A DNA stretch of 64,000 nt, taken from contig OZ076409.1 in assembly GCA_964187785.1 (NCBI GenBank), positions 2,480,001 through 2,544,000 of the forward strand. The letters run 5' to 3'. A program made the position numbers and the translations under genes. The notes under the pieces are model-generated. The model saw nothing but the letters and a program-made list of their open reading frames with translations. It was not told the origin of the DNA and ran no database searches. Positions 1-64,000 of this stretch are shown piece by piece (position 1 is the first letter of the stretch; the number at the start of each line of letters is the position of its first letter). Source of the stretch: Amphiscolops sp. MND2022 (lineage: Eukaryota).

Positions 1-97
<97 letters not shown>

Positions 98-418
98 CTA
101 GAAAGAGACAGAAAGATTCATGCAACCATTCAATCATGTCAAACGCAACCACGTTTGTTTCGGATAACAAACAAGTGGCTGATTTAAACTCTCATTTCGA
201 CATTTCCTCAACCTTCAGTCGACATTTTTAAGATCTAAAACAAAGAAAAGTGACGCAATTTACAGGCAAACAGGAAAAGCACCAAAAATGAGAGAAAAAC
301 AGAAAAATCAAAATTAAAAGACACGCAGCTATCACATAAAACATTAGAAATAAGATCTGAACGAGCAAACCAACTCCGTTCATATGCGTCTTTCAATTTT
401 GATTTTTTTCTGTTTTTT

Positions 419-677
419 AGTCGGCGCTTCATGAAGTTCAGTCGGCGCTATTTTCATGTTTTGCGACAGAATGGATGTTGAAAAACCTCAAAGGGTCCCC
501 CTTCCAGTATTTCGGCATTGTGAGACTTTAAAATTTTTTTCCTCCAAAGGGTCCCCCCTTCAATTTCTTTGATATTTGATATTTTGCAACAGAATGTATG
601 TTAGTTTTTTCAAAAATAATGTTTTGCGCTTTCTGAGCCTTAGATATAGCGCCGACTTTAGACGTTCTCGCCTTGTT
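419..677. mobile_element. DINE-1/Helentron-like non-autonomous element in the RPL23 intron
   Basis: Subterminal inverted repeats AGTCGGCGCT...AGCGCCGACT, AAGGGTCCCCC core repeats, GACGTTC...CTTGTT end, T-rich flanks; same family as 2841 and 5222. Confidence 0.65.
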
Positions 678-1672
678 TTCTGTCATTTTTGGTGTTTTTC
701 GTTTGCCTGTAAATTCTGTCGATTTTCTTTGTTCAAGACCTCAAGTGTTAACCAGCCACTTTTTACTTGTTATCCGGCTCCTGTATTTCCAACACGTTTG
801 TTTCGACACCGTGAAAGATTTGTACTAAAACATAAGTAGCTCTCACCAAGCTTCCAGATCTAGCACCCCTTCAACTATGGTGTAACTCAATTGTTCAGTT
901 TTTTCGCTAATCGCTAATTTCAAAATCACTATTTCGCTGAAAAACATCTTCTTGAAACTATTCAATGTTTGATTCAAGTTTGTTTTAAAATTGAACGATA
1001 ACTCAATTCAGTTTTCGCAAGAAAAAACTGGAATTTTATACTGTGTGGGTTGTTCTACAACTGTGAAAGTTGATTTTTTTAAAAAAATTCAATTTGAAAC
1101 TTCGTGTATTTTCCAAGGAAATTTTGATTTTAGACAATCTATGAATTGTTGCTAATTTGAATATCCAATAAAATCGCTGAAAAAAATCGCCTATTAGAAA
1201 TGTGAAAAGTGTGATTACTCCAACTAGCCAGTGAACAGACCAGGGTTGTCAAAAAAAACGTTTTTTATCCAAAAAAACAATTATACATGTTTTTTATCGA
1301 AAAAAAACCAGTTTTTTTTGTATTTTATGTTTTTTTTATTTTTCAGCGACAATAGAACATAAGCATCACAAAATGAAGCAATTCATTCAAGCTGAGTTCA
1401 GTTGCCGGTAGAGAAAGGCCATTTTGCCGGCTTTTTGGGCGTCCAAATTGCTTCGAAGCTTGCCAGTGGTACAATATCTTCGAAACAATCCTGACATTGC
1501 GCTCTGGTTCAATTTTTTTGAAAAAGAGCCAAATTTGGTCTTTTTTCGACCCATTTCAACCTGAAAAAGATGATTGCACGTAAATTGTTTTAAACAATGT
1601 TTTTTATGGGTGTTTTAAAACAAGTTTTATTGGTATGTGTTTCAAAACATGACAACCTTGGAACAGACCAAC

Positions 1673-1894
1673 CTTCTTTCGCAACTCTGGTTTGCCTTTC
1701 TTCACAGTGGCCATGACCATGTCGCCAGAGGCGGCTGCCGGGAGCCGGTTGAGTCTGCCGTGCACGTGTTTGACCGAGATGATGTAGAGGTTCTTGGCGC
1801 CAGTGTTGTCCGCACAGTTGATCACCGCGCCCACCGGAAGACCGAGCGAGATCTTGAACTTGCTGCCTCCACCTCCCTTACCACGTCGAGACAT
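1673..1894 (-). CDS. RPL23: 60S ribosomal protein L23 (uL14), first coding exon
   Basis: Translation [37 protein letters not shown]...GRLNRLPAA...[10 protein letters not shown] is the conserved eukaryotic uL14 N-terminus; donor AAG|GT at 1672-1671. Confidence 0.97.
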
Positions 1895-2182
1895 TTTCTA
1901 GCACTCACAAGGGGGTCTGAAACACTTTTGTACAGTTGAATAATTCACCGCCTAATTCGTATAGCAAGGGACCGAATAAAATAGTACGAATATTGTGAAA
2001 TAGGAATTGGACGAATGATACTACTACCTTGGTCGTCTAGAAATGGGGGTCTCATATAAATGCGAATTAAACGAAGATCCGAAGTAACCGGAGTTGACTG
2101 TTCCTAACATTTTCACCTCACAGTGGCGTGCAATGGATTAAAAAACGGTTACATAACAGTTACAAAAAAGGGAATAAAAAAT

Positions 2183-2585
2183 GGTTACATGACAATTCGT
2201 CCAATGCAATTTTAACCTATGCATTTTCAACCGTTGACAATTTCAACCTTCCGCAATTTCGACCTATACTAGTTTTGGCTAATTACTCCTAATTAGTCAT
2301 ATAATTATTTTAGGTGGTTTTCATTTTCATACAGTTCTAAATTCAAATGTGCCAATTTTTACGCCATTTGATACGTTTTGGCGTCTTCATGAAAAAATAC
2401 CAATATTTAAAGCTTTGATTTATTACTAACTTTTATACTGAAAGAAAAACTTTACCGAATTAGGAGTAATTAGCGAAAATTAGTATAGGTCGAAATTGCG
2501 GAAGGTTGGAAATGTTATAGGTTATAATTGTCGACGGTTGAAATTGCATAGGTTGAAATTGCATTGGACGAAATGTCATGTAACC
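2183..2585. mobile_element. MITE/foldback element with ~110-bp TIRs upstream of RPL23
   Basis: GGTTACATGACAATTCGTCCAATGCA... is mirrored by ...TGCATTGGACGAAATGTCATGTAACC; short TGCAATTTCAACC-type subrepeats. Confidence 0.8.
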
Positions 2586-2840
2586 AAAAAACATGTTGCA
2601 TTTTAAAAATCGTATGACGTACGTGTTATGTCCATATAGTTGTAGTCTCGTGTGAACGCCTAGGTAGTAAACCGATATATCAAAAATTATCCGCACTAAT
2701 GGGGCAGAAACATTGGGAATGCTGGAGCTCAAAAGAACCACAACTGACGATTACCCAACACAAAAACTGAGGAGGAGCAACGTTTAATCAATCTATTAGC
2801 TACAAGCCGCGGCTCGTAAATGCAAGACTCCCCTATTTTT

Positions 2841-3341
2841 AGTCGGCGCTTTCCTAGTGAAAAGTGCCCGACTATTACAGTGGCTAGTTTTTTTTCTTTT
2901 TTTTTTCGTCAGACTACAATCTCACTCTGATTGGGCCATTTTTCTTACAATCGAAACTACTAAAACTACTACCATAAGGCCAACTCCGGTCAGCGGAAAT
3001 TATTGCAAAAGGGTCCCCCTTTCATTTTTTACTTTTTAACGTAACCTACAAAACCGGACGAGACTAAAGGGTCCCCCCTTTCGTTTTTTCGGCATTGTGC
3101 GACTTTTTTCGAAATTTTTTCAATGTCCCAAAAGAGTCCCCCTTTCGAGTTTTTTTTTCATATTTTGCAACAGAATATATGTTAATAAAGCCCAAAGGGT
3201 CCCCCTTTTAAATTTTTCGGCACTATGCAACATTTTCTGAAAGAAAAAAAATCAAAAATTTCAAGTTTTGGTTTCAAAAAAAGTCTTTTGCGCTTTTTGA
3301 ACCTTAGATATAGCGCCGACTTTTGACGTTCCCGTCTTGTT
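2841..3341. mobile_element. DINE-1/Helentron-like non-autonomous element
   Basis: AGTCGGCGCT subTIR with adjacent hairpin (...CCCGACT), AAGGGTCCCCC repeats, AGCGCCGACT..GACGTTCCCGTCTTGTT end. Confidence 0.7.
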
Positions 3342-4563
3342 CAGATTGTTTTCAAAGAACTTTGAATCGTCTTAGAATTGGCAACAAGAAACAATTACGT
3401 TGCAACTGTTGGAGACCGACTGAGAAAACGAAAACTGTTTCTGAAAGTTGTTTCAAAAATGGAAACTTTGTAAGCGCGATAAGCAATTAAAGTAGTTCAT
3501 CAAGCAGAAAGTGTCTTGAAAACCAGTTTCCTATTCGGCCAATTTCACACACACAAATACTTCGAATCACATGATCTTTATGAATAATTTTACGGCACGC
3601 TTTTCTAGAAATCGCTGAAACACATGTACTTTCGAAGAACATCAATCGATGTTTGTACTACAATAACGAGAATGTTAGTTTTGTAGCATCAAGATAAGAA
3701 CACAAACAACAATGACAGTTGCATTTTAAGTAGAATCTCTTGACTTCAAAGCAAATTCATATATTTTCAACTGAGGAAAAAAATCAATCAAATACCTCCA
3801 AAATTACTCGAACTTCAACGCTCCCAAATTTCGAGATTAATAGGAGACTGTTTTAAAATGTTTGAAATTTTTGTTTAAAAGCAAGGGTTTTAAAAGCGAC
3901 TTTTTGAACAGCAAAAATGAAAGGCTTTTAACACACTGAACCAGCATCCACTGACTTGAAAGTTAGGAAAAAGGGTCATTCAACCCAAATTTTTAAACGC
4001 TTTTCACGTTTTTTAAAGAACCATTAAGGATTCATTCATCTCCTCCTATAACGGATAATCGTAGATTCGAAGATTTCGTATTGACTATAATCGTACGTTT
4101 TGGTTTCGTAAATCCCAAGAAAGCATGACGCGCTAATCACTGAGTTTGTTTTCCGATGTTCGTTGAAAAGTTTGACGCATTCGAAAAAGCTACTTTCTGT
4201 GCCGCTTATAACGAAAAAACATCCGTTCAACGAAATTGTTTGTTTGGTATGATTTTTTTCGTGTATCGCGTACAATACACTGCTTGAAACGGGAAGTTTC
4301 ATTTAATCAATCATTCAAGAGAGGGGGGCAAAACATAATCAGAGAGAAATTAATGAAGAGAAAAAAGTGCAAATAAGGAAAAATGAATTCAATTGCGAAG
4401 AAATTATCAATCTCATTTTACTTTGCATACACCTTAATTTTATAGGTCACCTCCTTCACAAACAAAGTAACTCACACTTCGTTTGGGCATTTATTTCGGT
4501 GCTTACGTCATCGACATGGAAAAAATTTTCAGATTTCGAATCAGAAAAATATTCTTGGACATA

Positions 4564-4713
4564 CAGTGTAATCCGTATATAACAACGGTCAGTAATCATT
4601 GCACATCGGTCTAGCAGGAGTGTATAGAGCGTGTGTTTCGGTTATAACGCGCTTTGGATATAACGTCATCATTTTAACTCGCTATGGGCCGTCGTTATAT
4701 CCGGATCACACTG
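4564..4713. mobile_element. Tc1/pogo-type MITE
   Basis: TA|CAGTGTAATCCGTATATAAC ... GTTATATCCGGATCACACTG|TA: imperfect TIRs flanked by TA. Confidence 0.75.
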
Positions 4714-5221
4714 TATATGAACTTTTTCAATTACTATTTTTCAATCAATATTTCAATTCTCGAGAAAACCTTTTCGACTACTTCATATTTCAAATGTAAT
4801 TTTGGAGCCAAGGCGAAAAATTGCAGGATGATAGAACAAAATAGATCTCAGTAGACATCATCAAAAGATGGAACTTCGGTGACCTAAAATCTCAACTGAA
4901 AAAAGTCCAGACTTTTCCAGTGAAGGTACCGAAAAGAAGCTAATTTGCTGGCATTGGAAGGAGAGTTGCTTTGATTATAATATATACATCAACTGGCCGT
5001 AATGTAAATACATTAGAAATACGAGTTAACATTTGAGCCCCAAGCCTGATTCATTCACAGAGAAATCACGGTGGATTCCCAAATAACATAAGAGCAAATA
5101 ACATAAAAATAAAATTGTTTACGAGAAAGTTTTAGAGGTCAAAAGCATTCACAATTCAAAAGATTCACAGAGAAACGTATGAAAATTATAGATAAAATTT
5201 CGCGAGTTCGATTGTTTTATT

Positions 5222-5785
5222 AGTCGGCGCTTTTCTAGTGAAAAGAGCCCGACTATTACAGAGGCTAGTTTTTTTTTCGTCAGACCACAGACCTCATCGT
5301 GTATGTACCACTTTTCAGTACAGACTTTACTCGGTTTACGGGAAACCCAGCGGTCACGGGTTCGAGTCCTTGCTTTAGCCAGAAACTTTTTCGAGCATTT
5401 GCGAAAGCAGACGAGACTGAAGGGTCCCCTCTTTCAATTTTTTGGGCACTATGCGACTTTTTCGAATTTTTTCGCCTTCAAAGGGTCCCACCTTCAAGTC
5501 TTTTTTTGATATTTTGCAGCAAACTAAAGTGCCAAAAAGCCCAAAGGGTCTCCCCTTTCAAGTATTTCGGCACTATGAGACTGTTCAAAATTCTCATTTT
5601 TCGTTTTTTTCAAAAATTGCAAAATTTTTTTTTGTCTCCAAAGGGTCCCCCTTCAATTTTTTTGATATTTTGCAACAAACTGGATTTTCAAAAAACCCGT
5701 AGGGTCCCCCCTTTTACAGTTTTGATAAACTTTGCGCTTTTTGAGCCTTAGATATAGCGCCGACTTTAGACGTTCCCGTCTTGTT
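5222..5785. mobile_element. DINE-1/Helentron-like non-autonomous element
   Basis: Same termini and core repeats as 2841-3341; internal GGTTCGAGTCC B-box-like motif near 5358. Confidence 0.7.
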
Positions 5786-7030
5786 TTTAGGTTAAATGAC
5801 ATTAATTTCATTTTTATGTTAAGTGGGACTATTTTCGTTTTTGTTATTTGCTCTTATGTTATTTGGTACGTAATCAGAAATCACTGACTGAATTCATCAA
5901 CCAAGCAGTGGCTCTTTTTGTCTGGAATAACAGGGAATTTCCGGCTGTGGCAGTCGTCATTTAGAGCCAATAATTTATTACAATTTATCTCAATTGTGTG
6001 AAAAATTCAGCTTCAGAAGCAGTTCACCTGTAGAAACTATCATCAGCATGCCTAGGGCTATGACCGCTAATTGGGATTGCTGTGCAGAGTCGAATTATGT
6101 AGGAAAAAGGGGGCAAAATTATCTAGGATCGAATTGTGACTTGGTTTCATCTAGGATCGAAAGAAGTGAACATTTCATTCATATTATACCTTGTTACAGT
6201 GCCGTGTAAAATTCGATTCTATATAATTCGACCCTGGAAATTTCAGTTGCCAATTTTCGATTCTAAAATTCGAAATAATTCGACTTTAGAGAGGCAACTA
6301 CGCTAATTAGCTGACTAGCAAAGCGTCGAAGAATTGTCAGCGAATTTGAAAATTAAGCGGTAATATTCCATTACCGGCAATTCTATAGTATCAAATCTAC
6401 CAAAAATCACTGGAGTCTTTCAATGATGGGTTTACGAGCTGTGGTTATATTCTTGAAAACCTTTTGGAATTTGGTTTTAATTTTGCGAAAACAAAAAATC
6501 TTGACCTAAAAAAGTAATGTAGCTAAAAGTGAATTGAATGTTGCAAAAACTTTGCCACTTGAGAATCGACTGTGCGATTGTAAAATTGGTGGTTGAAAAA
6601 TTAGCGACATCATAACCCTAGGCAGAGGCCTCTATTCACAGACCGTCACGGTATCAATTCATCCAACACACAGTCAGGGGCTCGTGAAAATTGTTCGAAA
6701 TTGTTTGATAAAAAAAGCGAGAAAATGATTTTTTTAAAAGAAGTGCTTCTTATGATTGAAGTGAAAATCGTATTGTAGCCATTATTTCATCAATTCTCAA
6801 GCAAAATTTTCGATGGTATGTTGCAGAAAACAAGCGTACGGTTTTTCCTTCTCAATATCACCTACGATTGCTTTAGCGGCGTAAAACGAGTTTGGATTCT
6901 ATTATAACATTGAGCCCATGACGCGAGGACTTTGATCGAATTTCGCCGACAAAGTTATTTGGGTAAATGCACGATAAATAGTGACCCGTCCAAGTCAACA
7001 GAATTCTCGAACGCCTTTAGGTGATATCAA

Positions 7031-7134
7031 TGACGTCATAACTTGAAGATGACGTCATATCTTGAAGGTGACGTCATATCTTGAAGATGACGTCATAACT
7101 TGGAGATGACGTCATAAGTTGAATATGACGTCAT
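7031..7134. repeat. 19-bp tandem repeat x6, each unit containing TGACGTCA
   Basis: TGACGTCA at 7031, 7050, 7069, 7088, 7107 and 7126, directly 3' of the SMAP stop codon. Confidence 0.95.
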
Positions 7135-7139
7135 AGTAG

Positions 7140-10100
7140 TTATTTGAGCCATAAGGACTGTTGTTGGGGCTGCTGTGACGTGGAATGGTAGGGGTTGAAA
7201 GAGGATGGTGTGGATGAGTTGAAGGGGCTGTTTGAGCCGGTGCCCGCAGCCGCCTCGAAAGGCGACGAAGATGAGAAGGGACTACTGTTCATGTTGGGCA
7301 TCATGGACACGGCGCGCTGCTGCGATTGGACAGCGAAAGGTGCGGGAGACGAGAACATGTTATTGGCTGACGAGAATTGTCCCGCGCCGAAACCGCCGCC
7401 CATGCCACCTGCAAAAACAACAGAATAGGGGGTTTTGTGAGTATCATTAAATTGTTAGCTACTCGTGATAGTTTGATCATATGGCAAGGGAGGAACGAAA
7501 AGAGCTAGTACTCTGCTTCTAGATATAGGTCCCTGCGGGGCACAATATTAATCTTCAAAAACACTAAATTCCGATCATATAATGACAACTAAAAAAATCC
7601 ATTTTAAGAGAGGCAGTGTACACATGAGTTAAGAAAATTGAAAATGTTAAAAAGGAGACCAAAGTGCTTATTTCTACTTTGGGATTTCATGATCTATGAT
7701 AGATGCAGATATGGAATAACTATACACTCCTCTTTGATCATTATATAGCGCACAATTAATCACTGTACCACCGCCTTTAATTCTTCTCGGACTAAAGAAA
7801 ATATAACTACTAAGCGTAGACGAAGTTTCGCATTCGCATTTGAATGCAGGCGAAGCTCTCCGTGAACCAATAATTAACACTCATTCGCTTCATCTCAATA
7901 ACTCGAAAAGCATACGAAAGCATAATTACGAACATTCGCTCGCTTCATCTCAATGACGTCAGCATACGAATGCATAATTAACACTCGCTCGTTCCATCGC
8001 ACGAGAATTGAAATGTCGTCGGCAGATTGAGAAATTTAATTCTCACCCTTATACTCACTGCCGAACAAAGTCTGAATCTTTTTCAATAGGCACACGGATA
8101 ATGAACACACTCGGCTGAAAAAAAAAACAAACTCATCTTTCCATATTGGGTGCATTCGCTGTTCACTAACGTTATCTTTCTCTCACGTTAGAGAAAATGC
8201 ATTCGCATTCTCGTAACGAGAGAATCGGGAACCGTTCAATTGGACGACCGCTCAGTTAGACGACTGTGCAATTGAATTGATCGATTTTGCACACATTCCA
8301 TTCTCAGTTCCGCTCGCAACTTGTAATGATTACGTAATCGGAGTCTGTCAGCGAAGATGAATCAACCAATAATATTTTAGAAACTGCTGATAGTCTTCCA
8401 ATTGATCAATCGGTTAGTTGAGCGGTCGTCCAATTGAGCTAGACTCGAGAGAATCATCGTTAGCTAACTCCAAAACTTGCGAGTTAAATTTCACCTTCTA
8501 ACTAAATTGCATTCGCGAACATTGAACATTAGAAAATGATAAGTTTTCACACTTGTATAGCTTGAAGTGTTGAAAGTGTGAACCCATCAAACTATTTCTG
8601 AATTTTCTCGGCACAGTTAACGAAAACTGGAAACGAATGAATAAATTATGTAACTTCAATTTACAGCGAATATAGTTAATTTTCTGGTTCCGATTTCAAG
8701 GGATAGCGAATACGCTCATTATTCTAGAAATGAAAAGATGAAATCGAGATCAGAATTGAGAAACAAAATTTCGGCAAAAAACGATGTCAAGCAGTCGAGA
8801 TGTTTGTTGTGGAAACGAACAATCAACTGAATATTTCACTTAATGACATCAAAAGAACCGACAAGTTGCAGAAGAACGAAGAAACCCTTATGAATCTTCT
8901 GAATTATTTTATTTGTTCCACGTTTTTCGTAACAGGACGTAGGTTAATCAATCAGTGATGTACATTTGAACCATCTGTTCAACAATTTGTTTTTATAAAA
9001 ATGGTCTGTTAAACCTATTTTTGAACCAATTTGGGAATAAAAATTTTGTCATTTCTGTGTTCAAAACTCGAATTTCCAAACACAAAATTCAGAAATGGTT
9101 CTAAACTCCCAACCACTCTTCCGATTATGTTTTCAAGGACATTGAGGAAATGGCCACAAAAGTAAACCCTAATGCGCCTCAAAATATTGTAAAAAATTGG
9201 TTTCATGGCGAAAATTGGATTACCAGTTTCGATTTCAAAAAATTTCAATCGGTTATCGTTAAAAACTCTTTAAAAGATCACTATAATCAATGGTACTCCA
9301 AGTTAACTTTTTTCCTACAGGATCCGACCTTATTGACGACACTGAATATGTCGTTTTGGATCCTCTTTGCTTGCTAAGTTTGGTCATGTTTCTCAGATCC
9401 CAGACATACGATTTTGACGTTATTGCGCACGACGGAGCACCTTTGGGTTTACAATGACTGTGCTAAATTTGATACAAATCGCATGGGCATGGGCACTTTT
9501 TGAGAGAAATTTGAACTTTCCATTGAAAGGTCGGGAGAAAAAAGGTACGAGTGTGCATAAGTAGTCGAAATTTTTTTCCGACTCCCAATAAAAAATGTCT
9601 ATCATTAATACCTGCGACGGGCACAGAGCTCATTCCAAAAGCACTGTTGTTGCTCCCGTTCATCATGGAGGGGCCACCGGCGGCAGCAGCAGCGCCGAAA
9701 GACGACGACGAGCCAGAGTGTCCAGAGTTGCCACTGAAGGATCCAAAAGTACTGTTGCCGCCGCCACCTCCACCAGTGTTCCAGTTCACCATCCCGTGCT
9801 GCTGACCTTGGTTGCCCAACATTCCAGCCGGGTTTGCACTGGGGGGTAAATGAAGTCCGGCTGCGGCAGTACTTGTCTGGAAAAGGAAAAAGTGCATTTC
9901 AGGGTAGCCAGTTTTTTTTCAAGAAAAAAGCGACCCAATTAAAATCATAGAAATTTACGTTTTTCAATTAAGAAAAGTTACCCAACGTTTCTTCAAAAAA
10001 CATGTTTTAGTACCCATAAATGATAATAGGAACAAAATGTTGAACAGAATATCTGAGATAGGTATACACATAAGCATTCAAAACTTATTGCGTAACGAAA

Positions 10101-13100
10101 GAGTCAATGATATTTTCAGATATGACGTTGCTGAGTCCACTTTGGGCAATTAACTCAGCACTTAATCTCCTATAGCGTAAAACAAGCGACCAAAAGGCGA
10201 CCAGGTCGCTTCAAAGTAACCCAACTGGCCACCATGGTGAATTAGATCTCAATCAATCTCGACAATTATAACACTGAAATGATAATACGCACATAATGTA
10301 TATCGCAATAGTTCTATGCACTGAAACTTATTTAACCCTAAGTGAACGGGGCTAGTAGTAACAACAGCACACATATATTTGGTTTTGTCGCACATCGTCT
10401 TGTCATGGAAAGGGTATGGGGTTGTTTTTCTTTATGGGTCAAAAACTTTTGATAAAACTGATTTTCGCCAATAACGGAATTTAGGAAATATATAACCATT
10501 TTTTGCAAGAAACCCTATTTTTTTAGTTTTGGAGTCGTTTTCACTTTTTCTAATGCTTGTGCCATTCAAATCAAACTAGGCACCAATGAATTGTTGAATA
10601 AAACTGTACTGAAGATGATGGGCTACTGTCAAAACGAATCAGAATTTGAAAAAAAAGGTACGCTGCTATAAAGTACCGCAAGGTAAAATTTTGCCAAATC
10701 AGTTATGTTCAATTCAACTGGTGGTCTAAGCAGCGGTTGAACAACTCAATTCAACAAAAGGTTAGTTAAACAGCTTAGATTATTAACCGATTCATTAATT
10801 CTACCCAATAATACAGTGCTGTGTATTATAGGCACTAAAGCAGGCCAAAAGCTGGGAAAACCATTTCGGAACTTGCAACAATTTTTGCAGTTTGTAAAAA
10901 TGACGAAGTTTCAACATTATTAAAAATGAAAATTTTAAATGTAAATGACACCTTCCTGAAAGTTTTCAAGAACTTTGAGCGTATATAGATTTGTTGAATA
11001 ATCAATTAAAATTGTATTTCGTCCAAAAATCGGTTTAACTGATTCGGTCCACAAATTTCTAAAAATGCGACAATAATATTCCCGCTTACTCAGAAAAATT
11101 GAAAAGTTTGGGCAATAAAACGAATTTTTACCAGAAGAAAAATGCGCTTTCATTAGGACTCACAACACTTAGAACTGAGTAGGCCGCAGGACATGCGAGC
11201 TGGGTTTGCTTTTCGAAGATTATAAATGGATGTTTTCGGATAGCGAAATGATAGCTTTCTCATGAGAAATTTTGTCACCAACGACAATATTTCTGGAAAA
11301 GCAAACTTCAAACATCTATGTGGAACTAGAAACTAAGAGACTAGAAACTAAGCGGATGGTCTTTTAGTCATGTGTATCCCGGACGTAAAAATTACAGCTG
11401 ATGAATTCCACCAATGATACTCAACTAAGAAACCTCGCTTCACTGTGCGGGTCTATCCGGACCCTCTGTTGCGTTAAATTTGACATGTAAAAAGCAAACT
11501 ACTTTGTAATTTGTACGTCTCCGGGCAACGAATGATTGATTCAATTTATTCTATTCTATCGGGATATTTTGCATCACAAAAATTTCAGCTCCACAAAGGG
11601 TTCGAACCCAAGACCTCCTGTCAGCCAGGCAAACGCGCTACCAACTGGGCCACGGTGATTAAATAGAGTAATAAAGAGATTTGGTAGAAATTGAACAAAA
11701 ACGCTACGCAGATTGTGATTTTTCTACCTTACACGATAAATTGTGGAAGCGGAAGATGATAAATTAATCTGGGTAGAAATAATTGGTCATGAAAATATTG
11801 TTAGTCGCTTATAGTCATGGCTTCTTGTCAGTGTTTTTTTTCGATACACCCGAAGTGACCAAAATAGTTTTGGCACTGATTTTTTTTAAAATTTCACCAA
11901 AGGGTTTACCTTCAATTTTTGATGATTTGCGACAGAATGGATGAAAAATTCCAAACGCTCCCTCATTTTAGCGCGCCAATTATGTGCAACTTTTGGGTTT
12001 TTCGGGTATTGTAGAAGAGAATACTTTGACACTTTGAAGTCCTTTTGCTATTTTGAGCCTTAGATGTGGCGCCGACTTGGGCCGGTCCCAGATTGTTGTC
12101 ACTTACTAAGGGAGTTGAATTTCACTCGTGTTGAATTACAGAAAAACAAGCCGGGAACGGCCCATGTCGGCGCCCCGCTCAAGGTTCAAAAAAGTTTTTG
12201 ATATGCAAAAGAACACCATTGTTGAAACTTCATCAATTTTACAGTGCCAAAAAAGCAGTACCCAAAAGGATAAGCATAAGGCTCAAAAACTACTTTTCCC
12301 CCTACTGGATACAGTAGAAACCCCATCTGGCTCAGCTGAAAATCTCAAAAAATTTTGGGAAAAATGTCTCCGGTATGTCGCACGGTGATGATCAGGGTTG
12401 GCTTTTTAACACACACTGGGCTATTTTTAACGTTAACACAGAGGCGAAGCGGTGCTTCGCAACACATGACGAAGACGAATCATGGGTAGACGAATGCCGA
12501 AAAATCGTATATATTCAATCGCATGCGTATATATTCAACAGTTCAACTTTGTTCAATAACGTCCCTATGGCACAGTGGTCAACACTTATGCCGTGCAATC
12601 GGGAGGGTGCAGGTTCGATTCTCTGGGGTTTTGGTTTTTTCTAAAAGGCGCTCATTATGAAGTTGAATATAGTGGAAAAAAAACTTACTTCGCTGGACTG
12701 CAATGCACATTGACTTCGTCATGTGGAAAAACGTTACAAAACACTGTTAAAAATTAGATCATTTCAGAAAATGAATTGATTCAAAACTGAATTATACTTT
12801 GTTGCTTTTTCATGCCCGAATCTGTTTCGGACATCGGAGTGGACAAACCCAGGGGACGAAAATACCCTTTCAAGTCCTGTACTTGGCACCGAATCTTTCG
12901 CAACCAAATTACGATAGTTTTAATACTTTCTTCGGCGATTTCCAACAAGTTCTCAGCAGTATGTGACAAAAAATAGCTCAATATATCAACATTTTTAACA
13001 CCAGTGTAAAAAAATCCTCGTTAAAAAACATGTTAAAAACACCTGTTAATTAACACCTGTTTTTAACAGGCCAACACTGGTGATGATAATTCAACTTGGG

Positions 13101-16100
13101 CAGAAAAATTGGTCATTAAAATATTGTGTTTTCGTTGGCATTACCTGTGACGTCAGAGGCGCGAAAGGGTTGTTGTAGGAGTTGCTGGTTTGAGAGGGCG
13201 ACATGGAGTTGAAAGGCTGTATTAAAGGGTTCGACGAGGGCATTCCCTGCATGCTTCCGGGACTGGCAGATCCGAAAGTACTAGTTGGGCCTGGACCACC
13301 GTTGTACATTTATACTTCTTGTTCTTTTTTATACACGTTGTTATATGGATGTTACAAGAAAAGCCCATGGACACACGTTAAGTAGGAACTAGCAATAACA
13401 TAGTTGAGTTGCCTCTCCAGAGTCGAATTGTTTAGAATCAAAAATGGCAAACAATTCTTTAGAGTCGAATCATTTAAGATCTAATTATACAGAATCGAAA
13501 ATGATATTTCATTTTATATTTAGAAACCGAAACTGGTTGTATGAATGGGCCTTTCGTCATCCGGGGCGATTTGCGCCCCTTCAGCTCGGCCTTTTTCAAA
13601 ACCTGCCGATAGTCAAGAAGTGGCACGTCGCTCCTGAATATCATCGTCGAGAAATCTAACGACCTCAAAATATAAACCCAACCTACTATTATTCCCGATA
13701 TAAACCCAAACTGATATTCCCGATATTTCAACCATTGAGAAGGTTTATTCTCGACAGTGATTTCGTCCTCAAATGAGGACAGCGAAGTTTTTCGCAATCA
13801 ATAAAAATTACGAAACACAGAAAACATATAGGAAACCGAAACGTTGTCATTTTATCAACAATATACTGGACTAACTGAGGCGAGTTGTATTTGTGTCAAT
13901 ATAGTTTTTTTCCGAGCGACCGGCACAAAAGTAAGTGAAAAAAGTGACAGTTTGCAATAAAATTCAATTGAAAAAAAATTGATTTTTCTCGATAACTGAG
14001 CAACTGGTTGCTAAGTTACTGTCCCACTCTAGTAACACAATCGGTCACCATTGAAAACGCATATAGAAGTTTTTCAATGAAGCTTTGGCTATAATTACGA
14101 CCATCATTTGAAAAGCGTTCTCACTCCAACAAGTGGCGCCAACTCCCAGCCTAACTAGTGTGCATTTGAATGCTTAGAAAGAGAGCTTTCAGGAACGAAA
14201 AACAGATTTGAACTGCGCCTCTTATTCGTGGAAAAGTGAAGCTTTGAAAAACATTTTGCCAAATTTTTGTCAATTTTTCACCTTCTCTGTGCACTGCCGA
14301 GGTTCTCTTAGCCGCGTGTTTGGTTTGCATGAGAATGTACAACAGTGGAGTGGCGCTTTCGTACCTAAGTTCATCTGGTTAAACTGTGACGTGAAAGCGT
14401 GGGGCGCAGCGCCCCCTTGCGGGAAATTGGGCGGGTGGGACACAGGCTGAGTGAGTAGAACTGAATGGCGATTGTTGAAGAAGTCCGCCGACTGTGGGGC
14501 CGCCGCCATCATGTTCCCGTTAGCCTGCAAAACCCAATATTAATTTTGTCGCCACAACCAGGGATGTAACCAGATTCTGATGAAAGCGTGTCATTTTAAC
14601 ACGTAAGGCGACAGTGTAGACATACAGTAGTGATATTACAAAAGCAATATGAGAAAATATGTTCTTTTTTAACAGTTAGTTGTGAAAAAAAAACGTTAAT
14701 TTTAGATGATTTACCTTGAAAACATGTTATTTTTTAACATTTTTTATTACGGTAAAAAAAAACGTTAATTTTAGATGATTTTGGTTTTTTTGATGTTATT
14801 TTTTTATTTTTATGGGCGTATATCGGGAAATAGCCTACTACTAGCAACAAAGCACGCGGAAAGAGTGCAAATAAACAAATCTCATTGGCTAAATAACGTC
14901 TCAGGCGCTCATTTCATTGGCCGAGAGCGATTTCCAAACATCACTTTTTAGTTTTTTGAATTTTTGACCCACTTACAATTTTTTGATTTCAGAGCAATTT
15001 TGACAGACAAATTCTCCTAAACATTTTGAATCTGACAATATAATTTTTTCTCGAAAATATTGTAAATTGTATTAGTACGAGCTTGTTTTAAGTGGCTATA
15101 TTTCAAAATCGTATCTTAATACATGTATTTTCGAAAAAACTCAATTTTACAGCGTATTTTCTTTGCGATTTTAGAATGATTTCTTAATCAAAACATATCA
15201 GGGGCTTCAGTTAAATCAGGGGTGCCAATTGAACAATCTAAGAAACTTTCACTTTTATCATTTTTCAAAATTCGCTGCTGTTTTAGAGATATTCGATTTT
15301 GAGATTTGCCTTTTGTTGCTTTTAATAATATCACTACTGTAGTTGCAAAGAAAGGAATACAAAATTGCCAAACCCTCTCCTCCGTTGAATAATTCAAATC
15401 TATCGCAAATTGGCAATTGCCGCATGTGCGGTGAAGTACCCTACCCCCAAACGGATTAAAATATTGAAAAACAAAGTACATTCTTTATTAACGCAGAATT
15501 ATCTTCAGGATTTCTCGACTAATTTTGGCTACGTTTCTCAGATCCCAGTCATACTATTTTGATGTTATTGCACACACAATGGCAAAAAATAGTTAGAATC
15601 GTATGGACAGTTTTTGAACAAATTTGAATCGGGAGAAAATGTACGAGTACATAAATAGTTGAAAATTTCTCTAAAAACTTAAAAAACTTCTAAAACCACA
15701 TTAGCCAAGCTGTGCTAAGCAAAGCAAAAATGATCGGATGCACACAAAACACGTTTTCTAGACATTAAGACGCTAGCCGATGTCACAACTTTCAAAAGTA
15801 CCATAACAGAACAAGTCGCACTTGAAAATGTTTGTGCATGTGACAAAATGCAATGTAAATCTCAGAAAACCTTTTCCTTCTTTTATTTATGGACCATGTT
15901 CATCGAAACCAAAAAAGCGTGATATTCAAATATGTAGCCCGAGCTAAAGGTGGGGCCTGTATTCTGTTAAGAAAAATTCAACATGAATCAAGTGACTTCG
16001 AGAAAACGTTCTGTAACTGGAACTACACCGAAAACATACCATTGAGTTCTACAAAACTGGGACCTAGTAAACTGGTTTTGAGCAGTAATAATCGCGAGTT

Positions 16101-19100
16101 AATATAATTTCATAGTTTTTTGTGAGTTAATATAATTCCATAACATTCCTGTTTTTGAGCAGTTTCCAAGGAAATGACACTGTGAATGACTAATTTCCAC
16201 AATGGGAATGACACTAATTAACTAACATAACTAATAAACACTAACATTGAATGCTCCTCCTCCGAAATTGGATTGGTGTTGTGAGAAGGAACCGTGGGCT
16301 TGACTCACAGGCTGACCGGGGAAAGAAGCATGGGAGGTGTTGGTAGTCTGGTTCCATTGATATGCTGATGGTACGTTAGCACCTGTGGAGAACGCGGGGC
16401 CCCCGGTCGACGGCAGACTGGGAGGCCCTGCTGTTCTGTACAACGATAGAATGTCCTGGTTCGTTTTCTTCCCACCCGAAGTTGCGCTAGATCTAAAACA
16501 AGACGGGAACGTCTCAAGTCGGCGCCCCACTTAAGGTTCAAAAAGGGCAAACTTTCAAAATACGCTCAAGAATTTTCTGGATGAAAAATTCACATAAAAG
16601 TGAGACCCTTATGCTCGCCGGTTTTGTATGTTACGTTCAAAAAGTAAAAAAAAATAAATTTTGAATCAAAAAACTTTGATAAGACAGCTGTATCAATGAT
16701 GAAAAGTTTTTTAACTGGACAGCCCAACGAGTAATATTACCTACAACTCAGTCCAATTGGATAGTTGTATCAGGGTGATCCACAAGGAACAGTGTTAGGT
16801 CCTTTGTTGTTCAATATTTATGAGTAGCAAACAGAATGAGATCGAACGACCAACTCAATTAACCCATCAACTATTACAGTATGCAGATGACACATTTGTT
16901 TGCAGCTGCAGACAAGGCTCAAACAAGTATTAAACAATTAGAGGAAAGCTGAAGATTTATTGAAATTTTTCCAAGCACATCGATTGAATATCAATACTAG
17001 CAAAACAGAATTTATAGTTTTGTCTAAACCATCAAGAACGAAGAGCTGGAAGAGCTCAGGTTGAAAATAGGAAATCATTAGATAAAACCAAAAGAATATG
17101 TAAAATAGTTGGGTATACATTTAGATCGACACCAGACACGCCAACAAGTGAAAAATATTTTACAAAAAATGGTCTGTGGAATTAAAACTATGTATTGCTT
17201 ATGAGGTTTCCTACAGCAAAAAAGAAAAAGTTTTGGTTCTAAAGTCCCTCGTGCTTGCTTTTACACTATTCCCCTATTCTTCATACTGGTATATCGCAGA
17301 ATCTTCTGATAACATCGGAAAAACTGTTAAATTGGGTAGAAAAGCCTGCTTTCATCGAAACTAGAATCACCACGTGATCTTAGAATCAGACACAAAATTT
17401 TGTCTATCAGGCACTTCTTGGATTACAAAACTATTCACCATTCATGGAAATGGAAATCTAATCTTTTAACTGCCTTTCGAGATAATGAAAATACCACAGC
17501 AAACTTCAATCAAGTGCGAACAAATAAGTTGGTCTATAACGCTTATTTTCCGAGTGACTTTATCCGGAAAAGTTTCTTCAAGAGAGCAATTCTTTTATGA
17601 AACACCCTACAACAAACACTTCCAAAAAAGAAAGAACCAATTGAAAATATGAAAGAAAAAACTAGACGTTACTTTACGGGAAAGTTTGTGAATGAATATG
17701 AAAATCCTCAATTTGGTGAGAAATGTTGGAAGGATTACCGTTTTAGATATTAATTAAATAATTTTTCATAATAATTTTGTATGTCTTATTTCTGTACACA
17801 CTGTTCATGTCATTTTAAAAGTTTATTTTAAACATGCATGTGAAAATTCAGCGGTTTTCTTTTTTAATGCCTTTGCAATATCTTGCCTTTTAATGCCTTT
17901 GCAATAGTACCCTTCACAATAACTTTGATGCGTTTCCCAGATATTCGTTTAGTTGAACAAACTGAACAAAAAAATCGTATCATTCGAGTCTGTCTTCATA
18001 TAAAAGCGACGAGTAAGAACAGAATTCGATCCTTCTAGAAGTGTAAACATCGAAATGAGAGCTTTCTCGTACACGTTTCTATTCGCAAAACCATTGTATA
18101 ACTGATAATAGGCCGCAAATAGATTGTCATTCGTCCTCGTTGTTTTGCGTCTTATATTTGAAGCAAACCTATACGGTAGAAATTTTATAGAAAGATATTT
18201 TAACACAGACAAAATTAGGATCATTACAATCATATAACTCGAATCAAATCAATCAGTTATTTCAAGAAGCCTTGATTTTTCCCTAATTTGATGATTGCTA
18301 AAAGTACAGTACATTTTTTGACCCCAATGATTGGGACAAACTGACGAAGGTATGAACATATTGTGTATCAGAATGTCAATGATACAGTAAAAAAACGATG
18401 GTCAAAAAACAAGCCGGGAACAGCCAACGTTGGATTATGGCCGATTGAGGTTCCACAAATATTGGCCACATGGAGGGAAATGAATATTGCGTTTCAAATG
18501 TCCTTTGTGGTCAGAAAAACAGAAATAACCAATAAAAATGTCTGAACTGTGCCATTATAGAGCAAAAATATTGTACGATAATGTGATTTTTTTTACTTTG
18601 AGCTTTCTTCCTCCGTGGCAAAGTTGGACCCAAAGAGATCGCCACCAGCAGTGTTTTGATTGAACAAGCTAGTTGCGTCATTGAACTGTGTCGAGTCGAA
18701 AACCAATCCCGCAAGATCTGAACTGTTTGATGAAGTGCTCGGCGCCGCTGAATTTGAAAAGCTGGGAGCTCCTTGAGTGTGCTGGGTGGCATTTCCTGCA
18801 ACCGAAGTTGAACTATTGACCGCAGCCGTCGTTGCTGAAGTTGAACTATTGACCTGAGAGCTGGTAGACGGCGCCGAAGGCGGAGATCCAAAGTTCAAAA
18901 GTTCATCTACATTTTGTTTAGGTGCAACAGGTTTCGATTGAACAGGTGCCGCATTCGATGCTGAGTTGGAACTAGGTTTCTCGTCTTTTTGAGACTTAGT
19001 ACCTGTGGACTCTGTAGGCCTTGTGCTGGCAGAGGAGCTAGGAGGCGCAGGGATTCCGCCCGAAGGTTTAGAAGCTGGCTTAGATCGGTTGCCTCCCATC

Positions 19101-20198
19101 TTGGCAAGATATTTTTCAATATCCACCTGAAACGGAAGGACAAACATTGTAACAAAACAAAGATACAGGCGAGATGTAGAAACGGCTCCTCTCTTTTGAC
19201 GGTGGCTCTAGACTATTTTGACAAAAGCTCCGGAGAACTTTTATTCTGAATGTGAGCAACTTTTCATCTCCGGCACTTCAAGTTAACTGCTCATTCACAT
19301 TCAAACACTATGCAATCATACGAATAGCACTGCCAAATTAATCGCATAAACTTAGCCTCGCGGTTGATGAAGGTCAAATGGAAACCAGTTTCTGAGCGAT
19401 ACATTATGAAATCCTATGTATTTGAACATGTTAAATGAATGATAGCTACCTTTTCGAAGTTGGAATCTTTGAGCTTCTGGGTGTCGGCATACATCTTTTT
19501 GTCATATTTGTTTCTGATAAACTGTTCAAGCGCGTAGTCTTCTTGGGGCCTTCGATGCCCAGGTGGAAGCTGAGCTTCGTAAATTTCGCGAGCTTTTTTG
19601 TTTCCCATTCTGAGGACGGACTCGATTTGCTCCGCTGTCCAAGCATCCAGATTTACACTCTTCACTTTTGAGATATGTACACCTATAGCAAAAAACTATT
19701 ACTACTACTGATTAAAACATGAAACATTGCCTTCAAAATCAGTATGTGGCTCAGATGCTAGAACAGGCTGTGAGTCTTTTCAACATTCAAATGCCAATTC
19801 AATATTAACTCTTCAGGCTCCTCAGAAACTGTTGACATTTTGAGCTCAAAAAATGCCAGTGACATCGTAAGAACAAAAACTTTCAATTCACATTGAAAAT
19901 TAGGGACATGCATAAACCACGAGATAGGTTAAACGGAAAATTTGATCTCTGCTAATGCGAATAGTTATTCGATTGAAGTCGAATTTCAACAATACCAGAA
20001 ATTCAACAACGACCTACCTAAATTCCGATGTATACCTGCACACCGGATGCAAAGAAAGATACCAAGATTCCATGACGCCCAGCGGGGACCTTTCGCGTCG
20101 CAATCACAGCAATATTTATTCTCGTCTACGGAATTGAGTAGATGAAGTAAAATTCTCTGATGATTTGCAGCAGCATTACTTTCACCTTTGCCAGGCAT
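7140..20198 (-). CDS. SMAP1/2: SMAP1/2-type ArfGAP, 8 coding exons: 20198-20018, 19682-19450, 19126-18597, 16492-16246, 14524-14365, 13290-13145, 9876-9612, 7408-7140 (2031 nt, ~676 aa)
   Basis: ArfGAP zinc finger ([46 protein letters not shown]...FIRNKY), SMAP-type DILSLY motif, Met/Gly/Pro/Gln-rich tail. All introns are GT-AG with compatible phases and the total length is divisible by 3. The 13290 acceptor is the least certain. Confidence 0.9.
8229..8447. mobile_element. Small MITE-like inverted-repeat element
   Basis: TCAATTGGACGACCGCTCA mirrored by TGAGCGGTCGTCCAATTGA. Confidence 0.55.
11586..11658 (-). pseudogene. tRNA-like sequence (pseudo-tRNA or SINE head)
   Basis: Minus strand GTGGCCCAGTTGGTAGCGCG (A box) and GGGTTCGAACCC (B box); acceptor stem imperfect. 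Confidence 0.5.
11800..12300. mobile_element. Two degenerate DINE-1-like copies in opposite orientation
   Basis: CTTAGATGTGGCGCCGACTT..GTCCCAGATTGTT end at ~12097 and the reverse end AACAAGCCGGGAACGG..GTCGGCGCC at ~12145; outer limits approximate. Confidence 0.5.
12561..12630 (+). pseudogene. tRNA-like sequence (pseudo-tRNA or SINE head)
   Basis: TGGCACAGTGG (A box) and GGTTCGATTC (B box) at tRNA-like spacing. Confidence 0.45.
16497..16650. mobile_element. DINE-1-like terminus abutting the SMAP exon 4 acceptor
   Basis: AACAAGACGGGAACGTCTCAAGTCGGCGC is the reverse complement of the family end seen at 3341 and 5785. Confidence 0.65.
16660..17750 (+). mobile_element. Decayed CR1/L2-group LINE RT fragment in SMAP intron 3, antisense to the host
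   Basis: [35 protein letters not shown] and VK*LGIHLD motifs, with stops and frameshifts; limits approximate. Confidence 0.8.
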
Positions 20199-20200
20199 CT

Positions 20201-20449
20201 CTGAAAACGAAATTTGAGTTAGATCACCATTAATATTAGCCTTTTGGCCGAAGCAAGGGATATTCTCCCAACTTTTTTCTCATTTATTTTTCTTTCAAAA
20301 TCAGATATCCTGGATCTTCCTCATTAAGTGCCATGTATATCATCACGTTGGGGGGAGAAGACACACACCCGCGGTCTGGAACGAAAGTAGGGAACCCCAT
20401 ACCAGCCACTGTTACAGTAACAAAAAAACAACCAACAAACTACTCATAC
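20201..20449 (-). other. Putative 5'-UTR intron of the SMAP gene
   Basis: Strong donor CAG|GTATGAGT at 20449 and acceptor ttttcag| two nt before the ATG. Confidence 0.6.
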
Positions 20450-20883
20450 CTGGCCACTATCTCAGTCGACCGGTAGAAACATTTATAAAAAAGCTGCAAT
20501 GATATAGAGGTTTAAAAAATTTACTATATGTAATAAATTTCTTCGAACGCATCTGTCGCTCACAGTTCCCAGAACACAGGCCGCATTGCCGCTCTGAAGA
20601 GCCATTGAAACCTGTTGCTTCAAAAAGCTGCCGGGTCGTAAATCGTCGTGCGAACGACAGCATTTTGCAGAGACGCGTGAAAGAAAATTCACTGCTCTCG
20701 CCTAAAAAAACCTCTGTAATTCCAAGGCCACCGGTTGAAAAATGTCTCCATTGTCTATTAATTCGCGATAATTCTCAACTTTACGCGCTTCGGATTCGGT
20801 GGTTCCCGGGTTGCATAAGGAGCATCGATTGCCGTGACATCCCACACCAGCTGTTTACCCATATCCCAAGGAATCATGGTAAC

Positions 20884-21024
20884 GGATACGGGACAATTTG
20901 CCGAAACACAATTTGCTGAAAATTGACTTAGAGACAATTTGCCGAATAATTTTCGGCAAATTGTCCTTCACGTTCGGCAAATTGGGTTTCGGCGAGTAGT
21001 CTTTCGGCAAATTGTCCCGTATCC
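20884..21024. mobile_element. Short MITE (second copy at ~63001-63141)
   Basis: TIR GGATACGGGACAATTTGCCGAAA / TTTCGGCAAATTGTCCCGTATCC. Confidence 0.75.
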
Positions 21025-21485
21025 TGTTTTTGCTCCTGCGAAGCGTTTAAAATAGATTAGATACTTCTCCTCACCTAATATGGGGTCATATACGCTGTAT
21101 GCACGCTCGCCCTCACCGTCGCATATATATAAATTCTAGGAAAGAATGCCTCTATTTGCAGGCCATGATTATACAAATATATGAAATTTACAAATGATCA
21201 TGATTTCTTTGCATCAGGTGAGTTTTCGTTTTCACAAATTACAGAAACGGGACGATTTTTTGATAAAGTCCAACAGGTTAATCATATCACTATGGCTTCT
21301 TTTTCTTATTAGTTCTTCAAATGACCCAAATTTTATGTGCTCCTTTCTCAAGTTATTGTAAAAACTGCAGTAAAAATATAAAATGCGCAGACGTCTCCTC
21401 GTGATTGCAGATACAGAGTGGTGACGATGTTCTTGATAATTGGTATTGAAAGTCTCGTAGATTGCATTGGTTTGTGAGCATCTCA

Positions 21486-24400
21486 TGTAACGTCCGGCTA
21501 GCGGCGCTCATCTAGGAAAAGGGAAAATGCCTAGGGTGCTTAAACAGGAGACCGTTGTCTTAATACATCCCTAGACACTAGTTTTTCTTCCCAAAATGGT
21601 CTCCTAGGGGGACTTTTCTATCGTCTAAGGAGTCTTCTCTAGTTAGAGCTCCGAAGCGACGCGCCGGCACTCTCAAAGTCCGGACACGCCCCACAAGCCT
21701 GTAAAAACGAATCCTAGGTTCCTAATGCGTTCCTACGAGTTCCTACATGCCTCCGAGGTCAAAACAGTGATTAGCTGGAAAACATCTTATTTGGCAAATG
21801 AGATATAAAAGGACCTAGAAGGGCAAACATCTTTCAAATACCAAAGGGGAAATATGGGGATAACAAAGAAAAACGGGGATAAGCCCCAGTTACTTTACAG
21901 TTTTCAAGCCATCGTTCGAAATACGTCTCTGGCAACCCTCATCGGATGTTGTTGACTTCCACAGGAGATGGCACAACACTCCGATAGTCGCTGTTTTGAT
22001 ATTTCTCGATCTTCTTGCATTCTTTCATCATTCTCAGCATTTTTTCTAGCACGTGCTCCATTTCTTGCTCGCTCTCCGCGTGTTCTCTCTTTTCTTTCAC
22101 GCCTTTTGTACCTGCTAGATCGGCCATCTTTCTTCTTCTATTTTGACATCGCACATTTCGAATTTTTCATCGAAATTTTGGTCATGCCGGTGGCAGACGT
22201 TACATCCTCCCCGGGCCGTAGTTTGTCGTCCTCGGCAAACGAGAGGATGGTAATACCCAGAGTCTGATAGCAATGCTGAGAGTTTTCCGAACACCTTGGG
22301 AAGGTTTCATTTTTTTACTTGTTTTTTTTTAATCTCCAAATTTCCCTTTTATTTCCTCGCATTAATGTCAGTCAGTCTTACGATAACTTAAGAATTTACT
22401 CGACAAAACTAAAAGCGTGGCAGACGATTTCAAAAATTACATGTAATTCCACGAACTTAAGTTAAAATCTTTTTCTCTAGAAGGTGCTCTGGCACTTCTC
22501 TGAGTAACAAAATTCGGGTCTTGGTAACAATGGTCAATTGTTGAGTTAGGGAGTGTGGGAACTGGCTCAGGGCCCACACGCACAGCATAGTTCAACTAAA
22601 ATTCTAAGCATGTAACAAGTATTGTTCAGGAACTCAGTGTTTTACCACCAACAAAAATGAAATGATCTAGGACCATTAGGATAAAGTTGTGTTCATTTAA
22701 GGGCAAGTCCTGGTGTTCACTTAATGGACGAGTCGGCATCAGTAGCTGCTCTTTCACTCATCGTTTTGGCTTTGTTGCGAGTCCGAAACGGATGAAGTCA
22801 CTGTGGACTGCTGATTTGTTGACGATTCCGCCACCAAGGGAGGATATTGCATTGACTCGTCGATGGTGAGCAAATTTTTCAACTCTGATTCAAAATCGGC
22901 AGCGTCCATTTGCGATATTCCCGTCTCGGGTTCATCTTGGGTAGGTGTCGCGCTGTCGGACAGAATGAAGTTATCGTCCGTCATGGGTTCATCATGGGTT
23001 TCCGCGGCGATGGATGAATTCTCCTGGTCTTCTTCCATTCGAGTTTCAGTTCCTTCCGAGGATAACCCACGGGGTATTGTTTGCTGTGACCTGCCGGGGG
23101 CAGCCGCATTTGTTGCATTATTTTCTTCGGTGATATTCCCCTGTGGGAAGTCAGGCAGCTTGTCGGCCAATTCTGGGTGGCCGTATTGTATGAATAAATT
23201 TTTGAAGGTCTCAATTCCACGTGCATAGTCTTCGCCAACAGAATCCCCTCGTTCTTTTTGTTTGCTGTGTAGATTCAGGAACATTTCCAGTGCGGCGCGC
23301 GGATTGCTTGGGACATCTGTACTGATTGGCAAGGTTTTTCTATTTGGTTCTTTTGCCACTGAGGGCGTCTTGGCCTTTATGCGCTGGGATGTCTGGTGAA
23401 CAGCTAAGTCCACCAAGTCTGGTTTCGACCAGCATGTTGTTGCTTGTAATATGTTGGATGGGTGTGCGCGGGGATTGGTTCGATTACAATACATCCTTGA
23501 AGCGTCACATACGTAAGGATACCGCAACCCGGTGGGGCTTTCGCCTCGCCTTCTGCCGCCTAATCTCTGGATCACAGTGGCTAAGATCCTTAAGATCACT
23601 TCTGTGCTCCAGTCTGCAAGGGAATGCGCTGCTCCTGTCGCTGGGTTCAGAGGGATATGTAGCCATGCAATTGGGTGGAATTCCATTAGCATCGGGAGGG
23701 CGCATCGCGCACGTGCTCTTATAATAGACGTGAAGTTGTGTTCTACCTGCTTTTTGTCTTTGATGATCGTGTAGGCCATGGGCGGTCGCAGGGAACTGAA
23801 GTTGGCTACTACTCTGCGGTAGGTGGGCTCCTGTTGGATTCCATCTGTTGTTACAAAGTGTAGTATGGAGTAGGTGGGAGTATTCGCTGCCATACGTAAG
23901 ACTTGGGTCGGGTATCTTAGTGCCATGACCGCGCCAAAGACTGGCCAGACAATGGGAGCTATTAGAGGTATTAAGTCCTCTGTTTCCACCAACATGAGAG
24001 TGGCCATTTGTGAGGGAAACAAGAAACCAGGGAGTTGATTAGGTTCTCTGTTGATGGCTGGGTTTTCATCCCGGGGATGCATAATACCTGCCACATTTAC
24101 CCAAGTCGAGTAAATCCACGTGAGGATAGCTTCAATATTCAGTTCTAGTTGTTTCTTCAATCGTAGGGGACCCGCTGGGTCCAAGGCGCCTAGGATTGCT
24201 TGCAGCCAGTTCTTCTGATTTTGCGCATATACCAGGTAGCTAAAGAGCGGTAGGTTCCCTTGTCAAAGATCAGCTTCTGCAAGATGCCTGAGGGTCCTCT
24301 GTAGACTACATGCATGTCGACTGCCATTAAATAGGCCAATATTTCGCTCATGGTGGCTTGTTGCTTTGCCTCTGCGTATAGGCGTACTTGTTGGTTGTCG

Positions 24401-27400
24401 AGGTTGAATTCAGCTTGGACGAAACTAGGGAGCCAGAAGGGGGAGATATTGTAGAGGAGTACAGGGAATGGGATTCGGGGATGTGCCTGGAAGATGGCTT
24501 TTAGTTTGGAAGGTGGCTTGAATTGAGGCTGTTGCGTTGATGGTGGTCCGGTTTCGCTTTTTTGGTAAATTCGGTACCAAAATGCGCATTTTCTTCGGTC
24601 AACATTGCATCTTTTTGGAGGCTCTTAGTTTTGGGAGCACTGCTACGGCGGTTAATGCAACTCTGATAGGGGCATTGAGGGTGCTCTTTACGTGTGGAGG
24701 TTATTTTCAAGTCCTCATATGGGTTGTTTGGGAGTGAAAGGGTGCCGTCTTTTGTTCAATATTCGCAAAATCAGCGAATTTGTCGTCAATTGGCACGTCT
24801 GGGAAGGGTGAAAATCACTTCCCGGGCTCGTAGCGACTTGAAAATTTCACACCGTATACTACACTACCTGAATCGTGGGAAACTGAACGCCGATTGCGCC
24901 AAATTTGACCCTGTGGGTTTCACGGTCTTTTAACAATGTTTACTGAAAATTTGACTATGTCGTGAAATTCACAAAAAGTAGCCAAACTCGCCTTCTAGGC
25001 GTCCTAGCCACCTGAAATTTTGCATGCGAGCGTAACTTTTGCCTACGCCTAAGTAACAGAAAAACACAGCGGCGAGGTGCCTTGATCAATGTCTGGCGTT
25101 ATGAAGTGACAAAACCTTGATGTACCAGAGGTACTAGTTTTTCGGGTCAAAAATCACAAAAATGTCAATTTCTCAGCTTTGGCCAGTAGCCGGCTGCTCA
25201 AATTGCACAAATCGTCGTTATCTAGTGCCGTGCGCACGAAAATGCAAAAATTTTAGTGCTGGGATACCCGCAAGGTATTGCACTATGCTCCACTAAAATT
25301 CAAATTTTTCGACATTTTCACACGATTTTTGAGCAAAAGTGCGGCTAAGATTTCTCAATCACTAGTAATGCAAGCGCTACGAAAATTACACCACTAACGT
25401 AACTTTTTTTGGTCTACGCGATGGTGCAATCCGTTTGAGGCTGCTTCTACTAGGAAGGATTTCGACCTGTGCTGGAAGCACTACTCTATGGTTCCCAAAA
25501 TGTCGCAAAAATAACGCGTTTTCGGCTATTTCTCAGCAACCACTGGTTGGAATCACTCGCGGTTTTCTGCGTTTGTAACGTTGCACTCTATAATAACAGA
25601 AAATGGGCAAGCGAAACCTGGTAGGTTCCAAACAAGGTCTCTCAAAAAATTTTCAAATTGCATTTTTTACACTCTCGGAACAACACTGAAATAACGTGTT
25701 TTCGTCAAGAAATTCTTGTCTGTCAATTCTTGAATGTTTGAGATCAATTCAATAGTATTGTAAGGAAGTGTGACAACTTATTTTGGGGGGTTGGGGTTCG
25801 TTTAGTTATTATTTTTGATGTTGTATCTCTCAGGTCTATGAGGTCCTTTACTCAGGTCTATGTATATCAAAAGAAACAGGTCGTTAAAGTTTCAATTTCT
25901 ATTGGGGATCCTTAAAAAGCAACTTGGCAATAGTATTTCGTACTACCAAGCTAGGGAAAAGGGTTTTTGGGCTAATTTAGAAGCTTGGAAGCTAATCTCC
26001 AATGCTTTGCCCTCGTCAAATTGGGTCAAAATGGCCAAATTTGACGATTTTTCAACAAAAATCGCTGTATTTTTCGCTAATTTTGGGAAAGTGGCCCTGC
26101 GAATTTATTTGTTCCTGGCCCAGGGGGTATATTGGAACGTTTTTCTAGTATTCTCACTGGCCTTACTCTATTTGACAAAATAGTGGCTTTCAAAATTCAA
26201 AATTTTGGTATTTGAGCTATAAATGACGTTATTTTCGATGTTTTCGAGCTCAAATTTTTTTTACAACTAATCGGAATACCCTTTGGGTATTCTTCTCAGT
26301 TAGTTATAGTGGGAATAGGCCTGGAAATATTTTTTTTGGGCCTTTAAATTAAGAAAATGGACGATTTCACCCGTATGACGTGGAGTGTTGCAATTGCAGG
26401 GGCGTGGGAGGAGTAGTCGTGTAGGACGTCGTCACGTCATCACAGCTGGTGGAAACCTTCAGCATTCGTCCTCTCTGTCCCCATACATTGCAATATAGCA
26501 GAAATTAAGCTAGAAAACCCTTTAAAACACGTCCCGGATAGGACGGAACAGCTTTTTTATTAGCTTTTAGTAAGGTAGAAGGGGGTACACTGTTAGAAAC
26601 TGTTAATTTCTCTAAGTAGACCTCAGAAACATGCGGAAAACGCAGGAACAACATTAGAAGAAAGCCCAAAGGGCCAGAAAAAGGGCAAGAAAAATAATCT
26701 AGGACTCTCCCATTAGTTTTCCTAGATCTGGACCCTCCGGGACCGGAAAGCAGAAGTTGCTCCTACTTGTACGCAAAATGAAAAATATCCCTCTGTAGTC
26801 GCCATAAAAACTATTCCAGATGTAACGTCCGGCTAGCGGCGCACATCTAGGGAAAAGGAAAATGCCTAGGGTGCTTAAACAGGAGACCGTTGTCGTAATA
26901 CATCCCTAGACACTAGTTTTTCTTCCCAAAATGGTCTCCTATGGGGACTTTTCTATCGTCTAAGGAGGCTTCTCTAGTTAGAGCTCCGAAGCGACGCGCC
27001 GGCACTCTCAAAGTCCGGGCACGCCCCACAAGCCTGTAAAAAAGTATCCTAGGTTCCTAATGCGTTCCTACGAGTTCCTACATGCCTCCGAGGTCAAAAC
27101 AGTGATTAGCTGGAAAACATCTTATTTGGCAAATGAGATATAAAAGGACCTAGAAGGTCAAACATCTTTCAAATACCAAAGGGGAAATATGGTGATAACA
27201 AAGAAAAACGGGGATAAGCCCCAATTACTTTACAGTTTTCAAGCCATCGTTCAAAATACGTCTCTGGCAATCCTCATCGGATGTTGCTGACTTCCACAGG
27301 AGATGGCACAACACTCCGATAGTCGCTGTTTTGATATTTCTTGATCTTCTTGCATTCTTTCATCATTCTCTGCATTTTTTCTAGCACGTGCTCCATTTCT

Positions 27401-27539
27401 TGCTCGCTCTCCGCGTGTTCTCTCTTTTATTTCACGCCTTTTGTACCTGCTAGGTCGGCCATCTTTTTTCTTCTATTTTGACATCGCACATTTCGAATTT
27501 TTCATCGAAATTTTGGTCATGCCGGTGGCAGACGTTACA
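21486..27539 (-). mobile_element. LTR element A, non-autonomous, 6054 bp
   Basis: 719-bp direct repeats 21486-22204 and 26821-27539 with TGTAAC...GTTACA ends (~20 substitutions by eye); minus-strand PBS 26788-26804 and PPT 22205-22215; TCA/TCA flanks; no gag or pol motifs. Confidence 0.92.
22754..24184 (-). CDS. Orphan ORF inside LTR element A (476 aa; probably extends upstream to ~24500 across a frameshift)
   Basis: Long open frame, sense to the element; hydrophobic/globular N-half and acidic low-complexity C-tail; no recognised motif. Confidence 0.65.
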   Translation of the reverse strand: MDPAGPLRLKKQLELNIEAILTWIYSTWVNVAGIMHPRDENPAINREPNQLPGFLFPSQMATLMLVETEDLIPLIAPIVWPVFGAVMALRYPTQVLRMAANTPTYSILHFVTTDGIQQEPTYRRVVANFSSLRPPMAYTIIKDKKQVEHNFTSIIRARARCALPMLMEFHPIAWLHIPLNPATGAAHSLADWSTEVILRILATVIQRLGGRRRGESPTGLRYPYVCDASRMYCNRTNPRAHPSNILQATTCWSKPDLVDLAVHQTSQRIKAKTPSVAKEPNRKTLPISTDVPSNPRAALEMFLNLHSKQKERGDSVGEDYARGIETFKNLFIQYGHPELADKLPDFPQGNITEENNATNAAAPGRSQQTIPRGLSSEGTETRMEEDQENSSIAAETHDEPMTDDNFILSDSATPTQDEPETGISQMDAADFESELKNLLTIDESMQYPPLVAESSTNQQSTVTSSVSDSQQSQNDE

Positions 27540-28413
27540 TCAATTATCAATTTGGTAGCATGTTTGCTGAAAGATCTTGGTATCGAAGGTTCTGTCGATT
27601 CTATTTGAGGGAATTCTGGCAATATATGTAACGGCAAGCTCTGGTACAGCAATATCAACCGATTTTGCAACTTTGACATGTTCAGAAATTTTGTCAAAAA
27701 TTCTAATCCGATGTGTGACGTGGCACTGAGCATGTGATTGCTCTTTTCGCTGTTTCCACAAAATTGGCAGGTACTTCGACAACAAAGAGCAAGAACGAGC
27801 AAAAACACGGGCGCGCCGCCATGACAGAAGCCAGAGACGGCAAGAACATCCGAAAAAAGACTCTTTTTGAGGTGCTAACACCGGTTTTATCGATTTTCAG
27901 CCTTATGCTACCCTATGTAGCGGAAACCGTAAAAATGAGTCTTTTCGCCTAAAGATCCTTGTTTGGTGCTTGGAGCCCCTGCGCCCCAGCTTTTTAGCTG
28001 TGTGGTTTGCCATATTCGTGCCTGTTTTCATGTATTTTCAGTGATTTTGGCTGTATTCAGTAGCGCTAGCGCTAGTTTAGATCTTATTTCCCAATTTTAG
28101 ATCTTATTCACATGTCACCCTGGAACTAGAAATTTACCTTATTCTTGGCATTGTTTTTATATGCTAGTTAAGCGGTGGTCTTTAGAGAGTCAGAAAGATG
28201 CCCGTTACTATTAGCAATCAAAGACTAGGACCGGTTGGACAGTATTCGTCGAAGCACCCGCGGCCCCGGGACGTATTTCACCCTGGAAGCAAAATGGATC
28301 TGTGGCGATGGGCGCCTGTCCCGAGCGATTCACCCATTCCTGCAGGTTCCTCCACCTCTTTTAACGCGTTAAGTGACCGATCACTGCTTGCCGTTACATG
28401 AGACCTCATTTTT

Positions 28414-28430
28414 TGGCGACCGCAGAGGGA
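28414..28430 (+). other. Primer-binding site, probably for tRNA-Arg
   Basis: TGGCGACCGCAGAGGGA is complementary to a ...GCGGTCGCCA tRNA 3' end as in animal tRNA-Arg(TCG); element A has TGGCGACTACAGAGGGA. Confidence 0.65.
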
Positions 28431-30149
28431 TCGCTTCCGATTACTGCCCTATTATATGGTTTTGAAATTTCCGACCCCCTGGTATTGGACGCCAAGAACG
28501 ATTGGACTCTGGAAGGAGACGTTTACCCAGAGTTTTTCCAAATTATTAGATGTTATGACGTTGTATTTTGGTGTTTTTCTAGTCTTTCGGGGGATTTTTC
28601 CGAATACCTATGGTATGTTTTGATAACAGGTATTTGTTGACAGGTATCGTCTAAAATTGCACGTTCCCATCAGCGGGTACCTTTGTAATGGCTTAGCGAA
28701 CCGCTAGAAAGCCGTTACGCATGTTGTAACAGGTGTTTTACATCTCATTTCAGCGTTTTTGGCTATGTACCAGGTATTCAGTTGATGGATGCCCCACGTT
28801 CCATCTGACCGATAGATGAGCTGAAACGAGTGTTCCCGACTCTCCTTTCCCATTTCCCGTGGAGACGTGCTAGAAGCATGGTTTTTAGTGGAAAGCTAGA
28901 ACAAACACTGACGTTGCCGGCGGTCCAAATTGTTTCTCTTTGGCTGGTCTGGTTGTTGAGAAAAAAGACGGCGAAAGTACCACCCCTCATTCCGCAAGAA
29001 TCGGTTTTTGGAATATGGTATGAAAAAATTTTTAGATTGTGTATTTTTTGACGGGGAATCATTTGTGCATGCTAGTTGTACCCTGTTGCAACTAAGTGTG
29101 TGCTTTTGAACCTGTTTTTAGTGAAAAAAGTGCAATTTTTAGTGCAAAAGTTGCAAAAACGTGATTTTTGGCATTTTTGAGTACTTTTCTTGGTACGAGC
29201 GCGAGCGCTCGAAGTATTAGCCACAGCAGTTGCAAAATGAATAGAAAGCAGCCCAAAACCTTGAGGGTTATGCTACATAATGTAACGACAACCAGAAAGG
29301 CCGTTGGAGACCTTTTTGAGACACATTTTGCATGACAAAACCCGGTTTTTGGCGAAATTGGCAAAAAACCACTATGAAATGACACTGGGAGAGTGCTGGA
29401 TTGTGATATAATTGCCTCTTCCGTGCTGCTATTAGTTTGGGGCACACTCCACAGTACCGAAAACAGGATTAGATTTAAGAGAGCTTGTAACGTTTTCTTG
29501 GTGAGAAGAGGTCGAAAAACCTTGATTTTTGGCCAGTTTCAGGAGTGCCAGAGTGCATAAGTAAAACCTCTGGGGCACTCAGTGTTTTCGAGACCTGGGA
29601 GCCAGCGCGCTCTCATTTTCTGTTTTTGTAGTAAAAGTAACGCATTGTGGTGAAAACCGCGTGTAAAAACTCCCATTCAGTGCTGAGAAAAGTGGAAAAA
29701 CGCACTGAATTTGATCAATTTTCCACAAAACCGGACTGTCTCTGAGCTAGGATCGGGTCATCGATTCCTGAACCCTAGCCAAAAAGTGGTTGAATTTTCG
29801 TAACCACCACAAAAATTAACGTTAGTACCGAAAATTTGGTGAGCGTATCGGTCACCAAAGTCGAGAAAAGCTCTCTGACGTTTCGACTTCAGAGAAGCGT
29901 AAGAGGACCGAAAAAATCCAAAACTGCAGGACTGTCAGTGCCTTATACCCAACGGGCAAAACCAATTGAGGGTTTATTCCAGTGCTACGGATAGTGGGGC
30001 AACACGTTGGTCCCATTTTGCCCGCCGTATCACTTTCTGAGGTGATCCTCTTGGTCAATTTGTGAAAAAAGTCGTCAAAAACACTGTTTTTTTTGTGTAC
30101 AACGTAAATAGTGGGTCGAAACCTCAAATAAGCGCTCGCGCTTCAATTC

Positions 30150-32150
30150 GACCATTTTAGTGGCATTGTAGGTGCCCATTGGCATAAACTACTAAGTTTG
30201 GTGCCGATCTGTGTGATACTTGTTGAGAAAATAGGAAAAACGTGGCACCCAAAAAAGTGCGCAAAAAGGCAGTTTTTTCTTAATTTTTCCAAGTAACCCG
30301 GGCACCTTAGCTGACGGGTGGGGCTATATTGCAGCCCACCATTGTAACCTGTGCTAAGTCCTACGTTGCTGCAGAGAATTTGAGCTTGCTAGCTCCTTCC
30401 AGTGGACCGCAATCTTGAAAAAGACGTGAAAAACAGTGTATTTTGGTACATAGTGGTACCGCACGTCTGTACCTAGGTGAAACTGTGTAGAAGGGGCGCA
30501 GCTCAATTCTGTAATCTTTTTCGTAAACCTACGTGTACCTAAAATCTGCTGGTCAATTGTGGGCTTGATACAGCGCTTCCAGCGTTCACACGAGCCTCTT
30601 GAGTGTTGTGGTGCGATTTTTGGAAAACCCAAAAATTCTTTGAAATTCTTCCTGTGGGTGACTGGAGACTTTTTGCCCTAGACCAGGTTGAGTTTCTGGC
30701 CCAGTGTGCTTGTGGGAAAGCGCTGTGCAAATTTGAACAGCCTACGAGGCTTAGAACGTGTTTTGAAAAATCTTGGACGTTGAAAAAAAATCAATTTTCT
30801 TAAGTCCTCACTGAGACGAGCAGAGGTCCAAATCCTTGAGAAGACCCCCTGCAAGCCTACCACCGTCTATTTTACTACTCTAACAGCGTGATTGGTGCCT
30901 ATTGACAGCGTCTGCCAAGTTTGGTGTCAATTGCTACTATATCTGTTGAGAAATTGACTAAAACAAACTGAACAAGAAGGTGCGCAAGAAGGCGAATTCT
31001 ACGAAGTCTTCTGGGATTGCCTGAACACCTTATTCAAAGAGTGGGGCCAAATTGCTGCCCACCATCGTAACCAGTGCAAGTTTATCGTATTGTTGCCGAA
31101 AAAACGAGCGTGAGCGTTCTTTGCAGTTCGCCACAATCTGGGTTGACACGTGAAGAACAGTGCATATTGGAACACAGTGATATCGAACGTCGTTACTGTG
31201 TTGAATTTTCACCTAGTCACCTCAGCACAAATCAGCTATCACTCCCTTGTACCTCAACTTACGTGGGATTGTTTGGTTGATTTTGAAGTCGATCCTGCGT
31301 TTCCAGCGTTAGCGCTAGCCTCGAGTTTTTTTTTCTAGTGAAGCTGAAAAACCCAAAAAATATCTGGAAAACCTCTGACCTGTGACTGGATCGTAATACC
31401 CCGATTCTGGACTCAATTATTGGGTCAGTGCATCAATCCGGAAATGCTGTTTACCTTCCAGCACGTTACAACCCTTGGAACTAGTTTTGACTCTTCTTGG
31501 ACGTGCATATTCATTGTATCAGTTTAAGGTTTCACCGAGACGAAAACTGGGAAAGTGAGGAAAAAGTCATTTCTACGTGTTGGAAACCTGTGGAAACCCC
31601 TAGTTTGAACTCCCAGTAGTTCGTTCATTGCTGTGCGTGTGATATTTGATCAGTATCGAGTGGGCTGCCTTGCTGGATCATAGCATTTTGTTACTTGAAG
31701 TTGTGATATCCTGTGTATTGTAACGAATTGGATCATTTTTTGGAACTCTCGGCGCACCTTATTGGAAGTTGGGATTACATTGCCCTGGACTATTCTTATA
31801 AGTGTCATTTGGTGCACCGTTGCTGAAAAAGTGAGCTCGAGAGCTCAGCACTGTGGACGAGAGTCTTTGATTGCATGTGAAAAATCGTGTCAATCGAGAC
31901 ACGGTGATACGGAACGTCAGTATCAGATCTAAATCTTGCCCAGTGGTCTGAATTCTCATTGGTTGTTACTGTAGTGTAGCTGGCTATACGTGTGATCGCG
32001 TGACCAATTTTGAGCCCGATACCACGTTTCCAGCACTTGTAAAAGCCATTTGAGTGATTTTCGAAAACAGTTGAAAAATCCAAAAATCGTTGAAAAAGGC
32101 TCTAGCTTGGAGCTGGAGGCAATCATCAGCTACGGTAGGTTATTTTTCTG
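30150..32150 (+). repeat. Three diverged ~725-bp tandem units in the leader of element B
   Basis: CACCTTA anchors near 30303, 31026 and 31754, each followed by similar blocks; the ORF track shows matching peptides (TDVRYHYVP / NDVRYHCVP / TDVPYHRVS). Confidence 0.7.
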
Positions 32151-32928
32151 ACTTGTGCGGCTGACGAAACGTGCTGTGTCAATTTTTACCCAGTACGATT
32201 GATAAAACTGAATTTGACTCAGTTCAGACACACGTCTTGAACAAAATTCCAAAAAACGCCAGAAAAACTATCAGTGTAAACCTTCAATACTTCCGCTGTA
32301 CAGGAGGCAAACCCAAAAAACCTTCATTTTCCAACGGAAGGGACCCAATAGACCTTCCTGGGTGCAAACGAGGCAAATCCCACGGTTCAAAAAAATTGCC
32401 GGCAGGGGTCATAAATTTTGGACTCCTCTAGAACTTTGAAATTTGATCCTGAACAGTTCAAGGCAGCAGTTTTAAGTGCCTGCGACGCACTCTGGACTAC
32501 ATTTTTACATTTTTCCGAACGAAAATCTCTGGGAGTTACCTTGAGCAGGGTTTTCGATATCCAAAAGAGACCCTGAGTGTTCCGACTTAGCCAAAATCAC
32601 GAGATTTTGAGAGGAGCAACTTTCTAGTGACAATAATTTGACCGGATTGCCCGAGTGTGTCACCTTTTTGAACGCTCTGGTGCCTCATTTTGGTGTTATT
32701 CCGCTGTATCGAGTAGCATCAACGCCGAATTTTACGCCAAATTTGCAGAGAGCTCTTTTGGATAATTGCAAAATACCCAAATCTCTTGAGGATGAGAGGT
32801 CGACAAACCGCTCAACTGTCTGTTTGGTGCGCTGTATCCAACTTGGCTGCAGCAATCTGCTCTAGAGCAAAATTTTCTAGTCCACTGAGCAGTCTGCAGA
32901 GTGTTGAGCAGTTTTCAGCACGCTGTGA

Positions 32929-34404
32929 TTGCTAGAAATTCTCTTGACTTGGACCCTGACACTGAACTTGGGTACACAGGTTGTTCTAGTGATGCAGTTC
33001 GGAACCTCTAAAGCTAAAATTAAACATGGGAAAATCTCCCGCCGCCTCCGTTCCTTTTTTCAAGGGGGAAGGAGTGTCAGTGCAGCACAACCAATGGATG
33101 TTCATGATGTTCAACCTCAAAATGAATCCCAAATGGTAGATGAACATGACCGATCGACGAAGTTAGATGATTTGAACGTGAAAGATTGGCCTTTGGAGGA
33201 TAGTTTCAAACCTGTCTCCAATTTTCTAGACTCAATGCCATCTAACTCTCAGGATACCGAGCCGGAGAGGAGCATAAGGACTCCCAGTCCTTGTTCAGTA
33301 TCGTCGTCGAAAAGATCTCTCCATGAAACCAGTATTCAGATTTATCAGAAACAGGACCAACAATTAAAGGCCCTGGAGCAGCAGATGGATGAGATGTCAA
33401 TCTTTTTGGCACAAGGCACACTTCGCAGGGAGAAACTGCTAGCACAAATGCAGTCGATAAATGCAGAAGTACAGGCACAACTCACAAATGCCGATATCAA
33501 TGTTTCAAACGACGTCAAATCAGAACCATTGACACCGCCAACAAAAGACATCGGCGTGGACCCAATATCTTTGGACACTACAACCATGGGTATTGCTGAC
33601 ACTTTGCCTGAATATCGCGCCGGTGATAATGGGTTGCGCGAGCGCAACTTCTACTCAAGTGATACGAAGAATGAACGAATATCTATCTCATCCTCCATTT
33701 CCTTATCGCAGGATTCTTTAAGCAACTCTCACTTCCCTGGAACAAAGTCCCTATTATCAACTACGAAGTTGCTACCGAGTTTGCTGAAAGACTCTTTTGA
33801 GCCACATTCTGCTACATCTAACGCTGGAATGAAACCTTCGGAAAAATTCCAACGCCTCTGCTTCCTTTTGAAGGGGGGAGAGGGCACCAGCGCAGCACAA
33901 CCAATCGATGAACCGGCCTCGATATCTTCGAACAACGCAACCATGGGCATGGCTCACACGTCGCCTATGGATCGAGGCGGGTTGCTCGAGGACAATCATG
34001 GTACTGATGACCCAAAAGACGAATTGATATCTCCCAAACAGTTGAAATTCACGGAGAGGATTTCCAAAACTATAGCTAAAGAGTTGGCTCCCTTGATTGC
34101 CAATCGTGATCAAACCGCTGTTCGACCAACCTTATACAGAGGTTCGAAAGACGGGACTGTTGAAGAGTGGTTGCTCGTGATGAAACGGTATTTGAAGCGA
34201 GTTTTTTCGAATGCTTCACCTGTCGACAAAGTCTGGGCGATAATCGATCACTTAGGTGATGAAGCTCGGAGTTTTATAATCAACAAACCGGAGTCCGAAT
34301 GGGATTCTCACGAGAAGGTGACTACCTTGCTCTCCAGCAGATTTGGGACTGGGAGTAACCGCAGGCTTTCAGGTTGCGAAGTCAACTTGAAAGAGAGGAC
34401 CTGA
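32929..34404 (+). CDS. gag: Gag-like N-terminal part of the element B polyprotein
   Basis: Coiled-coil stretch, then capsid-like YRGSKDGTVEEWLLVMKRYL...LGDEARSF...W...LSSRFG; continues in the next frame (QAFRLRSQ..EDLMQYLDAL). Confidence 0.8.
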   Translation: MLEILLTWTLTLNLGTQVVLVMQFGTSKAKIKHGKISRRLRSFFQGGRSVSAAQPMDVHDVQPQNESQMVDEHDRSTKLDDLNVKDWPLEDSFKPVSNFLDSMPSNSQDTEPERSIRTPSPCSVSSSKRSLHETSIQIYQKQDQQLKALEQQMDEMSIFLAQGTLRREKLLAQMQSINAEVQAQLTNADINVSNDVKSEPLTPPTKDIGVDPISLDTTTMGIADTLPEYRAGDNGLRERNFYSSDTKNERISISSSISLSQDSLSNSHFPGTKSLLSTTKLLPSLLKDSFEPHSATSNAGMKPSEKFQRLCFLLKGGEGTSAAQPIDEPASISSNNATMGMAHTSPMDRGGLLEDNHGTDDPKDELISPKQLKFTERISKTIAKELAPLIANRDQTAVRPTLYRGSKDGTVEEWLLVMKRYLKRVFSNASPVDKVWAIIDHLGDEARSFIINKPESEWDSHEKVTTLLSSRFGTGSNRRLSGCEVNLKERT

Positions 34405-37400
34405 TGCAGTATCTAGATGCACTAGAGGGTCTGAGGAGTCAGGGTTTTCCTGATGAGCCTATCACTACCCGACGCTATGAAATCTTGCATCGGTTCATGG
34501 ACGGGGTCAGCGATCCCGTGTTGCAACGAGAACTGACGGTGGTAGTTGCGACAGAGGCGCATTTAGCCGACCCACCTACCGTGGAGTCACTTCGGTTCAC
34601 AGTACAGGAACTCCAAAGGAGTCGTCACCAACAACAGCCTCGTGACCCAGGGTGCACCGACACTGTACCTTACCAGTGTCTACAGAGCGACCAAGTGCCG
34701 GGGTCACCAATGGCTCCGCAGCATGGATCGCTGCCACCCCTTGCACGCCGGTCGGCACGATTGCCGATGCCGCCTGCGTCTGTACACACAACCCCCGAAT
34801 ACAGACAGACCGCAACCTTAGAGCAATCCGCGCGCTGCTTGCAGAGTGCTTGCGCGAGACGCAAGCTGGTGGTGCATCGCCCGGAGCATATTCTTGACCC
34901 ACATAGTGAGTCCCAGCAAGGTGCTGCAGCAGCGGTTCCAGCGCCTGCTGTCCCAGTGAAATCGTGCACAACTGAGGTGTCTGCAGGTTGTCCAACATTA
35001 TCAATCCAGTCAGAAACTTCCAGCCCTAGGACTGAAGAAAAGAAGAAAACGGATGCAACGCAAACACTGTCTACTGCCTCTGGCAGGGTATTAATGCTAC
35101 GCCCAGCTGACCAAGCCACCGTAAATGCTCCATTGACTGTCACCTGTGGCACAAAGCAGGTGCAGACAGGTTTGGAGTCCACAACGTTTGACCCTAGTGA
35201 CCGGACTTTATTGTCTGTACACCTAGTGCTGGCCTCGGAGCAACAAATACGCCCAGATTTGACTTTGGAAAAATTGAAGCTGGAGTTAGCTAGCAATTCG
35301 GCTGTCAAAAAGATCTCCTTACCACTGCCAAAAGAATGGTATACTGAAGGCGAAGCTAGTACGTGCACGGCATACACCCCAGTTCCTGTGCATGCCAACA
35401 TAGATGGCGTGGACATGAAATTTGATGGTAGCGTGGTAGTAGATGTGTTCCCTCAAGGAGTGTGCCTAGGGCCACATGAATTACGCTGCTATAGCATCAG
35501 CAAGCAAGAGCCCACAGGTGAGGCCCGCATAGATGAGCGTGCGTCGCTCGTGGTATCTTTCGCAGTGCAAAATGCTAACCCTATTCCACTGAGAGGAATG
35601 GTCGACACGGGGTCAGGCGTATCAATCATGAGTTTCTCAGCCTTCAACCGTGTAGCCTTGCGGACAGGTGTAGCGCTACAACCTTATCGAATCGACTTGT
35701 ATGCTGCTAATGGGAAGACGATAAAAACGCTTGGAATAGCGGAGCGCGTGCGCTTCCAACTTGGTGGATATGAACTCGAAACAAATTTCGTGGTCGTTGA
35801 TGACGCACATGGCTTGGAAGATTTCTTGCTGGGTAGGAATTTTCTGCGAGCATACAACGTGCTGGTAGATCTGACCTCCATGAAAATAGTGGTGCGAGCC
35901 CCGGCTAAGCCCGTGTGGCATCACGCACACGCCCAGACGAGCGATGAAACTTTATCTAGTACAGTAATTTTGGATCAAGACGTGGTGCTACAGCCATTCG
36001 AGCGTGCTGTTCTACGTGCCAAGGTGGTCACTTCGAACTTGGAAGCTTTTGCTTTCAGTAATGTTGTGATTAACTTTGCAACACCGAACCGATTGCTGAA
36101 GAACACTATATTCGTGGAAGACACTATAGCCACTGTTGGAGAGACAGGTTCGTTCTATGTCTCTGTTGGCAATCTGACAAGCAATGCCCAGAAAGTGAAG
36201 TGCGGCACCATGTTTGGTACTGATGCGCCAGTACGCCTAGTCTACCATGCAGTTCCCCAATGCGCGCTAGCGCACAAAGGCAAAAATGACGAAAAATTGG
36301 ATTTCCCAAATGAGTTTGTCAACAGGGTCTACTCTGAAATGGACCTGAACTCGCATTCAAAGTGTTCGTCGTCGTCGGAGTTCGAGTTTCTCTCCTCTAC
36401 AGACCCATCGGAGGAGGGGTTGTCAGAGCGCGAGATCAGAAAACGGACTGACCCTGATCTCTTGGCCCCTATTCCTGGACCCGAATCTCAGTTAGAGGAG
36501 GTACAAAAGTTGTGGGGGAAGACTGCCCGCGACTCGCTGAACAACATCCTTACGGAATTTGATGACCTATTCAAAGCAGACATTGGTCGCTGCACAATAG
36601 CCAAGCATCCTGTTGAGTTGGAGCCTGGGGCTACACCGCACCGTGAAGGCGCGAGAAGAATGTCGCCTGACAAGGCGGAGCGCGCCAATCAAGAAGTACG
36701 CAATCTCTTGGCTTTGGGCATGATCCAACCTTCGCTATCACCTTGGGCGAGTGGAATTGTGATGGTAAAAAATAAAAATGGGGAGTTGCGATTCTGCTGC
36801 GACTTTCGCCCCCTCAACGCTGTCACAATAAAGGACGCGTATCCCCTCCCACGCATCGATGAAAACCTTTCACGCTTGGGTAAGGCCAAGATTTACACTA
36901 GCATTGATTTGGCCTGGGCTTTCTGGCAGATACCAGTCCGCAAAGCAGATAGGCAGAAAACGGCCTTTGCTTGCGAGCTGGGTTTGTTTGAATGGAGACG
37001 TATGCCTTTTGGGATGTGTAACGCTTCAGCTACTTTCCAGCGAGCCATAGCGCGAGCGCTACGGAAAATTGTGAACCGGGAAGGAAGCATGGTGATGGCG
37101 TACATTGGCGACATCGTCATTGCTACCGAGACAGTCGAGGACCACATGGTACGCTTACGCGAGGTATTTGAATGTCTGCGCGAAGCTGGCTTCAAAATGA
37201 GAGTCGCTAAGTGCGACTTTATGAAGTCGGAAATCAAGTACCTGGGACGTGTGGTCTCTGCCGAAGGTATCAAACCTGATCCTAAAGCAGTGGCAAAACT
37301 ACGCGATTGGGAAGTACCGAGGAACAAAACAGAAATGCAAAGCTTTTTGGGCTTCGCTAACTATTATCGAGAGTTCATTCCTTGGCATGCCAAACTTGTG

Positions 37401-38630
37401 GCCCCCTTGCATGCTATTACCGGCCTGGGCGTGATTTTCGCCTGGGGGAATGAGCAGCAACAGGTTTTCAACGCCGTCAAATTGGCTTTGATCGAGGCAA
37501 CTGCCTTGGCGCAACCGGACTCGGAGGACGAATTTGTGCTGGACACTAATGCCAGTGCTGTTGCAATTTCCGGCATTTTGCATCAGTGGCAGGGTCCTCC
37601 GGGCGAAAGGCGCCTGAGACCAATTGTGTATGGTAGCAAGAAGTTGAATGCCACTCAAGCGAATTATGGCGCTCCCAAGCTTGAAATGTACGCAGCTTAT
37701 TATTTCATCTTGAAGAATCACAGTTATCTCTGCTCCAGAAAGTTCATCCTTCGGGTTGACAATCAAGCTCTCTCTTGGCTCAAAACGTATTCCACTGATC
37801 AGGCCTTGATTGGACGATGGATTATGGCATTCGAGAAGTACCATTTCAAAGTGGAGCATCGTCCCAGGACACAGCATAGGAATGCCAATGGCCTCAGTAA
37901 ACGAACCAATGATTATCGATGGCGAGAGAAGCAGCTCGAGAAGCTGCCAGTTGTGACGGACAAATGGAATTTCCTCTCACAGGAGGAGTTTGACCAGCTG
38001 CCCGTTGCACCTTGGTTCGATTTGCATGGTCGGGTGATACCCAATCACCCCCAATTGCCCGCTCACTTGCGGAACACTAAACCAGACCCCACAAATGCAG
38101 TTTGTCGTGTTGCACGACGACGTAAGCGCCGTCAGGCCGCTGAGAAGAGGGAGAGTGCGCTACGCGCTCCTCTACCTGAGGCACTAGTGCCTACATTGCA
38201 AACTCACGAAGACTTCTATCCAGATTATCATGAGGACTGGATTGACGTCACTGAAGAGGCTAGGCAAGATTACTTGCTGCCTACACATGTGGCAAATATC
38301 CCCTCACGCATGACATATGCCCTTGACGAAACAGTGGAGCAAGCCGTGGCTTCCGCTCCAACGGTGGTTAGGCAAGCTGCCCTAGCCATCAAAGACATAG
38401 ACACGGAACTTCATGAACATGCCAACACGGTGCATGGCATCAAGGATCTGCTTTTGGCACAGAATCGTGATGTGCATGTGCTAGCCATAATGAAGTTGGT
38501 AGCACAAGAGTCTATTGATCATGACATTTTTCCTGAAGACGTGCGTGCGTTCGCGCGTAACTATTACAAGCAGAAAAAAGATCTCCTGTTTAAAAAAAAA
38601 AACAAAAATGGAATTTTTTGTGTAGGGTAA
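34374..38630 (+). pseudogene. pol: Gag C-terminus, protease, RT and RNase H of element B, with catalytic substitutions
   Basis: PR VDTGSG...FLLGRNFL; RT SPWASGIV, LRFCCDFRPLN, YPLPRID, MPFGMCNA, YIGD (expected YIDD); RH DTNAS and NANGLS (expected Asp in both). Confidence 0.93.
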
Positions 38631-39720
38631 CCACCTCAGCAACGTCCATTGCACGAACGTCCGTGCATGATTGTAATGCCACAATTGTACCAGCATGAAA
38701 TTTTGTTTCGTGCTCATGATGCCATGGGCCACCAAGGCATTACAAAGGTGGTTTCGCGAATCCAAGAACGCCACACCTGGCCAGGTATTCGCCGCAGCGT
38801 TGGTCAGTACGTGAGTCAGTGCCTCACGTGCCAGCAAGTACGTGACAGGCCGGGTGACGTTCGGTTTCACTTGAAAAATATCCAAAGTGGGTACTTCAAT
38901 GAGCTGGTCCAGTATGACCATCTGAAAATATGCCCCTCCGATAACAATAACACCGGCATATTGGTGGTAATTGACCATTTCTCCAAGTGTACCCTGCAGC
39001 CATTAGGATTACGATGCAGTGGCCACGTCTAGGTTGCTTTTGCAGAAATGGTTTGCCAGACACGGCACGCCTACGCGGATGCAGTCAGATAATGCCCCCA
39101 ACTTGACTGCAGAGGTATCCAATGAGTTCATGAGGGCATCTCAGGTCACAAAAGTTACCTCTAAGGCGGGACATCCGCGCACCCAAGGCCTGGTTGAACG
39201 ACAAAATCGGACTTTGCTGACTTTGTTGGGGGTATTTTGCTCGCGTCGCATGAGAGATTGGGACCAGCATTTGGATGAAGTCATGGGAGCGCATAACTCA
39301 ACGCGCCATGCTACGACTGGGTTTTTACCCTACATGCTGACCCGAGGGACCGAAAAGGCTATTCCTCTCACCTACCTGTATCCGGAGTTCGCAGCCAGAT
39401 CATTTGAATCTGTCTGTCCATATTTGAATCTGTCCATATGTGGAGCATATTCTTGCTCGCCAGCAAGAGATTCATGACTTGGTGCGTAGAAACACGCATC
39501 AGGCGCAACAACGTCAAAAGCTAAAATATGATCGAGCTATTCGTGCAAACGCATACAATGTGGGAGACCCCGTTTGGGTATTCTGCCGCTATGTACCTCA
39601 AAAAGGATCACCGAAGTTGATGAGAGCTTGGCGTGGTCCGCACAAGGTTGTCCATGTACTACAAGATGGCCGCGTCTAAATCCTGGACTCAGGACAAAAA
39701 GTGCACTTTGAGCGGCTGAA
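38631..39720 (+). pseudogene. Integrase of element B (frameshifted)
   Basis: HHCC (HDAMGH...CLTC), DDE (YDH, SDNA, GLVER), GPY/F-like WRGPHKV...VHFERLK; stop at 39677 and several indels. Confidence 0.92.
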
Positions 39721-42054
39721 AACTCAACCTGGTGGCCCTACGGAGTTTGTTGCGCTTCCCTCGGGGAGTGGCGAAGTGGTTGTTGTCATGGATCCTGAGC
39801 CTGAGCACTCTGCTGAGGAGATCCCAGACGACTGCTCACAACCCTCATATCGCGAGGAAGAACCGCTCTCTGAAGCATCAGATGTATTGCTACCATCAAG
39901 GAGACGCCACTGGATGGACACCAGGTTGCGTACTAGAATGCGAGCTGGAGGCAGTCGTCTCCACTATCAGCAATTTGACTATTCCAGTTCCGACTCAGAG
40001 CGTTCGCGCTCTGACGACTTGCTGTCAGATGCCCGAGATCATTCCCAGGAGGAACCTCCGGCGCTATTCGAAGCTTCAATGCCTCTCGATGAACAACCTC
40101 GGTCATTTGAACCTGAAGTTATTCTCGGTCATTTGAAGTTATTCCGGAAGTACCTCAATCGCAAGATATTCCCGTTGCAACTGGAGAAGCCGAAGTATCA
40201 CTAGCGGGTACATCTGCTCCTCTGTTGACAAATCCTACATTGACGGATGTGCCTATTAGTATTCCTCAATTGCCGAATGGTACCTCCAACCTCCAAAACA
40301 CTGAAACCCGTAACACCGAGTTATCCAACACCAACGAGCCAACTGCTCGGAACAATGTCCCTAGCACGCGTGGCAGGGGCAGATCGCAAGCTGCTTTATC
40401 TCGTTGTTCGACACGAGCAACAAAGTCCCGGTCGCAGAACGTGAGCGTGCGCGCTCAAAGGACTCCCAGTCGCAGAGGACGTCCTCGAGGACGACCTCCT
40501 CGGAGGCCACGAGGACACACTATTTCTTCACGGCAAACAGCTCGTGAAAATGACACACAGCCATCAATTACATCCGATTCTGACTCTGATGCGCCCACCG
40601 CGCAGCTTACATCCGATGTTGACCAAGGCGCAACGCAGGTTAACCCACACTATGGCTTACGCCGGAATCGAGTACCTCGATATCGATGTGGAACCTGTGG
40701 GTTCCGCGATTGCACTTGTGTCATGGCTCTGAACAAATCGCCCACTATCCCACTTGGACCTGTGAAAGCTCCGGTGGATCCAAAGCCTCAACCTTTTATC
40801 CACAATGGTAAGCTTCTTGTCAGTCGCGTTGTCATCCGCGCAGAGAAGACATACACCGGTCTAGAACGAGAACGTATCTTCCCTGTAGACGTCGTGCTGG
40901 AAGAATTATCTAAATCCAAGATTGCTGAGGAACCTTGTCCTCGCTTCAAAGAGTGGACCAGCGATCTCCGCGGATTGGAATTCACACTTGCCGTCACAGT
41001 GCCTCCTGTCACTCCTAACATTGTATTTGGACCTTTCAATTATGAGAGGGAACCCATCCAAATGGTCCGCTGTATCACCGCTGACCTCCTATCTGACAAA
41101 TACGGCATCACCTGTCAGCCTGGTGAAGTGTATCGCCCAGCCCAATATTGGTGGTTGCTTGTAACTGCCCCACATGCTCACTCTTTGGTCCAGCCTGACA
41201 GCTTGCGGAGCTGTCTAAAGAGTTTGCGGACTGTTGTCTTTGAGGAACTCATTTTGTGCTTCCACATCGTTGATCTTTATCGTGGAAAACTACGGTTCCG
41301 ATTGTGGCTAGAGCTGATTATCACTTTGTTCGCCAGCTTCCTTCGTATCCGCCTTTTGGATGATTGGACCCATTCCTTCACCGAGCCTGTAACGATCCAC
41401 ACTGCACTTGGTACCCTGGATTCATGGTCAACAGCAAATGTGGATAATCAGTCTCTGTCGAGGTCCGTATGGCAGGATCTATCTGCTATTCGTGGACAGA
41501 ACCATATAGACCCAGCTGATGAAAAAGGTCCCGGACGTCAGATTGTGTTTCCTGGTGCCCTACGACCAAATTTGATCGACTACATTGTTTACGACCAAAC
41601 TGATTTCTTGCAGGTGCAGGGCCACGTAGCAATTTGCTGCCCTGCAGACCTTAATACCAATTCTGCTGCCTTGCGCTACATTCTTCGCGAGTGTGGCAGC
41701 GACAAAATATTCCAACTTCGCCCACCAGTTGGTGAAGTCCTAACTCTCCCATCCTCATTGTCTTTTATAGATAGTCAGGTTCTTCACCTAATGATAACAC
41801 GCCCCTCCCAGCGTTCACCACAAATCACCGATGACTTTTTCTTATGCTTGGAGCACTTGAAAGCTTCATTATTGTCCAACGAAACCCCTGATATTCATTT
41901 CCCCATAGTGGACCCTGAACGCCCACTTCGCAGTTTGGACAATTTTTTTCATAGTGTCATGGACGTTTTTGCAGGAACTGATATCACTGTATTTCTGCAT
42001 GATCGCGTCTATGTCTCCATTGCCAGTTTTGAACAATTTCCTGGCATCACTTAG
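39701..42054 (+). CDS. C-terminal extension of element B Pol: acidic linker, AT-hook-like RGRP motifs, Cys cluster, two TARG1-like macrodomain segments
   Basis: ORFs 39701-40204 and 40225-42054 join in frame when the 20-bp duplication 40124-40143 is removed; by-eye alignment to OARD1/TARG1. Confidence 0.7.
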
Positions 42055-45000
42055 CTTCAACGTAAAAGTTTCTATTTGCTATCCTGATATCTCATGCTAA
42101 ATACGCGTTGCTGGTTACCTTGTGGTAGCGTGCGTTGAAATCCATTGCCAGAACCACACTCCACTTCTTTTCAAGGGGGAAGGGGTGTCTTCAACGCCCA
42201 ATTCATCCTCTAGCATTTTCTTTGCATTTTTTGTTAGTCATTGCTATCTTATTATTAATGAAGGTGCTCAACTATCAAAGCCCGGGGAGCCCCACTGCAA
42301 TAAAAAAACCCAAAAACTCTCCATGTATTGCTACGCCCGAAAGGTGCTATTTTTGTTTTTTTTTCAAGACTTCCAGAAGTTTCCTCCAGATTCCAATGTG
42401 ATATCCGGAGAAATAAGGAGCGCGCGCGCTCCTGATCTGCAAATGGTCACTTTTGATCTACCTTTGTCTGCTTTACTCCAGTGCTTACTCTTACGAGCAG
42501 TTCGTAGTTTGCTTCTGATGCGCTCCTTGACAGATGCTACTGAACTCTATACAGGTATGGAGCTGCACATCAGTGCGTGTTGCCCAAACCAATCCGAACT
42601 GTAAAAAATAAAGTATCAAAGAAACAGCTTGTCTTCCTTTTAAACAGTGGTTTTACTGCTGAAAAGAACTTTTAGCGAAAAGAACTTTTAACCGTGCTGC
42701 AAACCGAAATTTTATTGCCGTGGAAAAGATGTTTTTCATGAGAACCACGTGCGCTTTGGAGCGTGAGCGCTCCGCAAAAAAAAGTTTAGACGTCCAAAAA
42801 CCAAAGTGCTAGCAGGATCCCATTCAGACTTTTGCAGAAAACTCGTGCTAAAAAAGTGGTGCTTTTTTGATTGATGTATGGAATCTTGGATTTGATCAAT
42901 TTCAAGGTGCATTTTTGAGTACTGGTTTTCTAGCTCTCGAGCTAGCTCTGTTTCAACAGTTTGTGGACGATGCAGGTTCTCTGGATGGCAAGAAGCAAGA
43001 CCTCATGGTTGCCCAATCAGCAAAAGATGACAGTGCCACTGGACCGTTGCAACATCACCAGTTTGAGATCCCCGTGGATTGCACTCATGATGTGGCGATG
43101 TGTTCAATGCCAGCTTCTCCGCATGACAGGGACGTCATGCATAAAGCCCGGGGAGTGATGTAACGGCAAGCTCTGGTACAGCAATATCAACCGATTTTGC
43201 TACTTTGACATGTTCAGAAATTTTGTCAAAAATTCTAATCCGATGTGTGACGTGGCACTGAGCATGTGATTGCTCTTTTAGCTGTTTCCACGAAATTGGC
43301 AGGTACTTCGACAACAACGAGCAAGAACGAGCAAAAACACGGGCGCGCCGCCACAACAAAAGCCAGAGACGGCAAGAACATCCGAAAATAGACTCTTTTT
43401 GAGGTGCTAACACCGGTTTTATCGATTTTCAGCATTATGCTACCCTATGTAGCGGAAACCGTAAAAATGAGTCTTTTCGCCTAAAGATCCTTGTTTAGTG
43501 CTTGGAACCCCTGCGCCCCAGCTTTTTAGCTGTGTGGTTTGCCATATTCGTGCCTGTTTTCATGTATTTTCAGTGATTTTGGCTGTATTCAGTAGCGCTA
43601 GCGCTAGTTTAGATCTTATTTCCCAATTTTAGATCTTATTCACATGTCACCCTGGAACTGGAAATTTACCTTATTCTTGGCATTGTTTTTATATGCTAGT
43701 TAAGCGGTGGTCTTTAGAGAGTCAGAAAGATGCCCGTTACTATTAGCAATCAAAGACTAGGACCGGTTGGACAGTATTCGTCGAAGCACACGCGGCCCCG
43801 GGACGTATTTCACCCTGGAGGCAAAATGGATCTGTGGCGATGGGCGCCTGTCCCGAGCGATTCGCCCCTTCCTGCAGGTTCCTCCACCTCTGTTAACGCG
43901 TTAAGCGACCGATAACTGCTTGCCGTTACAATATTTCTCAATCGGCGATTCCATAATTCGATTCTATAGTGTTCACAGATTCGTTTTTAGTATTTTTCAC
44001 CCAGTGCGATACCTGAAAATCTTGCAAAACCTCGGAGGCTGGATTGTAGTGACCTCCATACTTTGCTATCGGAGTCTGATAAGGCTCTTGAACACTGGTC
44101 AGAGTCAAAACCGTTTTTATGGGCAAATTTAGCTTGTCATAATTGAATCTCAAGATCGATTGGAAATTGACTACATATGTATTCCATTTTGGTGAGCTCG
44201 TGTTTGTATTTGGTATTTGAAGATTTCGATAATATCTTGTACCATAAGCTGCTTGTTCTGAATGCAGTGGGATTGGCCCAAATATGACTCAAGTATGTCC
44301 ACACGGGGATCACCACGCAATTCATAAGTTTCAAAATGGTGGAAGGCGTGATGAATTGATTCTGTACAAGAGGTTCCAAAACTCCCATGGCTTTTTCTGC
44401 TTTTCTTGAACATTTCCCGAATTGTGCTCGAGAATTCAAATTGTTATCGATTGTGATACCGAGCGCTGTTGACTCTGTCGCGAACTTTATTGTGTCTCCT
44501 TGCAACACTATATTTTTTGTAGGTTCTCGGATTTCTTCACGGATACTTGAAAAGATGACAACTTCTGTTTTCGGCCCCGAGATTTTAAGACGCCACTTTC
44601 CAACCCATTTTGTAATTTCTTCGCAATCTTTTTGATTATGCGACAGAGCTTCTTCTATCGAGTCAGCTGCTGAAACATGTGTGGCGTCGTCAGCGTACTT
44701 TTCAAATTTACCTTTGAATTCTTGGAACATTTCTGCAAGGTAAAAGATAAATAAGATTGGGGAGAGAATGCTTCCTTGAGGGAGGCCAACTTCTAGCTTG
44801 AAGCTTTCTGATCGGTTCTCGCCTATTTCGATGTAAACGTTTCTGTTTCGGAGATAATGGTCAATGATGTTCAAAATGTAGCTGTTTATTCCTGCTTCAC
44901 GCAGTTTATACATGAGACCGTCAATCCAAATCGAGTCGAATGCTTTCTCGAGGTCGATGAAAAGGGCAGCCGCAACTTTTCCTTGCTCAATAATATTTTG

Positions 45001-47285
45001 AATCTTGTCCAAGAGTTTCTAAATGCATCTACCAGTGCCTCTCCGCTTTCTGAATCCTTCTTGGCTGTCATCGATCAGCCCTTTCGCCTCGAAGTCATTT
45101 CTCAATCGTCTCTCTATTATGCGTTCAAACAGATTTCCTACGTAGGAAATGAGTGTAATTGGTCTGTAACTGTTTGCGATATTATAGTCTTTTTTGTGAG
45201 GTTTTCGGAGGAAAATGACTTTTTTACCTAAATTCCAAATGCAGGTGCCTGCATGTAAGCAGAGGTTAAAAAGCTTGAGGCTGGCAATTTTGATGAAAGT
45301 TCCGGTGTGACGAAGCATGAGTGGATGCCATCTGGGTCGGAGGACTTCCTGCTTGTTTGAGATTCCTTCAGAGCGTTGTCAAGCTCTTCTTCTCTTATCT
45401 GTATGCTCGGTGGTTGCAAATAGTCCGGATGGAGATTTGCCGTGAGTTTGTCTTCGACATTTCTCAGCCAAGATTCGTCAAATATATTTCCGTGAAGACG
45501 GTGTTACTATGGGTCTTTGCTTCTGTTCGACCTCGCTTAGCAAGATGGGAACATAAGCGGCCCCGAGAGCTGCAACGCACTAGAGGAAATGGGGGCATAT
45601 CCGACGGCCAAAACCATTGTTATTTGAAAACGCTATGTATTCGGTAAATTGTCCCTACAAAATTCGGTAAATTCGAAGGGACAATTTGCCAAAAAAATTC
45701 GGCAAATTGTTCTTCACGTTCAGCAATTTTTATTTCGGCAAATTGGCCATTCGAATTTGCCGAATTTTATGGGGACTGGCATTTCGGAGTTGAAGTGAAA
45801 GCATTTTCAACTCTTCATTAAAGAATGGCTTGGAGTGTGAAGTGATTTGCTTGAGAGGTATAGTAAGATTGGCTGCTTCGCAGATACATTGCAGCAGGAT
45901 GCCCCATAAACATGTAGCATCAAAGCATTCGTCAATTTCAGGCCATCGCGATTGAACGCAATTTTCTAGGGTTTCCTTCCATTTTTCCCTGTCGGTTTTC
46001 TTGAGGTCTTTTACATGAGTGGATCTGCTGTTTCCTGCGATATCGAATGTGGCAATACCTGGGTAATGGCCTCTGCTTTGGGCGCCAGTGTACATTTCAG
46101 TGTAATAGTCTATTGCGAGGCCGCAAGAAAATCTGTGTAGATTGGCGTTGCCTAAAACTAAGTCGATTACACTTTTTCCATTTGTGCATGTGAATGTGGG
46201 CTCCCCATCATTAAGAGCTATGAGTTCTTTTTGTTGTAGGAAGTCGTTCAAAATTTCCCCTTGAGCATTGCTTTTGTCGCCCCAGCTAGCGTGCCCTGCA
46301 TTGAAGTCGCCAAGGAGAAGAAAATTGGACACGCCCAAATCTTTTCCTTTTTTATTGCTAATCTAATTTCATAGAGAACTCTTTTCATTTCTTCTATACT
46401 ATTTGGACGGCAGTAAACTCCCCCTACTAGATTGCTTTTCCTCGAGACGTTACAAATTGCCCAAGTAGAGTGCTGGATTTCGATTTCAAGTTTAAAAACG
46501 CTCGGCTTGATGCTGACATCGAGAGCTAAAAGAACTCCTCCTGATTGACCAGGGTTTGAAGAGGAATTGTTTGGTTGGTTAAATATCCAGGAAAGTCGGG
46601 AACTTCTGTATTTTGTTTCTTCGTCTCCGTGACGCAGTAGATCTGCACGCTGTTTGTTACCATATATTGGTGGACGATTTCATAGGAACGCTTTGAAAGT
46701 CCATTTATGTTGACCGTCTTCGCTTTTAAGGATTTGTGCTGTGTTGAGAGTGTTTGGTGGTCCGTCGTTTTGATCGGTTATGTTTGAGTTTGGCCCACCA
46801 GCTTGGAATCGGGTATTGTTTTCGAGAGCATAATTCTTCTAAGTTCTCTTGCTTGACTGGGCAGTACCTGGAAACTGCAGCGTGACTTCCGTTACAATTT
46901 TTACACTTTTCGTTCTCCCTGTTGGTACAGATCTTGTGATTATGGCCTTCTTGCGAACAAAAGCTACAGTATTCGTGCTTCGATTTGCAGCAAGCTGAAA
47001 TATGCCCAAATTTGAGGCATTTGAAACATTGTACAACCTTGTGTGGGCGGTATTCAATCTCTGGTTGAATCCAGAGATTACCAATGCACACCCCAGACTT
47101 GAGCACACCTTCCACTTGTTCTTCATTTTCGAGTGTTATTTTCAGCAGTTTCAATGGGGTATTGTCTTGTCTTTTGACGCGGGTTACGATACTTCCTGGG
47201 ACTTGTTTTGAAATTTCCTCCTGTATATCTTTTTCATCAACACCCGTGTCTTTTACGTGATCTGGTAATGGTACACCTTTGAGGA

Positions 47286-47425
47286 TGAGGTTGAGTGGCT
47301 TCTTGGCTTTTGTTTCTCTATGAGGTTGAGTGGCCTCTTGGCTTTCGTTTCTCTATGAGGTTGAGTGGCCTCTTGGCTTTCGTTTCTCTGTGAGGTTGAG
47401 TGGCCTCTTGGCTTTCGTTTCTCTC
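47286..47425. repeat. 35-bp tandem repeat x4 at the LINE 5' junction (also ~52329, ~57371, ~60821)
   Basis: TGAGGTTGAGTGGCCTCTTGGCTTTCGTTTCTCTA units, derived from LINE ORF1 sequence. Confidence 0.92.
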
Positions 47426-47480
47426 ACCGTCGCAAAGACCAGCTCCCACTACGATCGCTTCGCTATCTCCGTTCCCGCTA

Positions 47481-47884
47481 GGTCTTTGCTTCTGTTCGAC
47501 CTCGCTTAGCAAGATGGGAACATAAGCGGGCCCGAGAGCTGCAACGCACTAGAGGAAATGGGGGCATATCCGACGGCCAAAAACATTGTTGTTTGAAAAC
47601 GCTATCTATTCGGCAAATTGTCCCCACAAAATTCGGCAAATTCGAAGGGCCAATTTGCCGAAATAAAATTTGCTGAACGTGAAGAACAATTTGCCGAATT
47701 TTTTTGGCAAATTTTCCCTTCGAATTTACCGAATTTTGTAGGGACAATTTACCGAATACATAGCGTTTTCAAATAACAATGGTTTTGGCCGTCGGATATG
47801 CCCCCATTTCCTCTAGTGCGTTGCAGCTCTGGGGGCCGCTTATGTTTTCATCTTGCTAAGCGAGGTCGAACAGAAGCAAAGACC
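47481..47884. repeat. 404-bp palindrome/foldback MITE; copies at 52524-52927, 57566-57969, 61016-61419, 63287-63690
   Basis: GGTCTTTGCTTCTGTTCGACC... ~180-bp arms mirrored by ...GGTCGAACAGAAGCAAAGACC, with a ~40-bp spacer. Confidence 0.93.
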
Positions 47885-48104
47885 CATAGTAACACCGTCT
47901 GGGCGAGGGAACCATAATACGGTCGAATTCCTATCAGTGAATTCGAAGCTTCGTGCAAGCGTCGAAGTCCCATTGTCGGAAGACTTTTGTCGAAGTAATT
48001 GCGTCGATGCCATTGCAAATGTAAAATGATCAAACAATGTTTTGGCCGTCGGATATGCCCCCATTCCAAAAATTCGATCCAAATCTACCCCACCCCTTGA
48101 AGGG

Positions 48105-48686
48105 AAGTCGAGAGATTCCAACGCCTGCTTTATGAGAGAATTGAGAGTAGCATGACGTGAGAAGCGACAAGCACTCTTGGCGTAAGAAGGACCAGGTAAA
48201 CCGTCCCGTACAACTCTTTTACCACAACAGCACGTATGCGCAACACAGATATTGGTTACGAGACTTAAACCAATCGAAATCCGAAGCTGCTTATCATCAA
48301 GTTTCAGCCTAAGTTCTTGCAAGGAACGACGTTCAGCCAATGAAATCCGAATTTGCCTTGAAGAGCGTTAAAAACGAACGTTTGTCATCCATGTCTAGTT
48401 TTGACGTAGACAGGTTGTGTCCAATTTTTCTGGGTTCCATCGAGAGGACTTTCCCGTTCATTTGTCAAACTAAATTATTTCTCAAGCGCTTTTGTAAACG
48501 AAACATCTTCGAATGTTTCCGAGAAAATTGTCGTGAGAAAGTCACATGCACCAAAAGCTGAGGCCGAAAAGGCAGGAAGTGCTAAAAATGATGCGAATGA
48601 AACCACAAGACCACCCATTTCAGCGGGCAGAGCCAGATGTGTACTCGAATTATCGTCGAAGTTCACGTTACACACTTTGGACAGCA
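48105..48686 (-). mobile_element. Decayed CRE-like (restriction-like endonuclease) non-LTR fragment, repeated in each array unit
   Basis: LALPAEMGGL..LALPAFSAS; LRISIGL..C..HTCCCG...RHATLNSLIKQAL; an RPDGVT piece at ~47890. Confidence 0.75.
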
Positions 48687-49223
48687 ATATTTATTCTCGT
48701 CTACGGAATTGAGTAGATGAAGTAAAATTCTCTGATGATTTGCAACAGCATTACTTTCACCTTTGCCAGGCATCTCTGAAAACGAAATTTGACAGTTAGA
48801 TCACCATTAATATTAGCCTTTTGGCCGAAGCAAGGGATATTCTCCCAACTTTTTTCTCATTTATTTTTCTTTCAAAATCAGATATCCTGGATCTTCCTCA
48901 TGTATATCATCACGTTGGGGGGAGAAGACACACACCCGCGGTCTGGAACGAAAGTAGGGAACCCGATACCAGCCACTGTTACAGTAACAAAAAAAAACAA
49001 CCAACAAACTACTCATACCTGGCCACTATCTCAGTCGACCGGTAGAAACATTTATAAAAAAGCTGCAATGATATAGAGGTTTAAAAAATTTATTATATGT
49101 AATAAATTTCTTCGAACGCATCTCTGTCGCTCACAGTTCCCAGAACACAGGCCGCATTGCCGCTCTGAAGAGCCATTGAAACCTGTTGCTTCAAAAAGCT
49201 GCCGGGTCGTAAATCGTCGTGCG
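48681..49223 (-). pseudogene. Duplicated SMAP 5' fragment (ATG exon start, UTR intron, upstream DNA), copy 1
   Basis: Near-identical to 20106-20651; ATG copy at 48773. Confidence 0.93.
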
Positions 49224-52200
49224 TCCATTTTGGTGAGCTCGTGTTTGTATTTGGTATTTGAAGATTTCGATAATATCTTGTACCATAAGCTGCTTGTTCT
49301 GAATGCAGTGGGATTGGCCCAAATATGACTCAGGTAGGTCCACACGGGGATCACCACGCAATTCATAAGTTTCAAAATGGTGGAAGGCGTGATGAATTGA
49401 TTCTGTGCAAGAGGTTCCAAAACTCCCATGGCATTTTCTGCTTTTCTTGAACATTTCTCGAATTGTGCTCGAGGATTCAATTTGTTATCGATTGTGATAC
49501 CGAGCGCTGTTGACTCTGTCGCGAACTTTAATGTGTTTCCTTGCAACACTATATTCTTTGTAGGTTCTCGGATTTCTTCACGGATACTTGAAAAGATGAC
49601 ATTTCTGTTTTCGGCCCCGAGATTTTAAGACGCCACTTTCCAACCCATTTTGTAATTTCTTCGCAATCTTTTTGAAGATGCGACAGAGCTTCTTCTATCG
49701 AGTCACCTGCTGAAACATGTGTGGCGTCGTCAGCGTACTTTTCAGTTTTACCTTTGCATTCTTGGAACATTTCTGCAAGGTAAAAGATAAATAAGATTGG
49801 GGAGAGAATGCTTCCTTGAGGGAGGCCAACTTCTAGCTTGAAGCTTTCTGATCGGTTCTCGCCTATTTCGATGTAAACGTTTCTGTTTCGGAGATAATTG
49901 TCATGGATGTTCAAAATGTAGCTGTTTATTCCTGCTTCACGCAGTTTGTACATGAGACCGTCAATCCAAATCGAGTCGAATGCTTTCTCGAGGTCGATGA
50001 AAAGGGCAGCCGCAACTTTTCCTTGCTCAATAATATTTTGAATCTTGTCTAAGAGTTTCTAAATGCATCTACCAGTGCCTCTGCGCTTTCTGAATCCTTC
50101 TTGGCTGTCATCGACCAGCCCTTTCGCCTCCAAGTCATTTCTCAATCGTTACTCTATTATGCGTTCAAGCAGATTTCCTACGTAGGAAGTGAGTGTAATT
50201 GGTCTGTAACTGTTTGCGATATTTTAGTCTTCTTTGTGATGTTTTCGGAGGAAAATGACTTTACCTAAATTCCAAATGTAGGTGCCTGCATGTAAGCAGA
50301 GGTTAAAAAGCTTGAGGCAGGAAATTTTGAAGAAAGTTCCGGTGTGACGAAGCATGAGTGGATGCCATCTGGGTCGGAGGACTTCCTGCTTGTTTGAGAT
50401 TCCTTCAGAGCGTTGTCAAGCTCTTCTTCTCTTATCTGTATGCTCGGTGGTTGCAAATAATCCGGATGGAGATTTGACGTGAGTTTGTCTTCGACATTTC
50501 TCAGCCAAGATTCGTCAAATATATTTCCGTGAAGGTGACTGTCGGAGAAAAACGTAGAGCGAAGATGTTCAAACTTATCAGCGTCACTATCTAAAACTTT
50601 GCCATTTGAAATAAGACATCCCATTGGTATTGTTTCTCTGGTACGAGTAAACAAAGTTTTGGCTTTCCAGAAATCTGAGCCCTTGCTGGCGTTTAGGGTT
50701 TCTGCACAAGTTTTATAATGCTCAGCTTTGGACTTCATCAAGGTAGTCTGAAATTGTCGTTTGGGGGTTTCATAATTGAAGGTGTTTATGGGGTCCGATC
50801 TGAGTTTCATTTTTTTCCTGGCTTTTCGGAGTTGAAGTGAAAGCATTTTCAACTCTTCATTAAAGTATGGCTTTGAGTGTGAAGTGATTTGCTTGAGAGG
50901 TATAGTAAGATTGGCTGCTTCGCAGATACATTGCAGCAGGATGCCCCATAAACATGTAGCATCAAAGCATTCGTCAATTTCAGGCCATCGCGATTTAACG
51001 CAATTTTCTAAGGTTTCCCTCCATTTTTCCCCGGCGGTTTTCTTGAAGTCTTTTACATGAGTGGATCTGCTGTTTCCTGCGATATCGAATTTGGCAATAA
51101 CTGGGTAATGGCCTCTGTTTGGGGCGCCAGTGTACATTTCACTGTAATGGTCTATTGCGAGGCCGCAAGAAAATCTGTGTAGAATGACGTTGCATAAAAC
51201 TAAGTCGATTACACTTTTTCCATTTGTGCATGTGAATGTGGGCTCCCCATCATTAGGAGCTATGAGTTCTTCTTGTTGTAGGAAGTCGTTCAAAATTTCC
51301 CCTTGAGCATTGCTTTTGTGGCCCCAGCTAGGGTGCCTTGCATTGAAGTCGCCAAGGAGAAGAAAATTGGACACTCCCAAATCTTTTCCTTTTTTTATTG
51401 CTGATCTAATTTCATAGAGAACTCTTTTCATTTCTTCTATACTATTTGGACGGCAGTAAACTCCCCCTACTAGAATGCTTTTCCTCGAGACGTTACAAAT
51501 TGCCCAAGTAGAGTGCTGGATTACGATTTCAAGTTTAAAAAGTCTCGGCTTGATGCTGACATCGAGAGCTAAAAGAACTCCTCCTTATTGACCAAGGTTT
51601 GAAGAGGAGTTGTTTGGTTGGTTAAATATCCAGGAAAGTCGGGAACTTCTGTATTTTGTTTCTTCGTCTCCGTGACGCAGTAGATCTGCACGCTGTTTGT
51701 TACCATATATTGGTGGACGATTTCATAGGAACGCTTTGAAAGTCCATTTATGTTGACCGTCTTCGCTTTTAAGGATTTGTGCTGTGTTGAGAGTGTTTGG
51801 TGGTGCGTCGTTTTGATCGGTTATGTTTGAGTTTGGCCCACCAGCTTGGAATCGGGTATTGTTTTCGAGAGCATAATTCTTCTAAGTTCTCTTGCTTGAC
51901 TGGGCAGTACCTGGAAACTGCAGCGTGACTTCCGTTACAATTTTTACACTTTTCGTTCTCCCTGTTGGTACAGATCTTGTGATTATGGCCTTCTTGCGAA
52001 CAAAAGCTACAGTATTCGTGCTTCGATTTGCAGCAAGCTGAAATATGCCCAAATTTGAGGCATTTGAAACATTGTACAACCTTGTGTGGGCGGTATTCAA
52101 TCTCTGGTTGAATCCAGAGATTACCAATGCACACCCCAGACTTGAGCACACCTTCCACTTGTTCTTCATTTTCGAGTGTTATTTTCAGCAGTTTCAATGG

Positions 52201-52465
52201 GGTATTGTCTTGTCTTTTGACGCGGGTTACGATACTTCCTGGGACTTGTTTTGAAATTTCCTCCTGTATATCTTTTTCATCAACACCCGTGTCTTTTACG
52301 TGATCTGGTAATGGTACACCTTTGAGGATGAGGTTGAGTGGCTTCTTGGCTTTTGTTTCTCTATGAGGTTGAGTGGCCTCTTGGCTTTCGTTTCTCTATG
52401 AGGTTGAGTGGCCTCTTGGCTTTCGTTTCTCTGTGAGGTTGAGTGGCCTCTTGGCTTTCGTTTCT
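49224..52465 (-). mobile_element. LINE copy in array unit (ORF1 fragment, APE, RT; 3' end deleted)
   Basis: Near-identical to 44183-47422. Confidence 0.92.
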
Positions 52466-53723
52466 CTCACCGTCGCAAAGACCAGCTCCCACTACGATCG
52501 CTTCGCTATCTCCGTTCCCGCTAGGTCTTTGCTTCTGTTCGACCTCGCTTAGCAAGATGGGAACATAAGCGGGCCCGAGAGCTGCAACGCACTAGAGGAA
52601 ATGGGGGCATATCCGACGGCCAAAAACATTGTTGTTTGAAAACGCTATCTATTCGGCAAATTGTCCCCACAAAATTCGGCAAATTCGAAGGGCCAATTTG
52701 CCGAAATAAAATTTGCTGAACATGAAGAACAATTTGCCGAATTTTTTTGGCAAATTTTCCCTTCGAATTTACCGAATTTTGTAGGGACAATTTACCGAAT
52801 ACATAGCGTTTTCAAATAACAATGGTTTTGGCCGTCGGATATGCCCCCATTTCCTCTAGTGCGTTGCAGCTCTGGGGGCCGCTTATGTTTTCATCTTGCT
52901 AAGCGAGGTCGAACAGAAGCAAAGACCCATAGTAACACCGTCTGGGCGAGGGAACCATAATACGGTCGAATTCCTATCAGTGAATTCGAAGCTTCGTGCA
53001 AGCGTCGAAGTCCCATTGTCGGAAGACTTTTGTCGAAGTAATTGCGTCGATGCCATTGCAAATGTAAAATGATCAAACAATGTTTTGGCCGTCGGATATG
53101 CCCCCATTCCAAAAATTCGATCCAAATCTACACCACCCCTTGAAGGGAAGTCGAGAGATTCCAACGCCTGCTTTATGAGAGAATTGAGAGTAGCATGACG
53201 TGAGAAGCGACAAGCACTCTTGGCGTAAGAAGGACCAGGTAAACCGTCCCGTACAACTCTTTTACCACAACAGCACGTATGCGCAACACAGATATTGGTT
53301 ACGAGACTTAAACCAATCGAAATCCGAAGCTGCTTATCATCAAGTTTCAGCCTAAGTTCTTGCAAGGAACGACGTTCAGCCAATGAAATCCGAATTTGCC
53401 TTGAAGAGCGTTAAAAACGAACGTTTGTCATCCATGTCTAGTTTTGACGTAGACAGGTTGTGTCCAATTTTTCTGGGTTCCATCGAGAGGACTTTCCCGT
53501 TCATTTGTCAAACTAAATTATTTCTCAAGCGCTTTTGTAAACGAAACATCTTCGAATGTTTCCGAGAAAATTGTCGTGAGAAAGTCACATGCACCAAAAG
53601 CTGAGGCCGAAAAGGCAGGAAGTGCTAAAAATGATGCGAATGAAACCACAAGACCACCCATTTCAGCGGGCAGAGCCAGATGTGTACTCGAATTATCGTC
53701 GAAGTTCACGTTACACACTTTGG

Positions 53724-54265
53724 ACAGCAATATTTATTCTCGTCTACGGAATTGAGTAGATGAAGTAAAATTCTCTGATGATTTGCAACAGCATTACTTT
53801 CACCTTTGCCAGGCATCTCTGAAAACGAAATTTGACAGTTAGATCACCATTAATATTAGCCTTTTGGCCGAAGCAAGGGATATTCTCCCAACTTTTTTCT
53901 CATTTAGTTTTCTTTCAAAATCAGATATCCTGGATCTTCCTCATGTATATCATCACGTTGGGGGGAGAAGACACACACACGCGGTCTGGAACGAAAGTAG
54001 GGAACCCGATACCAGCCACTGTTACAGTAACAAAAAAAACAACCAACAAACTACTCATACCTGGCCACTATCTCAGTCGACCGGTAGAAACATTTATAAA
54101 AAAGCTGCAATGATATAGAGGTTTAAAAAATTTATTATATGTAATAAATTTCTTCGAACGCATCTCTGTCGCTCACAGTTCCCAGAACACAGGCCGCATT
54201 GCCGCTCTGAAGAGCCATTGAAACCTGTTGCTTCAAAAAGCTGCCGGGTCGTAAATCGTCGTGCG
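53724..54265 (-). pseudogene. Duplicated SMAP 5' fragment, copy 2
   Basis: Offset 5043 from copy 1; ATG copy at 53816. Confidence 0.93.
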
Positions 54266-57200
54266 TCCATTTTGGTGAGCTCGTGTTTGTATTTGGTATT
54301 TGAAGATTTCGATAATATCTTGTACCATAAGCTGCTTGTTCTGAATGCAGTGGGATTGGCCCAAATATGACTCAGGTAGGTCCACACGGGGATCACCACG
54401 CAATTCATAAGTTTCAAAATGGTGGAAGGCGTGATGAATTGATTCTGTACAAGAGGTTCCAAAACTCCCATGGCATTTTCTGCTTTTCTTGAACATTTCT
54501 CGAATTGTGCTCGAGGATTCAATTTGTTATCGATTGTGATACCGAGCGCTGTTGACTCTGTCGCGAACTTTAATGTGTTTCCTTGCAACACTATATTCTT
54601 TGTAGGTTCTCGGATTTCTTCACGGATACTTGAAAAGATGACATTTCTGTTTTCGGCCCCGAGATTTTAAGACGCCACTTTCCAACCCATTTTGTAATTT
54701 CTTCGCAATCTTTTTGAAGATGCGACAGAGCTTCTTCTATCGAGTCACCTGCTGAAACATGTGTGGCGTCGTCAGCGTACTTTTCAGTTTTACCTTTGCA
54801 TTCTTGGAACATTTCTGCAAGGTAAAAGATAAATAAGATTGGGGAGAGAATGCTTCCTTGAGGGAGGCCAACTTCTAGCTTGAAGCTTTCTGATCGGTTC
54901 TCGCCTATTTCGATGTAAACGTTTCTGTTTCGGAGATAATTGTCATGGATGTTCAAAATGTAGCTGTTTATTCCTGCTTCACGCAGTTTGTACATGAGAC
55001 CGTCAATCCAAATCGAGTCGAATGCTTTCTCGAGGTCGATGAAAAGGGCAGCCGCAACTTTTCCTTGCTCAATAATATTTTGAATCTTGTCTAAGAGTTT
55101 CTAAATGCATCTACCAGTGCCTCTGCGCTTTCTGAATCCTTCTTGGCTGTCATCGACCAGCCCTTTCGCCTCCAAGTCATTTCTCAATCGTTACTCTATT
55201 ATGCGTTCAAGCAGATTTCCTACGTAGGAAGTGAGTGTAATTGGTCTGTAACTGTTTGCGATATTTTAGTCTTCTTTGTGATGTTTTCGGAGGAAAATGA
55301 CTTTACCTAAATTCCAAATGTAGGTGCCTGCATGTAAGCAGAGGTTAAAAAGCTTGAGGCAGGAAATTTTGAAGAAAGTTCCGGTGTGACGAAGCATGAG
55401 TGGATGCCATCTGGGTCGGAGGACTTCCTGCTTGTTTGAGATTCCTTCAGAGCGTTGTCAAGCTCTTCTTCTCTTATCTGTATGCTCGGTGGTTGCAAAT
55501 AATCCGGATGGAGATTTGACGTGAGTTTGTCTTCGACATTTCTCAGCCAAAATTCGTCAAATATATTTCCGTGAAGGTGACTGTCGGAGAAAAACGTAGA
55601 GCGAAGTTGTTCAAACTTATCAGCGTCACTATCTAGAACTTTGCCATTTGAAATAAGACATCCCATTGGTATTGTTTCTCTGGTACGAGTAAACAAATTT
55701 TTGGCTTTCCAGAAATCTGAGCCCTTGCTGGCGTTTAGGGTTTCTGCACAGCTTTTATAATGCTCAGCTTTGGACTTCATCAAGGTAGTCTGAAATTGCC
55801 GTTTGGGGGTTTCATAATTGAAGGTGTTTATGGGGTCCGATCTGAGTTTCATTTTTTTCCTGGCTTTTCGGAGTTGAAGTGAAAGCATTTTCAACTCTTC
55901 ATTAAAGTATGGCTTTGAGTGTGAAGTGATTTGCTTGAGAGGTATAGTAAGATTGGCTGCTTCGCAGATACATTGCAGCAGGATGCCCCATAAACATGTA
56001 GCATCAAAGCATTCGTCAATTTCAGGCCATCGCGATTTAACGCAATTTTCTAAGGTTTCCCTCCATTTTTCCCCGGCGGTTTTCTTGAAGTCTTTTACAT
56101 GAGTGGATCTGCTGTTTCCTGCGATATCGAATTTGGCAATAACTGGGTAATGGCCTCTGTTTGGGGCGCCAGTGTACATTTCACTGTAATGGTCTATTGC
56201 GAGGCCGCAAGAAAATCTGTGTAGAATGACGTTGCATAAAACTAAGTCGATTACACTTTTTCCATTTGTGCATGTGAATGTGGGCTCCCCATCATTAGGA
56301 GCTATGAGTTCTTCTTGTTGTAGGAAGTCGTTCAAAATTTCCCCTTGAGCATTGCTTTTGTGGCCCCAGCTAGGGTGCCTTGCATTGAAGTCGCCAAGGA
56401 GAAGAAAATTGGACACTCCCAAATCTTTTCCTTTTTTTATTGCTGATCTAATTTCATAGAGAACTCTTTTCATTTCTTCTATACTATTTGGACGGCAGTA
56501 AACTCCCCCTACTAGAATGCTTTTCCTCGAGACGTTACAAATTGCCCAAGTAGAGTGCTGGATTACGATTTCAAGTTTAAAAAGGCTCGGCTTGATGCTG
56601 ACATCGAGAGCTAAAAGAACTCCTCCTTATTGACCAGGGTTTGAAGAGGAGTTGTTTGGTTGGTTAAATATCCAGGAAAGTCGGGAACTTCTGTATTTTG
56701 TTTCTTCGTCTCCGTGACGCAGTAGATCTGCACGCTGTTTGTTACCATATATTGGTGGACGATTTCATAGGAACGCTTTGAAAGTCCATTTATGTTGACC
56801 GTCTTCGCTTTTAAGGATTTGTGCTGTGTTGAGAGTGTTTGGTGGTCCGTCGTTTTGATCGGTTATGTTTGAGTTTGGCCCACCAGCTTGGAATCGGGTA
56901 TTGTTTTCGAGAGCATAATTCTTCTAAGTTCTCTTGCTTGACTGGGCAGTACCTGGAAACTGCAGCGTGACTTCCGTTACAATTTTTACACTTTTCGTTC
57001 TCCCTGTTGGTACAGTTCTTGTGATTATGGCCTTCTTGCGAACAAAAGCTACAGTATTCGTGCTTCGATTTGCAGCAAGCTGAAATATGCCCAAATTTGA
57101 GGCATTTGAAACATTGTACAACCTTGTGTGGGCGGTATTCAATCTCTGGTTGAATCCAGAGATTACCAATGCACACCCCAGACTTGAGCACACCTTCCAC

Positions 57201-57507
57201 TTGTTCTTCATTTTCGAGTGTTATTTTCAGCAGTTTCAATGGGGTATTGTCTTGTCTTTTGACACGGGTTACGATACTTCCTGGGACTTTATTTGAAATT
57301 TCCTCCTGTATATCTTTTTCATCAACACCCGTGTCTTTTACGTGATCTGGTAATGGTACACCTTTGAGGATGAGGTTGAGTGGCTTCTTGGCTTTTGTTT
57401 CTCTATGAGGTTGAGTGGCCTCTTGGCTTTCGTTTCTCTATGAGGTTGAGTGGCCTCTTGGCTTTCGTTTCTCTGTGAGGTTGAGTGGCCTCTTGGCGTT
57501 CGTTTCT
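54266..57507 (-). mobile_element. LINE copy in array unit
   Basis: Offset ~5042 from 49224-52465; matching ORFs in the track. Confidence 0.92.
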
Positions 57508-58766
57508 CTCACCGTCGCAAAGACCAGCTCCCACTACGATCGCTTCGCTATCTCCGTTCCCGCTAGGTCTTTGCTTCTGTTCGACCTCGCTTAGCAAGAT
57601 GGGAACATAAGCGGGCCCGAGAGCTGCAACGCACTAAAGGAAATGGGGGCATATCCGACGGCCAAAAACATTGTTGTTTGAAAACGCTATCTATTCGGCA
57701 AATTGTCCCGACAAAATTCGGCAAATTCGAAGGGCCAATTTGCCAAAATAAAATTTGCTGAACGTGAAGAACAATTTGCCGAATTTTTTTGGCAAATTGT
57801 CCCTTCGAATTTGCCGATTTTTGAAGGGACAATTTACCGAATACATAGCGTTTTCAAATAACAATGGTTTTGACCGTCGGATATGCCCCCATTTCCTCTA
57901 GTGCGTTGCAGCTCTCGGGGCCGCTTATGTTCCCATCTTGCTAAGCGAGGTCGAACAGAAGCAAAGACCCATAGTAACACCGTCTGGGCGAGGAAACCAT
58001 AATACGGTCGAATTCCTATCAGTGAATTTGAAGCTTCGTGCAAGCGTCGAAGTCCCATTGTCGCAAGACTTTTGTCGAAGTAATTGCGTCGATGCCATTG
58101 CAAATGTAAAATGATCAAACAATGTTTTGGCCGTCGGATATGCCCCCATTCCAAAAATTCGATCCAAATCTACCCCACCCCTTGAAGGGAAGTTGAGAGA
58201 TTCCAACGCCTGCTTTATGAGAGAATTGAGAGTAGCATGACGTGAGAAGCGACAAGCACTCTTGGCGTAAGAAGGACCAGGTAAACCGTCCCGTACAACT
58301 CTTTTACCACAGCGGCACGTATGCGCAACACAGATATTGGTTACGAGACGTAAACCAATCGAAATCCGAAGCTGCTTATCATCAAGTTTCAGGCCTAAGT
58401 TCTTGCAAGGAACGACGTTCAGCCAATGAAATCCGACTTTGCCTTGAAGAGCGTTAAAAACGAACGTTTGTCATCCATGTCTAGTTTTGACGTAGACAGG
58501 TTGTGTCCAATTTTTCTGGGTTCCATCGAGAGGACTTTCCCGTTCATTTGTCAAACTAATTTATTTCTCAAGCGCTTTTGTAAACGAAACATCTTCGAAT
58601 GTTTCCGAGAAAATTGTCGTGAGAAAGTCACATGCACCAAAAACTGAGGCCGAAAAGGCAGGAAGTGCTAAAAATGATGCGAATGAAACCACAAGACCAC
58701 CCATTTCAGCGGGCAGAGCCAGATGTGTACTCGAATTATCGTCGAAGTTCACGTTACACACTTTGG

Positions 58767-59140
58767 ACAGCAATATTTATTCTCGTCTACGGAATTGAGT
58801 AAATGAAGTAAAATTCTCTGATGATTTGCAACAGCATTACTTTCACCTTTGCCAGGCATCTCTGAAAACGAAATTTGACAGTTAGATCACCATTAATATT
58901 AGCCTTTTGGCCGAAGCAAGGGATATTCTCCCAACTTTTTTCTCATTTATTTTTCTTTCAAAATCAGATATCCTGGATCTTCCTCATTAAGTGCCATGTA
59001 TATCATCACGTTGGGGGGAGAAGACACACACCCGCGGTCTGGAACGAAAGTAGGGAACCCCATACCAGCCACTGTTACAGTAACAAAAAAAAAACAACCA
59101 ACAAACTACTCATACCTGGCCACTATCTCAGTCGACCGGT
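58767..59140 (-). pseudogene. Duplicated SMAP 5' fragment, copy 3 (shorter)
   Basis: Matches 20106-~20475; ATG copy at 58859. Confidence 0.92.
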
Positions 59141-60957
59141 AAACAAATTTTTGGCTTTCCAGAAATCTGAGCCCTTGCTGGCGTTTAGGGTTTCTGCACA
59201 GCTTTTATAATGCTCAGCTTTGGACTTCATCAAGGTAGTCTGAAATTGTCGTTTGGGGGTTTCATAATTGAAGGTGTTTATGGGGTCCGATCTGAGTTTC
59301 ATTTTTTTCCTGGCTTTTCGGAGTTGAAGTGAAAGCATTTTCAACTCTTCATTAAAGTATGGCTTTGAGTGTGAAGTGATTTGCTTGAGAGGTATAGTAA
59401 GATTGGCTGCTTCGCAGATACATTGCAGCAGGATGCCCCATAAACATGTAGCATCAAAGCATTCGTCAATTTCAGGCCATCGCGATTTAACGCAATTTTC
59501 TAAGGTTTCCCTCCATTTTTCCCCGGCGGTTTTCTTGAAGTCTTTTACATGAGTGGATCTGCTGTTTCCTGCGATATCGAATTTGGCAATAACTGGGTAA
59601 TGGCCTCTGTTTGGGGCGCCAGTGTACATTTCACTGTAATGGTCTATTGCGAGGCCGCAAGAAAATCTGTGTAGAATGACGTTGCATAAAACTAAGTCGA
59701 TTACACTTTTTCCATTTGTGCATGTGAATGTGGGCTCCCCATCATTAGGAGCTATGAGTTCTTCTTGTTGTAGGAAGTCGTTCAAAATTTCCCCTTGAGC
59801 ATTGCTTTTGTGGCCCCAGCTAGGGTGCCTTGCATTGAAGTCGCCAAGGAGAAGAAAATTGGACACTCCCAAATCTTTTCCTTTTTTTATTGCTGATCTA
59901 ATTTCATAGAGAACTCTTTTCATTTCTTCTATACTATTTGGACGGCAGTAAACTCCCCCTACTAGAATGCTTTTCCTCGAGACGTTACAAATTGCCCAAG
60001 TAGAGTGCTGGATTACGATTTCAAGTTTAAAAAGGCTCGGCTTGATGCTGACATCGAGAGCTAAAAGAACTCCTCCTTATTGACCAGGGTTTGAAGAGGA
60101 GTTGTTTGGTTGGTTAAATATCCAGGAAAGTCGGGAACTTCTGTATTTTGTTTCTTCGTCTCCGTGACGCAGTAGATCTGCACGCTGTTTGTTACCATAT
60201 ATTGGTGGACGATTTCATAGGAACGCTTTGAAAGTCCATTTATGTTGACCGTCTTCGCTTTTAAGGATTTGTGCTGTGTTGAGAGTGTTTGGTGGTCCGT
60301 CGTTTTGATCGGTTATGTTTGAGTTTGGCCCACCAGCTTGGAATCGGGTATTGTTTTCGAGAGCATAATTCTTCTAAGTTCTCTTGCTTGACTGGGCAGT
60401 ACCTGGAAACTGCAGCGTGACTTCCGTTACAATTTTTACACTTTTCGTTCTCCCTGTTGGTACAGTTCTTGTGATTATGGCCTTCTTGCGAACAAAAGCT
60501 ACAGTATTCGTGCTTCGATTTGCAGCAAGCTGAAATATGCCCAAATTTGAGGCATTTGAAACATTGTACAACCTTGTGTGGGCGGTATTCAATCTCTGGT
60601 TGAATCCAGAGATTACCAATGCACACCCCAGACTTGAGCACACCTTCCACTTGTTCTTCATTTTCGAGTGTTATTTTCAGCAGTTTCAATGGGGTATTGT
60701 CTTGTCTTTTGACACGGGTTACGATACTTCCTGGGACTTTATTTGAAATTTCCTCCTGTATATCTTTTTCATCAACACCCGTGTCTTTTACGTGATCTGG
60801 TAATGGTACACCTTTGAGGATGAGGTTGAGTGGCTTCTTGGCTTTTGTTTCTCTATGAGGTTGAGTGGCCTCTTGGCTTTCGTTTCTCTATGAGGTTGAG
60901 TGGCCTCTTGGCTTTCGTTTCTCTGTGAGGTTGAGTGGCCTCTTGGCGTTCGTTTCT
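59141..60957 (-). mobile_element. LINE copy lacking RT (APE and ORF1 fragment only)
   Basis: Offset 3450 from the previous unit; the deletion junction has GTA microhomology. Confidence 0.92.
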
Positions 60958-62216
60958 CTCACCGTCGCAAAGACCAGCTCCCACTACGATCGCTTCGCTA
61001 TCTCCGTTCCCGCTAGGTCTTTGCTTCTGTTCGACCTCGCTTAGCAAGATGGGAACATAAGCGGGCCCGAGAGCTGCAACGCACTAAAGGAAATGGGGGC
61101 ATATCCGACGGCCAAAAACATTGTTGTTTGAAAACGCTATCTATTCGGCAAATTGTCCCGACAAAATTCGGCAAATTCGAAGGGCCAATTTGCCAAAATA
61201 AAATTTGCTGAACGTGAAGAACAATTTGCCGAATTTTTTTGGCAAATTGTCCCTTCGAATTTGCCGATTTTTGAAGGGACAATTTACCGAATACATAGCG
61301 TTTTCAAATAACAATGGTTTTGACCGTCGGATATGCCCCCATTTCCTCTAGTGCGTTGCAGCTCTCGGGGCCGCTTATGTTCCCATCTTGCTAAGCGAGG
61401 TCGAACAGAAGCAAAGACCCATAGTAACACCGTCTGGGCGAGGAAACCATAATACGGTCGAATTCCTATCAGTGAATTTGAAGCTTCGTGCAAGCGTCGA
61501 AGTCCCATTGTCGCAAGACTTTTGTCGAAGTAATTGCGTCGATGCCATTGCAAATGTAAAATGATCAAACAATGTTTTGGCCGTCGGATATGCCCCCATT
61601 CCAAAAATTCGATCCAAATCTACCCCACCCCTTGAAGGGAAGTTGAGAGATTCCAACGCCTGCTTTATGAGAGAATTGAGAGTAGCATGACGTGAGAAGC
61701 GACAAGCACTCTTGGCGTAAGAAGGACCAGGTAAACCGTCCCGTACAACTCTTTTACCACAGCGGCACGTATGCGCAACACAGATATTGGTTACGAGACG
61801 TAAACCAATCGAAATCCGAAGCTGCTTATCATCAAGTTTCAGGCCTAAGTTCTTGCAAGGAACGACGTTCAGCCAATGAAATCCGACTTTGCCTTGAAGA
61901 GCGTTAAAAACGAACGTTTGTCATCCATGTCTAGTTTTGACGTAGACAGGTTGTGTCCAATTTTTCTGGGTTCCATCGAGAGGACTTTCCCGTTCATTTG
62001 TCAAACTAATTCATTTCTCAAGCGCTTTTGTAAACGAAACATCTTCGAATGTTTCCGAGAAAATTGTCGTGAGAAAGTCACATGCACCAAAAGCTGAGGC
62101 CGAAAAGGCAGGAAGTGCTAAAAATGATGCGAATGAAACCACAAGACCACCCATTTCAGCGGGCAGAGCCAGATGTGTACTCGAATTATCGTCGAAGTTC
62201 ACGTTACACACTTTGG

Positions 62217-63240
62217 ACAGCAATATTTATTCTCGTCTACGGAATTGAGTAAATGAAGTAAAATTCTCTGATGATTTGCAACAGCATTACTTTCACCTTT
62301 GCCAGGCATCTCTGAAAACGAAATTTGACAGTTAGATCACCATTAATATTAGCCTTTTGGCCGAAGCAAGGGATATTCTCCCAACTTTTTTCTCATTTAT
62401 TTTTCTTTCAAAATCAGATATCCTGGATCTTCCTCATTAAGTGCCATGTATATCATCACGTTGGGGGGAGAAGACACACACCCGCGGTCTGGAACGAAAG
62501 TAGGGAACCCCATACCAGCCACTGTTACAGTAACAAAAAAAAACAACCAACAAACTACTCATACCTGGCCACTATCTCAGTCGACCGGTAGAAACATTTA
62601 TAAAAAAGCTGCAATGATATAGAGGTTTAAAAAATTTATTATATATAATAAATTTCTTCGAACGCATCTCTGTCGCTCACAGTTCCGAGAACACAGGCCG
62701 CATTGCCGCTCTGAAGAGCCATTGAAACCTGTTGCTTCAAAAAGCTGCCGGGTCGTAAATCGTCGTGCGAACGACAGCATTTTGCAGAGACGCGTGAAAG
62801 AAAATTCACTGCTCTCGCCTAAAAAAATCTCTGTAATTCCAAGGCCACCGGTTGAAAAATGTCTCCATTGTCTATTAATTCGCGATAATTCTCAACTTTA
62901 CGCGCTTCCGATTCGGTGGTTCCCGGGTTGCATAAGGAGCCTCGATTGCCGTGACATCCCACACCAGCTAATTACCCATATCCCAAGGAATCATGGTAAC
63001 GGATACGGGACAATTTGCCGAAACACACTTTGCTGAAAATTGACTTAGAGACAATTTGCCGAATAATTTTTGGCAAATTGTCCTTCACGTTCGGCTAATT
63101 GGGTTTCGGCAAATAGTCTTTCGGCAAATTGTCCCGTATCCTGTTTTTGCTCCTGCGAAGCGTTTAAAATAGATTAAATACTTCTCTTCACCTAATATGG
63201 GGTCATTTACGCTGTATGCGCGCTCGCTCTTACCGTCGCA
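62217..63240 (-). pseudogene. Duplicated SMAP 5' fragment, copy 4, including the empty LINE site
   Basis: Matches 20106-21123, then continues directly into AAGACCAGCTCCC; ATG copy at 62309. Confidence 0.93.
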
Positions 63241-64000
63241 AAGACCAGCTCCCACTACGATCGCTTCGCTATCTCCGTTCCCGCTAGGTCTTTGCTTCTG
63301 TTCGACCTCGCTTAGCAAGATGGGAACATAAGCGGGCCCGAGAGCTGCAACGCGCTAGAGGAAATGGGGGCATATCCGACGGCCAAAAACATTGTTGTTT
63401 TAAAACGCTATCTATTCGGCAAATTGTCCCCACAAAATTCGGCAAATTCGAAGGGCCAATTTGCCGAAATAAAATTTGCTGAACGTGAAAAACAATTTGC
63501 CGAATTTTTTTGGCAAATTGTCCCTTCGAATTTGCCGATTTTTGTGGGGACAATTTACCGAATACATAGCGTTTTCAAATAACAATGGTTTTGGCCGTCG
63601 GATATGCCCCCATTTCCTCTAGTGCGTTGCAGCTCTCGGGGCCGCTTACGTTCCCATCTTGCTAAGCGAGGTCGAACAGAAGCAAAGACCCATAGTAACA
63701 CCGTCTGGGCGAGGAAACCATAATACGGTCGAATTCCTATCAGTTAATTTGAAGCTTCGTGCAAGCGTCGAAGTCCCATTGTCGGAAGACTTTTGTCGAA
63801 GTAATTGCGTCGATGCCAGTGCAAATGTAAAATGATCAAACAATGTTTTGGCCGTCGGATATGCCCCCATTCCAAAAATTCGATCCAAATCTACCCCACC
63901 CCTTGAAGGGAAGTCGAGAGATTCCAACGCCGGCTTTATGAGAGAATTGAGAGTAGCATGACGTGAGAAGCGACAAGCACTCTTGGCGTAAGAAAGACCA

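Follow-up and report, generated by a model that had tools for sequence, protein, structure and literature searches.

Retroelements are known to capture open reading frames (ORFs) 3' of pol, as reviewed in PMC6431247. The Vesta LTR retrotransposons of bdelloid rotifers are described as carrying a GDSL/SGNH ORF3 in the env position, with a proposed role in membrane passage; this ORF3 is reported from 1.3-kb amplicons with S-G-N-H intact and no transmembrane segment, catalytically dead GDSL derivatives are described in Athena-L elements, and the same account leaves the activity of SGNH cargo in LTR elements undemonstrated (PMC5408684). An esterase domain is also described in the ORF1 protein of ZfL2-1 and in ORF1 of other L2/CR1/RTEX elements (PDB 4C1B; PMC3905857). 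Other accessory proteins include Drosophila sORF2, a short transmembrane protein for which env-independent transfer is reported as shown (PMC11952523), and CERV of the C. elegans LTR element Cer1, which acts in RNA export (PMC10309623). The cargo that LTR retrotransposons carry in the env slot is varied. For the protein family described here no published description was found in the open literature; Repbase, supplements or subscription papers may hold one.

The window (the whole 64,000-nucleotide stretch of Amphiscolops sp. MND2022 DNA that was analysed) contains two elements, A and B (Table 1). Element A has direct LTRs with TG...CA ends, a primer-binding site (PBS)-like motif following the 5' LTR and a purine tract preceding the 3' LTR, all of which are expected of an LTR retrotransposon; plain direct LTRs together with the PBS and the purine tract rule out a Ngaro/DIRS identity. 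The two LTRs of element A are 97.2% identical to each other, with 20 substitutions and no gaps. A target-site duplication of 4-6 bp was not found at element A, whose two flanks differ, and that of element B is 5 bp with one mismatch. Elements A and B share their LTR end hexamers, a 10-nt word around the purine tract and the PBS-like motif, which was located with a search pattern written from the two sites that it found; we take tRNA-Arg to be the putative primer. Furthermore, part of the element A leader (25375-25605) resembles part of the element B leader (29614-29845), and the two parts are equally far from their LTRs; the identity is 61% over 242 nt, and the score of 28 is barely above the null, as 100 block shuffles reached 25 at most. 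No trace of gag or pol was seen in the ORF list or the internal region of element A, and the order PR-RT-RH-IN is present only in element B. In the LTR pairs, transitions and transversions are about equal (10:10 in element A, 10:9 in element B). Many frameshifts occur in the element B pol and in LINE copies, some of which may be assembly consensus errors.

Table 1. Features of elements A and B, in positions of the window.
Feature	Position	Strand	Remarks
Element A	21486-27539 (6,054 bp)	-	paired LTRs
5' LTR, element A	26821-27539 (719 bp)	-	TG...CA ends, short terminal inverted repeat
PBS-like motif, element A	26788-26804	-	16 nt inside the 5' LTR edge
Leader remnant, element A	24478-26787	-	no sense-strand frame >85 codons up to the junction
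Deletion junction	24475-24478	-	sudden onset of family homology (residue 810 of the 1,382-aa relative)
Upstream gene piece	24256-24474	-	73 codons, P0320 residues 810-882, 85%; mid helical domain
Single frameshift between the gene pieces	24256-24262	-	real or assembly error
Main open frame	22754-24262	-	502 codons stop to stop, P0320 residues 881-1382, 85%
Proline-rich hydrophobic 19-mer, conserved	23918-23974	-	Kyte-Doolittle mean 2.2; in the family's most conserved block
Acidic C-terminal tail	22757-23146	-	predicted disordered; net charge -26 in P0320
Short polypurine tract, element A	22205-22212	-	abuts the 3' LTR
3' LTR, element A	21486-22204 (719 bp)	-	
Element B	27627-43930 (16.3 kb)	+	Gypsy: protease, RT, RNase H, integrase; same lineage as element A
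PBS-like motif, element B	28414-28430	+	near-identical to that of element A, at nearly the same spacing
Leader, element B	28399-32928	+	about 4.5 kb before gag, no long sense frame
645-codon frame, element B	40117-42054	+	3' of integrase, with a Cys cluster

The two elements lie 5' end to 5' end, 87 bp apart (27540-27626). They are situated some 1.3 kb upstream of a SMAP-type ArfGAP gene that is split by introns and occupies the region from roughly 18.4 to 20.2 kb. One of its exons matches SMAP1B (E 7e-24), and the gene marks the window as eukaryotic, with a host that is probably an animal. A stretch with an exon of this gene and DNA upstream of it recurs at 96-98% identity (20106-21123, 48681-49223, 53724-54265, 58767-59141 and 62217-63240), once per unit of a tandem array with units of roughly 5 kb that also contain LINE fragments and a palindromic element; the array is either a recent local duplication of part of the host gene or a misassembly.

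The original prediction of a long ORF in sense orientation to element A was borne out. Judged by the PBS-like site and the purine tract, the main frame runs in the sense direction, and its 502 codons compare with a maximum of 193 and a mean of 119 codons for the longest frame in 200 base shuffles of the internal region. The leader, put at about 2 kb, spans 2.3 kb from the 5' LTR to the first homologous codon and gave no match to any of the family proteins. The 476 open codons first counted do belong to a long frame, counted from a TTG at 24184; the frame runs 26 codons further, and its first Met is codon 61 (24082). One of the two upstream frames quoted was in fact this same frame, and the other is the 73-codon piece in another frame. 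As had been stated, no pol, Gag or Env signature was found, with no Pfam, PHROGs or NCBIfam family matched by the frame. In contrast, the protein is no orphan: homology searches returned 84 clusters and 202 representatives at E<=0.001, and all clusters with a source shown are unnamed ENA proteins. Among full-length members P0320 (1,382 aa) is the closest, and its match to the window falls into two parts (24474-24256 and 24262-22757). About 573 codons survive in element A, but the intact accessory gene encodes about 1,380 aa, not the 580 or more residues once supposed for the original protein.

The deletion removed 59% of the gene, including all of the SGNH domain and three helices at the start of the helical domain; the earliest Met of what is left lies beyond the latter domain. 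At the age given by LTR divergence (about 1.4% change per copy), 0.9 stops are expected in 502 neutral codons and the chance of none is 0.40; the open length in element A therefore needs no selection. The notion of a cargo retained in this copy does not hold, since most of the gene is gone and the rest is frameshifted. The loss is recent, because P0084 and P0078, which are 93-98% identical in the overlap, keep the part upstream of the junction. None of 65 proteins with the junction motif carries the upstream peptide of element A, which gene callers would miss because the frame has no Met before the junction. We consider element A an internally deleted copy of a Gypsy-lineage element, with the ORF representing the final 41% of the accessory gene (probability about 0.7). 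It is likely that element A is in decay and no longer yields a functional protein. Taken by itself, the locus is an ordinary relic with a deletion and a frameshift.

The family behind the relic is abundant, with 1,154 member sequences, fragments included, in 11 clusters. Long open frames of 1,277-1,429 aa were found in 15 of the 353 proteins fetched, a count that omits P0263, whose 1,402-aa frame consists of two tandem C-terminal halves (an in-frame internal duplication or an assembly artefact). In a tree of 20 core regions the window frame groups with P0320, P0001 and P0002 (95/96), this clade is nested among several subfamilies 47-65% apart, and the distant lineages P0273/P0350, P0297 and P0303 form long branches. 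The source contigs of the P0273 and P0297 groups are below 15 kb and those of the close groups reach 1.3 Mb, which suggests that the proteins stem from more than one assembly. At every distance, identity in the alignments is higher in the folded parts than in the linkers; this and the long open frames point to lasting selection on the intact gene. The original prediction was right to see in the ORF an accessory cargo carried by an LTR element: it is conserved among copies, and no match to Gag or Env was found.

The intact protein starts with a small N-terminal domain, and a long linker, which is disordered, connects this to the SGNH/GDSL-fold domain (residues ~470-665). Then come a helical domain (~765-940) and a highly conserved block (940-1100) that contains the proline-rich hydrophobic segment, and the protein ends with more helices and an acidic tail. 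The N-terminal domain (~35-125), outside both structure models, is conserved in P0320, P0265, P0268, P0273 and P0297, with 48-89% identity among close subfamilies, and appears by eye as two helices followed by beta strands. The SGNH alpha/beta fold was recognised by structure modelling and structural search, in which the ZfL2-1 esterase (PDB 4C1B) was the fifth-ranked Foldseek match (probability 0.72, E 0.085). The captured enzyme listed among the options of the original prediction fits the family, because the intact protein holds this fold. The Asp-Ser of block I is conserved in 42 of 44 members, and alignment A3 has the block I Ser in 17/17 and the block III Asn in 19/19. Block II, in a register set by sequence only, has Cys in 8 of 10 aligned long members and Gly in the other two; Cys replaces Gly in the close families and P0297. 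In block V, where the His-to-Arg register comes from motif spacing, DSSP secondary structure and the TesA numbering given in PMC10792757 rather than from residue-level superposition, Arg is found in 55 of 56 true matches with no Asp three residues earlier, so that the canonical Asp-x-x-His is absent. A His follows this Arg by two residues in P0297 and precedes it by five in the P0273 and P0297 families, and neither alignment has a His column conserved at 90% or above. The domain is apparently a disabled esterase-like domain. Some 480 residues joined to it gave no match in Pfam, PDB or BFVD with models of mean pLDDT 60; their helical domain is a candidate for a new fold. The hydrophobic peak is present in 6/6 proteins tested (1.6-2.3); the segment, which falls among the poorly modelled parts of both models (mean pLDDT 60), may be membrane-inserting or could instead be a buried core helix.

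The divergent capsid listed in the original prediction drew no support. Structural searches with the 549-residue model (mean pLDDT 60) gave no capsid among the matches listed, hhalign versus the element B Gag gave a probability of 0.1, and neither a CCHC zinc knuckle nor a Gag Pfam family was found in the frame or the long members, the lack of a Pfam match being weak evidence because the element B Gag itself escapes Pfam. The C-terminal transmembrane anchor of an Env is absent: the sole hydrophobic peak that the proteins share lies within the chain, some 400 residues before its end, and they finish in an acidic tail. No fusogen fold was matched in BFVD or PDB, again with a model of mean pLDDT 60.

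We tentatively propose, at somewhat less than even odds for the three steps jointly, that the intact protein is a non-catalytic membrane adaptor. An anionic lipid head group would be bound in the pseudo-esterase pocket, where Arg replaces His, and the hydrophobic segment would insert into the bilayer. The helical and disordered regions would keep the RNP or particle of the element at the membrane for assembly, transport or cell-to-cell passage. Alternatively, though this is less probable, the pseudo-enzyme could bind RNA, and the protein would export, localise or shield the genomic RNA in a CERV/Rev-like or anti-silencing role. The triad-less SGNH-fold domain of Oskar is described as binding RNA (PMC10792757) and CERV shows that an LTR element can carry an accessory protein for export (PMC10309623); the invariant Arg and the mildly basic region 131-665 (net +12) would suit a phosphate ligand, and the long disordered regions RNP granules. 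However, the oxyanion-site Ser and Asn are kept here while the Ser is lost in Oskar, the ZfL2-1 esterase is reported not to bind oligo-A RNA, and a conserved hydrophobic segment is unexpected in a soluble export factor. Oskar OSK (PDB 5A4A) was absent among the top structural matches listed.

The gene probably has its normal place 3' of pol, in the env position. One of the 353 proteins, P0079, has an RT (71% identical to that of element B) that continues in the same frame into the last part of the SGNH domain, and the two meet at a tripeptide that both contain; it belongs to another subfamily, its best match to a family member being 72%. It may be what a microhomology deletion would leave in an element that has pol first and the accessory gene after it, or it could come from helper/satellite recombination or misassembly. 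Since, in addition, 549 nt separate the end of the gene in element A from the 3' LTR, the parent that requires the fewest assumptions is a Gypsy element of the size of element B with the gene in the env slot, from which element A would have lost the leader end, gag-pol and 809 codons. Long leaders seem typical of this Gypsy lineage. Element B is complete without the family gene, and an unrelated ORF fills its 3' slot, a second unusual cargo in the same lineage. This 645-codon frame was blank in Pfam, PDB sequence, PHROGs and NCBIfam; two stretches of it look to us, by eye, like TARG1/OARD1-type macrodomains. It is unlikely, slightly more so than RNA binding, that the intact gene instead travels alone in a satellite LTR family that borrows Gag-Pol from B-like helpers, with the protein perhaps supplied in trans, and that element A lost only part of its leader and the front of the gene. 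The missing gag and pol, the abundance of the family, the completeness of element B and the single pol fusion among 353 proteins would all fit, as would the distant full-length members, whose contigs (4.6-9.1 kb) do not reach far enough to reveal anything further. In contrast, P0079 joins RT and gene in the 5'-to-3' order expected of one element, the distance from gene end to 3' LTR is usual for an ORF3, and element B has another ORF in that slot.

It is improbable that the SGNH domain is an active non-canonical acyl-esterase or acyl-transferase on lipids, glycans or host proteins, in which the Ser nucleophile would use a His from elsewhere or a substrate-assisted base. The conservation of Asp-Ser and Asn across 25% identity would agree with activity, as would the nearby His residues of the distant families and the chimeric triads across chains reported in the SGNH fold, including the ZfL2-1 esterase, but the Arg at the canonical position, the lack of a conserved His column and the Cys of block II argue against it. 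Least probable of all, and very doubtful, is that the surviving frame is itself functional cargo, for which translation would start at the Met at 24082 and give, for instance, a scaffold or a divergent capsid: the 502 open codons and the most conserved block downstream of that Met speak for it, but neutral decay accounts for the open length, the remainder is split by a frameshift and lacks the start of the helical domain, its first Met lies beyond that domain, and the Gag of element B shows no similarity. It is conceivable, with a probability between those of the satellite and the active enzyme, that the family represents envelope substitutes of a new class, in which a 1,380-aa Ser/Asn/Arg pseudo-esterase lipid reader with a membrane-inserting helical domain of new fold would carry Gypsy particles across membranes or between cells, would have persisted while lineages drifted apart to 25% identity, and may travel on satellites without gag-pol that serve helpers in trans.

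Among known systems, Vesta is similar in that an LTR retrotransposon carries an accessory ORF with an SGNH fold in the env position, a position which for our family is deduced. As far as Vesta is described, the present family differs in its size (~4.1 kb, ~1,380 aa), in the block V Arg, which leaves S-G-N-H incomplete, and in its fusion to ~480 residues without a fold match and a conserved hydrophobic segment. ZfL2-1 likewise has a retroelement-borne SGNH fold, with a lipid-binding model that does not need catalysis (PMC3905857), but it is a non-LTR element with the domain in ORF1, an active triad, a coiled coil and a much smaller protein. Ngaro elements also carry an extra SGNH ORF at their 3' end, described as of unproven function (PMC9210276), but are tyrosine-recombinase elements with split direct repeats, unlike element A with its ordinary LTRs, PBS and purine tract. 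Oskar OSK shares the use for binding of an SGNH fold without a catalytic triad, but is a host gene product in which Asp replaces Ser and which is reported to bind RNA (PMC10792757). For sORF2 and CERV, non-env accessory proteins for particle transfer or RNA export, the likeness is a functional analogy only. The family is thus an abundant, long-conserved SGNH cargo that keeps the nucleophile side and has Arg for the base, and since natural intact members exist, lipid binding, RNA binding and catalysis can be tested directly against each other. Judged from its sequences, it appears to resemble the known SGNH cargo in kind and to differ from it in the loss of the catalytic His, its larger size and its big unmatched C-terminal part.

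Follow-up and report, generated by a model that had tools for sequence, protein, structure and literature searches.

Back-to-back Gypsy-type LTR elements with 3-bp target duplications in Amphiscolops sp.: two separate insertions, one of them a likely internally deleted copy

Introduction

Typical Ty3/Gypsy elements duplicate 4–6 bp of their target, and the same source ascribes 4–6-bp duplications to all LTR retrotransposons except Troyka (PMC12440569). There, Troyka is an animal element with 3-bp target duplications (TSDs), a single gag-pol frame in the order protease, RT, RNase H and integrase (PR-RT-RH-IN), internally deleted derivatives, CG..CG LTRs of 100–400 bp and a CX2CX8-10HX4C knuckle, without a GPY/F motif. 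The bdelloid Vesta elements, of the Ty3/Gypsy type (Metaviridae), possess TG..CA LTRs, the PR-RT-RH-IN order and a GDSL/SGNH ORF3 behind pol; derivatives without gag-pol but with ORF3 are also reported, and TelKA2n is non-autonomous yet keeps env (PMC5408684). In the wheat pair RLG_Cereba/RLG_Quinta, LTR termini and the polypurine tract (PPT) are shared and the short element encodes a protein, and an identical PBS and a conserved LTR half are further criteria (PMC11302176). Macrodomain ORFs are described in fish endogenous retroviruses (PMC4977317).

The locus described here lies in a 64,000-nucleotide stretch of the Amphiscolops sp. MND2022 genome (the window) and comprises two elements, A and B. 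With Troyka they have in common the 3-bp TSDs, the pol order in a single frame, the animal host and, in A, a likely internal deletion; however, their LTRs are TG..CA and measure 719 and 772 bp, and their group carries a CX2CX4HX4C knuckle and a WRGP(H/F) motif. Membership in Troyka is ruled out by termini, LTR size and knuckle type. Vesta-like Gypsy elements share pol order, LTR ends, an ORF3 behind pol and, for A, the likely loss of gag-pol beside a kept ORF3, but they differ from the present elements, which have 3-bp TSDs, a 15–16-nt PBS offset, an integrase-fused macrodomain and an ORF3 of 1,340–1,430 aa without Pfam, PDB or Atlas match. Compared with Cereba/Quinta, several candidate helper families exist here and the ORF of A is a truncated remnant. 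Compared with the fish retroviruses, the macrodomain is TARG1-like and fused in frame to the C-terminus of a Gypsy-type integrase. Literature searches for a non-Troyka 3-bp TSD and for a long PBS offset gave no relevant entry among the papers listed.

Results

Layout of the pair and its target

The features of both elements are collected in Table 1. As the initial annotation had stated, A and B stand back to back, 87 bp apart, with neighboring, divergent 5′ LTRs, and their LTR pairs have diverged to a similar degree, with 20/719 differences in A (K2P 0.028) and 19/772 in B (K2P 0.025). Random placement predicts 0.03–1.2 A–B pairs this close per genome under assumed copy numbers, so that the closeness is not wholly accounted for.

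Table 1. Coordinates of features at the A–B locus, in window positions.
Feature	Position	Strand	Basis or remark
Element A	21486–27539	-	LTR-bounded
A 3′ LTR, 719 bp	21486–22204	-	LTR pair comparison
A PPT	22205–22216	-	sequence
A 3′ remnant of the large ORF3	22754–24474	-	frameshift near 24256; homology ends abruptly at 24474
A 5′ leader, 2.35 kb	24475–26820	-	alignment, protein comparison; without gag remnant
A PBS-like 18-mer	26787–26804	-	sequence; 16 nt from LTR
A 5′ LTR, 719 bp	26821–27539	-	LTR pair comparison
A TSD, left copy	21483–21485	.	other copy 27540–27542
Spacer, 87 bp	27540–27626	-	piece of host LINE ORF2 remnant plus one TSD copy per element
Element B	27627–43930	+	LTR-bounded
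B 5′ LTR, 772 bp	27627–28398	+	LTR pair comparison
B 5′ leader, 4.6 kb	28399–32991	+	some three diverged repeat units of ~720 bp, roughly 30120–32300
B PBS-like 18-mer	28414–28431	+	sequence; 15 nt from LTR
B gag-pol	32992–42054	+	Pfam; gag, protease, RT, RNase H, integrase, C-terminal tail
TARG1/OARD1-like macrodomain	41515–42012	+	Foldseek, alignment; end of integrase tail
PPT core, second internal copy	42280–42289	+	sequence; B 3′ UTR
B PPT	43146–43158	+	sequence
B 3′ LTR, 772 bp	43159–43930	+	LTR pair comparison
B TSD, right copy	43931–43933	.	other copy 27624–27626
Host LINE ORF2 remnant	43931–44913	-	from the RT domain onward; upstream portion of the interrupted target
Same host LINE frame, C-terminal end	21356–21485	-	Cys/His motif by eye; no Pfam match

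The TSDs read TCA/TCA for A (plus strand) and ATA/ATA for B, and two such 3-bp matches have a chance probability of about 3e-4 at the local composition. Of the 49 pairs of duplication lengths tried, 3+3 is the only one for which the duplications of both elements match exactly and the host LINE frame stays unbroken and free of stops. The 3-bp TSDs first proposed for A and B are therefore real, the length evidence being two insertions, 2/2 at 3 bp. A 5-bp TSD for B, which fits with one mismatch, is ruled out by the same frame test. A and B entered one old LINE as separate insertions. The coupled integration suggested earlier is unsupported, since A and B are flanked by separate TSDs and the stretch of target that divides them is undamaged and still in frame.

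Shared end signals and homologous leaders

Several signals at the element ends had been described as common to A and B. The TGTAAC..GTTACA termini indeed occur in all four LTRs, with the terminal 6 bp identical between A and B; the PBS-like 18-mers agree at 16/18 positions; and the core GCCCGGGGAG is present in the PPTs of both. The PBS offset, described as the same, is close and not identical (Table 1). The LTR bodies are nearly unrelated, as stated: their local score of 31 does not exceed the highest value from shuffled sequences, 32, and there is only a faint similarity (z 4.5) within the first 250 nt. Both PBSs could pair with one tRNA, with one G:U pair each. Predicted folding of the LTR–PBS junctions of A and B does not surpass that of shuffled sequences (z −1.4 and −1.1), and an Rfam search of 21000–44200 gave no match. 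Among the sequencing runs listed, one matches with a small share and none is an RNA run; eight contigs from the matching run cover parts of both LTRs and the A LTR–PBS junction; none of them bridges the spacer or the internal join of A.

In addition, the 5′ leaders of A and B are homologous and collinear over the first ~1.7 kb of the A leader. Six of the 11 leader windows align at matching offsets (z 2.4–14.9), and the best block pairs A 25351–25704 with B 29513–29868. No gag remnant was found in the A leader, with 0 matches at E 0.5 among 628 proteins. Given these collinear, homologous leaders, the shared end signals were likely inherited by common descent rather than being the mark of a partnership.

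Coding capacity and class of element B

Element B is autonomous in type, as annotated, but the copy itself is not intact: its gag-pol is broken by four frameshifts and by stops, and the RT catalytic motif is mutated, whereas gag-pol of its relatives forms one frame of 2,770 aa or more. Pfam domains follow the order protease, RT, RNase H and integrase in the B frames and in the relatives. The gag knuckle CX2CX4HX4C has 92 matches in relatives from groups B, C and D and was not seen in B's own copy in the window; CX2CX8-10HX4C has 0 in the pol set, and Pfam zf-CCHC was found in P0429. Behind the integrase core, the B and C groups carry WRGPH and the D group WRGPF, with no match to Pfam p58_C (GPY/F module). 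Because of the 3-bp TSDs, A and B appear from their sequences to be a Gypsy-type variant and not ordinary members, an assignment for which the RT tree covers only unnamed relatives.

The tail of the B integrase ends in a predicted macro fold (Foldseek E 1.4e-8; Z 15.0, rmsd 3.8, 144 aligned). In both the B and the C group, this domain continues the integrase frame at its C-terminal end. The glycine-rich loop of TARG1, a conserved active-site loop, is unmatched in the B macrodomain alignment, and activity of this domain appears doubtful. No ORF3 was detected in B, as judged by the absence of any match between its 3′ UTR and the ORF3 family among 628 proteins.

The ORF of element A is a truncated ORF3

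The ORF of A had been regarded as an orphan and as the cargo of a satellite. It represents the last ~40% (~570 codons) of a 1,340–1,430-aa protein: its matches start at residue 852–857 of full-length relatives, so that the first ~856 residues are missing. The relatives P0555 (1,387 aa) and P0563 (1,343 aa) are 96–97% identical to it. Across the A-ORF family, 114/264 proteins are continuous over A's break point, and 8/15 of the closest possess upstream residues. The satellite-with-cargo interpretation is mostly unsupported, as the ORF is a 5′-truncated, frameshifted remnant and its family has the properties of an ORF3 belonging to pol-bearing elements. In its present form A does encode no enzymes, and it shares the cis signals that enzymes of the B type would require. 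P0566 differs at only 4 of 539 aa (4 mismatches). It was weighed as another copy of the deleted form but set aside, being too close for the LTR age; it is more likely the same A insertion on another haplotype.

The ORF3 family has no match in Pfam, PDB sequences or the Atlas, its core is predicted at pLDDT 32, and the A ORF is unrelated to the C-terminal tail of B (best E 0.12). An SGNH fold for the full-length protein, with motifs viewed by eye only, received no support from profile searches and the Atlas was blank; the window copy has lost the candidate region. No ORF3-family loci were found in the metagenome and prokaryote collections.

Link between ORF3 and pol

Three records join pol and ORF3 in frame. 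P0081 is an RT fused to an A-type ORF, and its RT falls in the C pol group (80–88%). In P0355 and P0402, pol is joined to a remote homologue of the A ORF, which in P0355 adjoins a GDSL domain in the same frame (Pfam E 8.8e-7; 30 bits, cut-off 32.9). The distant homologue P0493 is 19–24% identical to the A ORF (E to 1.7e-14). Furthermore, pure ORF3 pieces lie within pol 90% clusters, namely P0406 in one, and P0493 with P0485 in another. Pol–ORF3 fusions could come from template switching between co-packaged RNAs.

Co-occurrence was counted on contigs matched by equal size, a proxy for the same contig and not the same element, with a background resting on 6 collisions. Before counting, P0391 (crayfish chromosome) and P0493 with P0485 (ORF3 in a pol cluster) were left out or moved, and P0406 was moved to the ORF3 set. 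With the 228 ORF3 contigs, C pol shares 14/61 (3.7 expected, P 3e-5) and B pol 5/61 (3.7 expected, P 0.31). The D pol group was tried as a control and set aside, as its 0 shared contigs against 4.7 expected suggest another assembly. Specific pairings were also observed: P0306-pol and the P0057 cluster occur together on 3/14 contigs (0.06 expected), one of 17.7 kb, and P0303-pol and the P0239 cluster on 2 contigs (0.05 expected). A's own subfamily (11 contigs) shares 0 with the B or C pol sample, which is uninformative at 0.18 expected for each. Its sister subfamily shares contigs with B-clade pol (4/14 for the P0075 cluster, 0.23 expected, a cluster chosen after the fact among 13; 3 with P0290-type pol, 0.17 expected) and also 3 with C pol (0.55 expected). 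Because this subfamily is found with pol of the B clade as well as of the C group, there is no simple correspondence between the trees of ORF3 and pol.

These data suggest that A's ORF family likely serves as ORF3 in autonomous elements; for A's own subfamily, the link to pol is extrapolated from the other subfamilies. An autonomous parent with A-type LTRs is supported only indirectly. The proposed helper/accessory partnership between A and B is mostly unsupported, with only the co-occurrence of the sister subfamily and B-clade pol above chance leaning toward it.

Discussion

The evidence favors, with good probability, an account in which A and B are separately inserted Gypsy-type elements, A being likely derived by internal deletion from a sister family that would carry gag-pol and, behind it, a third gene of ~1,350 residues, and the end signals likely being inherited. 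A retains both LTRs, the PBS, the 2.35-kb leader, the last ~570 ORF3 codons and the PPT. Its parent would have carried gag-pol followed by ORF3 in about 20 kb, and a single deletion with one end in the leader and the other in ORF3 would have produced A, either ahead of its insertion or later. Both elements may be primed by one tRNA. The integrase would make a 3-bp staggered cut in the target and trim a 15–16-nt overhang at the U5 end; such trimming is expected under the standard reverse-transcription scheme, provided that the PBS is real. The 84 bp between the two target sites would reflect chance, or a preference of both elements for the same kind of local target.

A rather unlikely alternative is that the A family is an old pol-less ORF3 partner mobilized by B-clade enzymes, like Quinta beside Cereba, which may supply ORF3 to ORF3-less B-type families, the window copy being further deleted. 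The lack of ORF3 in B, the common termini, PBS, offset and PPT, and the co-occurrence of A's sister subfamily with B-clade and C pol, together with no pol link for A's own subfamily, are consistent with this arrangement. However, the in-frame fusions in three records, the ORF3 pieces in two pol clusters and the subfamily-specific pairing of ORF3 and pol, including the 17.7-kb contig, argue for ORF3 as part of pol-bearing elements. The PBSs of A and B are not identical and no LTR half is conserved, in contrast to the wheat pair (PMC11302176), and the window copy of A could not supply a whole ORF3.

It is still less probable that A is a reverse-transcribed spliced parental RNA, its leader joined to a cryptic acceptor in ORF3 and integrated in trans. 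The join drops all of gag-pol cleanly, in the leader and likely within about 800 nt of the gag start, and spliced messages are given as the usual expression route of LTR ORF3s (PMC5408684), but the join lies ~856 codons inside ORF3 and not ahead of its start. The same join was not recognized in a second copy among 264 proteins, a weak test with no in-frame Met upstream. Least probable is a single event or complex that placed A and B together, for which the 87-bp distance, the LTR divergence equal within error and the small number of such pairs expected at random under the lowest assumed copy numbers would speak, but against which stand the individual TSDs in an intact, in-frame target, the error of about 22% on some 20 differences each, so that equal age does not show simultaneity, and the lack of any contig common to the autonomous B and C families across 3,721 pairs.

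With separate insertion of a deleted copy and its relative as the preferred explanation, the two-component idea mostly reduces to a known pattern, a deletion derivative beside a relative. The unusual part is the integration chemistry of the clade: TG..CA Gypsy-type elements whose 3-bp TSDs are borne out by the reading frame of the host LINE, and a 15–16-nt gap between PBS and LTR, from which unusual end trimming is predicted. That a lineage with 3-bp TSDs and a long PBS offset exists is, taken alone, highly probable. A broader picture is rather unlikely as a whole, with the partnership as its least probable part, namely an undescribed Gypsy lineage with a 3-bp stagger and 15–16-nt trimming whose large ORF3 moves between pol lineages, including pol-less elements that insert beside and pair with ORF3-less B-type families as a bipartite retrotransposon. 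Finders that require 4–6-bp TSDs would overlook these high-copy elements. Two features are candidates for counter-defence or targeting: the TARG1-like macrodomain fused to the integrase, and the 1,350-aa ORF3, which is abundant and often full-length.

Shared signals of the two elements

The short LTR element A and the large LTR element B are separated by 87 bp, and alignment confirms the LTR termini, polypurine tract (PPT) core and target-site duplication (TSD) length that the initial annotation had read as common to both, together with their similar LTR–LTR divergence (20 and 19 differences by self-alignment). The primer binding site (PBS)-like sites, presumably resembling an arginine tRNA end, are nearly the same, as described (16 of 18 bases identical), but their supposedly equal distance from the LTR is 16 nt in A and 15 nt in B. 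The LTR bodies had been called unrelated, and their similarity is almost wholly lost; however, the 5′ leaders are homologous and collinear for about 1.7 kb, with 6 of 11 windows aligning at corresponding offsets from the LTR (z 2.4–14.9); the best block (offsets 1116–1470 in A, 1114–1470 in B) scores 73, and no shuffle exceeded 48. The B leader is longer because of about three ~720-bp repeats. On sequence comparison, this pattern is that of sister families, in which termini, PBS, PPT and leader would have been kept and the LTR interior turned over.

Positions of the features in the window
Feature	Position	Strand	Remarks
Exons resembling ribosomal protein L23 and ArfGAP (SMAP-type)	1604–1897; 19414–20279	minus	by eye
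Piece resembling tandem-unit end	20106–20652		550 bp, 96.6% identical
Element A	21486–27539	minus	~1.2 kb from ArfGAP-like exon
LTRs of A	21486–22204; 26821–27539	minus	719 bp each
Frameshift in A ORF	near 24256		
End of A ORF homology	24474		sharp
Element B	27627–43930	plus	
LTRs of B	27627–28398; 43159–43930	plus	772 bp each
dUTPase-like insert of B	~35900–36300		protease–RT interval; by eye
Integrase tail of B	40723–42054		
Second PPT core of B	42280–42289		866 bp upstream of real PPT
Tandem array	44183–64000		starts 253 bp past B

ORF3 and its association with pol

The A ORF, once thought to encode a cargo protein of its own, has 86 relatives among 3,016 candidates. Five long relatives (1,277–1,429 aa) occur among 5,636, in clusters of 118, 342, 172, 51 and 3; the five clusters examined each contain 2 to 8 members of at least 1,270 aa among the 15 listed. 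P0555 and P0563, proteins of A's own subfamily of this third gene (ORF3; 96–97% identical), align with the A ORF only from residue 852–857. Because the match also ends sharply, a frameshift is present and the DNA upstream is leader (no match to 628 stored proteins, including full gag-pols), the "cargo" is a truncated ORF3 remnant. Element A is probably a deleted copy of a sister family. The proposed two-component system, with A as a satellite mobilised by B-type enzymes, is judged unlikely, since A is an ORF3 remnant and leader homology explains the common signals.

In P0081, an RT is fused in frame to an A-type ORF; its identity is 71% to the B RT versus 80–88% to the separate C group of pol lineages, with which the tree places it at weak clade support (0.16). 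The D group is more distant; its pol proteins P0355 and P0402 are fused to an ORF continued by P0493, which is homologous to the A ORF (19–24% identity, E to 1.7e-14); P0355 contains a GDSL domain scoring slightly below the Pfam cut-off. The D-group ORF3 (P0355, P0493 and P0485) exceeds 2,200 aa, with the GDSL domain preceding the domain common with A ORF3, and D pol clusters have 2,300–3,000 members each. With equal-sized contigs taken as the same contig, 14 of 61 C pol and 5 of 61 B pol contigs also carry ORF3 (sample of 228), against 3.7 expected for each (background, 22,620 unrelated pairs giving 6 collisions). In two cluster pairs, particular ORF3 and pol subfamilies go together, one shared contig being 17.7 kb. 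From the fusions, shared contigs and subfamily pairing, the putative full layout is a single element with ORF3 behind gag-pol.

A's own subfamily counts against this layout, sharing none of its 11 contigs with either pol sample. Meanwhile, the sister subfamily (~88% identical to A's) shares three contigs with the P0290-type B-clade pol (0.17 expected, P 7e-4, a post hoc choice), carrying distinct ORF copies 93–94% alike, and three with C pol (0.55 expected). Either ORF3 moved between pol lineages, or part of the ORF3 elements lack pol and act as companions, a family-level partnership that is rather improbable against the in-frame fusions and subfamily-specific pairing.

Element B

The pol of B runs protease, RT, RNase H and integrase, the Gypsy order (Pfam). 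Its relatives P0459 and P0462 (90–96% identical) read from gag to the end in a single frame, whereas the copy in the window carries four frameshifts, several stops and an altered RT catalytic motif, so it cannot act today as the suggested helper. In P0458, a B-type pol fragment, the last 40 residues match the B 5′ leader, which suggests a rearranged copy. The protease–RT interval of a D-group relative gives a weak herpesvirus dUTPase-family match (E 0.033).

The "3′ ORF" of B is the integrase tail, also found in B85 and C group pols. Its last domain, in a predicted fold (mean pLDDT 79), matches the TARG1 macrodomain (E 1.4e-8; Z 15.0 in a second structure comparison). A second, degenerate macro-like domain may lie at residues ~97–213 of the tail; PARP14 macro 1-2 aligns over 97–430, and aminopeptidase N-domains reach Z 6–7. 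The N-terminal part, which may be beta-rich, has no assignment. No ORF3 was found in the 1.1-kb 3′ UTR against the stored protein set; the second PPT core there may mark the loss of an ORF3 or serve as a further start for the plus strand.

Insertion sites and surroundings

Both elements are inserted in one decayed minus-strand LINE ORF2, whose RT-bearing frame (Pfam RVT_1) runs 327 codons up to B with 2 stops, against 13 and 21 in the other frames. Beyond A, this frame has a C-terminal Cys/His motif, identified by eye and without a match in Pfam. Using the frame as a ruler for 49 pairs of assumed duplication lengths, only 3+3 combines exact duplications at both sites, no extra stop and in-frame arrival at the motif; hence, each TSD is 3 bp. 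For B, lengths of 4 or 5 bp were rejected, as all those that reach the motif add stops. It follows that A and B integrated in two separate events, at sites 84 bp apart between which the target is intact; this makes the coupled integration proposed from their proximity and similar age (K2P 0.028 and 0.025, agreeing within ~22% counting error) highly improbable. Under random placement, at assumed copy numbers and genome sizes, a genome would have 0.03–1.2 A–B pairs no more than 87 bp apart; a single pair is uncommon, not remarkable given how the site was selected, and a shared local target preference is possible.

The adjoining tandem array (~5,042-bp units, 97–99% alike, one shortened to 3,450 bp) takes in part of the same LINE; its units contain a LINE endonuclease ORF, a hairpin-like inverted-repeat element and 35-bp repeats. 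The piece resembling a unit end lies beyond A, on the side far from the array.

Comparison with known systems

The A/B system behaves as would a Ty3/Gypsy element with ORF3 together with a deletion derivative (PMC5408684). Troyka (PMC12440569) has the 3-bp TSD in common with the A/B clade, which differs in three tested Troyka features, PMC11673190 adding nothing decisive; A and B depart from the Cereba/Quinta pair (PMC11302176) on two pair criteria. Macrodomains are noted in fish ERVs (PMC4977317). The literature searched, with most subscription journals and Repbase outside it, yielded no LTR group other than Troyka that has 3-bp TSDs, and nothing on PBS spacer lengths. The Gypsy-type clade stands out for TSDs of 3 bp, a long distance from LTR to PBS, a macrodomain in the integrase and a large ORF3 without assignment. 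If ORF3 moved between pol lineages, which fits the strong leader homology, the parent of A may be a B-clade sister family.
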